From Phoronis australis (lineage: Eukaryota; Animalia; Phoronida): 64,000 nucleotides of DNA. The notes beneath the pieces were generated by a model. The model made no database searches and was not told the origin of the DNA. It worked only from the letters and a program-made list of their open reading frames with translations. The stretch lies in NCBI GenBank assembly GCA_002633005.1, contig NMRA01000038.1:891329-955328 (forward strand), written 5' to 3'. The position numbers and the translations under genes were made by a program. Each line of letters starts with the position of its first letter. The stretch's first letter is position 1. This document shows positions 1 through 64,000 of this stretch, one piece after another.

Positions 1-161
1 ACAACACATCACGTTGATTTGACATCTGGCAGCATGGCCACCAGTGAATGCCCTGGACATAAAAAATACATAGACTGATAGACGTGCCAACTGCGGTTTC
101 ATTACTAACAAGCTACTTTACACTAGTTTTCTCTTAGTACGGCTAATGAACACATTATTCT

Positions 162-1407
162 ACAAGAGCAATGCGGAGCGTTGAAATGTGCTGATGAATA
201 CATTGCAAATGGTGTGCTTTTAGAGTTACTTATTTGTATCATAAAAATGGCCATTAGATGGCGCAAAAACATATAATACAATCCAAAAACAGGAACATGC
301 CATATTTCATAAAAGTCTGTCAAGGAACTTCAGAGAAACAAAGGAAAACAGAATAAAATGAAATTGTCACAAGTGGGCAGTGTCCGTTGGATATGCCTGA
401 AAGTCGTCTGTTGTTATCTTCATATAAATACACTTACTAAATTTAGTAAAGATCCTGCAGTGGGTTTAGGAGATTCAACTATGGGAGCAAAACAAAACTA
501 CAACCAGGAGGCGCCACAGTAGTCAGTCACCATCATCAAAGGTCGTCTTCACACTGAGAACATATATGTCAATTTTCAAATGATTTGATTGATACAGGGA
601 GTGGACGCCAAAAACAAGATTTGAAAAAAGCAAAATTTGCCACCAGGTGGTGCAAAATACCTCGATTCCACCCAAAAACAGGAAGATAGCGTCATCACAC
701 CAATAGATGCCTAAATTTAAAATTTTAAGGAAATCTGTTGAGGGCCTTTGAAGACACAGAGTTAAACGTAAAAAACTAAAATTCCCACTAGGGGGCACAG
801 CAGTAGTCAGATCTGTCCAAAAGTCGTCGTCATCCGTAGTCAACATCACATAAATACACTTGTTAAATTAAGTAAAGATCCTGCGAACGGTTTAGGAGAT
901 ACAGCCATAGGCGCAAAAAAACAAAACTGCCCCTAGGAGGCGCCACAGTAGTCGAAATCATCGAAAAATCATCGTCAACCGTCCTCTTCATAGTAAGCAC
1001 ATACACACCAATTTTCACAATCATCCTTTGAGCGGTTTGGTTGATAGAGGGGTGGACGCAAAAAACAGACTCAAAACCAGTAAAAATGGTCACTAGGTGG
1101 CGCAAACTATGTCGAATCCATCCGAAAACGGGAGGATAGCATCATCTCACTAATAGGTGCCTACATACCAAATTTCATGAAAATCCGTCAAGGACATTTG
1201 AAGACACAAAGCGTAAAAAACTAAAATTGCCACTAGGGGGCACACCGGTACTCGGATCCGTCCGAAAGTTCGCTCATGCCGTCCCATTCATGAATGGAAC
1301 ATACATGCCAAATTTCATGAACGTATGTCAAAGGGTTTTGGAGAGCAGTGGATGCTGGACGGAGATGACGGCATAATGCGTTCACATATAAATATGTGGG
1401 CGCATAA
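162..1407 (+). mobile_element. Non-autonomous Helentron/HINE-like element, copy 1, with internal ~150-bp tandem units
   Basis: Starts ACAAGAGCAATGCGGAGCGTTGAAATG, ends in hairpin ATGCGTTCACATATAAATATGTGGGCGCATAA preceded by GGAC/GACG-type short repeats; homologous to 24344-25552 and 42460-43760. Confidence 0.8.
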
Positions 1408-1499
1408 TAATGTTGATTTAATTTCTGATTATGAGCGCCACTGACAACTGATAAGTAAACAGTTGTGCTTCTGGGCACAGTTGATAAAATAAGTCATAC

Positions 1500-1809
1500 C
1501 GTCTACTTGACGCGCTCGTAAAACAGCTATCCTGCCACACTCGTTCTGCCACTTTGTGCCTCAGCACGTGACCACTGTCGGTGTTGCCAAGATCTAAAAA
1601 CCCACTCGCGTAAGCAGCGTTTGGCACGACTTTGATACTCGTCTCCCCTGAGACGTGGGCATCACCAGGAGACGTGGGCGGGGTCAGTGGAATTGGCTGC
1701 ATGCTGAGACCGGGGGTACTGCCATTGTTGGTGCCAAGGCCAGATGATGGTGGACGATCGCTGTCGGAGACCAGCACGAAACAGCTGGGGTAGCGCATCT
1801 TCATACCAG
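1500..1809 (-). CDS. MED13: MED13 exon 7
   Basis: tttcag acceptor, [14 protein letters not shown]...LTPPTSP...KVAERVWQD...SSR, donor GTATGA, phase 1->2. Confidence 0.94.
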
Positions 1810-4800
1810 CTGAAACAAAGCAATTGTGACCAGTGTTTGTCTGTTCAAGCACTTGCTTTTCGCAGACACACCCAAGGCAACAGATTAAGGACGTATAAGC
1901 CAGTTTTGAGCACCACCTCACAAAATTCCGCATATGCTAATGAGAGCACACTTTTAATTTTCAAACAAATAACCCATAAAGTAAACAGTAATGTCAATGA
2001 ATTGCAAGGAATTGTTGATCCACTGTGAAGTTGAGTGGCTTGAAGTTTTTCACTCAATCAAAGTGTCATTGGTTCAGTATTTCTACTTCCACGATACGCA
2101 TATCAATCTCAGTTCACGACCTTGTGGAATTAAAACATGCTAATTGTTTTCATCGTCAACTTTACATGCAACTGAACTGATGGTTCTCTCAACAAGTCGT
2201 GCATTTTTGAATTCCTTATAACCTCCTAGTTCTGGTGGTACCTGTTACTGCCATGTAAGATTAAGTACAGTTTGCAACAGAACAACCCTGCGCTGGCAGT
2301 AAGAGACGAATTGCAAGAAGAGCTGCTAGTCACTTCTTGTGTGTACACCTATGAGTATCAGGTTTCCATAAACGGTTGACACAATGACCTTGATATCTTT
2401 AGAGACAAACAGGTCAACAGCATTGCACATTTTCTTAAAAATCGGGGATGAAAACTGACAAAAATATGCCGTCCTTAAATAATGTTTTGCCCTCCCTCAA
2501 TCTGAGCCTGTGCAGACCAAATGAAAATGCATAAATTTGCTAATGCTTGTATACAGTTATTTAAGTTCAGTCACTTCAGTTCTAATTCTCAAGTCATCAC
2601 TAGATATCCATATATTACACTTCTGATCCACAAGATGTTTTCTTAAAGATGTATTTGCATGCTCCCAACTTTGCTAATGAGTAACAGGAACTAAATGACA
2701 GTACTATTTCAACATAATCTACACTGAAACAAGTCCAGTTGTATTCAGTGATAATTTGTAAAGTGATAACAAAAAAATTTGCAAATAGGTTACCTTTGCA
2801 CTAATTAAGTAGCTCGCAGACTCGCATAGCCCACATCATGCAGTGTTATTCCCCAGCACTATGTCACAGTACTTACTAGACACGGTTCAGTGATTTGCGG
2901 AGGATCATTTTTACCGCAAAACTCGCTAAAAACATTTGGCAATTTTCAACATACGGTGCTTGATATTCACATTGTTGCTATATGCTGCTTCTAACTAATT
3001 TGGCCAAGCAATCACAGAGATAAGTAATTAGCGTGCCAGTTGCACTTTAAAGCCACTTAATACCTGCCTTAGATCACAACAGTTCAAGTTGATAGACCAC
3101 TTACCCACATGAACCACTTACCCACATGAACCACTTACCCACATGAAACTGGTTTCAAATTGTTCCTCAGTCAGATTAGAGATGATTTCTGGGCTCAGAA
3201 CAAACCCTGATGATTCAAATATTGCTCGACAACAGGCTCTACAACTTGGTTACCACTGCGACTCATGAGTCATTTTAAGCCCCAAGCATGGTCTCGAGCA
3301 ACAATGAACAGCCACCTTTTTCCAAGTTCAGAAACCACTTCTCGGCCGAGTTTGGAATAGGATGAGATAGCAGCAAGTAGTCTAAATGAAAAGTTTCTTT
3401 GATGGAGCGCCGCTTGAAGAAACAAAAAAAACCCTGATAGAGATAATGTGAACACACAGCACACTTACAGACTATAACTTCAACACAAGGAGGGACTTGT
3501 GATTCGTCACCCGGCTTGCAATCACAGTCTATTGGATAAAACTGCTTCCAGTCCTCCATGATTCGTCGACTAGCTGGGTCGTTCTCTTGACACGTCTGCC
3601 CAGTCAACACGCCAGCCAACCCGTACGGCGCCAGCACAACTGAAAACAATGCGACTGGATATTAACCGCTACAAGTCATGCGTAACGTAACACCACAGAA
3701 AAGAGGGACAAATTGGAGAAAAAAAAATTAGAAATGTCAAAATCAGTCATATTCTAATGTACAGTAGATATAGACTTTATTCACCAACCTGGGAATAACT
3801 TGCATCATACTAAGTTCGTCAAAGGTAATACTGACAGTGCTCTTGTCAAGCAAACAACTCCATGTATGTATACTTTCCAACTGGAGGTTATTTATTTCCA
3901 ATTTAAGAATGACAAAGACTCAATATATGAGTGAAGACATAATCTCAACCCAGCAAACATTTTAGTGATAGAAACGCACAGTAACCTGTCGGGTGAATAT
4001 TTGACAAAGGAAGCCAAACTCACGTTTTCTATTCTGCAACATGATTTCATAGAAAAGGACAATGCATAGCTCAAAAACAAACACAAATGGTAGCACCATC
4101 AAGATTTTTCTCTTTCATCACATCACCCTGCATCAGCTGCGAATGACATCCCACCCACCAGCAATGCGAATTTACACAAGCGAATTTACACAAGCGAGAA
4201 ACTTGAGAAATCTGTTTTGTCAGTTCAGTTAAAACTGAACACACAGACACCCATCTGCAGAGCACTTGGCCTTGAATCAACAAGATCAACAAGTGTGCCG
4301 ATCTTAACACATGGCTTTCTCGTCACCAGAACACTGGGTCAGACGCCAAGCTTTTTCACCAAAAATATTAGATAAACCAACATCTCCGGAGAAGACACTA
4401 GCCTGTGACAGATACTGAATGAGTTGCATTTAGAAGCAGCTCATTTTACACAAACGAGATAACATAACAAAATTCTGTTATTTTTTTGGTTCAACTCATG
4501 TGTGAGTGTAACAAGAGCCTTACACCACCTAAGCAGAGCCTCCCCATGAAACTTGATAGCAAGCACACCAGAGGCCAATGGCATTGGAGGTGGATGAGCC
4601 TCTCCACACCAGAGGCCAATGGCATTGGAGGTGGATGAGCCTCTCCACACCAGAGGCCAATGGCATTGGAGGTGGATGAGCCTCTCCACACCAGTCTCCA
4701 CACCAGAGGCCAATGGCATTGGAGATGGATGAGGAATGGATTACAGATACTATTATACGCCGCCCGCCGCCCAACTTTACACAAACAAGCTACCAGCTTG

Positions 4801-7800
4801 GATGAAAAATAGTACCAGAAAATAAGTCTGCACAGGTAACTATATCGTCTACATCTAATGCCTTCTAAACTTCTGACTGGCAAATATACGTTTATGGTAA
4901 AATGTCACCGATTCTGAGCAAAAACAATCGCCATAGTTGCGTAATCAAGGGCTTCTTGCATTGCTGAGAAAGTGGCCTAACGGTAGCTAGGGCCCAGAGC
5001 TTGAATGTGGTAAAGCATCAATTTAGGGCTATGTACCTTTTTTGAAAAAAGGGGAAATAAAACATCACTTACTTGCAATGTTGTACCCTAAACTGGTGAG
5101 CTACTATCATATACACTACACAAGAAAATGAGTGGCAGGAGCTATTGTATACATATGAATAAATTTCCATTTGTATTTTGACTAGTAGTATTGCCTGAAA
5201 CTTTTTTACTTTCGCATACCGAGAGTCACCGGCATTACAAGCTTTGCAGAGAATGCATTCAGACTTCTCTTGGCATGCACAAGGCCCTCCCTCTCCAAAG
5301 GGGAAATGTGCCTGTGCCTTCTGAGAGGACAATTTCTCACTTGTGGAGAGAATCTCCCCCCCCAATTGCCACCTCCCCATTGGCAGTGCCTCAAGTACCC
5401 AACATTCTGCAGAAGTAATTCTAACCTTGAGAGGATTTTTTAACTATTGGAGGGGAACTTTTGGGAATGGTAAGGATAATTTCGCGTGATTTTTAAATAT
5501 TTTATACTACAGGGGAATGGCCAATGTTCGGCCACAAAATCTAGGCATCAAGGTCATGTCCCTTGATGGCAAATACCTTAATAATTCCGAACCGCAGTTA
5601 ATCTGCATCAATACACAATTTTGCCACCGACTAATTACTTGAAAGCAAGCCGACTATTAATCGTCCAGACACAGAATTAGAGCCAGACAAATGGACATTT
5701 AATTAGCCCAGCAAATAAAGACCACTGAAATCACTTCAAGATCTCGACTAGGGACGAGGCAGGCAAAACTATCAGTCGACATGGCTAATACTGAGATAAT
5801 GCTTTGCGGTTTGTAAAACCAGGATGCAGTCGAAAACCCGAGGCTAGTAGTTAAAACGAACACGGTCAGCAGGCACATTGCGTCACATAAGTAGACAGAT
5901 TGAGGACTGAGATAATACAGTGTTGTCCTGTCACTCAAATTTGTCCACTGCAAGGCTAGCTAAATACGGTGTACGTGGCAAGCACACAGCATGGTCTATA
6001 CCAAGACGCACCAGTTTCTCGCAGGTAAAGGACACGGCCATATACTAGTATGCCACCTACCTGGAAGGCTGGAACCATTGCTGGAGGCAAGCTGTAGGTG
6101 ACGTGGCATTAGTCGTCTCAGCGGCGGATGCTGACGGACATCAATACTGGCGCACACAGTGCTCTCTCCATGCAGAAAGAATGAAAACGAGATTGACAGG
6201 TGCTGGCTGGAAGAACAAAAAGAGAAACGTGAATGTTGAGCACCATGTGTAAATACATGTAGAGAACACAGTACTGTTTGAAAGTCCCAATGACATGTCT
6301 CGAGGGTGATTCAAGCATGACCCAGAACTTCTCTAACACTTGTTTAGAAGGTTTGAAAGATGGTTCAAGATTTCCAAACATGAATCATTCAAACATGACC
6401 CATAGGTTTTCAAATATTGTATTCGCCCTAATAAGCACTCAGGACACTTTTAGAAAAATTCGTTTCAGGAGGGAGGCGCTTATTATAGCCTAAGGTGATT
6501 GAAACGGGTAAAATCTTAAGCTAGTATTTATCAAATTTACGCTCTGTGATGTATCTGTAACCTATGACAGACTTTGATACAGTTGTGGTGCATTGCTATC
6601 AACCTTTGTTGTTAAATTACGATCATTTTTCAGAAAATTGTGCTGAAATCCCAGGGTGAAAACTCGCCGACTGATGCGTCACTGCCTCGTGATCAATGAT
6701 AGGGCAACTTGAATTCTTGAATAAAAGTAGTTTCGACTCATTAAATTATTTGAAATCCTTAAGTTTTCAAAATAGCGTCACTAAGATTTTAAAGTTCCTG
6801 TGGAGTCGGAATTAACTGCATATAAGTCCAAACGTGCGCTAGATCGTACCCTGCAACACAAGAAAATCTTTGGACGAACACACATGTTGTTGTTATGTGA
6901 TGTTTGTTTTGAAGTCCATCTGCGTCTGAGCAACAAGTGTAGTACACTCCTTGGTGTGAGCGAGCGAGCACCTGCGTGTCATCAGAGTTCATTTGCCAGA
7001 GTAAACGCAATGTAACGATCTAGGTGTGCATTGTAACTGGAAAAATTAACACGAGCAGTAAAGCAGAACGAGTTTTATTCAGCACTTGTTGATCTCATCT
7101 GCTAAAAACGTTTGAGAAATGTCTCGGTGAGTCGCCAGGTGACTGGATGCGCGACAGTCTAACTGTTATTTTCCGGTAGATTCGGGGGGTTTAAGGGTGC
7201 GGATGTGCTGACTATCAGTGGGTTCCTTCGTCTTTAAAAACACCAATTAAGACAGGTATGTAGCGTGCGCTTCCTGGCCATGTGCATTTAATACCGGTCA
7301 AATTTTTGTAGTCCTCAATTCGCAGCTTTTCATGTGTACAAAGAAATTTGGATTCCTGTTGAGGGAGAAGATCTGTACGGGGAAACTTATACAATACAAT
7401 CCCTTTGACAAGTAATGTTCTGAAAGGCCGCACCATAATGGGACACGTTCCTCTCAAGATCAGCAAAACTTTTGCGTTCTTTTTGAAGCACCACGGAAGT
7501 TTGAAGTGTATAGTCACGGCTGAATACCAACAAAGCAGTGAGGCTCGTGGTCTGCAAATTCCGCGCACAGTGATTTTTCAGGACTGCCGGATCTTATTGA
7601 TAAATTGAAGATGGTACTGTAGAATCTAAGAACTTTTAAGTTAAGCATTTTTCGCATGTACACGTTCATGGTCTGGGCGCTCATTTTAGCTAAGTCTGAA
7701 AACGCGTGGGGGGGCTTATAGGGGCATGGGTGCTTATTAGGGCAAATACGGTATAGCTAAAACTTCAAATATGCAGCCCTCTACACAGAAAATTCACAAG

Positions 7801-10800
7801 AAAGAAATTTTGACTTCAATAAATTCCCATTCGAAACCATGAAATTCAAATATAGTTTCTGAAATCGTCACTGTTTTAGAACTCATGACTCATACTCAGT
7901 CGGAATTTTGCTTCTATTTCTCATTTCAACTTGAAAGCAAGCAAGGAAGTTAAAATACTAAAGATTGGGAACATTTTAACCCATCTGATTTTAATTTTTA
8001 TTATCTACACATTCAATTTCTAAGTGAACTCGGAATTCCAAAATCTTAATAGAACTAGAAGTGAAATCCAGTTATGTGCTTTTTCGCTACTGATACTTGT
8101 TTACTCCGTGGATTAGATTGACAGAATAGTGGGGGTAACAAAACGCTGTATTTTCGTAATTCGGAAAATAGGCCAACTTACTGGTTATGAACTGAGGAGT
8201 GCATCAACTACACACAGAGCAGAAATATAATTACACTTAAAATTAAACTTAACTTTCGTTCTAAATTACTCTATAAGCGTCTGTCCTAGAAGTCTGTTTG
8301 CTATCTCTCCTTCATAATGTACCGTAATGTAAAATGGACACATGATGGAACAGTGAGATTCTGCTTAAGGCAAATGCAATCTTTCCTAAAAAAATTGTCT
8401 GTCTTACATTAGAAACATCACGTGCATTGCACGTTAATCTAAGCTTCCTGAAAGGCACACGGACAAGATCAACAAGGGGTACAGCATTACAACTTGTCGA
8501 TCAACGATTTCACCAACATGAACATTAGCGACACTTCTACTGGACGAACCTGCAGCTTTGAGCAAACAATTTTAAGATGTCTGAGCAATTTACAAAGGGT
8601 AAAACCAAAATACGGTGGTCTAAAACACTTGCGGAATTTTTTTACCACCAAGTCACATGCGTGCTCTCTATTTAATTCAATAGCTTGCACTAACCAGGAC
8701 TACATGAAATCAAGTCCAGGTAAGAATCAGGTTCTAGGAAACAATCATCGATCAATGTTCTGGCGAAAATGACTTTCTAAACTCGTTGACCCACTTTATA
8801 ATTGGTCTCAATCACGTTCCTTCCTAACAGAGCATTGCCCTTCAAGACTAGGTATGTACCAAGGCACCGTCACAGCTCAGACTAGGGTGTTGGTTACCGG
8901 AGGCTGCTGCTGATTCCGTCGCCAAGGAAACTGTCGGGGACACTTCTATGACATATTAAACGTCTACAAATTGACCGCACTGACAAACATTTCCTCGCAA
9001 GCTCCCCAGACACTGCATGATGCTGGCATCATAAAGTCACTCGGAAATAACCACATCAGACATCGGTGAAGACTGAATATCAACCATGCCTAAAGGTGAC
9101 TTTTCATCGCGTAAACAAAAACAAACATTGAACTGACGCTTCTCTCAATACCACAACGCCTCCCTCCCGTTTCTGCAGTATTTACCTACAATGCTACACA
9201 TTCATAGGGAACTTGGCCCACAGTTGCACACATACACTGCTGCCAAGCTGTTCACTGTTTAGATTGCCATTAGTCAATCCGATGCCAATGAATTTCACTA
9301 CTGCAGCAGCTCTTGGCCACCGTAGGCAGCATCAACTTGTAACTGTTATAATAATCGTTATCCTCACTGTTATTTCGTGTTATTGTTATCACTATAACCA
9401 TTATCAGCGCAACTTATTTGTTGAAATGTCTGACATGTATAATTGTTTATAGTACCTAATGCAGCAGAATGCCTATATTTGATTACAAGAAACAAATGGA
9501 AGAAATAATCGGTACAGAATTACGTTCTCCGTCACTCTAGCTGCTGTAACGGCAAAATCCTCAAAAACTTATTGATGAGCTGGGAGAATTCAGACTTATT
9601 TTGTCTGAAAGTTTTTTTCATATGTATTGTAAAGTGCCAAGGTAAAAGGCTAATTGGCTCCACATTAATAACACCTTTATCACCACGCAATTAACACTCA
9701 ACAGTGTGATTACACTGTGTCACAAATTCATGACCTTCAACCATTGCATATTAAAAATGAACCGCCTATTACTAGCAGACTAGATGCAGACTCAAATTCA
9801 ACAGCACCAATTTTGAAAATGCGACAAAAAGTAACACCGGTGAACACATTTGAAGCCTAAAGAATGCATATCTGTGGAATCAGCATGAGAATGAAGCCAA
9901 CGATTGCACAAAGTGACGACTCGGCTAGGAAGGAAAGAAACAATAAGTCGAATACCCCCAACAGCCAGATGTAAGACAGTATCCCATTACAACAGGAACT
10001 GGATGAAAAGCTATGGCTCAGTTGTCAAGTAAAACCGATACTCTGGGTTTATGTCATACTATCAAGTTGAAACGATGCATGGTCATAGTACAATATTTGT
10101 TTTGCATGAGAACTAAACAATAAGTCTTAGATGCTCATTAGATATGCTGTAGAAGTCATTGACAGAGAGCCAGACAAACTCATGAGGTGAGAGAGCCTTG
10201 TTTGTGGGCACCGTGGCATTCCGGTTCACATGAAGGTCAGCCTTACTGATACATTGTGTACTGGTGTTGAGATTACTGACTTGAGGCCTGTGCCCGGCTG
10301 CACGACTCAGTACTAAACAGGGACTCCACTATGTTCCTTAATTTTTCACTACATTTCTGGACTTGCACAAGCACTGACTAATCCTTTCTGATGCTGTTTT
10401 GTCTTCATTACTAACCCAGTTTTTAGTCTTGATATACAGTGAGAGTAAACTCTACATTGAATTCTCAATAATATTGAAAGTAAATAGGGACTTCTTTAAT
10501 GCAAAATGGTAAACAGCAGTAAGTGACTGACAGCTGTTCACTGTTCCACGACTATTATCGATTGCCGAGTAAAAAAAAAAAAAAAAAAAATAAATTACGT
10601 AAAAAAATAAAACATATAAAAAACAAAAATGAAAAAGATTCATACCTTCTGTCCCGCGATGACGACGTGCTCTTCTCGAACGGCTGGACAAACCACTTGC
10701 CAATTCGAACAAAGTTTTTGGTGAGAAGACATCTGAAAAAGAGGCAAGATGAAAACGAGTCAAGAGGATGAGGGCATTATGCACAAACTTATGTACAAGT

Positions 10801-13800
10801 GGGCGCATAAAAAGGAAATGACCCAATCTTCAACAAAACACTAAATTGCAGGCTATATAATCTTTAAAAACGTTTTGGTGCAAAAAAACTCACTAGTAGA
10901 TTTTTATAAAAAAGAGCTAGAATAGCAATCCCTACAGCCCAAGTGGAGATTCGTGCAAATTTGATTTATTCTAGCACAAATTAGCACTGCATGTGGCCTT
11001 AAATAATCTGAGCAGCAAAAAAGATATCACACGATTATCCACTTCGTGAAGTCCACTAGCATTTCGTCCAATACCATACCTTTCTATTAGGTTGTGCAGA
11101 GCTTTAAAGAGCAGTGTGCGACACTCGTAAGACAGACCGCAGTCCCACGACCCATGATCAGCTTCTGAAAAAGCGATAATTGACAAACATTACAGCACTG
11201 CACAAAACTAGATGTGTAACACCATAGCAACAAGCAAAACAAACAACACAAGAAACCATGTCAATACAATAATATCAACAGTTATATCAATAACAACAAA
11301 TTATAACAACACCCCCATTTACAACTTTAAAAACAATAACACCAAATGAAACAACAATTAGAATACTAAATAGTTTTCATTACACCTAGAGCTTAAAAAA
11401 TCCAAAAATAGTCTACATAGGAAAAGTCCCTTCATTCAATAAAGTCCAATCAATAACATTAGTTTCAATATCCTGCTTCATCTCTCATATTACTGTTTCA
11501 GGCAATCCACTCACAGATAACAAAATGTTCTAAACAACCTGAACATAATCTCAGAACTGACCCCATAACAGATTTTGCTAATTGGTAATGGGCTATCACA
11601 GTTATGTACCCATCTCTACCAGGCGATTGACCCTGGCACGAGACAATCCTGGCCAACATAGCTCCCTAATCTACTTATCACTTGCTCGACCTGACATCAG
11701 ACATATACCTAAGTATCGTTTGTCATAATATAAAATCAATACGTGGATCGAAGGGCAGTCTGTGAAAGCCTTCCAAATGTCTAGAAGACGTCTCTGAGAA
11801 GTTAATTAGGACGACTGTTCCTAGAAATTCACACTTGCCTTTGCAGGTGCTATTCAACCTCTTGTTCATAAGTGGCCATATCTTTGCCACGACCGTAGAC
11901 AGCGTGAAATTTCACGCGCAATTGTTCTTTCCACCATAGTTTTTCCATGCCATCCATCACACCAAGATGACAAATTAAGCGAAAAGAACTGGAGGAAAGC
12001 CTTTTACTGTTTTCACACAAGGAACAGTTGTCACAGCGCGACTTGCTCCACGCAAGCGCATCGAAAGATGATCCCTTTTCGCCCTGCCCCTGTTGTGTTT
12101 AGACATGTACTCGACACTGGGGCAACAGATCCGAATGCTACTCTAACTCTCAAACCGGAGTCAAAAATGGCCACGGCGACGTCAACTTGCTCCGTGTCGA
12201 TCATGTTTACACAAACTTGCGTCCAATCAGCTGTTCCGCATTATTTGCTCCGTGACAGTTGTCTCCCATGTAATCGTTTTTGATAGGCTGCCGGTGACTC
12301 GGAAACAATCCAACGGAACTGGGAAGGAAATGTTTAATAACCCAGTTACTCCAGAGGCCAGTCTACGCAAAATCAAGGGAATAGAGGACCATGCAAATCA
12401 AACGCACGGTTTTTTCGAGAAACAATGAAAAGGACAACAACTACAACGACAAAACAACAAGAACCGACTTCTTTTGTTGCAGCAATGTTGTTTTAATGGG
12501 CTGCTATGATGGGATGTCAAGTACAATATATAAGTGAAAACAAATTCTCCAGTTAAATACCACAAACCCACAGGCTCAGTTCAACTGCCTAATATAATGG
12601 GAAACAGCCAGTGTCAGGGCAGGGGTCACTATAACAAGATTCAAAATGAAATGAGAACATTAACCTACCGTGGTTAAAACAAGAAGTCGAATTTTTATCT
12701 ACTAAGCAGCCAAAAATGTAATGGGCTTGCCGTCTACGTTTCATTGGCAACCAAAAAGTGGCAAGAAACGGCAGACGGAAAACATCAGCAAAAATCAATA
12801 ATTACCAGCAAAATAATGCACAACTATTTTTTTTTGGGTCGACTTGCTAGTGCCAAACTTTTAGTTAAGTTCCTACACCAATTTGCCAGGTTTTAAAAGG
12901 TGACAACTAATGCCCCTTTCACACCAAAACTGTCATAACTTTTACAACCGATTTAAAGGTACTAATTCTCAGTCTGAGTACTTCAAAACTGGTTTTAAGT
13001 TAACAGTAGTGCGGTTATAACTGTCTGTGAGAATGGTTTAGCAAGGTGATGTAACTGTTGTAATTCTGTGCGAGTATGTCAGTTGCAAAAGTTAACTCAG
13101 GAGAAAAATGGTGGTCATGGGGACTTTAAAACAGTACAGCAGTCTCTTTACATGTAGTCGACCGTGACTGAAAAGTTCTGAGCCACGTTTGAAAAACTGA
13201 GAAAATAAATCTGATACTAAATATATCCTCCCAAGGATACTATTGTTTCACGAAATGTAGAATACAAATAGGTAAATAAAACAACAAGAATGGATCAACT
13301 GAAAATTTTCGGATATAATAATGTCCTTCGTCAACAGAAACAGAAATAAAGTAAAATCAAACACTATATGACAATTGACATTTAAGATGTGGCGTAATCA
13401 AAATGATACATTGTTGCGAAAAAAAAATTCAACGATATAATTTAAGAGGTTTGTTTAAAATCTCGAGCAAATATTTGAAATAGTGCTGTGCATTTGACTT
13501 TTAAACTTTAATTGTTGTATGCGAAAATAATGTGAATTAACAGAAAGGAAGATTTAGACACAAAAACATGATGTGACATTTGAACCATATTAACATTTTT
13601 GCTCAGGGATTACCCTGTTGTAAAATACAACAGAACAAGACTGCATTGTATAGACAAAAGACTCGAGAGCAGAGCTAAGGTATAGTATGATCACGTGATT
13701 TACTTCTTAAAATGCATGGCGATACCTTGCAATGACTTGAAGCGAAAGCAGTGCCACCTAGTGGGATGAGTGTCCACTTCCTTAACTCAAGGTCGTGGGT

Positions 13801-16800
13801 TCAAGTCCCAATGGGGTACACTGCTAGACCCTCGAGTCAGGTCTCTAGCTCCTCAGTTTAGTTTTTAACTATGCATTAATTATAGCATAAAAATAGTTCC
13901 AGGTGACCAGTGCGATTGGCCCCCCTGAGCAACCTGTGCATGTCTGGTTGAACATTTACCAGAATGCCTGAAGTTATTTTTTGCAAGATTTGTGTTATTT
14001 TGCGTTTCACCAGTTTGTTGGGTCTCTGCAACGCAGCCCTGCCTTTCTACAACACTCTCTCTTTCATTAGCGATCCTTTGATATGTTCTAACTTGAAAGC
14101 TGGCAAGAATGTAAACAACAAATTGTAGGTCAGAGTGCGAGACTGCAGAGAATTCACGAGACAACAACAAGGTTATTACATTGGATTTTTTCAGTCTTTC
14201 ATTCCCATTCGTGACAAGAAAAAGCGAAGGGTTGACGTACTTTACAAATATCAGTAGTTAGTGCAAAACAGATGCATCAATAAGGAAAAATCATTCAGTT
14301 TGGGATGCGACATGTCTGACTAATGGAATTTTAACAAATTTTGCCAAGTGGCCAACAAAAATAATTTCAGTGTAGGCATGGCTTGTAAAGCACAGCTAAC
14401 AACAAAAAACATTTTGTAATATTTTATGGACATGCAGCAACATAGTTAACCTAAGAAAAGTAAAGAATGGCCATCACAACAATTATTCTTTGTCCGAAAT
14501 TGAAGAATTTTTACCACAAAGGTAACGGGCATTAGAAACTGGTTACTGCGTGACAGAAATCTATCAACAAAATTCCAAAATTACAGTCAGTGCATTTTGC
14601 ACTGCATGGCTTCTGTTGAATCCTTTCTCTGTTCAGAATTTCTCATCTCAGTGTAGGTAATTTGCAGTTAAGTGCATGAAAAATACATTCAGTTTTGAAC
14701 AAAACATTCACCACACTCCGACAGATCAAGTGCTTTCACTGTTGATATATTTTATTAGATAACACAAAATCAGTACAACACATTCATGACACCCGGATGA
14801 ACATCTAATAACTGTTTCCTCACATTAAGTCACACACAACTCAGTGCATAACATAATTCCCCAGCAATCAAGCCCAAATCACCACCCAGTACTCAGATAA
14901 TAAATCATGTCCACTACAACTTTCCACCAGTCCTGACACAACAACACTCCAAAAGCTCAGCCACTGGACAAGACACTGAAATCAACTACGCAGTTGGTTG
15001 AAGCGGTCCAATTTCGTGCAACCAGCTGAGAGAAAGGTCATGGAAATTGACAACAGTTGTCAGTATGGTGTTCAACCAGTCAGTCATTCAGAGGAGGTCA
15101 GGCCAACCCAAGTAAGGCGAGAAGATATGTGTGCCAGTAGTATGAGCAAACAACAGTGAACACCAAGTGAATGGTAAAAGTAGTGAATGAGGTGCCCACA
15201 CCCTGTGGCCTCGTATCATTTCTCAGAAGTTAAGGTTAACCAGGCCTGAAAAATATTGGTTTCAAACATTGTATCTCAGATATGGCTGATCGGATTCAAG
15301 TAAAACTTTTAGGTATAGCAATTAAACCACTGTTCTACATAACACTGCTTGCAATGATCCACTTTTGAAAGAAATACTATCAAAATAGCACATTAAAATG
15401 TATATCATAAAATAACTCATAAGTCGCATAAATCAAAATGAATAGAAAACAGCAACATCATTTTAGATTTCATCTTGAAATTTATATCAAACGAGATTAG
15501 GTCATATTGTTCTTCTACAAGAGCAACGCAGAGCTTTTGAAATACACCCACTGCTGTTCCCTAAACAGTCTGCTTCTAGGGATGTTTATTAGTATTATCT
15601 CGACAATTTAGGACACAATATGGCACTGACATGAAATTATGCTTTTTCATTTTTTCATATGAGATTAGTAGCAGCAAATAAATGAGTTTATATCATTTTC
15701 AAGTTCTGTATTACAACTATCAGACAGTTTTGAGAAATTGTGAGAATTCACAACAATGTCAAATTTATAGGAAAACACTGGTCAAATTTCAAAGATCTTG
15801 CAACAGATTAAGGATGAAAAAATGCAAAATTACCACAACGTGAGCAATGGCATTCTCAACAGGAGCACATCTGCTAAATTTCATCATGATTCTTTTTACA
15901 GTTTGGCAGAGAAAGAGACGAATACCAAAAATGAAATTCAAAGTAACAAAAATGGTCATTAGGTCGTGCAAAATATAAAATATATAGATTCCATCTGAAA
16001 ATAGAAAAATGCCGTTGCCTCCTTAATGTCAATGAACTCCGAAGATACAAAGGTAAACATAAAAAATAAGATTGCAAATAGAGGGTACAGCGTTAAGTCG
16101 AATCGGCCTAAAACTAGTGATTTGTTCAGCTCCGTAGGAACACATCTGCCGAAGATCCTGCAAGAGGTTAAGGAGATAGAGCCGCGGACGCCAAAAACAA
16201 AATAGCCACTACATGGCGCCAGGGTAACCAAACTTGTCCAAAATCAACGTCAGCCACGGTCTTCTCATCAGGAACACATCTGCCAACTCACATTATCCTT
16301 CAAGTGGATGCCAATAAGAATCAAACATTGCTTACAATGGCCACTAGGTGTCACAACAAACTGTCAGTTCTCAGCAAAAACAAAAATCACACCTAATTTG
16401 AATTCGCAACAATTTGAGTCCAATTTCATAACCTGCAAGACCTCTAAATTAAAAGCTGATTTTTGTGATAAAAAAAAGGTTTATAGTAGCTTTAATCTAA
16501 AAAAACCCGCTCAATTCAAAACGAGACACAAATCATTCAGCAAGCGCTGCACTAGCAAACTTGACACTGCATGTCAAATCCGTTCTGGACAATGTGACCC
16601 AAAGTGGCAGCTGCATTGCAGACCTGGGCCATCTGACCTATCCTATGATACAGCATAGCACAGTCACCAGGCTAACATCACACACTGATTATCTCAAGCC
16701 AGACAAATACACAACCTTATCCATAGGGGATAGGTAACTGGCCCTTGGCTAGTACTACTGTAGGTAAGACAAGCCCCTGATAACAGTACATCTCGCCAAG

Positions 16801-19800
16801 CACTGACTGGCAATCTTGATTTCCTCAGTGCTTACACATGTATGCTATTAATTCATACATTCTAATAATTCGCATTTCTCTAGTTGTGCTTAGGTTCTCA
16901 CCAGTCCCTTTTTTCTCTTGTACACTCCAATGTCTGCTTCTCGGAATGCCACAGTATTCTTTAATTTTGGAGAACTTGCCCTCAATGCTGCTCATATGTA
17001 GGGCACTTAGCCGCCACTTCTGTACAATGCCACCATGCTACCATATCACTATTTTGCATAAAGGTAGCCTGCCACTTGTCATTCCCATGCCAATAAAGTT
17101 TTACTATTACAATGCTGACATTGAATTTATTTGAAAAGCTGAAAGAGGCTTGACAATTCCTTCCTCATTTGTCCGACTTCCGACTCGACTCAGAAGTGGG
17201 TTAGCAGCCCTACCTTTCCAACCCCGCAAAAGCAGAGTTGTACCCAGGATGCGCAAATAGAGGTTTGTACTGCTACAAAAACATTCTAAGAAAACAAAAC
17301 ATCAATTATGTACCTTGTGGTGGTCAACTGAAAATCCATTTTGGCTCCTACTGTGTCGCCACCATATTTAAAACCTATGGTAAGGTTTTTATTATTTGTA
17401 TGGGATAGCCATATTTTGAAAAATGGAAAATCAACTGTTACTTTTGAGCGAAACAAGTGATCTGCAGATTCCCTATACTCACCATTTCATTGTTCTCATT
17501 GACCTAAACAAAGACGACTCATATCTGGTATAGCTTGTGGAACTGCTACGAAAAAATATTTGAATTACAACTGCTCCACGAAATGACCTGAACCACGTTG
17601 TCGAGAAAGGAAAACTTCCAATTTTTCAGGCGGGAACGAACAGAAAGACAACCAGTGCCATCTCCACTGTTCAGAACCAGCGTTACTACAAAATCTTTTA
17701 GTTGTAAGACGAAGCAATAAGATCAATCATAACTTGCGATCAATTAGGTATTAATTACCAGCCTCGATTAATTTCTATGCCAGCCTGATTATTTTATGGT
17801 AGAACACATGATCAATATGACTCTTGTTTAGAACCTATTAGCATTTCAATTACCGTACACAGGTGAACTATCATACGAAAAACACAACTGCATTCTGTGT
17901 GTGTGTTATAGACATAAGGTGGAAACCAGAGCTGTCCTATTGTCACAGATCACCGACAGACAAGACGATTTTTCTAGCTGGTATACCAGCACTAGTTAAC
18001 GTAAAGTGTAATTCAGCCATAAGTGTATACATAATTGTAAACTTTCAGACAATAGTCACTTACAAGGGTCACAGATTTTAAGAACCAGTTTCATGCCTAT
18101 TATTCAGTGGAGAAATTGGTTCTCATATTGCGGGGGCCCTCTAAATGATTAACACCATGTTCTTACGAAGGGTTCGTCAGAACAGTAACCCCTGTTGAAT
18201 CATTTAAAATGATACGGTAACAAATAAAAAAAATGTACAGCACGTTACACAGCAGAACTGTTCAGTTTTGATCACAACTACAGTAATTGTTCAATCCAGC
18301 TCCGTCATTATCACGCTGATGACATACTTCATTTTACAACAGCTGCTGATTACTAAATTTATGGTATTTTTTAAATATTCAAAAATAAACAAAACAGACA
18401 CTACAAATGCTGTACAACAAAAATTTAGCACAAACTAAGGGGTAAAATGCTCTCGCTCGTAGACTTTGAAATAAGGAGCCTGAAATGCCAGTACGCAAAC
18501 TATGTTGTTTTAAGATGGTCTTAAATCTGCTTCCAGTCTTAATTCTAGGAGCAAAAATCTGCTTGCAACATTCTAATTTTAAACATGGAACACCACATCT
18601 CACGGAGAGCTTCCTCTTAATTCATAAACCAAAAAAGAACAATGTTAAGAAATTTGATGACATAAAAAGCCAACTTCTCTACCTTATTGTGTCATCAATA
18701 CACAAATTTTATTGTATATGAAATGATGAATGAGAGTTGAAAGCACCAGGCCAGATATTCCAACGATCTCACCGTAAACAACAGAAGACAATGAGTCTGT
18801 TGCACTTAGCCTAGGTGGGAATCGGAAACAAACGGGGAGTGAAAACAGAGCGACTTTAAGTTGACGTTTTTATAACTGATTGGCTATATAGAACTCACTC
18901 CAGTAGCGTAATAAATATTGATCTAATCCCGCAGTTAATGAGTTTGAGCCAGAAAGCAACAGCAATTCATAAATGCCTGCGGTCAGAACAGGATTGCGAC
19001 GGCAGATTTTTCACACCAATTGTTTCACAAACCGAGCATTTCAGTGAATATTGATAAAACTGGCGAGAGAAAGGAAAGATAAACCAGCTAACGAACAAGT
19101 GGATTTCCCCCGTGAGCATTCAGGATAACAGTAGACATCAATATGACACACACCGAGAGTAATGAACACAGTCAACATGTTTGGAATCGCCAGTTACAAC
19201 TACTCAACAACAGCAGATGTCAAAAGATTTTTTTTCTCGGAAGCAAATCAAATGATTTCAGTTTCTCATAAGATTCATTCATAATACAGTCCCACTCGAA
19301 CATAAAGAAGGCCACTGCACTTGGTGCTGAACTGCAAAAACATCTATGAAAACATTCAAACAGCATGTTTCATTAATGACTGCTCTGTTCAACCAAGCTA
19401 TCCATTGTTTTAACAAGGTCACGAAAACCAACCAAGGCAAAACCAACACAACATTCTTCACACAATTTTCAAACAGGAAGTCAATGAGCCTCACTTTGGC
19501 ACGCATATTATTAAAACTAGTTACATGCATTTTATTACAACTAGTTGCACGCACGTTATCTATTATATAAAATGCAACGTTTGCACAAACTCCGTCTCCC
19601 CCGCTCCACTACAGACCTTCGTTGCGCCAGTTTCGGCACCGTCTTCGTCCCAGGTATTTCACGAGGAGGTGACAAGCTGAACACCGGGATTCGGTGAAAT
19701 TTCGGTTAAAACCGGAGCTCTACACGGCACAGCTACCTAGCTGTATGTTGACGACAGTCTTCATACAGCTAGCTGGCTTTCTACCTCAGTATGTACGTTT

Positions 19801-22800
19801 TTGATGCAAGTTTTGTAAATACATCTATATACTTTGTGTACAATACAGAATTTTAAATGCATCCTTAATTTCCATTTTAAAAGAATAATATCTGATTACC
19901 GTACTTTGTGCTACGGCGGGGTCAAATGTTCTTAGTGGAAAGAAATTTGTACTGCCTGGGGAAAGAATCCCGCAGTCGCACACCTTGCCAACTAAAATCT
20001 GACAGTGACAGAAATTCTGCTTGGGTCTCTTTAAGAAGTATTCCTGTATCTTGCAATAAACACTCGGTTCACTCTTAGGTGTAGCTATTTCCACTCAGCG
20101 TTTCCCACTAGTTGTCACCCGTGCGAAAACAGTTAGTTAAAACTGATTCCGGACGGTCACTGCGCTAAACTTACGACACACCCAGTGGAAACTAAGCGCC
20201 GTACACGAATTTTAAGCAATATCGTGCACTAGTCAGGACTGAACACTCTTACAGGCTAACAGTAACACAGAAGTCTTCTACAAAACATATGATTTCTGCT
20301 AGGTTACAGGTGAAAATTTCTACAATGATTTAGAGAACGGGTTATTCAAATCGACGCATTGAAACTTGAGGGGGAAAGGTTAATTTAAAATCTTTTAAAC
20401 ACCCCCCACTATCGCTAATCTCATAAATAAAAAATTCCATTAGAATTAAAACTCATGTATTTTTCAGGTTCTCTACTGCCATTTAGAGACAACTCCCTTA
20501 GGTGGGAATAATCTAAACAAATATAGCTCACCACATTCTATTCAACATCAGGTGAATGACCACAGGCAAGACACGACTGGCCGTTCTAAAGCAACTGGTT
20601 AGATTCTAGCATACTTTCCAAGCTAAAAAGTGACTAAGCACCAGCTTTTTATCAAACAATGCCTCCATCCAGCCATGTTCATCCCCCACTCCCCACATTC
20701 TTCCCATTTCACAAATTCAAAATGATTTGATCAAGCCATTTTCTAGTTTTAAAAAAAAAGACCATCGGGTATTTTATTCTTTGCGAGAGCCATTTCGATG
20801 CACCTCGATTCCATTGATAGGCCCAATTTGACGAGTACATGCTCACAAAATGTGACCTCGGATAGCCATTGGCGACTTAAGTTGGTAACTCACTTGCCAA
20901 ATGCGATTTGTAGTTGGTCAAGTCGCCAAATATGGACCCGAGATCCAAGACTTTCTGTTTGCCGTGTTTTCTGAGACAATAGTTGACGATTTTGAACTTT
21001 TCATGCAACATTTCTGCACACCAAAACTTGAATATAGTATATAGTAACAAGCAAAATTGTCAAAGTTGTCAGCATAATATTACCTGATCATTGTCAAGTT
21101 TAGGGGATTGAAACAACACATTTACTGAAATTTTACTGCTGTCTTCCGATCATTTTTACATTTTTCAAAGAAAAAGATTTCACGATTTCAGCACACTGTG
21201 GTCACTTAAGTAAGAAATCAAGCACTAACTTGAAATGAGATACTTATCGGAGGTTTGCAGAACAAAATTTTTTGGCGGCATCAATTTTGAATTGGCGCCT
21301 GCTGATGCACTGATAGTTAAAATTTGTGTACCCAACCAACGCATGCTCACACAGTTCCCAGTACAGAAAGTTGGCATTTCGCCTTAATTTGCAAACCAGA
21401 TGCTGCAGAGATTCCGACTAATTCTTTTCTTTGCACATAGCCATCAACAACATACTACTTCTCTCATTATTATGTACACATAACACAGATTTCAAAAAAA
21501 TAATGGAAAGAATCAGAAACAATTGTTTCACATTGCACAAAGCTGTCAGGGACAACATAAGGGTAATGAAACAAATGTTATAGGACTCAACTGGTGGTCT
21601 AGTTTGCTGCATTAGTAAATGAACTATAAGGTCAGGAAGATTATACAATCACTATGGGGGCACTGTTAAGAACAAAAAAGGTTCAGCAACTTTCATAGAA
21701 CAACGTACATTTAAAACTGTGAAAATCGACTCAGATTATCTGGAACGCCTGAAATACATACACATTTAATTCCAACAAATAATTTAATTTAATTCCAACG
21801 TAATGGAAAAAAGTCAACTTATTAGCATGGAAAAAATGAAAGTCAAAAACACCATACTTTAAACTGTAGAACACATCAGTCACAATCCTAAGTTGGCCAA
21901 ACTTTTCAGTTTAAAACGGCACTTACTGGAGATAATTGTTCATAAGCCACGCTGGTGTAGAACAAACTATGTGACATAAGAAATGACTACAAGAACACTC
22001 AAAAGGTCCTTTCATACTAACGTCGACGCGTCAATGGTTTGGGGAGTTGCAGTCAGTATGAACGCTTAACTCCAGTCCTGGAGCGCAGTTAACAGCCCCA
22101 GTTAACATCGCAGTTAACAGCCCCAGTTAACATCGCAGTTAACAGCCCCAGTTAACATCGCAGTTAACAGGTGGATTTAACAGCGCAGCGTCGACAGTGC
22201 GGTGCAGTATGAACGCTTAACTTCGGTCCAATTGAAGTTATCACCAGGTGTCACTGTTATCGTCAACTGTTACAGGATAGTGTCGTCACTAATAGCTGCT
22301 TATATTTTGCTCTAATAATAACCAATCGATTTAAAAATAAGTTTAATGTCGCTTAGCACATGTAAAAGTTTCCAAATTGAAACATTGAAAAAAATCTTAG
22401 CGTGCAATGCTACCTTGCGATAACTTCGATGACGACAGCGGCACCAACCGCTTACTTCGATAATCATTAACTACCGAAGCCAGTATGAACGGTCTGGTTA
22501 ACTGCGCTGTTTATGTCGACGCTCCAGACCGGAGTTAAGTCAATATGAAAGGGCCTAAAACAACAATGGCTTGGACCAATCAGATCATTCAGAACCTGCT
22601 GTGAACAATTCTCTCTTGAACTGCAAAACTCGAGTCGGTCAAAATAAGACTTTTAACAAAAATAAAACATGAAAAATATCAAAATATTGGAAAACACCAA
22701 CAGCAACTTAAAACAAATTAGTAACGAAAATAGCACTTTGTATCCCGTTTCAGCGGCACATAGAAAATCGGCAGACTCGGGCCTAGCACCCAACTTGGCA

Positions 22801-25800
22801 ACTGCAGCACGGGCTTGCATGTGGGATCAGACAAAAGAATTTCATACATCACTCATATCCGAAGATTCCAATTCAACGAATAACCGGTTACGGTTGAATC
22901 TCATTTTAGAAAGCGTTTTTCTTTCTTGTGTTTCATCGTTTTTAGGTGGTTCTCCGCGATTCGGCCACGCACACAGTAATTGTCCTTCTGTCAACGTTTA
23001 CAGAGCGCAAACCCAGGCCTTTGTTGGTTGCGAACACATTTACTGTTTCTTTTATCTTATTTTTCCACGAAATACTCTGTCTACTCCAAGCTCCACATAT
23101 TTATGGCCGCAGAATCGCACTATTTGTCACCGCGATTAATACCATATGCAGACGTCAATGATGAACCACGCAATCCCAGGTGCCCTAGCAATTACGATTT
23201 TTGTTCCTCTAAAACATAAAGAGCAGTTTCTGCTCTTCAAGTCGTCGGCAACGCCGCGGTTAGAAACCAATTTACGGCGAAAATTTTATGGCAAATTCGA
23301 TTTTTTCCGCTGAAACATAACAAAAATGCACTGAGGGAATAACAGCAAAAAGCGAAAATCCGCGTTTTCGTGGAAAATTCCATGCCTTGTGTTTGGCGGG
23401 TAAAATGGCAGCTTAGAAACAAAGGTGTGTCAAGAATATTGTGTTCCGACTGGTCAGCTACGCCGTTGCTCAAAATCCAGTCGATAGGTCAAATAAGTTT
23501 TATCCGGTACTAGGAAAGCATCAACATAAACTGGATAGTTAACTTGAGCTACCACATTAGCTTCGGTAGTTAACAGACATCGCAATTACCGCTAGGTGAC
23601 ACTATCGTCATCCAAGTTATCTTAAAGCAACATAAAAGGACCTTCACCATTGTCACAGCAGCGACCTCTGCCGATAACTTTGATGGGCCCCCCACCATCG
23701 ACGATTTGCCGTTAAATCCGACTTTATACTGTGAAGTAAAACTTGAGCAGTAAAGTTACATCCCATACTGAGTTTTAGCCTTCCTACTGGCCGATGCTTC
23801 CTTAAAAACTGGGGCGTCTACATTTGTAGGAAAAGCATCTCAGACCACAGCACAACATTGGTGGGACGCAGGCCTGTTACATGAAAGAAAGTCTACTTCC
23901 AGTCAACACTATGAATTACACGTGAGACTTCATTTAACATCATACACCCCACACCCCACCGCCACACTTGACAAGTTCATTCACGTCCAAAGTATTGAAG
24001 TCCAACAAACCAAATAACACTCCAAAGCCTTAGCAAACACTTGCCATGTTTAAAAAGACAACATCTGAACCTGTTGTCCTAACATACAGCCACCCTAAAA
24101 TCCCACCAATTTCGGACAAGACAAGGCAAACAAATTTTCACTTTTCCATTAAGGACAAGCAGGACAAAATAACTGCTTCATCCCATTTAACTTCCATACC
24201 ATAGCTACCACCAGACAATGTTCTGAGAAATTGCATACATTCACAAAAATGTTCAAGAAATACGAAAAATGAAGAAAATAGATTTTGACATTTTTGACCA
24301 GCAAGTGGTGAGATTTGACCATAACCTGTGTCCAGAGCATACTACAAGAGCAACGCGGAGCATTGAAATGCGCCCACAAATGCATCGCAAATGGTATGCT
24401 TTTAGAGTTGTTTATTTGTATCATCAAAATGGCCACTAGATGGCGCAAAATACGTCGAATCCGTCTGAAAACCAAAAAATGTCATCGTTTCGTTAAAAGA
24501 AAGCCATTTACCAAATTTCATTAAAATTCATCAAGGAACTTCAGAGTAACAGAGAAAAATGAAATTGCCACTAGGGGCACAGTGTTTGTGGGATCCTTCT
24601 AAAAGTTATTGTCTTCTCTTGTTAACTTTATACAAATACACGAGCTGAATTTAATAAAGATCCTGCAGAGGACTTAGAAGATACAAGTATGGGTGAAAAA
24701 ACAAAACCACCACTAGGAGGTGCCACAGTAGTCGAAGTAGGCGGAAATTACTCGTCAACCGTCCCCTTCATAGAAAGAACATACACGCCAACTTTCACAA
24801 TCATCCTTAGAGGGGTTTGGTTGACAGAGGGAGGGACTCGAAAACAGAAAAAAAAATGGCCACAAGGTGGTGCAAAATACCTTGAATCAATACGAAGATC
24901 AATGGCTAGCGTCACCTCACTAATAGATGTCTATGTGCTAAATTTTATGGAAATTCGTTGAGGACCTTTCAAGATACGGAGGTAAACGTAAAAAACTGTA
25001 ATTGCCACTAGGGGGCACACCGGTACCCGATCTGTCCGAAAGTCGCCGTCGCAAAAACAAACAAAACTGCTACTAGGACGCGCCACGGTGGTCGAAGTCG
25101 TCAGAAAATCATCGTCAACTGTCTTCTTTATAGTAAGAACATGTATGCCAATTTTCACAATCATCCTTCGAGTGGTTTGGTTGTTAGAGGGGCAGACGCC
25201 AAAAAACGACTCGAAAATACTAAAAATGGCCACTAGATGGTGTAAAATGCCTCAAATCCATCCGAACGTCAACTTATTAATAGATGCCTATGAGTCAAAT
25301 TTCACGAAAATCGGTTAAGGGCCTTTGAATATACAGAAGTAAACGTAAAAAACTAAAATTGCCACTACAGGGCACAGCGTTATTTGGGTAAGTCCAAAAC
25401 TCGTCACCCACTGTCGTCAACCCCATAGAAACACACCTGCCAAATTTCAGTAAGATCCTGCAAGGGGTTTAGGAGATACAGCCGCGGACGCCAGACGCCC
25501 AGACAGAGATGACGGCAATATGCGATCACATACAAATACGTGGGCGGCATAAGAATAGCCCATAAACCAGTGTGCACCATGAACCCCAGCCATTAACACA
25601 GAGAAGGGTATTGGATAATTACATGAGGGTGTGAGAGAAAATAATGGCAACAGTAGCCTAGGATAATAAAGGTAGGAAGGCCCAGCCACAAAGAAAATCA
25701 ATGAGTAATGATAAGACCAGGAATGCTAGGCTAGGGACAGGGTGTGTAAACAAGACATGACTTGAGGTGCAGGCAAAGAGCATGTACTCCACTGTACTAC

Positions 25801-28800
25801 TGTACCCACTCGGCTGAACGCATCCACTTAGGCAGACATCGCCTTCGACTTACTGCTTAAGTATGGAATGTTCAAATTTCGTCGTTTAAGGTTACATAGG
25901 AACCTAGAAAAATGTCGAAATATACTAAATGTGGAGCTCCCTGTCTTGGAAATAGTCGATAAGATATACATGAAACTCCAAGGTACTGCGGTATGCTTCG
26001 TATGTTATGCTTCGTATGTTTTGCTTCGTATGCTATGCTTCGTATGCTATGCTTCGTATGTTTTGCTTCGTATGCTATGCTTCGTATGTTATGCTTCGTA
26101 TGCTATGCTTCGTATGTTTTGCTTCGTATGCTATGCTTCGTATGTTTTGCACAAAGTTAACGCGGCACATTTGAACAAAAAGTTATCAAAAATAGGACTT
26201 TCATGGTTAACATAAAAAAACTCAAAAGCTACGTGAAGTGAGAAACGAAAATTGCAAGAAATTTTGACATTTCATTTTTAACATTTCTGTTTTGCTATGA
26301 AATCTTTTTTTGCAAAATTTTACTAAAACGACATGGTCACGTGACCTAATAAAAAATGAAATTCTACAGGTCATTCCGTTTACCTCTTGTTAAAACATAT
26401 AGTTCTGCAGATACTTAGAGAAAAAAACGGACTTAGCGACAAGGTCCTACATAATCATAAACGCTTATGTGGAGTAACCGTAACCTCCTTCAATAATAAT
26501 AATAACGAACTTTCTTAAAAGTGCCAGTGTGTTTGTGAACGTAAGTCTTGTGACAACTCAAGTTCTCAAACTGCATGCTGACCTCTCAGAGACAAGGTCA
26601 GTTTGAGCAACACAATGCCATATCTGGATGGGAAAATGCTAACTTTTATCCGGTGCATGAAATCGCTCCGTTCTGATAACAGAGCACTTGTTTTAAAAAT
26701 TTACCGAGGATTTTGCGGGAGAAATTCGACAGTTTGGGTAAATGCACACCCCAGACTTCCAAAAAATTTTATTTTCAAATGCCCATGCTCAGCCAAACCC
26801 TACCTCGATTATTCAGTAAATGGGGGGTGAGGCGCCCTGGATGTTTCAGTAACCCATTTGTGGTCCAGGTCAGGCTAAAAGAGTAGCCAATGACCTTGCT
26901 ATGCAAATTTACACGACTGTCCAACACCAGAACAGTTATGGGATTTCAGACAAGAGGGAAGAACCTTTCAACCAGTGGCTTCATTGAAATGCTGGTACCC
27001 GCCTAACACATGATCAAATATTTGCTCGTCGATATGTACACAAACATTTATTTTCTATCACTCAAAACTGCAAATGCATAATAAATTATTACCCACAGAG
27101 TGCTAACAATTCTATTAACAAGACTGGTACTGACACTGAGGAAAGCCATACTGGACTTAGGAAACTGCAAATTGGCCATGAACAGCTGAAATGTTAATCA
27201 GATCATACACAATAAATTCACCAGTTCAGTGGATGTCACAAGAAGTAGCCCTTGGGCATTAACAGACAAATGAAATTCTGGCCATAACCACTGAATACAG
27301 ACACAAAGAGAGTAACTCTCCAGAACAAAAACAAAGACTATTTTGACTAGAGTGCAAACAGGACTTATCTAAACCAACTGGAGAATCAGTGTCAGTAACT
27401 GATGGGGTGCAGACGCTAACCCCCGATAGTAGTGTAAAGTGCTAAGTACCCTCAGCACTCTGGATATTCAATTCCCTGCAACACCAATTGTTCTGTACGT
27501 TGTCCTCTGCACTCACAACAAAACATGGCATGATCTTAACTTCAATTATAAATCAGCTATAGAAAGTTAAGCTTACATCTGACATTTGCACTCTCCAACA
27601 GATGCCATTTAACCAGTGGTAGACATGGAGGAACTGATATTTTTAACAAGTACTTTAGGAAGCATGATAACAAAGTTGACATTTCCCTGGCTAAAGTTGA
27701 TTTAAATCACAAAGTTAAATCACAGTAAAACCTGTCAAAACTAGACAGCTTCCTCAGTACAGACGACCTAGAATTCTAGTGATCAACAAAGAAAGATCTA
27801 TCGCAATTTTCAAAGAGCAAACCATTTCCACATGTTTTGGGATAACTTGCAAGTTATATAACTAATTTCATCTTGCCAATAACTACTCTTGTACACATAT
27901 TGATTTACATCTTGCAAACGATCTCTCCATACATAGAGCTTCTTAAGTTGATGAGACACCTGCAGCCCAAACTGCCGTAGGTAATAAGCGATTTTATCTA
28001 AAAGTGTATGTCTTTCTAATTATCTCCACAAACTGCAGATCTCGGGGCTTGGAATGACCAGTGACAAAAGGGAGGATTCAGAAACATTTCCAGTTGATGT
28101 ATCGCTCCACAAACAGGCTTGTGTGACAGAAATATTTTTGGTGTTGTAAATTTTTTTACATAAATAAAGTCAAAATAATGATAAAAAGAGACGAAAAAGA
28201 AGAAACTGGAAATCAAATATCAGGAAATTGAAAACCAAAAAAGAAAAAATCCTCTTAAAAGAGGAAAATTCCAAGCCCTGAGGTCTGCTGAAATCCACGG
28301 CCACTGTGCATTGAAGTGGGCGACTACATCGCTTTTATGTAACAGTTCACAAATCACGGTTCACCATGCAATCTGACCAGTTTGAATTTTACAGCCAAGA
28401 GTTTGCCTCAACTGTGTGCGATTTGGAAATCAATGCGACGAGTTTTAACTCACCGGGGACAACTCGTTTCCTCAACAAAACGGAACATCTTGGATGTATC
28501 ACGTGAGCTTAATGCACAGATTTCAAGCAGTTAGGCACAAACCCACAAGTATATGGATTTCAATTACATTTATGAATTTTGGTATTCCTGTCGCATTAGA
28601 ATTTCCTGTTATGGAAACACTGAATACCAAAATGGTTAACTCCTACGTCCGTCCTGTGACAAATACTTCGGGATGGGTTGGCTAAAAATATGTTTATGCC
28701 AAAAATAGCAACAAACGCAGAACGGCACCAACAACACATTGTTGCTGGAACCGCAGGACTCNTATCGCTCCACAAACAGGCTTGTGTGACAGAAATATTT

Positions 28801-31800
28801 TTGGTGTTGTAAATTTTTTTACATAAATAAAGTCAAAATAATGATAAAAAGAGACGAAAAAGAAGAAACTGGAAATCAAATATCAGGAAATTGAAAACCA
28901 AAAAAGAAAAAATCCTCTTAAAAGAGGAAACTTCCAAGCCCTGAGGTCTGCTGAAATCCACGGCACTGAGAATTGAAGAGGGCGACTGCACCGCTTTTAT
29001 GTAACAGTTCACAAATCACGGTTCACCATGCAATCTGACCAGTTTGAATTTTATTCAACTGTGTGCAATTTGGAAATCAATGCGAGGAGTTTTAACTCAC
29101 CGGGGACAACTCGTTTCCTCAACAAAACGGAACATCTTGGATGTATCACGTGAGCTTAATGCAGATTTCAAGCAGTTAGGCACAAACCCACAAGTATATG
29201 GATTTCAATTACATTTATGAATTTTGGTACTCCTGTCGCATTAGAATTTCCTGTTATGGAAGACACTGAATACCAAGATGGTTAACTCCTACGTCCGTCC
29301 TGTGACAAATACTTCGGGATGGGTTGGCTAAAAATATGTTTATGCCAAAAATAGCAACAAACGCAGAACGGCACCAACAACACATTGTTGCTGGAACCGC
29401 AGGACTCAGCCTTCTTGTAATTATGGACATGTGTGAAAATGTGCCAGCTAAGACATTGGTAATAATTGGGTGTTCAGGCAACAACTGACTGCAGCCGCCA
29501 TGAGCATGCCCTTTTCAAAAACAGACACATGCCGCCAAGAATGAACTGCAAGAAGCATACGCTAGCAGGACACCTGACCTCTGCAGCAGACAAATCAGAT
29601 AAACCGATCACTCTTCCATACCAGTCAACATAGGGAAATTTTTCAGGTGAACAATTTTGCACTGAAATTTGAAAATTTGCGATACAACTGAAATTCTCCC
29701 TGGGTGAGCAGTAGGACATCCACACTCCGACAGTCACAAGCTGGAGAAGTAGGTACCTACTTCACAAGGGCTCGTTCTAATCAAGCCTGTAAGCCACAAT
29801 TGCAAATTACGCTCAACCCAGGGTGAAATAGCAAAGTTGTGTACATTGCGATGTAGATGGACATCTTTGGAGGCAGATGAAGTCTTTAAATCCTTCCAAC
29901 TCGAACTAAAAATCCTTCGTTCCCTGACAAAATTTAAGACTGAACATCATTACAGTTACTGTGCTCGAGTCCAACGGAAGCCCAAAGAGGGCTATGGGGA
30001 TGTCACTAGTTTGCTAGCCACGTCAATAGGAGGCAGCACAGACGGGGGACCTGCCTAGGTGTTCCAGAAATGGTATTAACCCCAAGAGGCTCAGTTTATT
30101 CCTTATTTTAATCGTAAATAAGTTAGCTTGCAGCCTCCACTATAGTGTAGGTGAGCACATGAAAAACATTACTTAAGCTCCCACCGTTTCCTGGCAGACA
30201 CAACTAGAAAGACTTGTGTCACAAATCAAATTACCTGACTAGACCACTGATTGATTGGGCTCTTACTGCAGATGACAATAAACAATCTGACCAACTTAGT
30301 ACACAATGCTGTGGATGAGTGAGATTTTGCTTTCTATCATGTTTCATAAACAGCAAGCACTAAGGTAATGCTTTGCAGATTTTCAAGTTCGGTAGCGCAG
30401 CTACCATTACCTCAGATGATATTAAGTAAAATAATGGGCATTCAAAACAATGTATAGGCAATTGTGACATTACCTTTGTCTGAAATTGATGGGATTTAAA
30501 CGTAATCCCAATGGCAAGTTTTTCTACTCTTATTGATATAAGTACCACGATTTCCCGCAATAAAGGAAAATGGACAAGATAAGCAGAATCTTACTTCTTT
30601 CATGGAATTAGAAGTTTCAAATGGCATTGCTCTTCCCTTAGCTGAGCACCAACTAGTCAAATGCTACTAAGCGAAAATCCCAGGTAGCCAAATAAACCCG
30701 AGGTCGGAAGTCAACAAACAAAAGAACGGTCATGCTGCTATGGATTTATTTCAAATTACGCAAGCAATTCCCAGATCATTTTAAGTTATCATTTTGAAAT
30801 AGTAAAACAAAATTTGCCAACTTGGAAAATGGAAAATATTGTTATTTTATGGTTGCTACAATGGATTGCTCCAATCTTGAAAACACAATACCAGGGTCTA
30901 CGTATTAGCTGTGTCCACCGGACAGTTGCTCTAGTGCAGTGTACACAGGAACGAGATGATCGGGTGTAGGCGACGGCAAAAATAAGGATGCGCAACTTTA
31001 TATCAAAATAACACCCGATTCTGAGGTAGTGGAACATATTGAAGACTGCAGGCCAAGTTGACAGACCTAGAGATCACAGCAAAGTGCTACCTTTCTACTT
31101 GACATACGCGTAAAGCAATTTTCTCACCGATTCCATTTAGTCAGCAGTGGTAGGTATGCAGTGCTCTCCACGACCTGTTTTGACTCGATGCGGTAACGAG
31201 TTTGGATTTTGCCACGTCGAGTTTGGGGAATGCGCGTCAAGTTTAAAAATTGCCGTGTCAGGGTTAAAATCTTGGCTGGCTTAGCACTTCAGCCCACAGC
31301 ATCAAATCCGAGCCTCATTTTACCAACAGAAAACATAGTTTACTTTACTAAGAGGCAGCTAACAGTACCATATTCGCCGTAAGAAGGCGCCCGGGGTGTT
31401 TAGTAAATATGTTTCGGGGATGAGGCGCTTATTGTAACCCAAGGCGGTTGAAACCCGGTTTCTTTAACGGGTGAAATCGGAAGCTAGGATTCATCAAATT
31501 TACGCTATGTGATGTATCTATAGCCTATGACAAGACTTTCTACAAAACTGTGGCCCCAAACTTGGGGGGGCGAAGGTGTCCACTATAAGTGGGGAATTTT
31601 ATCAGGGGTATTTTACTTTAAAAACACCAATTACGAATACATTAAACAAGTGATTAATGAAGCAATCCCTCTTAAAAATAACGCAACAGTTTTACGGCAT
31701 TAGAAACTTTCTGAAATTAGTGCCAATATTTATTTTTTCCCCGATACGCTACCCGTAGTTTCATGGATAGTTCCCGAAGACTAATAATGTCTGCAATGAC

Positions 31801-34800
31801 AAGCGCGATACCTGGCTACGTGCTTTTAACGACAAGTTTTTTTATTCGTGAGACAGTCGTCAGCTGAATCGGGCACTTTGAGTACGATTTGCAGTTTTCA
31901 CGTGTAAGCCCTACAAAGTGTCAAAAAGTAGGTGATCCCTGACTAGTTCAGTGTACATTTTTGAAACATATATAGGGCCTACCATAAATACCATAAGTGG
32001 AGAAGTTAAGGCTATAGATTAGAAAAAAGACAGTGCTGACTACTGATATTGAACTCTAGAAATTTGCGTCGAGTTTGGAATTGGTATAGTGGAGAACACT
32101 GGGTATGGTGCCTAGAACTCTGTTTACAAAGCTCAATTTGAAAACCCACAGCTCACCAATGTGACCTCAGATTTTGTTTGGTTATCTGTTAAAATCCCAA
32201 GTGGCCACGAAATCACCACAATTGTGCACACATAATGCACAGGAAGTAAACAAACAGGAGTATAAATTGTTCAGCAAAAACTGGAAGGACTTGATCATGA
32301 TGCACACAGTAGTGTTTCCATCAAGATGCACGCAGTAGTATCTCCAGTACGATGCACGCAGTAGCATTTCCATCACGATGCACGCAGTAGTGTTCCCATC
32401 ACGATGCACGCAGTAGTATCTCCAGTACGATGCACGCAGTAGCGTTTCCATCACGATGCACGCAGTAGCGTTTCCATCACGATGCACGCAGTAGCGTTTC
32501 CATCACGATGCACGCAGTAGCGTTTCCATCACGATGCACGCAGTAGCGTTTCCATCATCTGCTGAAGTAGGCGAGCGTGTAGGGGCAGTTGGGGTTTTTG
32601 ATGGCTCCATCCTGTGCTGCTTGCTAAAAAAGGGAAAACCCCTCTTGGGCATCTTTGGATATCCTGGCGGAAATTTGTTCAGTTCCTCGATGTGCTAATG
32701 TCGCTTTAGACTGTTGCTGTGAAGGTCTGTACTTTCACACCTCCAAATACAGGGTTTCCGTATTTTGGTGAGCTCATTTCCCATTCCGCAATCTTGGAAA
32801 TTTTCCAAGTCGCATTTGGCGTTATGCTAAGCATCAAGCCATGCACCACAAATGGTGACATAGAACAGCCGATGCTGCACAATTATGTGCATAACTAAGG
32901 TTGACATGCAATGAGTTGTCATCTTGGATGTCAATTTCGTCTCAAATTTCAGAGGCACTACAACTTGATTTTGATATGTCGTTTCATGTAAACAAAATGC
33001 CTCAACACCAAACTGGAGCACGACAGAAGCGATCACATTACCCGTGTTTCTACAGCAGTGTACACACGGATGATCATTTACGCTTCATAACTACAATTTG
33101 CCCTCGAGTTCAACATTATAACAGTTATGTCTTCAAGAACCTCCTCAAATGCAATCTAATATACCAAAAACCGTTTTCTCTTTCTCAACACCAACTCCAG
33201 CCAGTTGCAACCCTGGGCATGCTCACTCCACCTTCCTGTCTACGACTTCCATCTTGTTCACGTTTTTGAGTTGTGTGTGTAAATGGACACATGACACTGA
33301 CCATCTCGCACTGGATCAGGTTGTACAGAGTCCAGAGTCAACGTCTAAACAGGGCTTTCGGGACAATTCCGCTAAGAAACCCTTTGTCTGGAGACAACCT
33401 GATCCTAGCCACTGAATGTGAACTGGTTCTTGAAAGCAGTCCACAACTCAAACTCGGAAGTACTATATCTCAATCCAAAATAAAGTGTCTGTAGGCAACA
33501 TTCCACATATTTAAAAGGATTCCAAACCTGGTTTTAGCTTACTAACAGATATTAAAAACAACTTTCCCATCCAGTTCTCTGAAACATAATAATGTTCTGT
33601 AACCACCACCAACCCTCAAAAGTTTGGAGGAAAACTTGGAAACACCTTACAAAGTCTGCTAAACACGCAAGCGGGACCTACGCTTTAGTGAATCACGGGG
33701 CAACTGTGGGGAAAAGACCACCCACCAAGGACCCCCCAAGGACCACAATATCCAATTTGTGACATAGGGAGTACCAGTGTTAGTTGATTCCTGCCTTTAA
33801 CTTGGAAGATTGACACCAATGATGCATTAGCAGGTGACAGAACAGGGATTGGTTGAAATCATCAAATGAGGTTTAGTATCCTTTTAATTCCTTACTGCTA
33901 AAAATCAAGTACCTCGGAAGAAGAAGATTGGCCAGTGCGTATACTTGACCCAAGCATAGTGAGTATTAAGTATCGGAAACAAATAAGACAAGGGATTCCA
34001 TGTTTAATTATATGCTAGAAGTTGCTTAAGGGAAAAATTAATTGGAGTAGTCAGCCAATCAGTGTGGTCTTGACACAAACTCTACAACTTCATTAAAGTA
34101 GGAAGTCAATTCAATCAGTTATTATTCAGTCAATTATTGCAATCATTTGGGTTAATGCCAGGGGGGCACTTAATCTGAAAATTTTAAAAACCAGTGGGTG
34201 GGCATTACATTAGCCATAACAGTTGCTGTGTGTTTCAAAGTTATTTCACTGAGACGCTAATCAAAACAGGCAAGAGTTGGTTACTGACTAGCAAAAGGCA
34301 AGTCTCTTGAATTCTATCAATCCATTAGGGCACATTATCAATGTGATCTTGTGACGATTATTAACACTTAAACCAATTTCAGTGATTAGCCCAAGACATC
34401 AGCTAATCAGACAAGAAGCAGTTTAATAGCTCAGTGACTATGCATCACAAACTGGAACCTATCGCCTGGAGAACTATGCCTTCCTCCTGACATCCGCACA
34501 GTCAAAGATGGATAGTTCTAGAAGCGAATATTGCTGAAATGAGCCGGGCTTGCCGAATGTCACGTGAACAGTGTTCCAGCAGATGTATTGTCGCAAAGGC
34601 ATGGCACAATTCGCCACCAAAAGTATATAGCCAAAGTGGAGCAATTTTTAACTTGGCCTTCAATACACCTCACTTAGGACTGGACTTATGCCAAAACAAT
34701 TGCGAACACTTTAAGAGTGTGATGTGGCCAGCTGGGCTAGAAATTTCCCTGCATTCAGGATGAAACAAAATGGCAGCCCCATGTGCTGCACGTGCCAAGA

Positions 34801-36114
34801 ATACCCTCAATGATTTGAAAACGTTTATGCTGAAATGATATTATGCTTTACTGTGCCCTTCTTACCACTATCGGTGTGTGAAAACTGCATATGTACAACC
34901 CATGGTCAAGTCCAAACTAGTCCCTCAACACAGAAAATTCAGGTCGACTGCGTGTGCAAGTTGACCTTAATGCTATGCTGAAACTAACAACTGCTAAATC
35001 TCAAATTCATTCTACTGATCAACACGTCCTTTGATAACCAGCAAAAACATGTTTTTGCACGGCACCTCGCTTGTTCTATTGTCACAGACACAATACAAAA
35101 GTTTTTAAACATCAACAAATTTAAATTTGTGATAAGTGATTAACACACTTTCATAATATGTTAAACATTGGTTTAAAGTAATAAAAAAATTTCCACAGTG
35201 ACAGTTCACTTTGACTTAACCCTAAAAGTTAGAACCTGAACCCTAAGGATAACAACCCTGGCCGAATTGGACTGATTGACATGATAGAATCACTCTAGTT
35301 TGATTGACAGGTGCATCATCAGACCCCTAGATAAATGGACCTTTTCAATGCTCCTCCATGAGATATGGCACACAATCGTGACCTACCTGAGAGTTCCGAC
35401 GAGATGAGCGAGTCAGAAGGGGCATCTCCATACCAGAATATCCATAATTCTTTCGTGAATGGTGGTGAATTGGGCTTGCTCGATTCATTAGCAAGAACCT
35501 TGCGCCAGACACTCAGGATGTCCGACTGTATGCACTTGACATATGTTGACAGTACGGGGTCATCTGTAGGGTCAATGCATTCTGCATATTCAGATTTAGC
35601 ACGGAGCTTTCGCCATTTGATGCCACTTAAATCCGTCTGCAGAAGGGATGAAACGGTGTTAGGCAATGCACAAATCTGTTGCAAAAAAACTAGTACTCAG
35701 CATCAATAGTAACCTCACGCTGAATGTAAAACGTGTTGATAACATATATCACGGCAATATCACCCCCGCAGGTGGATTGTCCCGTGATCTATCATGCTAT
35801 GACTCGTTAACAACTGGTGAATCGGTAAATTTTGGGAAATTCTACTTCTTACCATCTTACAGGGGCCGCAAATTCTGATACATGGGCTCGGCAAACAAAC
35901 ACCAAATGTCAGTATGTAAATTCCCTGAGCAGTACTAATAGTCATGTAAACGATCCACTCAAAATTAATTTGGGGTCACCTTTTCACCAAAGGACACTTG
36001 ATGAAATCCAAAAAGTCCAATTCCGAGAATCGGAGAATGACTTACCAGTGAGAAGAGATTCGTGTGGCAATCTTCAAGGCTACAGCCATTTCCCGCGGGT
36101 GTTGGGTGACTCAT
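1500..36114 (-). CDS. MED13: Mediator subunit 13 (MED13/skuld), 5' part: coding exons 1-7; gene continues beyond the left edge
   Basis: Spliced translation [23 protein letters not shown]|[10 protein letters not shown]...ELWIFWYGD...|[20 protein letters not shown]|[17 protein letters not shown]...|[19 protein letters not shown]...|[13 protein letters not shown]...WKQFYPI...|[10 protein letters not shown]...LTPPTSP...VAERVWQD matches the Med13 N-terminal domain; all junctions GT-AG with compatible phases. Confidence 0.97.
2647..3046 (+). mobile_element. Non-autonomous TTAA-flanked DNA transposon (Kolobok-like), copy 1
   Basis: TTAA|AGATGTATTTGCATGCT...AGCGTGCCAGTTGCACT|TTAA; AG..CT termini, imperfect TIR; inverted homolog at 44268-44672. 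Confidence 0.7.
3096..3147. repeat. 17-bp tandem repeat x3
   Basis: (ACCACTTACCCACATGA)x3. Confidence 0.9.
3469..3639 (-). CDS. MED13: MED13 exon 6
   Basis: tttcag acceptor, [15 protein letters not shown]...WKQFYPI...CVEVIV, donor GTAAGT, phase 1->1. Confidence 0.95.
4564..4733. repeat. 41-bp minisatellite, ~4 copies
   Basis: (CACACCAGAGGCCAATGGCATTGGAGGTGGATGAGCCTCTC)n. Confidence 0.93.
6061..6206 (-). CDS. MED13: MED13 exon 5
   Basis: ttccag acceptor, [48 protein letters not shown], donor GTAGGT, phase 2->1. Confidence 0.95.
6417..7751 (+). mobile_element. TA-flanked TIR DNA transposon (CCGTA-type termini) carrying a decayed HIRAN-like ORF
   Basis: TA|TTGTATTCGCCCTAATAAGCAC ... GTGCTTATTAGGGCAAATACGG|TA (~22-bp TIR); deleted relative at 31365-31635. 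Confidence 0.78.
7312..7610 (+). pseudogene. Frameshifted HIRAN-domain-like coding remnant
   Basis: [21 protein letters not shown].../[39 protein letters not shown]...GLQIP, resembling the IRGYHVYK..W.P..GE.L...N..D..A...GHVP...GLEIP pattern. Confidence 0.65.
10646..10732 (-). CDS. MED13: MED13 exon 4
   Basis: tttcag acceptor, [28 protein letters not shown](S), donor GTATGA, phase 2->2; absent from the ORF track. Confidence 0.95.
11080..11164 (-). CDS. MED13: MED13 exon 3
   Basis: tttcag acceptor, [28 protein letters not shown](R), donor GTATGG, phase 1->2. Confidence 0.96.
13748..13950 (+). mobile_element. tRNA-derived SINE, copy A
   Basis: Head with A-box-like CCTAGTGG and B-box GGTTCAAGTCC; body homologous to 48686-48875. 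Confidence 0.75.
15517..16360 (+). mobile_element. Diverged or truncated member of the same HINE-like family
   Basis: ACAAGAGCAACGCAGAGC start; AAGATCCTGCAAGAGGTTAAGGAGATAGAGCCGCGGACGCC and GCCACTACATGGCGCC blocks shared with other copies; right boundary approximate. Confidence 0.6.
22005..22555. mobile_element. MITE (PIF/Harbinger-like) with internal 25-bp tandem repeat
   Basis: TIRs GGTCCTTTCATACTAAC / GTCAATATGAAAGGGCC; internal CAGTATGAACG subrepeats; (CGCAGTTAACAGCCCCAGTTAACAT)x3 at 22084-22170; degenerate inverted relative at ~23520-23750. Confidence 0.65.
24344..25552 (+). mobile_element. HINE-like element, copy 2
   Basis: ACAAGAGCAACGCGGAGCATTGAAATGCGCCCACA start; TATGCGATCACATACAAATACGTGGGCGGCATAA end; subterminal inverted repeat ATGCGCCCAC/GTGGGCG(G)CAT. 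Confidence 0.82.
25992..26150. repeat. 14-bp minisatellite, ~11 copies
   Basis: (WTGCTTCGTATGYT)n. Confidence 0.93.
28100..29407. repeat. ~650-bp tandem duplication split by a single N (probable assembly overlap)
   Basis: 28100-28761 repeated at 28763-29407 with the N at 28762 exactly at the junction. Confidence 0.92.
31159..32101. mobile_element. hAT-like non-autonomous element with apparent 6-bp TSD
   Basis: GGTATG|CAGTGCTCTCCAC ... GTGGAGAACACTG|GGTATG; subterminal CGAGTTTGG repeats. Confidence 0.72.
31365..31635 (+). mobile_element. Internally deleted fragment of the 6417-7751 family, nested in the hAT-like element
   Basis: TACCATATTCGCCGTAAG start; shares AGGCGCTTATT...TCAAATTTACGCT.TGTGATGTATCT...CCTATGACA and TTAAAAACACCAATTA blocks. 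Confidence 0.7.
32296..32556. repeat. 26-bp minisatellite, ~10 copies
   Basis: (GATGCACGCAGTAGCGTTTCCATCAC)n with variant units. Confidence 0.93.
35387..35636 (-). CDS. MED13: MED13 exon 2
   Basis: ctgcag acceptor, TDLSGIKW...DDPVL...[11 protein letters not shown]...SELS, donor GTAGGT, phase 0->1. Confidence 0.96.
36046..36114 (-). CDS. MED13: MED13 coding exon 1 ([23 protein letters not shown])
   Basis: 69 nt, ATG at 36114, donor GTAAG; matches conserved NGxSLEDCHxNLFxL. Confidence 0.95.
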
Positions 36115-36393
36115 TGCTCACTCCATGATAGTTCAAAGATTTGAGTAAATAAAAACGATGTAAATGTACTCAGATAGTCCATAAATCGGGAGAAAATCCT
36201 TGAAAGAGACAGATTTTCAACAGAAATGGCGACAGCAATGGCGACTGTAATGAACAACAAGGCGGTAAGGGTCACTGGACCCCGATTGGTTTGAGCCAGT
36301 CACGTGGGGAAAGTTGACCTAGAAATGAATGGTAAGGGGAAGTTGTGCACAGATGATTCTCTAAGCGATTTACCGTGTTTGTAAAGACAAGTC
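36115..36393. promoter_or_regulatory. Bidirectional promoter and 5' UTRs shared by MED13 and BLTP2
   Basis: 279 bp between divergent ATGs; YY1-like AAATGGCGAC (36224) and CAATGGCGAC (36236), reverse CCAAT (ATTGG 36285), E-box GTCACGTGG (36299), ETS-like GGAAGT (~36338). Confidence 0.85.
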
Positions 36394-36452
36394 ATGTCCT
36401 TTTACTTGTGGCTTGTGTTCTTTATACTCTTGATACCATGGTTTATATCGAG
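36394..36452 (+). CDS. BLTP2: BLTP2 exon 1 (N-terminal transmembrane anchor)
   Basis: ATG TCC TTT TAC..., hydrophobic 19 aa, donor AG|GTAAGA, phase 2. Confidence 0.88.
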
Positions 36453-39400
36453 GTAAGATTTTCAACTCATTGGTTGCTTGGTTAGCAATAAAACGCTGAT
36501 TGTAAATAAGCAGGTGCTCGGAATGCACACCCCTTGTCACTTAGTACACAATTTAATTCTCATAGTTAGGAGTTTGGCATTGATCATGGCACATTATCAG
36601 TTTCTGTCGTCCAATCTTTCTTGTTTCTTAGAATATGTTGTTCTTCAGATTTTCCTTGAACTCGTAATTAGCGATAATTTTTTTAAAATTTTTTCTCGAA
36701 AATGTACTAGCCTATCAGGTTGTAAATTTACAAAAAAGTAAACTTCCCACTCAGATCTCATTGTCTGCTCCATAAAACTAAAAGTATAAGCACCCCCCGC
36801 CACCCCCCATGTAAAGCCCACGCACACTGTTCCTCCTGTATAAGCCCACCTTAGTGCTGAGGTATAATTATTGTCCAACCCCGTCTGACCTCCTAGACCT
36901 CATCACATCAAACTTCTCTTTTCCGTTTTATCACTAGACACTAGACTCTAGATAGTCTAGTCGAAAAATGGCCCTCCGTGCACCCCCCGGACTTCAACTT
37001 CAGCATTCAAGTTGAATTTTTATGAAGGAAAATATGGGTGAAAACGGAAAAAGGATGCTAACAAGCCGAAAAAATGTCCTACGTATGTTTTTATGAAAAT
37101 TAGTGCCGCCATTACCGATTTTGCATTATTTTGCAATATGCCGCCGACTGTTTCATATAACTGAAAGAACTAAGTGTCTGGACATATATTTGGTGGGTCA
37201 AACATTACATTAGAACTACAAATAAGTGCTAAAAGGTATCTTTTACATGGTACAGGTATAAAACACTCAACACATGGAGCAGATTAGTACTGTGTGGGAC
37301 ACTATAATTTTCTATTTGTATCCAAATTCAGGGTTTTTGATGTTGACCCATCCATGAAAACAAACTGTGACATTGTAGTCCAAAGGTTTAGAAGTAAAAC
37401 ACACCTTGAATACAAACTAACATCAAAATACACAAATGGCCTGCTGACACATGTATGTCAATCGATGCGAATCCAATGCTGGGGACAGGGAAAATTGGAC
37501 TGCATTCGAAATTAAGGCAGCTATCGACGCAGGTGCAAAAATCATCGTTATAAGAAAACAATGAGGTTGAAGCTTATCTACTGACATCAAAGAAAGAACA
37601 CTCTCTACCCATGTCTATTCTCCATTTAGACTCTATAAACGAACAAGGCAATTTTACAATCTTAAGCAATGTCAGAGGAACAGCAACCGAAAAACTACAG
37701 CAGCTTCATGAAATTCAGGACGAACGTCTCCGACAGTCATGTGATTCTTCACATTGTATACAGTCCGTGTGTGATCAGATTCCTTCTGTTCTTCCAAGTG
37801 AATTTCAAGAAAATGGGTTATCACAGACAAAACTATGAACATTTCACTGTCAAATAAGCTCAATTTGATCTGAACATAGAACAGGCGCTGACTAACAGGA
37901 CCATCGAGTCTGGCCGTGAGCTCAGCTGGCTTTTTTCTGATTTTTTTGCAATTTATAAGAAAGTCGATTTGGCAAGTTTGAAAGCCAAAAACAGAAAAAA
38001 AAACAACACGACCAAATCAAATCAAAGACCTACCAACGTTACAAATGTCATTCCCAGAGGAGTGTAATCGTATCGTCTGCTCTTCGATGTGTGGCAGATT
38101 CAAGTTTTTTGGGAGAGTGCAAGGAACCCCGAATATGTAATTTCTTCAGAAAATACAGTTTCAAAAACAAACTGTTAACTAAAAAAGTATCTCAGTTTCA
38201 TTTAGTATATTGTAAACAAGTATACAACATGACTTTCTAAAACCGCTCTAAGGTGGTGGCGTGTTACAACTATTATTAAAATCTCTTGGTCTATTTACAC
38301 CGACCTTTTGTCTGTTTACACTGTCACGACGTTTCGGTCGGTCTATTCTCCGGCCATCATCAGGTGTTCCTGCGTTCTTAGAAGAGCGAGCACGGATATG
38401 TGGTACACTCATCATGGTGTGATTTTTTTGTCCGAGGCAGGGTTTGAACCCACGACTTCAGAAACTACAGATAATTTGACTCCAGCACCTGATCGACCGA
38501 AACGTCGTAATAGACAAGAGGTCGGATGTAAATAGACCATGAGATTTTAATAATAGTTGAGTATACAACAGAAAACAATAAAAATATGAAATTATCATGT
38601 ACATTCACGTTAACAGACTATCTCCCTAAGTTTAGTAGAATAAGGCCATTGGTAGGTACTCGTGGAACTATTTCCGTGGCAAAAAATAGCATGCTCACAA
38701 TCCGCTATGTCAGGTCATGTTCTTACGCCACTTTCCGTTTTAACCACCAGACTTGAGCTAGATCAAATTCTCATGCAGGTAAGTCTCATGGGAGAGTCGC
38801 AGATGCATCTATTGCCACAGGTCGTGGGGTTGTGGGTCAAGGGGGTTGTGGGTGTCGAAGGGGTTTTAGAACAATCCGTTAAATCCCAGACATTGAGTGA
38901 GCCATTGAACATGCCAGAACTCATGAAGTACTGCCTGATACCCATGCCCCCTAGTCTTGGAACACCAGGCATTTTTTCCAAGACCAACAAAGCCTCCATT
39001 TTGCATTATCTTCGGAACGACATTGCGCCAGAAGACATTCATTATACTGAGGATGATCTGTTCATCCAAGATGGTTTTGCATTCCTCCGTGCGTTAGCAA
39101 ATCTCCCTCCAACATGTGGTAATGTCTGTTTACAAGTACTTGATCAAATGGTGTCGAAGAAGCACTTCTTGTTCTCAACTGTCAGCTATACCACCCTGAA
39201 TCTCTCAAAGCTAGGAGCGGTTGTGACGTGGCAGTTCAGAGAAAATAATTTTGGTTGGATCAGCTACACAAAAGCCGTATGACTTCAAAACTTTTCTTGC
39301 AAACGATGACAAAAAAGCAACTCTGTCAACTGTTACTGCAAATCTGGAGTGGTGAGAAGGCAGTTTCCAGGTAGAAGAAAACTGAGATGGCCATCCTGAT

Positions 39401-42400
39401 TGTAGACGAGCATCTTGTGGCGATGAAGTCTGTAATCTTTTTTCTGAACAGAACTTACTTAACTAATTTGCGATGTCATAATGTAATTATAAAAGTGATT
39501 TTATGTTTCCGGTTCATACTCAGGAGACCTCACATATCTACAGTAACCTCCAGTACGCTGCCTCACTTGGTACAGAAACGACGTCGTCAGAATCCCTGAC
39601 ACTGATGTCTGTCATTCTGCTGCAGGCACGCTATAAAGTTGCCTTTATATCTAGATACAGGGTCTGGAAAACATCCGCGACTACTGAATCTCTCCATCCT
39701 AGCAAAATCCTTGGGAAAAGACTACTGTGAAGCTCAACTTGGATTTTACGTATACACTAGAGAAGATTGCACCAGTGCGTTTAAACGTAAAGGAAAGGTT
39801 GGCCCCTTTAAAAAACTAGAAAAGAATCCAAAATTTCACCTTGCATTCAGGCAACGTGGCGTTGATTGGGATGTAAAATGTATGAGTTCAACTGCCTCAT
39901 GTGCGGTCAGAGTCGTGAGTCATCGAAAGATGCTACTCATGCCAAGATGTTACGTAAAAGAGTTGGTGAAGATGAAATCCTCACAAGTCTAAGATTGACC
40001 TTGCTCGACTTCCCTCGTGCCAGTCTGCACTGAAACCTCACATCCAACAAGTAAATCACCGTATCACCTTGTACAAGAGTGCTTGCGAACCTATAAATGA
40101 GCAGCCAAAACCTTGTGACGAAGGACAAGGGTGGATGAGGACTGACGAAAGAGTGGTAGAACCTGTGTGGTCATGTTGTGCCATCTTACCAAACTCACTG
40201 ATTGATTTCTTGCTCACCAATGTTTGTGAAGTGGACACAGAAGAGGAAAGTGGAGGGTTGTATGGAAGTTTCCCGGAAAGCAATTAAAGTGACATGTAGT
40301 GTTAGAACATGTAATCAGTGACATCACCAACTAATGATTGTCCATATTTCTGCAATCATTTTCCGGCGTTTTTTTCCTTGAAATATTTAAAACATTTGTT
40401 GAAAATTGGCTCATTAAAGAGCTGATTATATAAACACTGAAAGTTGCACATTCAGTGTTTGTATTGGCTTATGTACACTTTCAGTGTAGTATTGATTGTA
40501 AGTAACCATATAGTACAAATTACATGACGTAATAGATTATGAAGAAAATTATTCCATTGTAATGCTTGACCCTAAAATATGGGTTTTGACACTTGATTTG
40601 TTCATTTACAAGAATAAGAAAGTGAGATATCATAAAGTAACGAAAAATCGGTAATGTCGGCATTAATTTGCATAAAAACGCACGTGGGACACTTTTTCGG
40701 CTTGTTAACATCTTTTTTTAGTTTTCACTCATATTTTAATGCAACTTAAAAGTTGAAGTCTGGGGGGTGCATGGGGGGGGGCCATTTTTCGACTCGACTA
40801 AGAGCACAAGCTCATGCAATAGAAGCTCATGAATATGGATAGAAGTTCATGGCCTCATCTATTTTAGCCCAATTCACATTTTTAAGAACTCCCTAGTTAC
40901 AAGCCCATGGTATTATACTAGCTTGGATTCGGTCTCAATACCTGTTTATCAACAAAAGTTTCTGTTGTATATACTTGTTTTATCAGCAACAGGTCCTGAA
41001 ATATATTTTTCTTTTCAATTTTTCCTGGATGAACATTGAGTGTTCAAAATAAGACCAGGAAATTTCGAACAGGAACTTTCAAACAATGTCTAGGATGGAA
41101 CCAGCTTGCAAGTTCATCCAAGATACCTAAGTTTCTACAAGATATTACCATTTGTGTATTTTTCTGTCATCCATTTACATTATGTTGTATGTTTTATTGT
41201 ATTTCAGTGTATTGTACTGTTTTACATTACTATAATGCACTCGTTGAGGGTGTCTATCATCAGTGCATAAACTCGTTTTTTATTTAAGTGACTTAGCCGG
41301 CAATAGTCTGATGTAACGTGCCCGTATCTTGAGAACCAGTTTGATGCCTGTTATTCAGTGGAGAAAATTGGTTCTCAAAATTTGGGCACATTATATCCAA
41401 CCATTACCGAGTTAGCCAACTAAACATGGTGAAATGGAGCTTCCATTAATAAACTTTTATGCGGTTGACAGTTTCATCCTACAAAATTTTGTTGAACACA
41501 GCTCTTTACAACAACAATTGTTTGAATCATGCAAGCAGTATGATTTTTCACATAAAGAAATTTTGTCCTATTTGGAGCAATTTTGCCATGCGAGTCGTAA
41601 ACGAAGTCAAGTCTCTTGGAAGGTACGGTACATCATCAACTTTTTGGCATAATTTTGCCTGTGTTTTTATGTATTGTGCCTGTGTATGTATTGTCTGCTC
41701 GTTTCTACCAATTTCAGAGTAATTGCTTGGATTGCCTGCTGGTTACTGGAAAGATATTTGAAAATTGAAGCGAAGGTTGAAAAAGTTGGATACTTCAACT
41801 TCAGAAATGTGACCATTCAACTCCGTGATAACCTTGTTGTAGTAAGTAGCAACTTTATTGTTGTTGATGTTGTTCGTTGATACCGTTATCATGCGCACAC
41901 CCAGGGTAGGCACTTACATCTCCCTGGATGCTGCAGGCATACAGGGGTGATGGTACATCCCCACTAAAAGTTACGAATTTCGAAATACAGGAAATAAAAT
42001 CAAATGAAACATGCATATATGCACATGGAGTTATAATTAACACATACCATAAGTCAGGAAACGATTCAGTCACGATAATTTGAACACATCGATAAAAATC
42101 TATCGCGGTTTGCTCAAGTTTCTCTTACCGGGTGCCATTTTGAGGAAGTTCCGTGAAGTCACACATGTTGACAAATAAAAAGTCCAAGGGACACAAATCT
42201 TACTAATTTCACCGGATCCTTCCCATGCTATTTTGCATGTGTCACGCGCCAGCGTCACATGCTTCGCTTACAAGTCTTTGCCTAGCTCACGTGACTCAGT
42301 TGAAATACTTTGTAGTTATCGCGGGCGTGGTGAAAATTAACGGTGACCAAAAAAGTGGAGTTGGAATTCTTCGCCAAAGTCGCATTAATTCTCGTAACTA

Positions 42401-45400
42401 AGCTTCATCGAAGATTTGTGTAGGAGTAGAAAGGATCACTGAAGAAAGTGAGCGCTTTTTTATGCGCCCACATATTTATATGTGGTCGCATATTGCCGTC
42501 ATCTCTGTCTGGGCGTCCGGCGTCCGCGGCTGTATCTCCTAAACCCTTTGCAGAAACGTATTGAAATTTGGCAGGTGTGTTCCTATGGGGTCTACGACAG
42601 AGGGCGACTAGTTTCGGACCAATCCAAATACCGCTGTGCCCCCTAGTGGCAATTTTATTTTTTTACGTTTGCCTCTGTATCTTCAAAGGTCTTCAACTGA
42701 TTTTCATAAAATTTAGTACATAGGCATCTATTAATGAGTTGCTGGTATCCTCCTGTTTTCGGATTGCTCCGATGGATTTTGCGCCATCTAGTGGCCATTT
42801 TTACTATTTTCGAGCCGTTTTTTGGCATTCGCTCCTCTAACAACCATACCACTCTAAAGATGATTGTGAAAATTGGCATGTATGGTCTTACTATGAAGAA
42901 GACAGTTGACAATGATTTTCTGATGACTTCGACTACTGTGGCGCCACCTAGTGGCAGTTTTGTTTGTTTTTGTGCCCATGGCTGTATCTCCTAAACGCTC
43001 TATAGGATCTTTATTAAATTTAGCAAATGTAATTATATAAAGTCGACAACAGACGAAGACGAGTTTCGGACAGATCGATGTACCTATGTGCCACCTAGTA
43101 GCAATTTTAGTTTTTTACGTTGATCGCTGTATCTTCAAAGGTACTCAGATTTCCACAAAATTTGGCACATAGACATCTATTAGTGAGGTGACGCTAGCCA
43201 TTCATCTTCAGATTGATTCAAGGTTTTTTGCGCCACCTAGTGGCCATTTTTGTTGTTTTTGAGTCTGTTTTGTGGCATTCGTCCCTCTGTCAACCAAACC
43301 ACTCTAAGGATGATTGTGAAAGTTGGCATGTATGTACATTCTATGAAGGGGACGGTTGCGGATGATTTCTGATGACTGTGGTGCCTCCTAGTGGCGGTTT
43401 TGTTTTTTGCACCCATACCTGTATCTCCTAAGCCCTCTGCAGGATCTTTATTAAATTTAGCAGGTGAATTTATATGAAGTTAATAAGAGAAGATGACGAC
43501 TTTTAGACGGATCCGATGAACACTGTGCCCCCTAGTGGCAATTTATTTTGTTTACCTCTGTTTCTCTGAAGTTCCTCGGCAAATTTTAATTAAAGTTGGT
43601 AAATGGCTTTCTTTTAAAGAAACGATGACATTTTTTGGTTTTCATACAGATTCGACGTATTTTGTGCCATCTAGTGGCCATTTTACAAATAAACAACCCT
43701 AAAAGCACACCATTTGCGATGCATTCGTGGGTGCATTTCAACGCTCCGCGTCTCTCTTGTTAAGTAATAGTTTTAAGTGTGGAATATATTTTTGACAAGG
43801 TGAAAATTCCGGATTTGGCCTACTGCCTGTTTAAAATACATGGGACGAAATGCGTACAGAAAGCAATGGGAAGTATTGTCAGTAGCCCCTAACCGGCCAA
43901 CCGAGGGGCTACATGTTGCCTACACCCAGTGGTGCTCGGAAGGGCTCGAACGAGCCTCCCCCATTTGATGAAGTGGGTAAAATGGTCCAACTCAGAGAAA
44001 CGAAAAGTAGGAAATGAGGCAAAAGTCCACTAAAAAAGACGAGAACTATCAAAATTCGGCAAATGCACAATTCATAGTTCTGAACGTACCCCGTGAATCA
44101 TAGTAAAAGTCCACATTCTAAAAAATTCGATCCCCCATTTTTAGGCTGGGTACTGGAAAATAAGTTGGTCATTGGTCTTTAGAGGCATTGGAATAGAAGA
44201 TAATCATTTACATAGGCTGTGCACGCTCATGGTTTTGGTACAGAACTTGAAAATGGCAAAACATTAAAGTGGAACTTGCACGCTAATTCCTTATCTCTGT
44301 GATTGCTTTGCCAAATTAGTTAAAAACACAACATATAGTGACGATTTGATTATAAAACAGATTGAAAATTGTCAAATGTTTTTTAAGAATGAGTTTTGTG
44401 GCAAAAATGATGCGGTGCAAATCACTGAACCTTGTCCAATAAGTATCGTGATGTGGTGCTGGGGAATAACACAGCATGATGCGAACTATGCGAGTCCACA
44501 GGTACATCATTGGTGCAAAGGTCACCTGTTCGCTGAATTTTTTGTTTTCACATTTACAAGTTGTCAGTGAATACAACTGCACTTTGTTTAGCTTAGATTA
44601 TGCTGAAATAGCATTGTCATTTAGTTCCTGCATGCTCTACATTAGCATAGTTAGGAGCATGCAAATACATCTTTAAGTTTGTCCTATTTATCTTTTATGT
44701 GGAAGTGGAAAATAGAATTTCACTTGTCTTCCATCTTGGTGAGATTTTACGTAATGTACAACTAAGGGCGGGAGAAGGGGGGGGGGGTGTGGTCTTACTA
44801 TGATAGTGATTTATACATTTTTTGTTGCTTTTTACAACCTTCACTCTGTTGGAACTAGCGCAGATCTAGAGGAGTCCAGGGGATCCGGGCCCCTTCTCGG
44901 CCGCTTTTCTATTTCTGTAATATTGGAATGTCTTACTGTGTCTGCCCAGGGTCATAATTCTCTCTGGCCACAGTTCTAAATCTGTGCATCTTTGTCCAGT
45001 TTTTCTTCAATTTAGGTGTTAATAATGGTGTGCTATTTTGGAAAATGGAATTTTTATTTTTTACTGATACACACATAAATTTAAATATTCATTTAATTTA
45101 ACGTAACTTAATTTAATCTATCTTAATTTATTTAATTTAATTTATTGCTGGGAGAGGACCATGCTGTATATTAGCCTTTGGCTAAAGCATGTTTTGAAAA
45201 TCTATTGTGTTTTATCTTCTTCTATAAATAAAATTTATTACATTAGTATAAAAATATTTAGCTCAGAAAGCGAACCATTATGTCCAGGAAATTAACTGAA
45301 CTGTCTTCATGCTTAGATTTCAAATGAACTGTTCTTTATTTTATATTTCTAGCAGCTGGATTGTTTATCATTCTCAAGCTCATTTGTGAATAATGAAATC

Positions 45401-48400
45401 ACGTAAGTCTTCTGAAGTAGGCTTATTGGTTATCAGTTGTGTTGAGACATTTTTTCTACTTGACATAATTCCCAATATTTATGATTATTTTTTTAAAGTA
45501 CTGTTATTCATATAAATATATAAATCTTAAACTGGCGTGGAAATGTGTATCACAAACAATTCTAAGTCTGGTCAGCTCACCACCTGTAGCCACATCATGT
45601 GACCTAACAGATATAAGTCCAAAAAAATTTCTACCCCAACTAGGACTTGAACCCTGGACCCTCTGCTAACCGTGCAGAATCTTTTCAGACTTATATTCAT
45701 TTGGTCACGTGATGTGGTCACAGGTGGCGTACATGCTGACCAGACTTAGAAATGTTCACGATATTACTATCCAGTAGATGACTGCTGAATTATCCACGCA
45801 ACATTGAAATTCACTATTCTGCCAGACAGTAATCAGGCCTATGGTGGACAGGCATTCAACGCCACCTACAGATCCCATGTAGCGTGGACGGGAGGTTTCA
45901 ACCTAATGCTATAAACTGGGTCTTAACACCTTTCCCGCTTTCATAATGCCGGCAAATTTCTACTGCGGTGCGGTGGGATGTACCAATGTCTTACGAAAAA
46001 GGCAACCTTTTGATATATAAATAGATGAACTAGGACATCACGTTTCATACATTTCCCACTGCGAAGAAGAGTCCGCGCCAAAGCCAGTGGCCACGGCTGA
46101 TAAAGCGGGGGAATTTTGATCCTAGCTGGTGTCAAAAAGCTAAAGTAAACTGGTCGACTTAAACAAATCAAATAACAGAAGGGGGTGACGGGGCGATTTG
46201 TTCCTCTGCTATGTAGTAATTGAATTTCTGTCCACCCAAGTCAGAGTCATGATCAAGCAGAAGTCATTTTTGTGCTTGATACTCTTGAGAGCGCCAGTAA
46301 GAAAAGTCCTCTATTAGCTTGGTTCAATAGTGCTTGAACCTTCGACTTCAAAATATAGAATGCGCTTTTACTTTGTTTATTCTGGAACATTGCTACAATG
46401 TAAATTTGGAGATACTTTTGCATGTCTAAACTGCTGTTTTGTTGAATTTTCCTCTAGTAAACCATTTGCTGTCTGCGTTGGTGATGTCAGAGTTGAATTG
46501 AACAACACCACGTACCGTCAGACTAGTGTGGATAATGCAGAGAGCACATCTGATCCTGGCCAGAGCCGGTCAAAATTGTCGTCTGCTTGGCTTCGTATAC
46601 TACCATGGATTCAGGTATTTCACGTCACAGTTGACGGGAACAAGCAAGGCAGCACGTATTTTTGGATACTTTTTTACATTTATAAATGTTTCTCAAGTTT
46701 GAAACAATAACAAAATTCAAATCACATGAATTCACATTATGTTAATGTTTTTTTGTTTTCGAAATATTCTTAATACACAAGTTATAATTTAGTAATGAAA
46801 TTGTTTTAAGAATTAAATTTCAGTAGAATGCAGTGTCCTTGAGTTAACTTGAAATTCAAGTTGAAAGTGACTTATGGCTTCGTCAGCAGCCAATCTTGAA
46901 TTGTGAAGTTTCAAATACTGAACGCATGACATCCTATTCACAGCTGAAGATGTAATTGTAATATGTACATTGTTCAACAATCTCTGTGGTTTGAACTGAG
47001 ACAAAAATAATTGCTAAAACTGCTATTTCCAAGACTTACAACATTGCTACAATTACTGAAAATTTTACCAAACGTTTTGTGGTGACAACTGTATCATATA
47101 GAACTGTCTCGGACTTCTCTTGTAAAACGATTACTACATACGGTTCAAGATTGTGGCATGAACGTTAACACTCAGGCAGCCATATTGTGGCATGAACGTT
47201 AACACTCAGGCAGCCATATTGTGGCATGAACATTAACACTCAGGCAGCCATATTGTGGCATGAACGTTAACACTCAGGCAGCCATATTGTGGCATGAACA
47301 TTAACACTCAGGCAGCCATATTGTGGCATGAACGTTAACACTCAGGCAGCAATATTGTGGCATGAACATTAACACTCAGGCAGCCATATTGTGGCATGAA
47401 CGTTAACACTCAGGCAGCCATATTGTGGCATGAACGTTAACACTCAGGCGCCAATATTGAGGCAGGAACGTTAACACTCAGGCAGCCATTTTGTGACATG
47501 ACCGTTAACACTCAGGCAGCCATATTGTGGCATGAATGTTAACACTCAGGCGCCAATATTGTGGCAGGAACGTTAACACTCAGGCAGCCATTTTGTGGTA
47601 TGAACGTTAACACTAAGGCAGCCATATTGTGGCATGAATGTTAACACTTAGGCAGCCGTTTTGTTTGCTTCCCAGACAGTTGAGAACATAAAAACATGCG
47701 GAGATGTTTTGTTTTGCGATACCTGGTGTGACTGGGCCAGATGTATTTAAGGTGGAGAGTCATCACGAAATGTTCGTTAATCAGGATGAGGGGGTTGCGA
47801 AGTGAATGCTATTTCATTGTTACTGGTATTTTTTTGTTGCTCCTTTTTATCGCTGCGCTATGTCAGCGTTATCAGTATTTCAGTAGTTCTGTCTTTATCA
47901 TTCCAGATGACAAGCGTTCATGTAAAAAGCATCAATCTGATGTTGCTGAAGTCGGTTGCTGCCGAGTGCCTTATTCATTGTCAGGTTCAGGATTTTCAGT
48001 GGGAGTGTTCCGCTGAAGGTGACAGCCTTGAGGCTTGCATCCGTACAAGTTCAGTTGCAGGAAAAATCATTCAGGAGGTCGAGCAGGTAATAAGATCTGT
48101 TTGTCAAAACGTATGATATGGTCTGGTTGCAACGGCATTAATCACTGTTGAAAACACGGAATTAGCTGAATTTTGAAATAGCCCCGCCGTATTGAAATTC
48201 ACTCTCCCGCCAGACAGCGATCAGGTCTTTGGTGGGCAGGCGTTCAACACCACCTACAGATTCTATGTAATGCGGATGGGAAGTTTCAGCCTACTGGTAT
48301 AAACAGCGTTTTAACACCTTTCCTGCGATCATAATGCCAGCAGATTGCCACTAATGTGTGATGGGATGTACTAATTCCTTACAGAAGAAGCAAACCTCTT

Positions 48401-51400
48401 GAAATATCCATGCATGAACAAGAACATCATGTTCCATGCATTTCCCAGTGCAAAGAAGAATCCGCACCAAAGCTAGTGCCTGCGACTAATGAAGCAGTAT
48501 CATAAGTCCCCTATTTGAATCTGTGTTTCTGTGAATTTTGTTGGTAAGAACAATGACATACTGTGTGATGCTTCCACTTGTGATGACTGGGACAACGACG
48601 ATGACTGAGACGATGATGATGATTAACCCCATAAGTGTGAGTTATCGAACTGGTGAGGGTAGGAAGCTCTAAGCTAGAGCTGTAAGGAGGCAGTGTGGCC
48701 TAGTGTGATAGGTGCTCGCTTTCTTTACTCGAGGTCGTGGGTTCGAGTCCCACTGTGTCACACTCCAAATCCTTGAGTCCGGTTTCTAGCTCCTAAGCTC
48801 GGTTTTAATTATGTATTAATAAAACATGGTTCCGGGTGATCAGTGCAATGGGCCCACACTGCACACACCTGGTACAACGAGTATCAGACCGCCTGCAATT
48901 ATTTTTTAAAATGGATGTTATTTTCTTACATTTTAGGAAGGTTTGGTTCAACCCCAGCTCGCTCATTGGTCATCAGGCTTCCAGGTGTTGTTACTAGTGA
49001 ACACCCTCAAATTGGAGCCTCAGGTATGCCGAAACAGTTGACTGCGTGAAATTTTGGTGCACTAAAGTGACTCAGTCATGAGAGCCAATTTACGGCAAAT
49101 GGGTATAAAATCAAAATCATAATCTGGCAACGTCCTGCTTGCAGAAAATGTATTCTTTCACCAGGTTTAATTCTGGTTCTGTAGATATTTTGCTAAAAGA
49201 CTTGTATTTATATGGCTGCGGGTTATCACTTAACAAGTGTTATTCTGTTTTTCTGGTCATTTAGATCAGTGTTTTTTCAGTAGCAAAAAATCTGAAATAC
49301 GTATGTGAATGAAATTCAGTCAAGGCTGTCGTAATGATGTCTCGGTTCTTTATTTTCATTGGTCAATGGTTCTTACACGCAAGTAGTTATGGTTTCGTTA
49401 TATATTCTGCATCAGTTGTAGTGCTGAAGTGATTCTATGACTTGTCACCGACATCGTCGCTAAAGAAAAACCTCTAATTAAAATCCATTCCAAGACAGTA
49501 ATATAGACTCAATGAACTCACTGACAGTAATAGGTCTCAATGAATAAAGAATTTCTATTTCCTTGCAAACCAAGAAATCACTTCTTTTGATAAAAGAACT
49601 AGTTTAGATCACTTTTATGGCTGTAAGTGGTTTTCAATTGAGAGTTTGCTTCTTAGGCAGAACACTGGTTTTATAGTGATCAAACTGATGCATTGTGGAT
49701 CAGAAACCTATTCACTTAAGGATTAAATGTTTCAAAATCTACACAAAATGAATTTTTTGTTTTTCAGTTATTCAAAGTCTCTCTTCGTGCTCCGCGAGTG
49801 TTAGTTACAGAGGGTCTGATACAGAGGTTACAGGCAGCGAGACAGGACGCACCAATGGGCAAGTTCAGCAAATTTAAAATTGCATTTTACTGTTGCAGTG
49901 TGCATTTAGTTCAGGGGCACTACGATTGACCGTGTATTCATCAATATACTAAGGCCCCTTTTTATTAGTGAAAAAACAGCTGTAGACTTTCTTTTGGCCA
50001 AATAAACCTATGCAGGTTTACACTTTTAAATTCACATGGAAAATGCCTCAAAGATGACCGCAAATTTCGCCTTTAATGTTGTGAAGTGTTCTTGTCGTGA
50101 ATTAATTTAGTTTAGGATATGCTGTAGTGGAGAAGTGAAGTTTTTTATTTTGTGCATATTCTCAGAAAAAAAGTAAGTTTTTAAGAAGATTTTACGTTTA
50201 TTTTTTGTTCACATGGTCTATATGATACAGTTATCACCACAAAATGTTTGGTAAAATTTTCAGTGTTTGTAGCAATGTTGTAAGTCTTGGAAATAGCAGT
50301 TTTAGCAATTCCTTTTGTCTCAAATTGACAAATTTTTACCTTATTTAGAAGTGAGCTTAATATTTAAGCGAGATCAGTCTGGTTATCTGTACTATTTTAC
50401 AATTGTTTTGAAAGCAGGGATTTTCACTTTATATATGTTTCATAATTGGTTTGTCCGAAATTAGAAACGTAATGTTCTGTGATGTCATTTCAGACCCAAC
50501 AAGATGCCACCAGAATGTCTCTGCGCACAGCCAATCGGTCTCACCTTTGATGTCTTTTCTGCAATACATTCCTAGAGTAATAGACTTGACCATAGAGGGA
50601 AGCACTGTAAAGTTCTCAAGAGAAACAGCCCAACGGTTAGTCATAAGCAAATGTCCTGTTCGTCTAAACCTATGTGAATTAGCATCCTCCAAAACTTTTT
50701 GTTTAATTTTCGCTATTCAGTTACTTGGTCATTTACTGTATTTACTACTGAACAGTTACTCCCAAACACGCACATAAACACACACAAACACTCACACACA
50801 TGCACGCACACACTCACACACATGCACGCACACACTCACACACATGCACGCACACACACACACATGCACATTCGTTGTTACACAGTAAGCTATGGTTAGC
50901 CTCATACATTCATTTACTCTCTGTCCACTCTCATATATTGATGCTTTCAGCTCCTGCTGAAGCCGTAAACATGGAAAACAAGAAATACGGCTTGCATGCA
51001 TGGAAAAGGGTAAAAACCCTTCTAATATTTCCTAGCAAATATATTGATAAATAGAAGACATTTTTGGTTGATATCACATGCTTAGTGCTCGCCGTAATCT
51101 TGGATATTTTACACGTTTTGTTTTTCATCAGGGATTTAACTGTAGCTGTTGGACTTGTGAGTGCTACTGCTAAACACAGTCGACATGAACCTGGTATGGT
51201 GACCTGTGGTGACCTGGCTGTAAAAATAGAGGGTAGGTTCTAGTCATTATGTGGTTATCCAAACGAACAAACTTCTGAGTTGTTGCGATAGTCAAATTTT
51301 CAAGGAGCCACCTTATGTTCGTCCTGTGAGAAAATGACTACACCAATTTCGCACAAAAATAATTGTCAAAATTGTACTTTTCAAAATTTCAAGAGCTAGC

Positions 51401-54400
51401 ACTGTTCTGACTGTCCATCATTTTTAGAAATCTTGATTAATGGTAGCTGTAGAACAGAATTTGAACATAGTAAAGCATTAATTTGATGCTACTAATCTTT
51501 CATTTTATAAAATTGGAAAATACAATTTCACTTGGCCACCATATTGTTTCATAATTAGTGAGATTTTAGCGTACCTGTCAACCTGGCTTTTAAGACCTGC
51601 TTTAACAAGGGGGTAGCTCTCATTGGCTAACCTGCTTGCCTCAGCAGTGCTGCCCCCTACAAGGAGTTGGTTGTCAAATTGTCAATGTTTTGAAGTGTTA
51701 AAATTAATTTGTATTTAAGCCCTTGGGATGCAGCGATTGAATTAGCTCTGCATTGCGAATATCATAATAGCAACTTGTATGCACCTGAAATGCTGGTTCA
51801 AGTTCAGAAATGATTGCATCCACTTAAAGTGCTCTTTAGTGATGAATTTCGTGGACATCCACACCTCTTACCTTTTTGTTACCATTCTAGATTTCCAAGG
51901 TAGTTCGCCACAGAGCAAACTAGGAAGTCTGTCCAATCTCCACGCATCAGTGAAGGTATTGTGACTTTTAGTAAAACATGTACTATCTTACAGTGTTCAA
52001 AGAGGCAGTGTTTGACAACATACATTTATTTGTAAATTTGGGCTCAGCTGCATAAAAGTGATAAGCCGGCTTAGCAACAATGACGTCACATTATCGTGCG
52101 TGAGGTTGATATTTTTGAACAATGCATATGATCAAATTTATCCAGTGAATAAGTTTTGACGTTTTGTGCAACCCAGCCCTGATGTACACCACCTGATACA
52201 ACTAGGAACTTAAAAAGTTTTATTTAGTTAAGAGTGTTGTCCTTTCGGGCAGGGTCTGAGCTTTAATGTCCGCAGGTTCGGGTGCCTTTAGTGCTGGTCT
52301 TTAGAAGGGAGACTATCGAAATATATCTACTCATCACCTAAGAAAAAAATTGTGATCTTAGTCAACACACAAAGTATGTATCAAATCTCTCTGTACCATA
52401 ATTGACCTATCGCCAGGACTTTGAGTGACAGCTTAAGTGACCAATCAGAATGCAGCATTCTTAACACACCTTTGTTTCCAAGCCGCCTTTTTACCCGACA
52501 AACAACACGTTGCCGATTAAAACTTATTGTTTGTTTGTGGACATTTTGCAAGGGGGCTGAGCTTGTGATAGGTCAATTGAAAAAGAGTTTAGCACGTCCA
52601 TGGGACTGGGAACTTACCAGTAGGTTGTACTTTTGGCTTGGTTTTGAGACATTGACAATTAGAAATGGAATGTAAACAGGCTAGTATTATTCTGGGGAGT
52701 TGGCCAACCCTTCCAAGATTAAGTGGCTTTGTAGGAATTGCTGATGTCTCAATTGATTTTGGTGGTGGAAACTAATTACAACCAAAGGAAGGAAAATTCA
52801 GACCAGTTTTCCAAAGTTAGTTAGCTTCTTTCAAGGTTTCTATTTTTGGGGGATTGGGCCCCAAGGAAATACCCTTTTAATGTTGCCTTTACTATTGAAG
52901 ACATGTTACTGCATGTCTCAGCTGAAAGTCTGATAGGGTTTTTCTCTTGCAGATAATGACCGACACTGTGGATGCATATTGTAAGCTCGTCTCCCCACAT
53001 CTGTGCTATTTCCATGAGGAAGTGCAATACTGGCACACTGCCATCACAAAGTTGAAGGTCAGAAGAAAAATAGGTCAAGGGCATCAAGTGCAATCTCCAA
53101 ACAGGTTTGTATGCTTGTCTTATCTTGGAATACAATGTATTCATTGTTAGAAGACAAAGAGTGGGACAAATAAAATATACCTTTCCTTGTTGCTCCTCCT
53201 GTGGTACTCATTGGTGGATCCGTTCACACCTTTAAAAACAAATGTGAGGATCATTGCTAATAAAATATGGATTTCGTTACCTGGCTTGTTAATTACTATA
53301 ATCAAGAATCCCATTTGCCACTCGCCAATCATTATTTGCAATTTGTGTTAAAATGCCTTAATTACAATCCCCTGGGGTTGGTATGAATTCATACCAGGCT
53401 AACGACATGTTGTCATCAGTCTGACAGTTTGATCATCATTCATAGAAAACATCCGTTGATTGCTCAGTGATTACAAATCAGATAAATTATCATGATGGTG
53501 TTATATAGCAGTGTATATTGGTGTTATATAGCAGTGTATATTGGTGTTATATAGCAGTGTATATTGGTGTTATATAGCAGTGTATATTGGTGTTATATAG
53601 CAGTGTATATTGGTGTTATATAGCAGTGTATATTGGTGTTACATAGCAGTGTATATTGGTGTTACATAGCAGTGTATGTTGGTGTTATACAGCAGTGTAT
53701 ATTGGTGTTATATAGCAGTGTATATTGGTGTTATATAGCAGTGTATATTGGTGTTATATAGCAGTGTATATTGGTGTTATATAGCAGTGTATGTTGGGGT
53801 TATATAGCAGTGGAGTCAACCATTCCATCCTGAATATCAGTAGAATTATTTCTACACCTTGCACGTGGTTTGAATGTTACCTCCAGAAGGGGTACCCTAA
53901 ACTGGTTATCCAGGGAACACAAAACTTTTTCACAATCCGACCTTGTGTTTGTTCTTATCATACCACTCGTATGACTTCATAGAAATAGTTGATATTAATT
54001 CATATGAACCAATCTTTTACCATGAACCAAAATTGCCTGTGTATAGTAGGACTGATCATATGTTGTAAAATATCCATTTCATTGTACCAAATTTTGTTAA
54101 CATATCGTATGGTACTTACCATGTCCAGATATGATTAACCATTGCGTAGATTATACTATTAAAATTTTTGTTTTACTGTAGGTTTTTAATGTACATATTT
54201 GTGCTTTAATAATCAAATTTTGTTAAGTTTTCTTCCCGTTTCTTCATCGTGGCTCCGTTGCCTACAGGTCCTTACTGAGTTCAGTTCTGACTAAGAAGAG
54301 AGTGACTGCATCGGCCATTTTGACAGATGTGTGTGCATCTGTTGCTACGGCAACGCATGCAGGATTTTCAGCTGGGTTGACTCATGCAAAGTTTACAGTG

Positions 54401-57400
54401 CGCCATACTCCCGAATCAAGTGGTACAGTAACCGTTGTATCTTGTTTGGCTAGGTTAACACTAATTCATTTAAACGCTTATGACCATTCTACTTACTTTA
54501 TAAAACAAAACTTTCCGACGTTGTGAAGCTGCCTTGCTCCTTCTAGTGAACGTTGATGACTGAACACTGGCGGAGGTTGACAGAATTTTTGCGGGAAGCA
54601 GACAGTCATCAATCCCCAGGAAAAGGAGCCAGGCTGCTCCGCAACGTCAGGAAGTTTGTTTTATATTAATTTCAATAGTCATGGGGTTATAATTTTTTTA
54701 ATCTATTTGTTCACTTGGATGAATAACGATATCCATCACTTACTCCCAAACTTTCCGTTCTGAACAAACACCTGTTTGTTGCATGCCTATCTCTCATTTA
54801 TACACCTTATTCATGCAGTCGCCATTTTAAAAGTGAGCCTCTTTAAGTTTTAAAAGCAATGCATTCCGCGCTTATTAACAGTGCAAAGCGCAATTTTTTC
54901 GCATGCCTCATTAATATTTATGTCTCAAATGCATTGTTTTTTAAACCAAGAGGTTCACTTTTAAAATGGCGACTGCATGAATTAGGTGTAAATGGTCAAG
55001 GTTTTTAGTTCCTTTCGTATGCCATTGTCCCAATTTGTTAATGCCTCTCTGCAGATTTACTTCTCTGTACTTGAGGCCCACATTATATAAAGATAACAAA
55101 ATACTTTTTCAGAAACTCACAGCGCTGTTCTGTTTGAGGGAGCTCACTGCCGTCTGGCCGCTGAACAACGCAATGATGTCACGCTTTCCCACAATTCTCA
55201 TGCATGGGACACTGTGTTGTTTCTAAACAGGGTGGATGCAGACGTATGTATTCATATAGTGGTTTTGTATCCCAAGACGCTTTGTCTCATTATACAGAGA
55301 TTTTTGATGAATACTTTGACTCCATGGTTGCTTAGAAGATGTAGAGCTGTGTGGAACCTGTGACATTGAAATAGTTTAGTCTTTTTCCATAAGAAAATCC
55401 TAAGTTTCTCAGTCTTCTAGGTGTTTTGAATGGGTGATGTTCTTGAGATTTCATTATAAGGGGCCTGTGCTAAAGTTATAGAGATATGAACTGCAAAGAG
55501 TCAAAGTTTTCATATGGTTAGATAAGTTTAGAAAATTATTAAAATTCTTTGAAAAATTGAACACTTCAGTTTTTGGTTTTGTTTAGTTTTCTTCCGTCAG
55601 TTATGTTCATTAATCACATTTTCTGAATTGTTGCACTGCTAAATTTAATATTAAAACTTTTCTTACAACCTGCTTCTCGTAAAAGAATATAATCGGTTCA
55701 TTTTCAGTTCATCAAAAATGGTCGCCAGTACCAAGTAGAAACCACAGTCAGTTGTTTGCAGTTGGAGTGGTCAACGGCCATAGCCACAGGACTGGTTCAG
55801 TTACTGACTGCAGTTAACAAGTCCATGGGTCACAATAAGAGTCATTTAGCTGCTACCGAATTGGAAAGTCCAGCTGAGAATATGGATTCTAGTGTACAGG
55901 ATGCCATTTTGATGGGAAATCACCCAGGTGACAATTTTTAAATAAGTTCTCCAGGTGACATTTTTCAATCAGTAACATCTGGGTTATGTATAACGTTATA
56001 CACTTGGTGACCTATTTGTTCTCTATTTTCTCAAAAAAAGTTTATTATTGTAAACATTTCGGATATTGGAAAACTGTTGGGAAATTTGTTACCTTGTCCA
56101 TGATTTTTAAATGAATGGAAGCAGTTGGCCATTGAGTTTACATGTTTATTTAATTTTTTATTTATTTAGACTTCTTTATAAGACTGGGTGACCACTAATA
56201 AAAATGTTATCGTCATCTCAAAATATATAAAGTAACTAAGAACTATGAACACGTAAAAACTTTTTTTGAAATTAGGAGATGAAGTGAATCATTTCATGTC
56301 ATTCACAGCATTCCTGTGGTCATGTGACCATGTGTTTTTGGTAAAAATATTGTTTTTGAAAGGTACATTGATAGGGAAAAGTCCTTTCACCTGTATTCAC
56401 CAAACTTTCTGTCTGGGATTTTACATAACTTGAACGGATTTTTTTAATTGCAAAAATATGTTCAGTGTTTCAGTATTTAATAAAACAAAAAATAATGAAA
56501 GCTCCAATACAAAATCACAGTTTTGACATAAAAGATTAAGAGTAAATTCAAACACATTTAAAATTGAACTCTTTTTCTTCATCTGGTGTTCCAAAACTTT
56601 AAGTCGCAATCGCAGAAAAATTTTCTATCAACAGTTGAACACTCATTGTTTTTGCAAACACTTTTAAGTCTGGTCACCACGCCATTTGTTGGCCACATCA
56701 CGTGAAAAGATTTCTGCCCCTGTGGAGAAGGTCCCAGATTCGAGTCCCGGTCGGAGGCAGAAATCTTTTCAATCATATTTTCATTAGGTCACGTGATGTG
56801 TCCAACAGATGGCGTGCTAACCAAACTTAAAAATGCTCGCGATATATTACCATGGTGTATTGAGATTTACACATTTTGTATTTGATTTATGTTCCAAATT
56901 ACGCTTGGCAGTTATGGCAGTCACTGTAATGTATTCAAGTTTCCTTCTTTAATTTAATTTTTCAAAATAATGAAACATTCGTTAAAGTGGTGAGAAGTAT
57001 TTTATGCTGAAGCTTGAAATGTCGATCACATGATTCATTGTAGATAGATGGAAATTTAGGTCAGCGGGTCACCTTCAAATGGTTCACTGACACCATTGAG
57101 TTTATTGGATAATAAATTACATGAAACCACATAAAAATTTCGAAGACAGTTGTGTGACAAAGTATTAGAGCTTGGGTGGGATTTACACCAAATTTATGAA
57201 GTTTTGATGAACTCATGGTGGATTTCTAGTCCAGGCAATCTCGCGTTGGTAGGTGAATTTCAATAACGGCTATTCGGCCACCTGAGGAGTTTGGCTTCGA
57301 CTGAGCAGCCAGCACTCGAGGTGTTCATGCTATCGGCATACACGCGAGATTCATCTTGTATTTCCACGAAACATTTCCTATGCAGTCTGACTTTTACACA

Positions 57401-60400
57401 ACATAACAATAAATAAAACTGAACTGTGAAACAAGTAGACAGCTGACATACTCAACAAAGTGCCTGGGTTGACAGACAACTGTGCTGTACATTGTGGGAA
57501 AACTTTGGTGAGATATTTGTTGCATGGAAACAAACCAATTCGGTTATAACAGCTTTTCACATACTTAGTGACATTTTTCACTGGAACACAAATATTTGTA
57601 TGGAATTAAATTTATTTGAAGTCTTCAAACTTTTTGCTGCACGCACAGCTTATATCGTTAATGTAGTGCTTTTGTGAAGTAGGGTTACACACAACTTAAA
57701 AAACTTGTGACCAACAACAGGAACACATTTATCAGGAAATCTTCATTTAAAGGTTTAACTAGAAAAATTTCACACTTATCGAATTTCGGTGTCTGACATG
57801 ATAGTCAGTTTTAAATTTATTTCTCTTAATAGTTTTCTTCTGTACGTGTGATTGGATTTTGTCAGTGTACTTGACATTTGGCTTATCTAAATAGCACTTT
57901 CCAATTCAAAGAAGTTTTTGAAGATTTAATGTCAGGGCTGCTCAACATTTACTGTCTGACTGGTTATCATTTCAGACTAATCTTCAACTCGCCTTGTACG
58001 AACCCACGATTATCTTGTCCAAAAACTTCGAATGAACCACTCTATGTCATCAGTGTATTATGGGAACAAGATTGCAAACACCAAACATTTAGACCAATTA
58101 TTGTTAAAATATTACGTGTCTCTGTTAAGCAGAATATTTTACAAGAACTATTCATGTTTTATCCATGGCAGGCAATTACTTGAAAATTAAACTTATCTGT
58201 GCCGTTTTTTTCTTTATGTTAAAAGATAACCTTTTTCCAGGATGCAACAAATCTTCTGAATCTCAATTTTCTTGGAAAGATGTGAACGTCTTAGCCAAGT
58301 GTAATGGTGTAAATGTTTTCTTGTGCTGTGGATATAGGGGTAAGTTGCATCAGTTGATTTGAGAATAAGATATTTATAAAGTTTTCTAGCATCGGTTTTA
58401 ATTACATAGTTGGTGTTTACATTTTACGGTACCTGTACATGTACAAGCTTGGATAACAAGTTCCACAAGAACGCCACCAAATTCTGTAGAGGTAGCAGAA
58501 AAGTCACCCATCACTCACTAGATGGCACTAAAAATGTGACCTGAGCAGATGGCTACAGACGAAAACAGTGGAAGATGTAAACCGCATTCTTGCAAAACTG
58601 TCCCGTTTCTGCTTGCTGGGTTATGTGAACTTTATCTTCGCATCGTTATTGTCAGTTTCCTTTTAATACTGCCTAAATTCAATGTTAATTTGATGTTGCT
58701 AATTAAAGTACTTTCAAACCCCATTCTGTCAAAGAAAACTCTCAATTTAGGCCCCCTAGTGCTGTAAAACAGATCTCTTGGTTCCTTACTGGGATGAGAA
58801 ATGGTTTCTGGGCTTGAAATGAAGTGTTAGCTCGTCATTAGATGAGACCATGCTCTGTGCACACAATGACCCGCTGTGACAAGCCAACTTGTAGCACCTA
58901 GTCTCTATCATTGACAAACTCCCATTTTTTTTCCAAAACATAAAGTCTCCTCTAATTTTGCTAAGGAACAAATCGAGGCAAATTTCATCTAAATCAAAAG
59001 TTAGTTTTTGTGGCGAAAGACTGGTTTACAACTGCTTTGAAATACTATTCAATGTTGACTGATAGTGTTTCAGTATTGATTTAACATTTGTGTGTAGGTT
59101 GCCCTGGTCAGTTCATTCTAGTGTCTCATAGTGGACAGTCATATGTGACAAATGTGCCAGACGGTGAGCTTGAAACAATTTTGAATGTTTGGTAAATACG
59201 CATTGTATTCTATTCCCGCAGTCGGTGCCATGCTACGGATTAACTCAGCTGGTCTGGTGTCTAGGCATGGCAAGGTGTCCTTTGATACTCAGGGTGTAAA
59301 GTGCGTTCATTTGCCGAAGTTGAACAAGGTAAGCGAGTAGTCAGCGAGGTTCTCCCATACCAGAAGTTGGTTCACACAAAGATAATTGCTGAAAGTGGTT
59401 GTTTTTCCATTTTTCAAAAACTGATTTCTTTGCTACAAATACTGGACACTTTACCAAATGTTGTATTATGACGTCTATACACTACAAACTATGGTTACTA
59501 AGTATTATTAATCTTAACCATTGTGGAGAAATTTGACATAATAAAATTTTACTTGTCGGCTATATTGTGTGCTGAATAATCGTAGACATGTGCCGTCTAC
59601 TTGGGTGGGGTTTGTTCTCTAAGGTAGGGTAGTGGTTCCATATTGTGGGTTTGTGGTATCGTCATGGATAAAGGTTGGGCAATAGTGCCAGCAGCAGGGA
59701 GTATTGTCAGGTACTCATTTTTACTGATTGTGTAAGTATAGTTTACCTATGACTCAACCACATCTTGGCATTATTTTTTACATTGTTCAACTTGTTACTA
59801 CCGTTGTTAAAATGTTAAAGTGATGTTGACCATTTTATTTTTATTTTGTAGTGTGAACCAATCATGCAGGCTTCGGAGTTCAACAGCTACGTGTGTCATT
59901 TGAAGGAAATGCGTTTTTCCTACACAGAGAAGGTATGAACTTGAATTGGAGTTGGTGAAGGCAACTGATTTTTTTTTCTGTTGCATGTTTTCCAATTTCC
60001 TAAAAATAACACAACAAGTGTTATAAATGACAGTTGACCGACAAACTCGCTCAGGACAATGTGGTATGGAAAGTATTGCTGATTACTAAACAAGGCATTA
60101 TTCTTCACAGCTATGAAGTTTGAAGGCGATCATACCATTTGGCATTAGCGACACTAGCATGGCTTACATAGGGTCAGCCATAATCCTATTTGGAAAATTT
60201 GTGACTATAGAAATTACAGATTTTTGAATCAATATTCATTTGTAAGCTTATCAACCGTCTCAGTGGTTCATGCAACTTACAGGAGATGTGAAATAAATGA
60301 AACTCCCACATTTATTCACTTGCTTTGTTGATTTCTTCTGACAAACTATAACTTTTCATGTCATTAACAGATTTTTCTCGGTGATCTTTCGACTCCCAGA

Positions 60401-61423
60401 CGTATTAGTTTTCACCTGAGGAGCCCTCTTGGCCTTGCGGGGAACTTTGAATTGTATAACTGTGTCAACCCTTTTGTACGAAAATTGGCTATTCAGTACT
60501 TAATTTCTGTTGACTCGTGGGGTACACTGAAAACCTGATGCAATTATATCGAGTATTTGCATCAAAAGAATTTTCTTCACTTTTGTTTTCCAGGAAGCCA
60601 GCTGCCATATTCTGGAGGAGCTGTCCTTTGTGTGGGACACGGGCTTCCACATGTGTCTGTTGGAGACTGTTAGAGACACACTGGAGCTAAGGCCAAAACT
60701 ACAAGGTAAAAAGTGGCCAACTGTTTATTATTTCTGATTATCTAAACCGAACTTATCCAGAGGTCCTGCCAAAAGAATGCAAACTTTGTCCTCTGTGTCT
60801 TGCCATTGTTATAATGTTCTCATTCTTTTTGATGAATTGCGCAATTATTGACCTATGAAGTAACGTTGTTTTCAGGATTTCAAGATGTAGTAAGGAACTC
60901 GGACCACTTTAATCATCTCATTTTTGGGTATGAAAAGCAACATAGTTTGCTTTGAATGTTTATAATTTTGTTTTATTTGTTTGTTTCAGAAGTCTGTGAA
61001 AAGTAGTCAGATGGTGTAGATTGCATTTGTAAATATTGCTTGGCTTGATTCTCAGCTACACTTAAAACAACATGATCTTCCATTGACTTGCCTGCCATCT
61101 GTGGGGCTCATGTTCTGAACTTCCATATACCTACCTGCCATCTTTAGGGGGCATTATCATGTTTTGAACACCCATAGACTTGCCAGCCAGACTTGTGTCC
61201 TGAACATCCGTATACTTGCCTGTGGGGATTGTCATGTTCTAAACACCCATTGAACTGTCTGCCATCTTTTGGGCTTATCATGTTCTGTTACAGCTCTTTC
61301 CAAACACCAGACAATCTCTGCAGCTAAAACGCCTACATCAAAGTCTTCCATTCCATTGACATCTGTCCACGTGTTAGTCCAGGCTAATCTGATGGTATCT
61401 CTTCAGTTGTCCAAGCAGCACAG
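36394..61423 (+). CDS. BLTP2: Bridge-like lipid transfer protein 2 (KIAA0100/hobbit), 5' part: coding exons 1-19; gene continues beyond the right edge
   Basis: N-terminal TM segment MSFYLWLVFFILLIPWFISR followed by blocks colinear with recalled human KIAA0100: NVTIQL, VCVGDVRV, SVHVKSINLMLLK, FLQYIP, YFHEEVQYW, HAWDTVLFL, LQLEWS, LSFVWDTGFHMCL; 19 exons with consistent phases. Confidence 0.9.
38230..38559. mobile_element. Fold-back Penelope-like/retrozyme-type insertion nested in the Academ element
   Basis: Flanked by 11-bp direct repeat AGTATACAACA (38219-38229, 38560-38570); inverted arms 38267-~38366 and ~38485-38559. Confidence 0.72.
38325..38366 (-). ncRNA. Minimal type I hammerhead ribozyme motif
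   Basis: Minus strand CAC-CUGAUGA-UGGCCGG agaauaga CCGACC-GAAAC-GUC-GUG: complete core, stem I CAC/GUG, stem II, loopless palindromic stem III. Confidence 0.7.
38895..40287 (+). pseudogene. Frameshifted Academ ORF, XPG/PIN-like nuclease region
   Basis: Fragments KYCLIPMPPSLGT..KTNKASILHYL, FIQDG, DFKTFLAND, RIPDTDV, LYLDTGSGKHPRLLNL, DCTSAFKRKGKV (H3TH-like), LKPHIQQVNH, GQGW..VEPVW; N-terminal remnant GYHRQNYEHFT near 37817. Confidence 0.78.
41718..41841 (+). CDS. BLTP2: BLTP2 exon 2
   Basis: tttcag|, VIAWIACWLLERYLKIEAKVEKVGYFNFRNVTIQLRDNLVV, |GTAAGT. Confidence 0.92.
42460..43760 (-). mobile_element. HINE-like element, copy 3 (inverted)
   Basis: Reverse complement of copies 1 and 2; TATGCGCCCACATATTTATATGTGGTCGCATA hairpin at left, GCATTTCAACGCTCCGCGTCTCTCTTGT at right. 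Confidence 0.82.
44268..44672 (-). mobile_element. TTAA-flanked Kolobok-like element, copy 2
   Basis: TTAA|AGTGGAACTTGCACGCT...AGCATGCAAATACATCT|TTAA; aligns end to end with 2647-3046. Confidence 0.7.
45353..45402 (+). CDS. BLTP2: BLTP2 exon 3
   Basis: ttctag|CAG (NAGNAG acceptor), QLDCLSFSSSFVNNEI(T), |GTAAGT; phase 0->2 bridges exons 2 and 4. Confidence 0.85.
45563..45765. mobile_element. Hairpin MITE-like element with central tRNA B-box fragment, copy 1
   Basis: TAAGTCTGGTCAGC..CACCTGTAGCCACATCATGTGACC / GGTCACGTGATGTGGTCACAGGTGG..GCTGACCAGACTTA; homolog at 56664-56845. Confidence 0.68.
45803..46105 (+). repeat. ~300-bp interspersed repeat, copy 1
   Basis: ATTGAAATTCACT...GCCAGACAG...CACCTACAGAT...AAGAAGA.TCCGC.CCAAAGC; direct homolog at 48191-48497. 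Confidence 0.75.
46458..46614 (+). CDS. BLTP2: BLTP2 exon 4
   Basis: ctctag|, KPFAVCVGDVRVEL...LRILPWIQ, |GTATTT. Confidence 0.9.
47149..47660. repeat. 34-bp minisatellite, ~15 copies
   Basis: (ATTGTGGCATGAACGTTAACACTCAGGCAGCCAT)n. Confidence 0.95.
47907..48086 (+). CDS. BLTP2: BLTP2 exon 5
   Basis: ttccag|, MTSVHVKSINLMLLKSVAAECLIH...KIIQEVEQ, |GTAATA. Confidence 0.92.
48191..48497 (+). repeat. ~300-bp interspersed repeat, copy 2
   Basis: Colinear with 45803-46105. Confidence 0.75.
48686..48875 (+). mobile_element. tRNA-derived SINE, copy B
   Basis: GGAGGCAGTGTGGCCTAGTG (A box) ... GGTTCGAGTCC (B box 48740); shared body TCTAGCTCCT...GTTCCRGGTGAYCAGTGC. Confidence 0.78.
48937..49023 (+). 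CDS. BLTP2: BLTP2 exon 6
   Basis: ttttag|, EGLVQPQLAHWSSGFQVLLLVNTLKLEPQ, |GTATGC. Confidence 0.82.
49768..49858 (+). CDS. BLTP2: BLTP2 exon 7 (probable GC donor)
   Basis: tttcag|, LFKVSLRAPRVLVTEGLIQRLQAARQDAPM, G|GCAAGT gives the phase-1 end needed for exon 8. Confidence 0.8.
50494..50635 (+). CDS. BLTP2: BLTP2 exon 8
   Basis: tttcag|, DPTR...SFLQYIPRVIDLTIEGSTVKFSRETAQ(R), |GTTAGT. Confidence 0.9.
50765..50870. repeat. Imperfect (CA)n microsatellite
   Basis: CACACA/CATGCACGCACACA run. Confidence 0.9.
51132..51232 (+). CDS. BLTP2: BLTP2 exon 9
   Basis: catcag|, DLTVAVGLVSATAKHSRHEPGMVTCGDLAVKIE, |GTAGGT, phase 2->1. Confidence 0.85.
51891..51955 (+). CDS. BLTP2: BLTP2 exon 10
   Basis: ttctag|, DFQGSSPQSKLGSLSNLHASVK, |GTATTG. 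Confidence 0.86.
52040..52179. mobile_element. Short MITE (Harbinger-like termini)
   Basis: GGGCTCAGCTGCATAAAA ... TTTTGTGCAACCCAGCCC imperfect TIRs. Confidence 0.55.
52400..52578. mobile_element. Short MITE
   Basis: AATTGACCTATC ... GATAGGTCAATT TIRs; left ~110 bp has an inverted homolog at ~23388-23492. Confidence 0.62.
52953..53104 (+). CDS. BLTP2: BLTP2 exon 11
   Basis: ttgcag|, IMTDTVDAYCKLVSPHLCYFHEEVQYW...QSPN(R), |GTTTGT. Confidence 0.9.
53496..53812. repeat. 23-bp minisatellite, ~13-14 copies
   Basis: (TGGTGTTATATAGCAGTGTATAT)n. Confidence 0.95.
54268..54422 (+). CDS. BLTP2: BLTP2 exon 12
   Basis: ctacag|, SLLSSVLTKKRVTASAILTDVCASV...FSAGLTHAKFTVRHTPESS, |GTACAG, phase 2->1. Confidence 0.85.
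54801..54990. mobile_element. MITE with ~43-bp TIRs
   Basis: TACACCTTATTCATGCAGTCGCCATTTTAAAAGTGAGCCTCTT / AAGAGGTTCACTTTTAAAATGGCGACTGCATGAATTAGGTGTA. Confidence 0.8.
55113..55243 (+). CDS. BLTP2: BLTP2 exon 13
   Basis: tttcag|, ETHSAVLFEGAHCRL...HAWDTVLFLNRVDAD, |GTATGT. Confidence 0.88.
55708..55927 (+). CDS. BLTP2: BLTP2 exon 14
   Basis: tttcag|, FIKNGRQYQVETTVSCLQLEWSTAIATGLVQLL...GNHP, |GTGACA. Confidence 0.86.
56664..56845. mobile_element. Hairpin MITE-like element, copy 2
   Basis: TTAAGTCTGGTCACCACGCCATTTGTTGGCCACATCACGTGA / TCACGTGATGTGTCCAACAGATGGCGTGCTAACCAAACTTAA; central GATTCGAGTCC. Confidence 0.68.
58241..58339 (+). CDS. BLTP2: BLTP2 exon 15
   Basis: ttccag|, GCNKSSESQFSWKDVNVLAKCNGVNVFLCCGYR, |GTAAGT. 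Confidence 0.88.
59222..59328 (+). CDS. BLTP2: BLTP2 exon 16
   Basis: ccgcag|, VGAMLRINSAGLVSRHGKVSFDTQGVKCVHLPKLNK, |GTAAGC. Confidence 0.87.
59852..59932 (+). CDS. BLTP2: BLTP2 exon 17
   Basis: ttgtag|, CEPIMQASEFNSYVCHLKEMRFSYTEK, |GTATGA. Confidence 0.86.
60594..60705 (+). CDS. BLTP2: BLTP2 exon 18
   Basis: ttccag|, EASCHILEELSFVWDTGFHMCLLETVRDTLELRPKLQ, |GTAAAA. Confidence 0.9.
61080..61290. repeat. Degenerate ~40-47-bp tandem repeat, ~5 copies, abutting the exon 19 acceptor
   Basis: Recurring CCAT.GACTTGCCTGCCATCT..GGGG...TCATGTTCTGAAC units. Confidence 0.7.
61294..61423 (+). CDS. BLTP2: BLTP2 exon 19
   Basis: ttacag|, ALSKHQTISAAKTP...VHVLVQANLMVSLQLSKQH(R), |GTTGGT, phase 1->2. 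Confidence 0.8.
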
Positions 61424-61759
61424 GTTGGTTACAGCTTCTGTTTAGGACTGTGCATGATACATTCAAAATGTAGAACCCTACACGACATGTTCACAAAGCC
61501 GCATGTGCAGCTAAATACTCCTTTTATTAAAACTAGAAACCAGTGTACGTCCAGCTGAATTTTGTGAAAACCTCTAAATTCTTTTGAAACTCTGCCCGTT
61601 TCACAGCACCATGTATTTCATCAGTGTTATTTGTACAAGAACTGCTGTCATCAAGAAGCCTGTTTATCAGGAGCACTGATCTAAGGTCCTGTTGTGTGAA
61701 GCAGGGCAATTACTGCTTTAGCGATGACTTTGCAGCTGTTAAACACTGGCTCAAATGAA

Positions 61760-61890
61760 TATAGATTATAACATGGCGAAGTCGTTTTCCCCCGTAATCT
61801 AGAGCCCGAGTGGATTTTGGAGAATTCTCCAAAATCCACGAGGGTTCTAGATAAGGGGGATAACGACTGAGAATGTGTAATAATCTATTT
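61760..61890. repeat. Long palindrome centred on GAATTC
   Basis: AGTCGTTTTCCCCCGTAATCTAGAGCCCGAGTGGATTTTGGAG-AATT-CTCCAAAATCCACGAGGGTTCTAGATAAGGGGGATAACGACT plus outer ATAGATTAT/ATAATCTAT. Confidence 0.9.
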
Positions 61891-63588
61891 ATATCACACA
61901 CTGAATGATGAACATTGCAATAAATGAATCTACCTTTCTCGACTCGCCTCGACTTTTGTAACTACTTTCTGTCAGAGGCCTGGTGTCAGTGGTCGTGACC
62001 GTTTAAGAAACGCCAACTTTTTCTTGTTAGAATGATGTTTTTACTTAAAACCAAAGAAGCAAAATAAAAATAAAGGGAATCTGTAAAATAATTTTTAAGG
62101 AACTAATCTAGCTTACTTCGCATCTTTTCATGCTAAACTTCCACCGTGAAAATATCGTCTGCTACAGTAGGTAACCAATGGTTACTGAGTATAATGTCTA
62201 ATTCAAAGGATCCTGGCGACACATTGCTCGCATTCAAACTGGAGATCAATGACTTACAAATGAAAGAAAATGACAGATAAATTTTACTGAATTAAAGATG
62301 TCGTTTATTGAAATTGTGCATCTTATTTTTCATAGGGTATAAATGTCGGTACCATGCCATTTGTTGAACATGCGATTGTTGCGCGTGCTCATCGAAGTTT
62401 TTTATTTTCTCATTCGATGACGTCAGCTGCTGCATGGTGCAGTAGTAAAGTCGACAACTCGAAACTCTTGCGAAGCGGGCTTGAAACCGGGCTCTGTTTC
62501 CCGACAAAATGTTATTTAACGCCGTTAAATAACTAATTAATGGGTTTATTTAACGGTTGTATTGGCCATTTGAGGCTGATATTGTGGTATAAACTGATAT
62601 ATTTTGGACTGAAACTGGTGATTTTTGAACTGTTTAGCTTCCTCGTTATTGTAAGATCTTTTATTACGTAAGGAAATAGGATGACAATTAGCCAAAATAG
62701 ATGTTATGTTTCGTTCTCTGGTAGCTGTTTTAGTAACTCTTTGAACCAGGGTAGATAATTTGCTTGCTGGGCAAGCATATGAACACTAGATTGCTATTTG
62801 GATTTAACCTCGTTTTGGAAATCCCTGTTGTCTGGAGTTAACACCAAACGATATGTTTTTGCAATGATTAGAGGCTTGGCACAATCCCATCAAAATTGTC
62901 TCTGATTAAAGTTTGACAACACTCGACAATATTATCTTACTACAACAAAAGTTCCAGTTCATTTCTAAGCGATTAACCAGCCCTCGCTGTCTGGCAGTCT
63001 GGTAATTGGTTTTATTGGAATCAGCAATAGGTTTGTATGAGTGTTCGCATCTCCTGTTTGATCTCCTTGGCCTTGTCCACAAATTAAGTGTCTCAAAAAA
63101 CAGACATAGATACGCTCCAAACTTCGCAAATATGAAGTTAAGGGTGATTATTAGTTTCTGGTAATAATGGCACGCAACAACCTTCAGTATTTGTTAAAAT
63201 CTTTGAAAATTTTACCTCTGACATCACTTTGAATTTCTTTACCTTTTGCTGAATGATAAATGTTTAGTCATAACCATGGTATCAAAGAAAAGTCTTGTGG
63301 ACTCAATTTTTTGTTTTGGTAAAGCGACTTGTATCAGGAGATGGTGACATCTTTGCTGAAGTAAAATTTCCTCAGAAATGCTGTTCACTGGTAATTTAAT
63401 GTTCACAATTCCACTAAAATGAGAGTTATTCTGGCATTTCATTCCAAATTGCATGCAACCTTGTTAACAAAAAGTAGTTTATTGAAGAAATGGCACAAAA
63501 AAGTAATTTGACAATAGGTGGTGCTTTATTACATGCTTCTATAAATGGCCAATTGCCCTAACTGCTGCCTTCCATGTGCAACATTTCA

Positions 63589-64000
63589 GATCTTACTGTG
63601 GTATTGGTTGTTCATCTTACTAACTGTGGTATTGGTTGTTCATCTTACTAACCGTGGTATTGGTTGTTCATCTTACTAACCGTGGTATTGGTTGTTCATC
63701 TTACTAACCGTGGTATTGGTTGTTCATCTTACTAACCGTGGTATTGGTTGTTCATCTTACTAACCGTGGTATTGGTTGTTCATCTTACTAACCGTGGTAT
63801 TGGTTGTTCATCTTACTAACCGTGGTATTGGTTGTTCATCTTACTAACCGTGGTATTGGTTGTTCATCTTACTAACCGTGGTATTGGTTGTTCATCTTAC
63901 TAACCGTGGTATTGGTTGTTCATCTTACTAACCGTGGTATTGGTTGTTCATCTTACTAACCGTGGTATTGGTTGTTCATCTTACTAACCGTGGTATTGGT
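63589..64000. repeat. 28-bp minisatellite, at least 14 copies, runs off the window
   Basis: (CTTACTAACCGTGGTATTGGTTGTTCAT)n, nearly homogeneous. Confidence 0.96.

Follow-up and report, generated by a model that had tools for sequence, protein, structure and literature searches.

The window, by which we mean the whole 64-kb stretch of DNA that was analysed, carries copies of a high-copy, non-autonomous Helentron of the HINE/DINE-1 type, in which every central repeat of ~144 bp holds one co-oriented CTCF-core word and the repeats are of three types, A, B and C. On balance we think it somewhat probable that the repeat has kept this CTCF-consensus word through predicted binding by the host's CTCF, which would aid the element, and that the arrays are dispersed passively. 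The features of the window are listed below.

160..1410, minus strand: copy 1, which has diverged most and lies downstream of the MED13 exon near 1500-1816
250, 366, 500, 639, 784, 929, 1089, 1229, plus strand: the eight motifs of copy 1
1500..36114, minus strand: MED13 host gene, from tblastn with named MED13 proteins, a PDB match and the GT-AG borders of the first exons
36114-36046, 35636-35388, 11165-11079, 10734-10654, 6208-6062, 3646-3467 and about 1816-1500, minus strand: MED13 exons
15515..16360, minus strand: copy 4, decayed and rearranged, in MED13 intron 2
24342..25555, minus strand: copy 2, both ends complete, with an internal deletion of ~80 bp, inside MED13 intron 2
24432, 24567, 24709, 24859, 25004, 25069, 25229, 25361, plus strand: the eight motifs of copy 2
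42457..43761: copy 3, complete, running 5' to 3' on the plus strand with motifs that read on the minus strand; ends from contig loose ends
42462..42492, plus strand: 5' subterminal inverted repeat ATGCGCCCACA, which follows a T run and makes a hairpin with the partial inverted copy beside it
42503..42530, plus strand: short, eroded GTCY-type microsatellite, read directly
43678, 43539, 43395, 43244, 43102, 42955, 42795, 42650 (range 42636..43678), minus strand: starts of the eight CTCF-like motifs of copy 3, types A-B-C-A-B-C-A-B
43726..43753, plus strand: 3' subterminal inverted repeat (43726-43736) and 3' hairpin (43739-43753) of copy 3

The full copies 1, 2 and 3 are 1.2-1.3 kb long and 76-87% identical in pairs. 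The ends of copy 3, which lies 6.3 kb upstream of the MED13 start, were set by contig loose ends (241/293 contigs at 42457 and 92 at 43761), and the same two element ends terminate hundreds of contigs whose flanks are unrelated. Copy 4 has a 3' terminus at 15515, monomer remnants at 15757-16356 and motif-like words at 16205 and 16340, with nhmmer matches of E 2.7e-48 and 8.4e-11; a search for its 5' end found none. Copy 3 has no Rfam match, and Pfam scans of 4, 96 and 73 frames, chosen mostly outside the copies, gave nothing useful.

The hallmarks of HINEs, as described in excerpts of PMC4067079, PMC2374699 and PMC7492417, are subterminal inverted repeats (subTIRs), a 5' inverted partial copy, a GTCY tract, central repeats, a 3' hairpin and a T-rich flank. 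The subTIR here is an 11-base repeat (11-15 bp in HINEs) that begins 5 nt from the 5' end, and its 3' partner is perfect in copy 2, has 2 mismatches in copy 3 and has eroded in copy 1; 25 nt separate it from the 3' end, compared with the slightly greater 38-60 bp of mite HINEs. The partial inverted repeat beside the 5' subTIR folds in all three full copies, and in copy 3 the arms at 42461-42475 and 42478-42492 are 93% complementary, with a DNA fold of -10.5 kcal/mol. The GTCY tract is short and eroded in copies 2 and 3 and shortened in copy 1. The 3' hairpin has a 6-bp stem and a 3-nt loop and lies 8 nt from the end; it is imperfect in every copy of the window, but the family stem is a perfect 6 bp, about 99% of contigs and reads having T and G at 43752-43753, where copy 3 departs. 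The central tandem repeats comprise eight monomers and are non-coding, the longest stop-to-stop frame over a copy being 114 aa. The flanks are A+T-rich and unrelated, and show no visible target-site duplication, and no empty site was seen; copies 1, 2 and 4 terminate in TGTAG instead of a T run. A canonical Helitron, with 5' TC, 3' CTRR and no subTIRs, was rejected, as the element starts with a T run before the subTIR and terminates in CTTGT plus T or AG. The sequence-only reading, which had called the element HINE-like, was thus right as to its type: subTIRs, GTCY tract, central repeats and 3' hairpin are all present.

That reading had also described three full copies with eight motifs each, all on one strand within a copy, and both this arrangement and its eight motif coordinates in copy 3 are borne out, the latter within 1-2 bases. 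Its pattern matches exactly in 11 of the 24 slots (7/8 in copy 3 and 2/8 in each of copies 1 and 2); nine further slots are off by one base and two by two bases, and two (366 and 24567) have small deletions. When one mismatch is allowed, a 14-base pattern occurs 21 times in the window, 17 times inside the three full copies and twice in decayed copy 4, against 0.08 in 100 dinucleotide shuffles. The three variants do cycle, as A-B-C-A-B-C-A-B, and the higher-order repeat put at ~450 bp has a period of 418-452 bp where no deletion intervenes. A zebrafish ChIP matrix gives p<1e-4 in 18/24 slots, as does a fly matrix, which reaches p<1e-5 in 10/24; 21/24 slots reach p<1e-4 with at least one of these two published matrices. 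The 10-11 matches observed were attained by none of 300 column-permuted matrices, whose maximum was 4-5, and all five window matches to the fly matrix at p<1e-6 fall within copies. The arrays claimed earlier are real arrays of the CTCF consensus. These scores belong to a motif chosen post hoc, after inspection of the sequence, and to 24 slots that are not independent; all descend from one ancestral monomer, and the match to CTCF is therefore a single evolutionary event that was amplified.

The strong CTCF positions CC, AG and GGC, seven in all (PMC1904468), are fixed across the monomer types (CC 1-2, AG 6-7, GGC 10-12), and the variable positions are 8, 9 and 13. Type C has A at position 9, found in 0/30 fly sites and 8% of zebrafish sites, and type B has A at position 13, found in 0/30 fly sites. 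The upstream second motif of vertebrates is absent from the 35 bp upstream of the 24 slots, where the best scores are 6.4 of 16.2 and 2.1 of 15.3 bits. Annelids and molluscs possess CTCF (PMC10658182, PMC7854359), and the placement of the host near them among lophotrochozoans, based on MED13, suggests that it would have CTCF as well. A paired-motif pattern had no match in viral contigs or in prokaryote genomes, and its nine metagenome-contig loci resemble the element only in the word itself; they were scored without a scrambled-word control and hence do not point to enrichment. A longer type-A/B word was absent from the viral contigs, and a 22-mer of the 5' module from the prokaryote genomes. 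A 17-base end word occurs at 12 viral loci, which we attribute to chance; no profile match accompanies them.

A nucleosome wraps 147 bp of DNA. The slots are 116-160 bp apart with a median of 144 bp, apart from one 65 bp gap that results from the deletion in copy 2. Monomers of oyster HINEs measure 138-181 bp in excerpts of PMC7492417, which places 144 bp within the normal range, and according to a preprint fly CTCF alone does not phase nucleosomes. No helical phase exists between the motifs (Rayleigh p 0.89 and 1.0), and the copies have no consistent 10-11 bp AA/TT period. The arrays described earlier as phased are therefore regularly spaced but not in helical phase, and the idea that they form a nucleosome-phasing cassette is not supported, as the median is below 147 bp, the spacing is ordinary for a HINE and helical phase is lacking.

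Comparison of the monomer types gives 76% identity in the 14-base motif and 49% in the rest of the repeat, and one majority base is common to all three types in 11/14 motif columns against 50/130 others (p=0.008), figures that lean in favour of the motif because the monomers were cut and aligned around it. The earlier claim that the motif is better kept than its spacers holds in this comparison and for copy 1 against copies 2 and 3 (p=0.010 and 0.004), but not significantly for copy 2 against copy 3, where 14/111 motif positions differ versus 147/871 others (p=0.28). An AAAA tract just upstream of the motif is nearly as well kept, as is a second box, which is 67% identical between types and has 17% mismatches in copy 3 versus 14% for the motif. 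A tendency of between-type differences to fall at bases tolerated by CTCF is borderline with the zebrafish matrix (p=0.057) and is not seen with the fly matrix (p=0.43). In copy 3 the departures at 42946 and 43100 are private, reads showing the family with the type word, and in four slots GGCGC has become GGTGC, as CpG decay would give. The 21 copy-private changes cost about as much as random ones (p about 0.4, with the low power of three copies) and thus give no sign, at that power, of purifying selection on the sites after insertion; constraint would have acted on the element lineage rather than on these insertions. In the 3.37 million characters of oyster HINE arrays searched, six exact 12-base CTCF words did not occur once, while the second box occurred at least 271+352 times, so that the word is no general requirement of HINEs.

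Several other origins of the word have to be weighed against this record. A CTCF-like word could have stood by chance in the founding monomer; tandem duplication would then have multiplied it, unequal exchange or conversion would have kept its copies alike, and selection would have played no part at any level. Such a course agrees with the single origin, the motif-anchored alignment, the neutral private changes and the similarity in this respect of copies 2 and 3; we consider it quite unlikely all the same, given that the contrast between word and spacers appears both between types and in copy 1, and that conversion would not be expected to leave a single 20-base block intact in three contexts. 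It is also possible, though unlikely, that the word is a signal of the element itself (a site for Rep/helicase or another factor, or a single-stranded hairpin in the rolling-circle intermediate) which resembles the CTCF site by chance. The word is conserved along with other boxes of the monomer and is a near-palindrome around CTAG, in which 82% of cells pair and the stem is 5 bp; type A also carries AAAATGGC, which resembles what we take to be a YY1 site, but this is confined to type A. Of 21 distinct sequences, 11 have lost one pair of the stem, each with its 5' side intact, and the covariation of the hairpin does not exceed that of shuffles, 97/500 of which reach the observed value. The bases of the word do not fit the consensus of a Pol III A-box. 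DINE-1 central repeats are described as non-homologous between species in excerpts of PMC2374699, and together with the lack of the word in oyster arrays this makes it unlikely that the transposase needs it; the Rep/helicase site offered as an alternative by the sequence-only reading is weakened accordingly, it being the second box that is common to the oyster arrays.

The orientation of the copies raises the further question of whether the family now serves the host as a portable insulator or boundary, with insertions retained for their CTCF arrays in a preferred gene orientation. The motifs of all four copies face the MED13 promoter, with copies 2 and 3 as a convergent pair around it, and family RNA is 27-31 times commoner from one strand, the three MED13-intronic copies being in that orientation. 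Bound CTCF sites have been spread by transposons in lamprey and zebrafish (excerpts of PMC5504073 and PMC7182764). We nevertheless regard co-option as very unlikely: the private changes are unfiltered, the shared direction of four copies amounts to p=1/16 only, protostomes lack convergent-site bias and loop anchoring according to part of a 2026 preprint (10.64898/2026.10.19.760054), in the annelid Dimorphilus most active CTCF motifs occur singly and at promoters, and T-rich target preference or RNA-level selection can also yield an orientation bias. Poly(A) signals were rejected as the main cause of the RNA strand bias; AATAAA occurs 1-4 times on the motif strand and 0-1 times on the opposite one, but a 14-fold bias is present already at the end by which these transcripts would come in. 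An internal promoter is unlikely as the sole cause, because many RNA reads run past both ends into unrelated flanking sequence (5' end, 709 and 674; 3' end, 457) and showed no conspicuous start site. The Pfam frame scans found no exon of a plus-strand gene beyond 36 kb, and A/T skew, the sole indication, suggests a transcription unit over copy 3.

The reading that we prefer, in which the word serves the element through host CTCF, would involve the following. The CTCF-consensus word would have been kept through the long divergence of the three monomer types, and its predicted binding by host CTCF would probably benefit the element itself, most plausibly by forming a nucleosome-poor, silencing-resistant patch of 1 kb, because a nucleosome cannot fit between two occupied sites 144 bp apart. 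Rolling-circle copying, with mobilisation in trans by a presumed and unseen Rep/helicase partner, would disperse the arrays passively in sets of eight sites; once inserted, most copies would erode without selection and the host might occasionally co-opt one. A more ambitious proposal, which we find doubtful, is that the element acquired its cassette of eight CTCF sites as a means of protecting itself and went on to be the chief source of such sites in a lophotrochozoan genome. Its copies within genes would lie almost exclusively with motifs toward the promoter, either through ssDNA insertion into the exposed strand of transcribed DNA or through harm to transcription by opposite arrays. If true, the branch that invokes harm by CTCF would mean that the effect of CTCF depends on orientation in an invertebrate, a kind of animal not known to show this.

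Few data on CTCF exist for spiralians (PMC10658182), and the present family may bear on what the protein does outside vertebrates. In this 64 kb with four copies, 10 of the 14 best fly-matrix matches come from the full copies, or 11 counting decayed copy 4, and genome-wide motif scans in the host would therefore be dominated by one transposon. Such scans could mislead analyses of boundaries, or they could offer a large natural experiment in the form of many polymorphic, oriented, eight-site CTCF-motif insertions in which any effect on chromatin and transcription could be measured.

A literature search, with Dfam/Repbase and preprint supplements outside its scope, returned nothing on the present family or on HINEs whose central repeats hold CTCF arrays. 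Helitron-borne clusters of factor sites and transposon-borne CTCF sites were each known separately, and a HINE with arrays of CTCF motifs, as predicted here, appears to be new. Cg_HINE of the Pacific oyster, in excerpts of PMC7492417, PMC4067079 and PMC2374699, is alike in its subTIRs, the partial inverted repeat at the 5' end, the GTCY tract and the 3' hairpin, and may be alike in its T-rich flank; excerpts of PMC7492417 also show central monomers of 140-180 bp in fixed orientation and the CCAAATTTC box in the oyster arrays, whereas the present element has a higher-order repeat of three monomers with one CTCF-consensus word in each. DNA transposons likewise multiply CTCF motifs in vertebrates, namely hAT-Tip100 in lamprey (PMC5504073) and TDR13B and others in zebrafish (PMC7182764), where, in excerpts of both, the sites are confirmed by ChIP while ours are predicted from sequence; the two family tables therein have no Helitron/Helentron label, and those excerpts do not describe co-oriented arrays of eight sites. 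Clustered sites in tandem repeats, one of them borne by a mobile element, also occur in the CTCF/BORIS-bound human repeats and the SVA VNTR, which, in excerpts of PMC5007689, differ in being a retrotransposon or simple repeats of a mammal, SVA being bound mainly by BORIS. The PATC 'mechanical insulators' of C. elegans, in part of a preprint (bioRxiv 10.64898/2026.08.08.743475), are similar as intronic Helitron tandem repeats proposed to protect against silencing, but act via a 10-bp A/T periodicity without a protein motif, whereas the present copies carry a protein motif and no such period. Parallels in delivery are the Caenorhabditis Helitrons with clustered heat-shock elements (excerpts of PMC6927752), in which rolling-circle elements bring clusters of host-factor sites, and the DINE-1-like elements that supply clusters of MSL sites in Drosophila miranda, as stated in part of PMC4067079. 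Binding and an effect on genes were shown for HSF-1 and MSL in those cases, whereas the factor here is CTCF-like as judged from the DNA alone, and the element described here would extend the list of host factors whose site clusters travel on rolling-circle elements.

Self-comparison of the window revealed three long related segments, with pairwise identities of 76%, 77% and 87% when aligned, and a profile of the element located a fourth, decayed copy. The earlier, sequence-only reading had claimed eight co-oriented motifs per full copy, and this was borne out, as each of the three has eight slots for a CTCF-like motif, all on one strand. There is one slot per monomer of the central repeat; the monomers are of three types in the order A-B-C-A-B-C-A-B, and the spacing has a median of 144 bp. 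The copies lie around the host gene MED13 as follows.

36114 to ~1500, minus strand: exons of MED13
~160-1410: copy 1, directly downstream of the last MED13 exon found
15515-16360: copy 4, decayed, placed by the profile of the element; MED13 intron 2
24342-25555: copy 2, MED13 intron 2
42457-43761: copy 3, 6.3 kb upstream of MED13

By every structural test run, the element is a HINE. Read on the HINE strand, which is opposite to the motifs, each copy opens with a T-rich end, next to which stand an 11-base subterminal repeat and its partial inverted copy; then come a short tract of GTCY type, the array of central repeats, a second subterminal repeat and, 8 bases before the 3′ end, a small hairpin that is made perfect by two bases carried in ~99% of contigs and reads. 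The T-rich end, subterminal repeats, partial inverted copy, GTCY tract, central repeats and hairpin are all DINE-1/HINE features listed in the available parts of published descriptions (PMC4067079, PMC2374699, PMC7492417). One sample, which may be where the window comes from, has two runs of public DNA contigs, and 19,588 and 30,888 of these were placed on copy 3 at 85% identity. The placed contigs break into unrelated A+T-rich flanks at 42457 (241 and 293 breaks) and at 43761 (92, first run), and these shared breakpoints fix the element ends and identify the family as high-copy. The HINE-strand 3′ terminus is TGTAG in copies 1, 2 and 4 (at 160, 24342 and 15515), while in copy 3 and in most reads T comes next; the TGTAG-ending copies may form a subfamily whose 3′ terminus differs.

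The pattern first proposed for the motif does not hold exactly in every slot: 11 of the 24 match it, nine have one mismatch, two have two and two have small deletions. Allowing up to one mismatch, its 14-base version occurs 21 times in the window versus 0.08 times in shuffles (17 in the three copies, two in copy 4 and two elsewhere). The suggested resemblance to the CTCF consensus proved significant, since a zebrafish ChIP-seq matrix (PMC7182764 Data S1) and a fly matrix (PMC1904468 Table S2) each give p<1e-4 in 18 of 24 slots across the three copies. At least one of the two does so in 21 of 24, the fly matrix reaches p<1e-5 in 10 of 24, all five of its window hits at p<1e-6 fall inside the copies, and 300 column permutations of each matrix never reached the observed 10-11 hits. 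The positions that are strong in flies as well as in vertebrates (CC, AG and GGC; PMC1904468) are fixed in all three monomer types. Against reading the slots as CTCF sites, however, is the fact that all 24 share one ancestor and are thus not separate matches to the matrices. Also against it, position 9 is A in type C and position 13 is A in type B, both 0/30 in the fly matrix, and the upstream motif of vertebrate CTCF sites is absent at the slots.

The expected conservation of motif over spacer was found in part. Between monomer types, motif identity is 76% versus 49% in other columns, and 11 of 14 motif columns keep one majority base across types versus 50 of 130 others (p=0.008), in an alignment constructed around the motif. 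Copy 1 differs from copies 3 and 2 at 15-16% of motif positions versus 27% elsewhere (p=0.004, 0.010), but between copies 2 and 3 the values are 13% and 17% (p=0.28). A second box of the monomer is almost as conserved as the motif; it occurs 271 + 352 times in oyster HINE arrays, and six exact 12-base CTCF words occur nowhere in 3.37 million characters of these arrays, with cells covered to 400 characters. Differences between types come out as mild with the zebrafish matrix (p=0.057), not with the fly matrix (p=0.43), and the damage from 21 copy-private changes, counted in 22 deletion-free slots, equals that of random changes with both; four of these changes are C-to-T, as expected at methylated CpG. 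The overall pattern fits a lineage that was constrained while it transposed and whose copies then decayed neutrally. Covariation lends no support to reading the near-palindromic word as a hairpin, and 11 of 21 sequences disrupt one of its pairs.

The proposal of a nucleosome-phasing cassette fared poorly. A nucleosome wraps 147 bp, therefore none fits between two occupied neighbouring sites, and a CTCF-bound array would be nucleosome-poor rather than phased. The motif spacings share no helical phase and the copies have no consistent 10-11 bp A-tract period. The 144-bp spacing needs no special cause, because oyster HINE monomers are given as 138-181 bp (PMC7492417). According to the accessible portion of a 2026 preprint (10.64898/2026.10.19.760054), fly CTCF sites have flat nucleosome profiles and protostomes lack a convergent-site bias.

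The family RNA is markedly one-sided. Over copy 3 (42444-43775), two RNA runs that share the species label, all RNA runs being from one study, have 31 and 27 times as many reads from one strand as from the other; single bins of the first run range from 14- to 62-fold, and the ratio is 0.7 and 0.9 in the flanking repeats. Low-depth reads over MED13 exons 1-2 have the first mate opposite to the RNA, and the family RNA is therefore the HINE 5′-to-3′, T-rich strand. The inverted copy 2 (24001-26001 examined) shows the mirror image. Because hundreds of reads run past the element ends into unrelated sequence, read-through at many loci contributes to the signal. Copy 1 directly follows the last exon found and so lies in a later MED13 intron; the three copies inside MED13 have the orientation of the family RNA. 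Copy 3 would share it if a divergent transcript, of which no exon was found there, underlies the A/T skew beyond 36 kb. The strand asymmetry could stem from a preference for T-rich targets, from insertion as a single strand into transcribed DNA, from selection at the RNA level or from CTCF effects that depend on orientation, and among the points left over it is the one that lends itself best to testing. At 10735-10816 (minus), directly upstream of the MED13 exon 4 splice acceptor and oriented as the intronic copies, lies an isolated HINE-like 5′ end with T run, subTIR and partial inverted copy (weak profile match, E 0.001); the acceptor may draw its branch point or pyrimidine tract from it.

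MED13 exon 1 shares 18-20 of 23 residues with molluscan and annelid proteins versus 14 of 23 with Priapulus and Limulus, and for exons 2-5 Owenia is best or equal-best among six named MED13 proteins compared; this similarity can be read as that of a lophotrochozoan host. Molluscs and annelids are reported to have CTCF orthologues, and the annelid Dimorphilus has the CTCF motif as the most frequent one in its open chromatin, for the most part singly and at promoters, in the excerpts available (PMC10658182, PMC7854359).

A paired-motif scan of metagenome contigs, made with no control scan, returned nine loci without homology to the HINE family beyond the word; several are tandem repeats of 33, 38, 131, 146 and 158 bp around it. 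Both mirror arms of a foldback-like element (L006:1-308 and 773-1244) consist of 158-bp tandem units with one strong CTCF-like word in each, and L005:1790-2484 and L008:671-890 are minisatellites of 38 bp and 33 bp made largely of the word. Looking up the sequence of the element itself returned nothing. The window also holds a tRNA-derived SINE-like repeat (13748-14001, minus; 48690-48924, plus), in the head of which a three-base difference at 13751-13765 creates a perfect CTCF-like word, and short self-complementary MITE-like segments (45555-45756, 54801-54990, 61761-61888). Several broken frames of 100-208 aa at 38656-40287 (plus), multi-copy in DNA contigs and with no Pfam match, look like a decayed DNA-transposon gene. 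A 95% identical direct duplication (28100-28761 and 28763-29407) flanks the window's single N at 28762 and is likely an assembly artefact.

The feature is real: the central repeat of this HINE family has a higher-order structure and a long-retained CTCF-consensus word, for which any insulator role would be putative. The literature search, which did not extend to repeat databases or preprint supplements, turned up no description of CTCF arrays within the central repeats of HINEs. As far as the available sections of these sources go, transposon-spread CTCF sites are ChIP-confirmed in lamprey and zebrafish (PMC5504073, PMC7182764, PMC9341505), clustered sites in human tandem repeats are bound by CTCF and BORIS (PMC5007689), a role as motif-free insulators is proposed for minisatellites of Helitrons (10.64898/2026.08.08.743475), and motif enrichment at boundaries is the sole addition of PMC10013865 and PMC13652810. 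Likewise in partial view, Caenorhabditis Helitrons bring in heat-shock elements as clusters (PMC6927752) and DINE-1-like elements supply MSL sites (PMC4067079). The HINE family described here would work in the manner of these Helitron-borne clusters of factor sites in worms and flies.

Follow-up and report, generated by a model that had tools for sequence, protein, structure and literature searches.

The question raised by this locus is what kind of mobile element left, in the 64,000-nucleotide stretch of the Phoronis australis genome that we analysed (the window), a 330-bp insert combining two inverted arms, a hammerhead ribozyme motif and a tRNA-like segment. We read the insert, with a probability of roughly 0.55, as one copy of a repeat family, namely, a non-coding, tRNA-headed, non-autonomous passenger copied in by a Penelope-like reverse transcriptase-endonuclease; SINE-like passengers of this class of enzymes would be a kind seldom described. 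When all readings that make it a Penelope-type insertion with a tRNA-like part are taken together, we are nearly certain of them.

The insert is flanked by an exact 11-bp direct repeat (38219-38229 and 38560-38570); as a chance benchmark, an 11-mer was common to 43 of 20,000 random position pairs in the window lying 341 bp apart (within +-5). A self-search of the 64-kb window aligned the inverted arms, 38267-38343 and 38491-38559, at 82% over 78 columns (E = 4e-17), and found no second copy of the 330-bp element. The whole insert is predicted to fold into one long hairpin (z = -12; 0 of 100 shuffles), and the stability of the local folds of ribozyme, head, tail and body was not above that of shuffles. 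The target site duplication (TSD) and the two inverted arms given in the preliminary description are therefore both present, but the structure is not symmetric, since a 37-bp tail (38230-38266) is found at the left side only. Read on the minus strand, the order of parts is the inverted arm, the tRNA-like segment (38492-38429), an A7 run (38429-38423), a 56-nt body (38422-38367), the hammerhead (38366-38325), a 58-nt 3' segment (38324-38267) that contains a T4 run (38281-38278) and is by read depth the most abundant part of the family, and the AC-rich 37-nt tail. Accordingly, what had been called a reversed tRNA-like 3' half between the arms does have a B box and an A run, but it lies upstream of the intact hammerhead and in the same sense.

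The minus-strand motif at 38366-38325 is a minimal type I hammerhead with a predicted cut after 38328, the end of the GUC triplet. Stem I pairs 38366-38364 with 38327-38325 (3 bp), the core (38363-38357) is followed by an extra U (38356), stem II pairs 38355-38350 with 38341-38336 (five pairs and one C.A mismatch), and GAAA (38335-38332) runs into a loopless palindromic stem III (38332-38329). The claim of a complete minimal hammerhead is borne out by a hammerhead descriptor, for which this was the sole match on both strands of the 64 kb, compared with 0.03 matches per resampled window (30 resamples); the Rfam check scored no hammerhead family at E <= 10. Its assignment to the Penelope type also holds, as the minimal hammerheads described from metazoan Penelope-like elements (PLEs) have the same extra base between positions 9 and 10.1, the G10.1-C11.1 pair, a short stem I, a long stem II and a loopless palindromic stem III (15.2-16.2), and the motif itself shows no difference from that description (PMC4209133). 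According to the same source, such motifs do not cleave singly in vitro and cleave weakly as dimers. In our fold predictions the active stems are rare in the monomer (stem I probability 0.04), and in the whole element 38340-38325 are paired with the inverted arm at probabilities of at least 0.96, so modelled, the intact ribozyme would be sequestered in the fold-back hairpin and this copy is likely inert. Cleavage would be expected only from a dimer or with the help of a protein, and a protein-assisted ribozyme has been described in a Penelope system (PMC11167929).

We examined the family in two public runs with the same species label, X1 and X2, which come from one sample. Depth was taken at 80% likeness, and 16 contig pieces and 15 of 61 joints are listed, with 691 further loose ends outside the listing. 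While single-copy places have an X1 depth of 42-47, values of 38,000-53,000 are found at the ribozyme, as predicted for a multi-copy family. The depth reaches 113,000-139,000 at 38272-38309, steps down over the tail to 59,000 and then 25,000 in its outer part, is 35,000-41,000 over most of the body and 10,000-16,000 over the head, and falls to 2,180 at 38481-38499 and 427-971 over the right arm. This is a retro-type fall from 3' to 5', and it suggests that about 1000 copies contain the ribozyme and that a few hundred contain the head, although summed contig depth is not a copy number. Loose ends of 70 X1 and 62 X2 contigs at 38229/38230 lead into unlike, AT-rich flanks (agreement 0.38-0.43), and 18 X2 contigs end at 38264. 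Thus, the family has two 3' ends about 35-37 bp apart, and the tail is optional. Five of the listed joints begin at 38224-38229 and pass over the complete element, three of them with AT-rich letters of about the expected length in between; these are host-repeat relatives that hold the target site once, that is, empty sites, and are not identified as the other allele of the present locus.

The core of the ribozyme is kept among the copies, as had been anticipated. Among the 38 rows of the table of positions that differ in at least 25% of cases, only 38359, the free position N7, and 38345 in loop II fall inside the motif, and the window departs from the X1 majority at 9 of 263 positions. The tRNA-like part is likewise linked to the ribozyme elsewhere, since the ribozyme continues unbroken into the head in 5 of the 16 contig pieces listed, one of which reaches 38492. 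Each of these five has 20-24 letters that differ from the window; therefore they represent other loci, and the link between head and ribozyme is not a nested accident of the present one. The right arm agrees with the majority at the two positions that correspond to 38307 and 38314, where the left arm departs from it, indicating that the arms have diverged since insertion. Only a single unit is found in the window, and no backward joint, as expected of tandem units, occurs among the 15 of 61 joints listed.

The head (38492-38429) contains an exact B box on the minus strand (38450-38440; chance expectation 0.77 per 64 kb), followed in register by the acceptor strand and the A7 run. The length of this run varies among copies, the depth dips at it, and loose ends at 38428 continue into the head. 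The Rfam tRNA model gave a weak, 5'-truncated match (11.8 bits, where the gathering score is 29; E = 3.5 in a search of 4227 families), ARAGORN found no tRNA, and no A box is left in the present copy, where the inversion replaces the 5' part of the head. Two of six weak matches at E = 8 were to tRNA-Pro; we presume a serine or leucine tRNA origin. Thus, the head is a tRNA-like remnant and not a tRNA gene: the B box and A run of the earlier claim stand, while the match to a tRNA proper is weak and lacks the A box. With the majority letter at 38442, the B box of the copies is more like the tRNA consensus than that of the window is. On the other hand, T4 runs at 38281 and 38242, ahead of both 3' ends, could stop RNA polymerase III (Pol III) before either end is reached, which, judged from the letters, would count against a simple Pol III transcript. 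RNA reads from runs of the same species cover both strands of the element with no pile-up of starts or ends; they come mostly from other copies (7 of 556 at a likeness of at least 99%) and have no bearing on cleavage.

The insert therefore shares features with two kinds of element. As in PLE insertions, it has a minimal type I hammerhead near the 3' end, a 37-bp optional tail with two 3' ends, and, at its 5' end, an inverted 5'-truncated copy together with a short target duplication. As in tRNA-derived SINEs, it has a tRNA-related head with a B box that is also found in other copies, although the tRNA model match is weak. tRNA-derived SINEs are mobilised by LINEs through a shared or a poly(A)/simple-repeat 3' end; a 3' end of the LINE type is absent here, where the element ends in the hammerhead and the PLE-type tail with neither poly(A) nor a tandem repeat. 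The body is multi-copy and has no Rfam match. No reverse transcriptase (RT) or GIY-YIG family was detected in 150 frames of the window or in the present copy, and the frame opened by the ATG in stem II, where the frame of the anole element begins, stops after four codons (codon 5) and again at codon 14. A short non-coding family is weakly favoured because this frame is closed and because two contigs of single depth extend beyond the head. Against a passenger, a closed frame would also be expected of Penelope elements whose frame contains an intron or begins at a start codon further on, and the depth of the head is only about one third of that of the ribozyme, which is partly an edge effect. 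More specifically, and only tentatively, at somewhat less than even odds, the family may be a Pol III SINE that depends for its mobility on the enzymes of Penelope elements and not on LINEs, with the hammerhead and tail as the handle for the RT-endonuclease, and with the present copy as a record of priming on both strands from two start sites.

Another possibility, clearly less probable than the passenger, is that the unit is the pLTR of an autonomous Penelope-like element, a repeat beginning with a tRNA-type promoter, of which the present copy would be a short, 5'-truncated inverted insertion. Its architecture is that described for truncated autonomous insertions (PMC8557442, PMC3846280), most genomic minimal hammerheads are reported to be truncated elements (PMC4209133), and its length of about 260 bp is near that of the Adineta repeats of 181-218 bp (PMC3846280). 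However, the closed stem II frame argues against it, and the two single-depth contigs run unbroken for 876 and 1352 letters past the head, which a unique flank fits somewhat better than a frame common to the copies. We consider it improbable that the tRNA-like piece is instead an old SINE or retro-tRNA fragment captured upstream of the Penelope end in one subfamily, with no role as a promoter. The A run behind the tRNA 3' end, the lower depth of the head, the T4 runs before the 3' ends and the described capture of unrelated DNA by pLTRs (PMC3846280) are all in line with such a capture, but the head occurs at hundreds-fold depth and at several loci, and its majority letter at 38442 points towards the tRNA consensus instead of away from it.

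How the fold-back itself arose can be read from the junction. The right arm (38494-38559, plus strand) is an inverted, 5'-truncated, tail-less copy of the family's 3' end in which 9 nt past the cut site are missing and one additional base is present. It stops at the tail-less 3' end, and the left arm stops at the tailed one. The two parts meet head to head at 38486-38493, eight letters that belong both to the head on the minus strand and to stem I and the start of the ribozyme core on the plus strand; about 2 chance matches are expected per 64 kb, therefore an eight-letter match placed at the junction is unlikely by chance. The right arm had been taken for a second hammerhead with part of the core and stem II deleted. 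The 9-nt gap behind the cut site is real, but the CACCTGA letters of its supposed core are equally the antisense of the tRNA-like head, and another copy (an X1 contig) is collinear through 38492. A partly deleted core is thus one of two readings; the right arm may have lost 18 nt after joining, or may simply start at 38494. Across the junction the depth drops from about 10,800 to 427, and two opposite-strand joints among the 15 of 61 listed (38276/38380 and 38338/38430, one contig each per run) mark inversions elsewhere. It looks, then, as if the fold-back is specific to the present copy and not the design of the family, contrary to the initial proposal of a family unit with two ribozyme arms.

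These features resemble the truncated inverted insertions described for EN+ PLEs, such as Pen2/Pen2a of Adineta (PMC3846280) and Poseidon of the anole (PMC11167929; see also PMC8557442), which have an inverted, 5'-truncated copy of the 3' end and a tail of 30-40 bp at one end (PMC8557442, PMC11167929, PMC3846280), target duplications of 8-10 bp (11 in the present copy), an overlap at the junction (15 bp at the inverted junction of an inverted pLTR with duplications of 9-10 bp in PMC3846280), AT-rich targets and a hammerhead near the 3' end. The Penelope enzyme has been described to cut AT-rich DNA, to cut and extend both strands, and to use two start sites that bound the tail (PMC11167929). 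We can thus propose the following course of events. A master copy would be transcribed from a tRNA-type internal promoter, or by read-through, and the partner enzyme would make one nick in each strand of an AT-rich target, with an offset of 11 bp. From one of these nicks cDNA synthesis would begin at the start site of the tail, and from the other at the start site that leaves the tail out. Head-to-head joining of both cDNAs at the eight shared letters (38486-38493) would then cost the head its A-box half and produce the fold-back as well as the duplication.

The surroundings of the element are probably an intron of a gene on the plus strand, to which the intact motif would be antisense. Stranded RNA shows low plus-strand signal over candidate exons at 36.4, 46.4 and 47.8 kb, the polarity of the library being fixed by reads of MED13, a confirmed minus-strand gene whose first exon lies near 36113. 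None of the 15 splice joints listed, out of 937, spans the element. The host gene is presumably BLTP2; no tool confirmed this name, so of the earlier statement that the intact ribozyme is antisense to BLTP2 it is the orientation that is supported and not the gene name. MED13 (36113, minus) and the plus-strand gene (36394) start head to head, 280 bp apart; the first exon of the latter is hydrophobic and ends at a GT donor at 36452, and the next MED13-like exon found lies near 11100, about 24 kb away.

This setting had led to the proposal that the sense copy of the ribozyme was crippled by selection. It is very improbable that the family unit is a fold-back with two ribozyme arms whose sense arm has been disabled by selection against cleavage of the host pre-mRNA. 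The right arm does lack two stretches needed by a ribozyme, it agrees at N7 with the window, whose letter there is the minority one, provided that its core is taken as that of a ribozyme, and retrozymes are described as depleted in introns in Xenopus (10.64898/2026.07.22.740005). However, the depth of 427 past the junction and the inversion joints elsewhere, one contig each, do not fit a two-armed unit, in another copy the letters of the core are part of the head, lone minimal hammerheads do not cleave in vitro (PMC4209133), and selection cannot be demonstrated from one locus. Since a truncated arm is expected from the insertion itself, a lone motif is hardly active and the ribozyme is predicted to be paired with the inverted arm, selection against cutting of the host RNA is not needed. 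Finally, that the insert is a miniature DNA transposon with terminal inverted repeats (MITE) is hardly credible, as, despite the inverted arms, the direct repeat and a different tRNA-cored fold-back family with two copies in the same window, the arms are not terminal (the 37-bp tail lies on one side), the depth falls towards one end, most copies have no second arm, and the arm itself is a 3' end that carries a hammerhead.

The element lies within a multi-copy host repeat (about 37500-40300; X1 depth 600-5600) with broken frames at 38656-39282 and 39606-39992, in which no Pfam family was found; we take it to resemble an Academ-type DNA transposon. The two copies of the other fold-back family, 45548-45763 and 56654-56840, have long inverted arms around a tRNA-like core of the B-box type and no hammerhead; in this second family the fold-back recurs, so that it may be a MITE whose centre is derived from a tRNA. 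Further exact B boxes are located at 13798, 48740 and 48945, and the segments 13748-14001 and 48690-48924, which are 70% alike, are probably another SINE-like family. A very abundant repeat at 42216-44019 (X1 depth up to 326,000), with internal duplications of 450-880 bp and relatives at 154-1410 and 24344-25555, has strongly one-sided RNA (up to about 310 versus 7). A 660-bp direct duplication at 28100-29407, 95% alike, meets at the single N of the window (28762) and is likely an assembly join.

We also searched public collections with a pattern built from the present motif, in which only stem I, positions 3-7 of stem II and N7 were free, so that the agreement of its matches in the core is circular. 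In metagenome contigs the pattern matched 70 loci with 51 distinct motifs. All three pairs of stem I are formed in 26 of the 51, and position 3 of stem II, mismatched in the window, is paired in only 28 of the 51. Outside the motif the 70 loci are unrelated to the present family (best match 41 bp at 80%). A B box within 400 bp upstream was found at only 1 of 49 distinct loci, therefore a tRNA head is not general among them, and a scan of 54 of their 101 long frames detected neither an RT nor a GIY-YIG family. Seven loci (L002, L008, L017, L020, L028, L035 and L036) have minimal hammerheads in tandem units of about 60-130 bp, which suggests retrozyme-like arrays of some host animal. No family members were found in viral contigs, where the degenerate pattern had 0 matches and one viral match was unrelated, and the exact 3' pattern had 0 matches in prokaryote genomes.

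Among known systems, the described EN+ PLE insertions differ from the present copy in that no coding frame is seen here, the frame from the stem II ATG being closed, and the Adineta PLEs are described with a TATA/Inr-type promoter (PMC3846280) and not a tRNA-like B-box head. The nearest likeness in composition is to Sm-alpha of schistosomes and Sj-alpha, tRNA-derived SINE-like elements with a hammerhead (PMC2770079, PMC6765202, PMC8490949), that is, short non-coding repeats in which a type I hammerhead comes after a Pol III-type head derived from a tRNA. The suggestion of a SINE/retrozyme hybrid belonging to no described family was thus overstated. By their descriptions, however, Sm-alpha and Sj-alpha have canonical hammerheads, often in tandem, whereas in the present element the hammerhead is of the minimal PLE form and is accompanied by a PLE tail and a head-to-head inversion. 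Non-LTR retrozymes and short non-autonomous PLEs (10.64898/2026.07.22.740005, PMC7229834, PMC8557442, PMC9977147, PMC6685494) are likewise non-coding, hammerhead-bearing or PLE-ended, and thought to use PLE enzymes; however, retrozymes are described as tandem units that release circles, while the present copy is a monomer with an inverted end, and the cited descriptions make no mention of a tRNA head. Helenus TRIMs have captured a tRNA-derived promoter in the terminal repeat of a non-autonomous retroelement, but depend, as described, on LTR retrotransposons and have no hammerhead (PMC10886601). Each part of the element therefore has a precedent, and its difference from Sm-alpha is the Penelope-type tail and the inversion; by analogy, it would work like a truncated Penelope insertion and be built like Sm-alpha. 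The combination of a tRNA head with a Penelope-type minimal hammerhead, tail and inversion was not found in the literature searched, and may be catalogued in Repbase, Dfam or subscription journals, which lay outside that search.

If the family is non-autonomous and driven by Pol III, its unit of about 260 nt defines what the Penelope enzyme needs for moving an RNA in trans, and the in vitro system of PMC11167929 could use it directly as a substrate. The pairing of a tailed arm with a tail-less arm also provides a testable model of how Penelope inversions form. If the unit is instead the end of an autonomous element, this would be a coding retroelement under a tRNA promoter, which is also unusual. 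If a Pol III SINE on Penelope enzymes proves to be true, PLEs would join LINEs and LTR elements as a third class of hosts for parasites derived from small RNAs.
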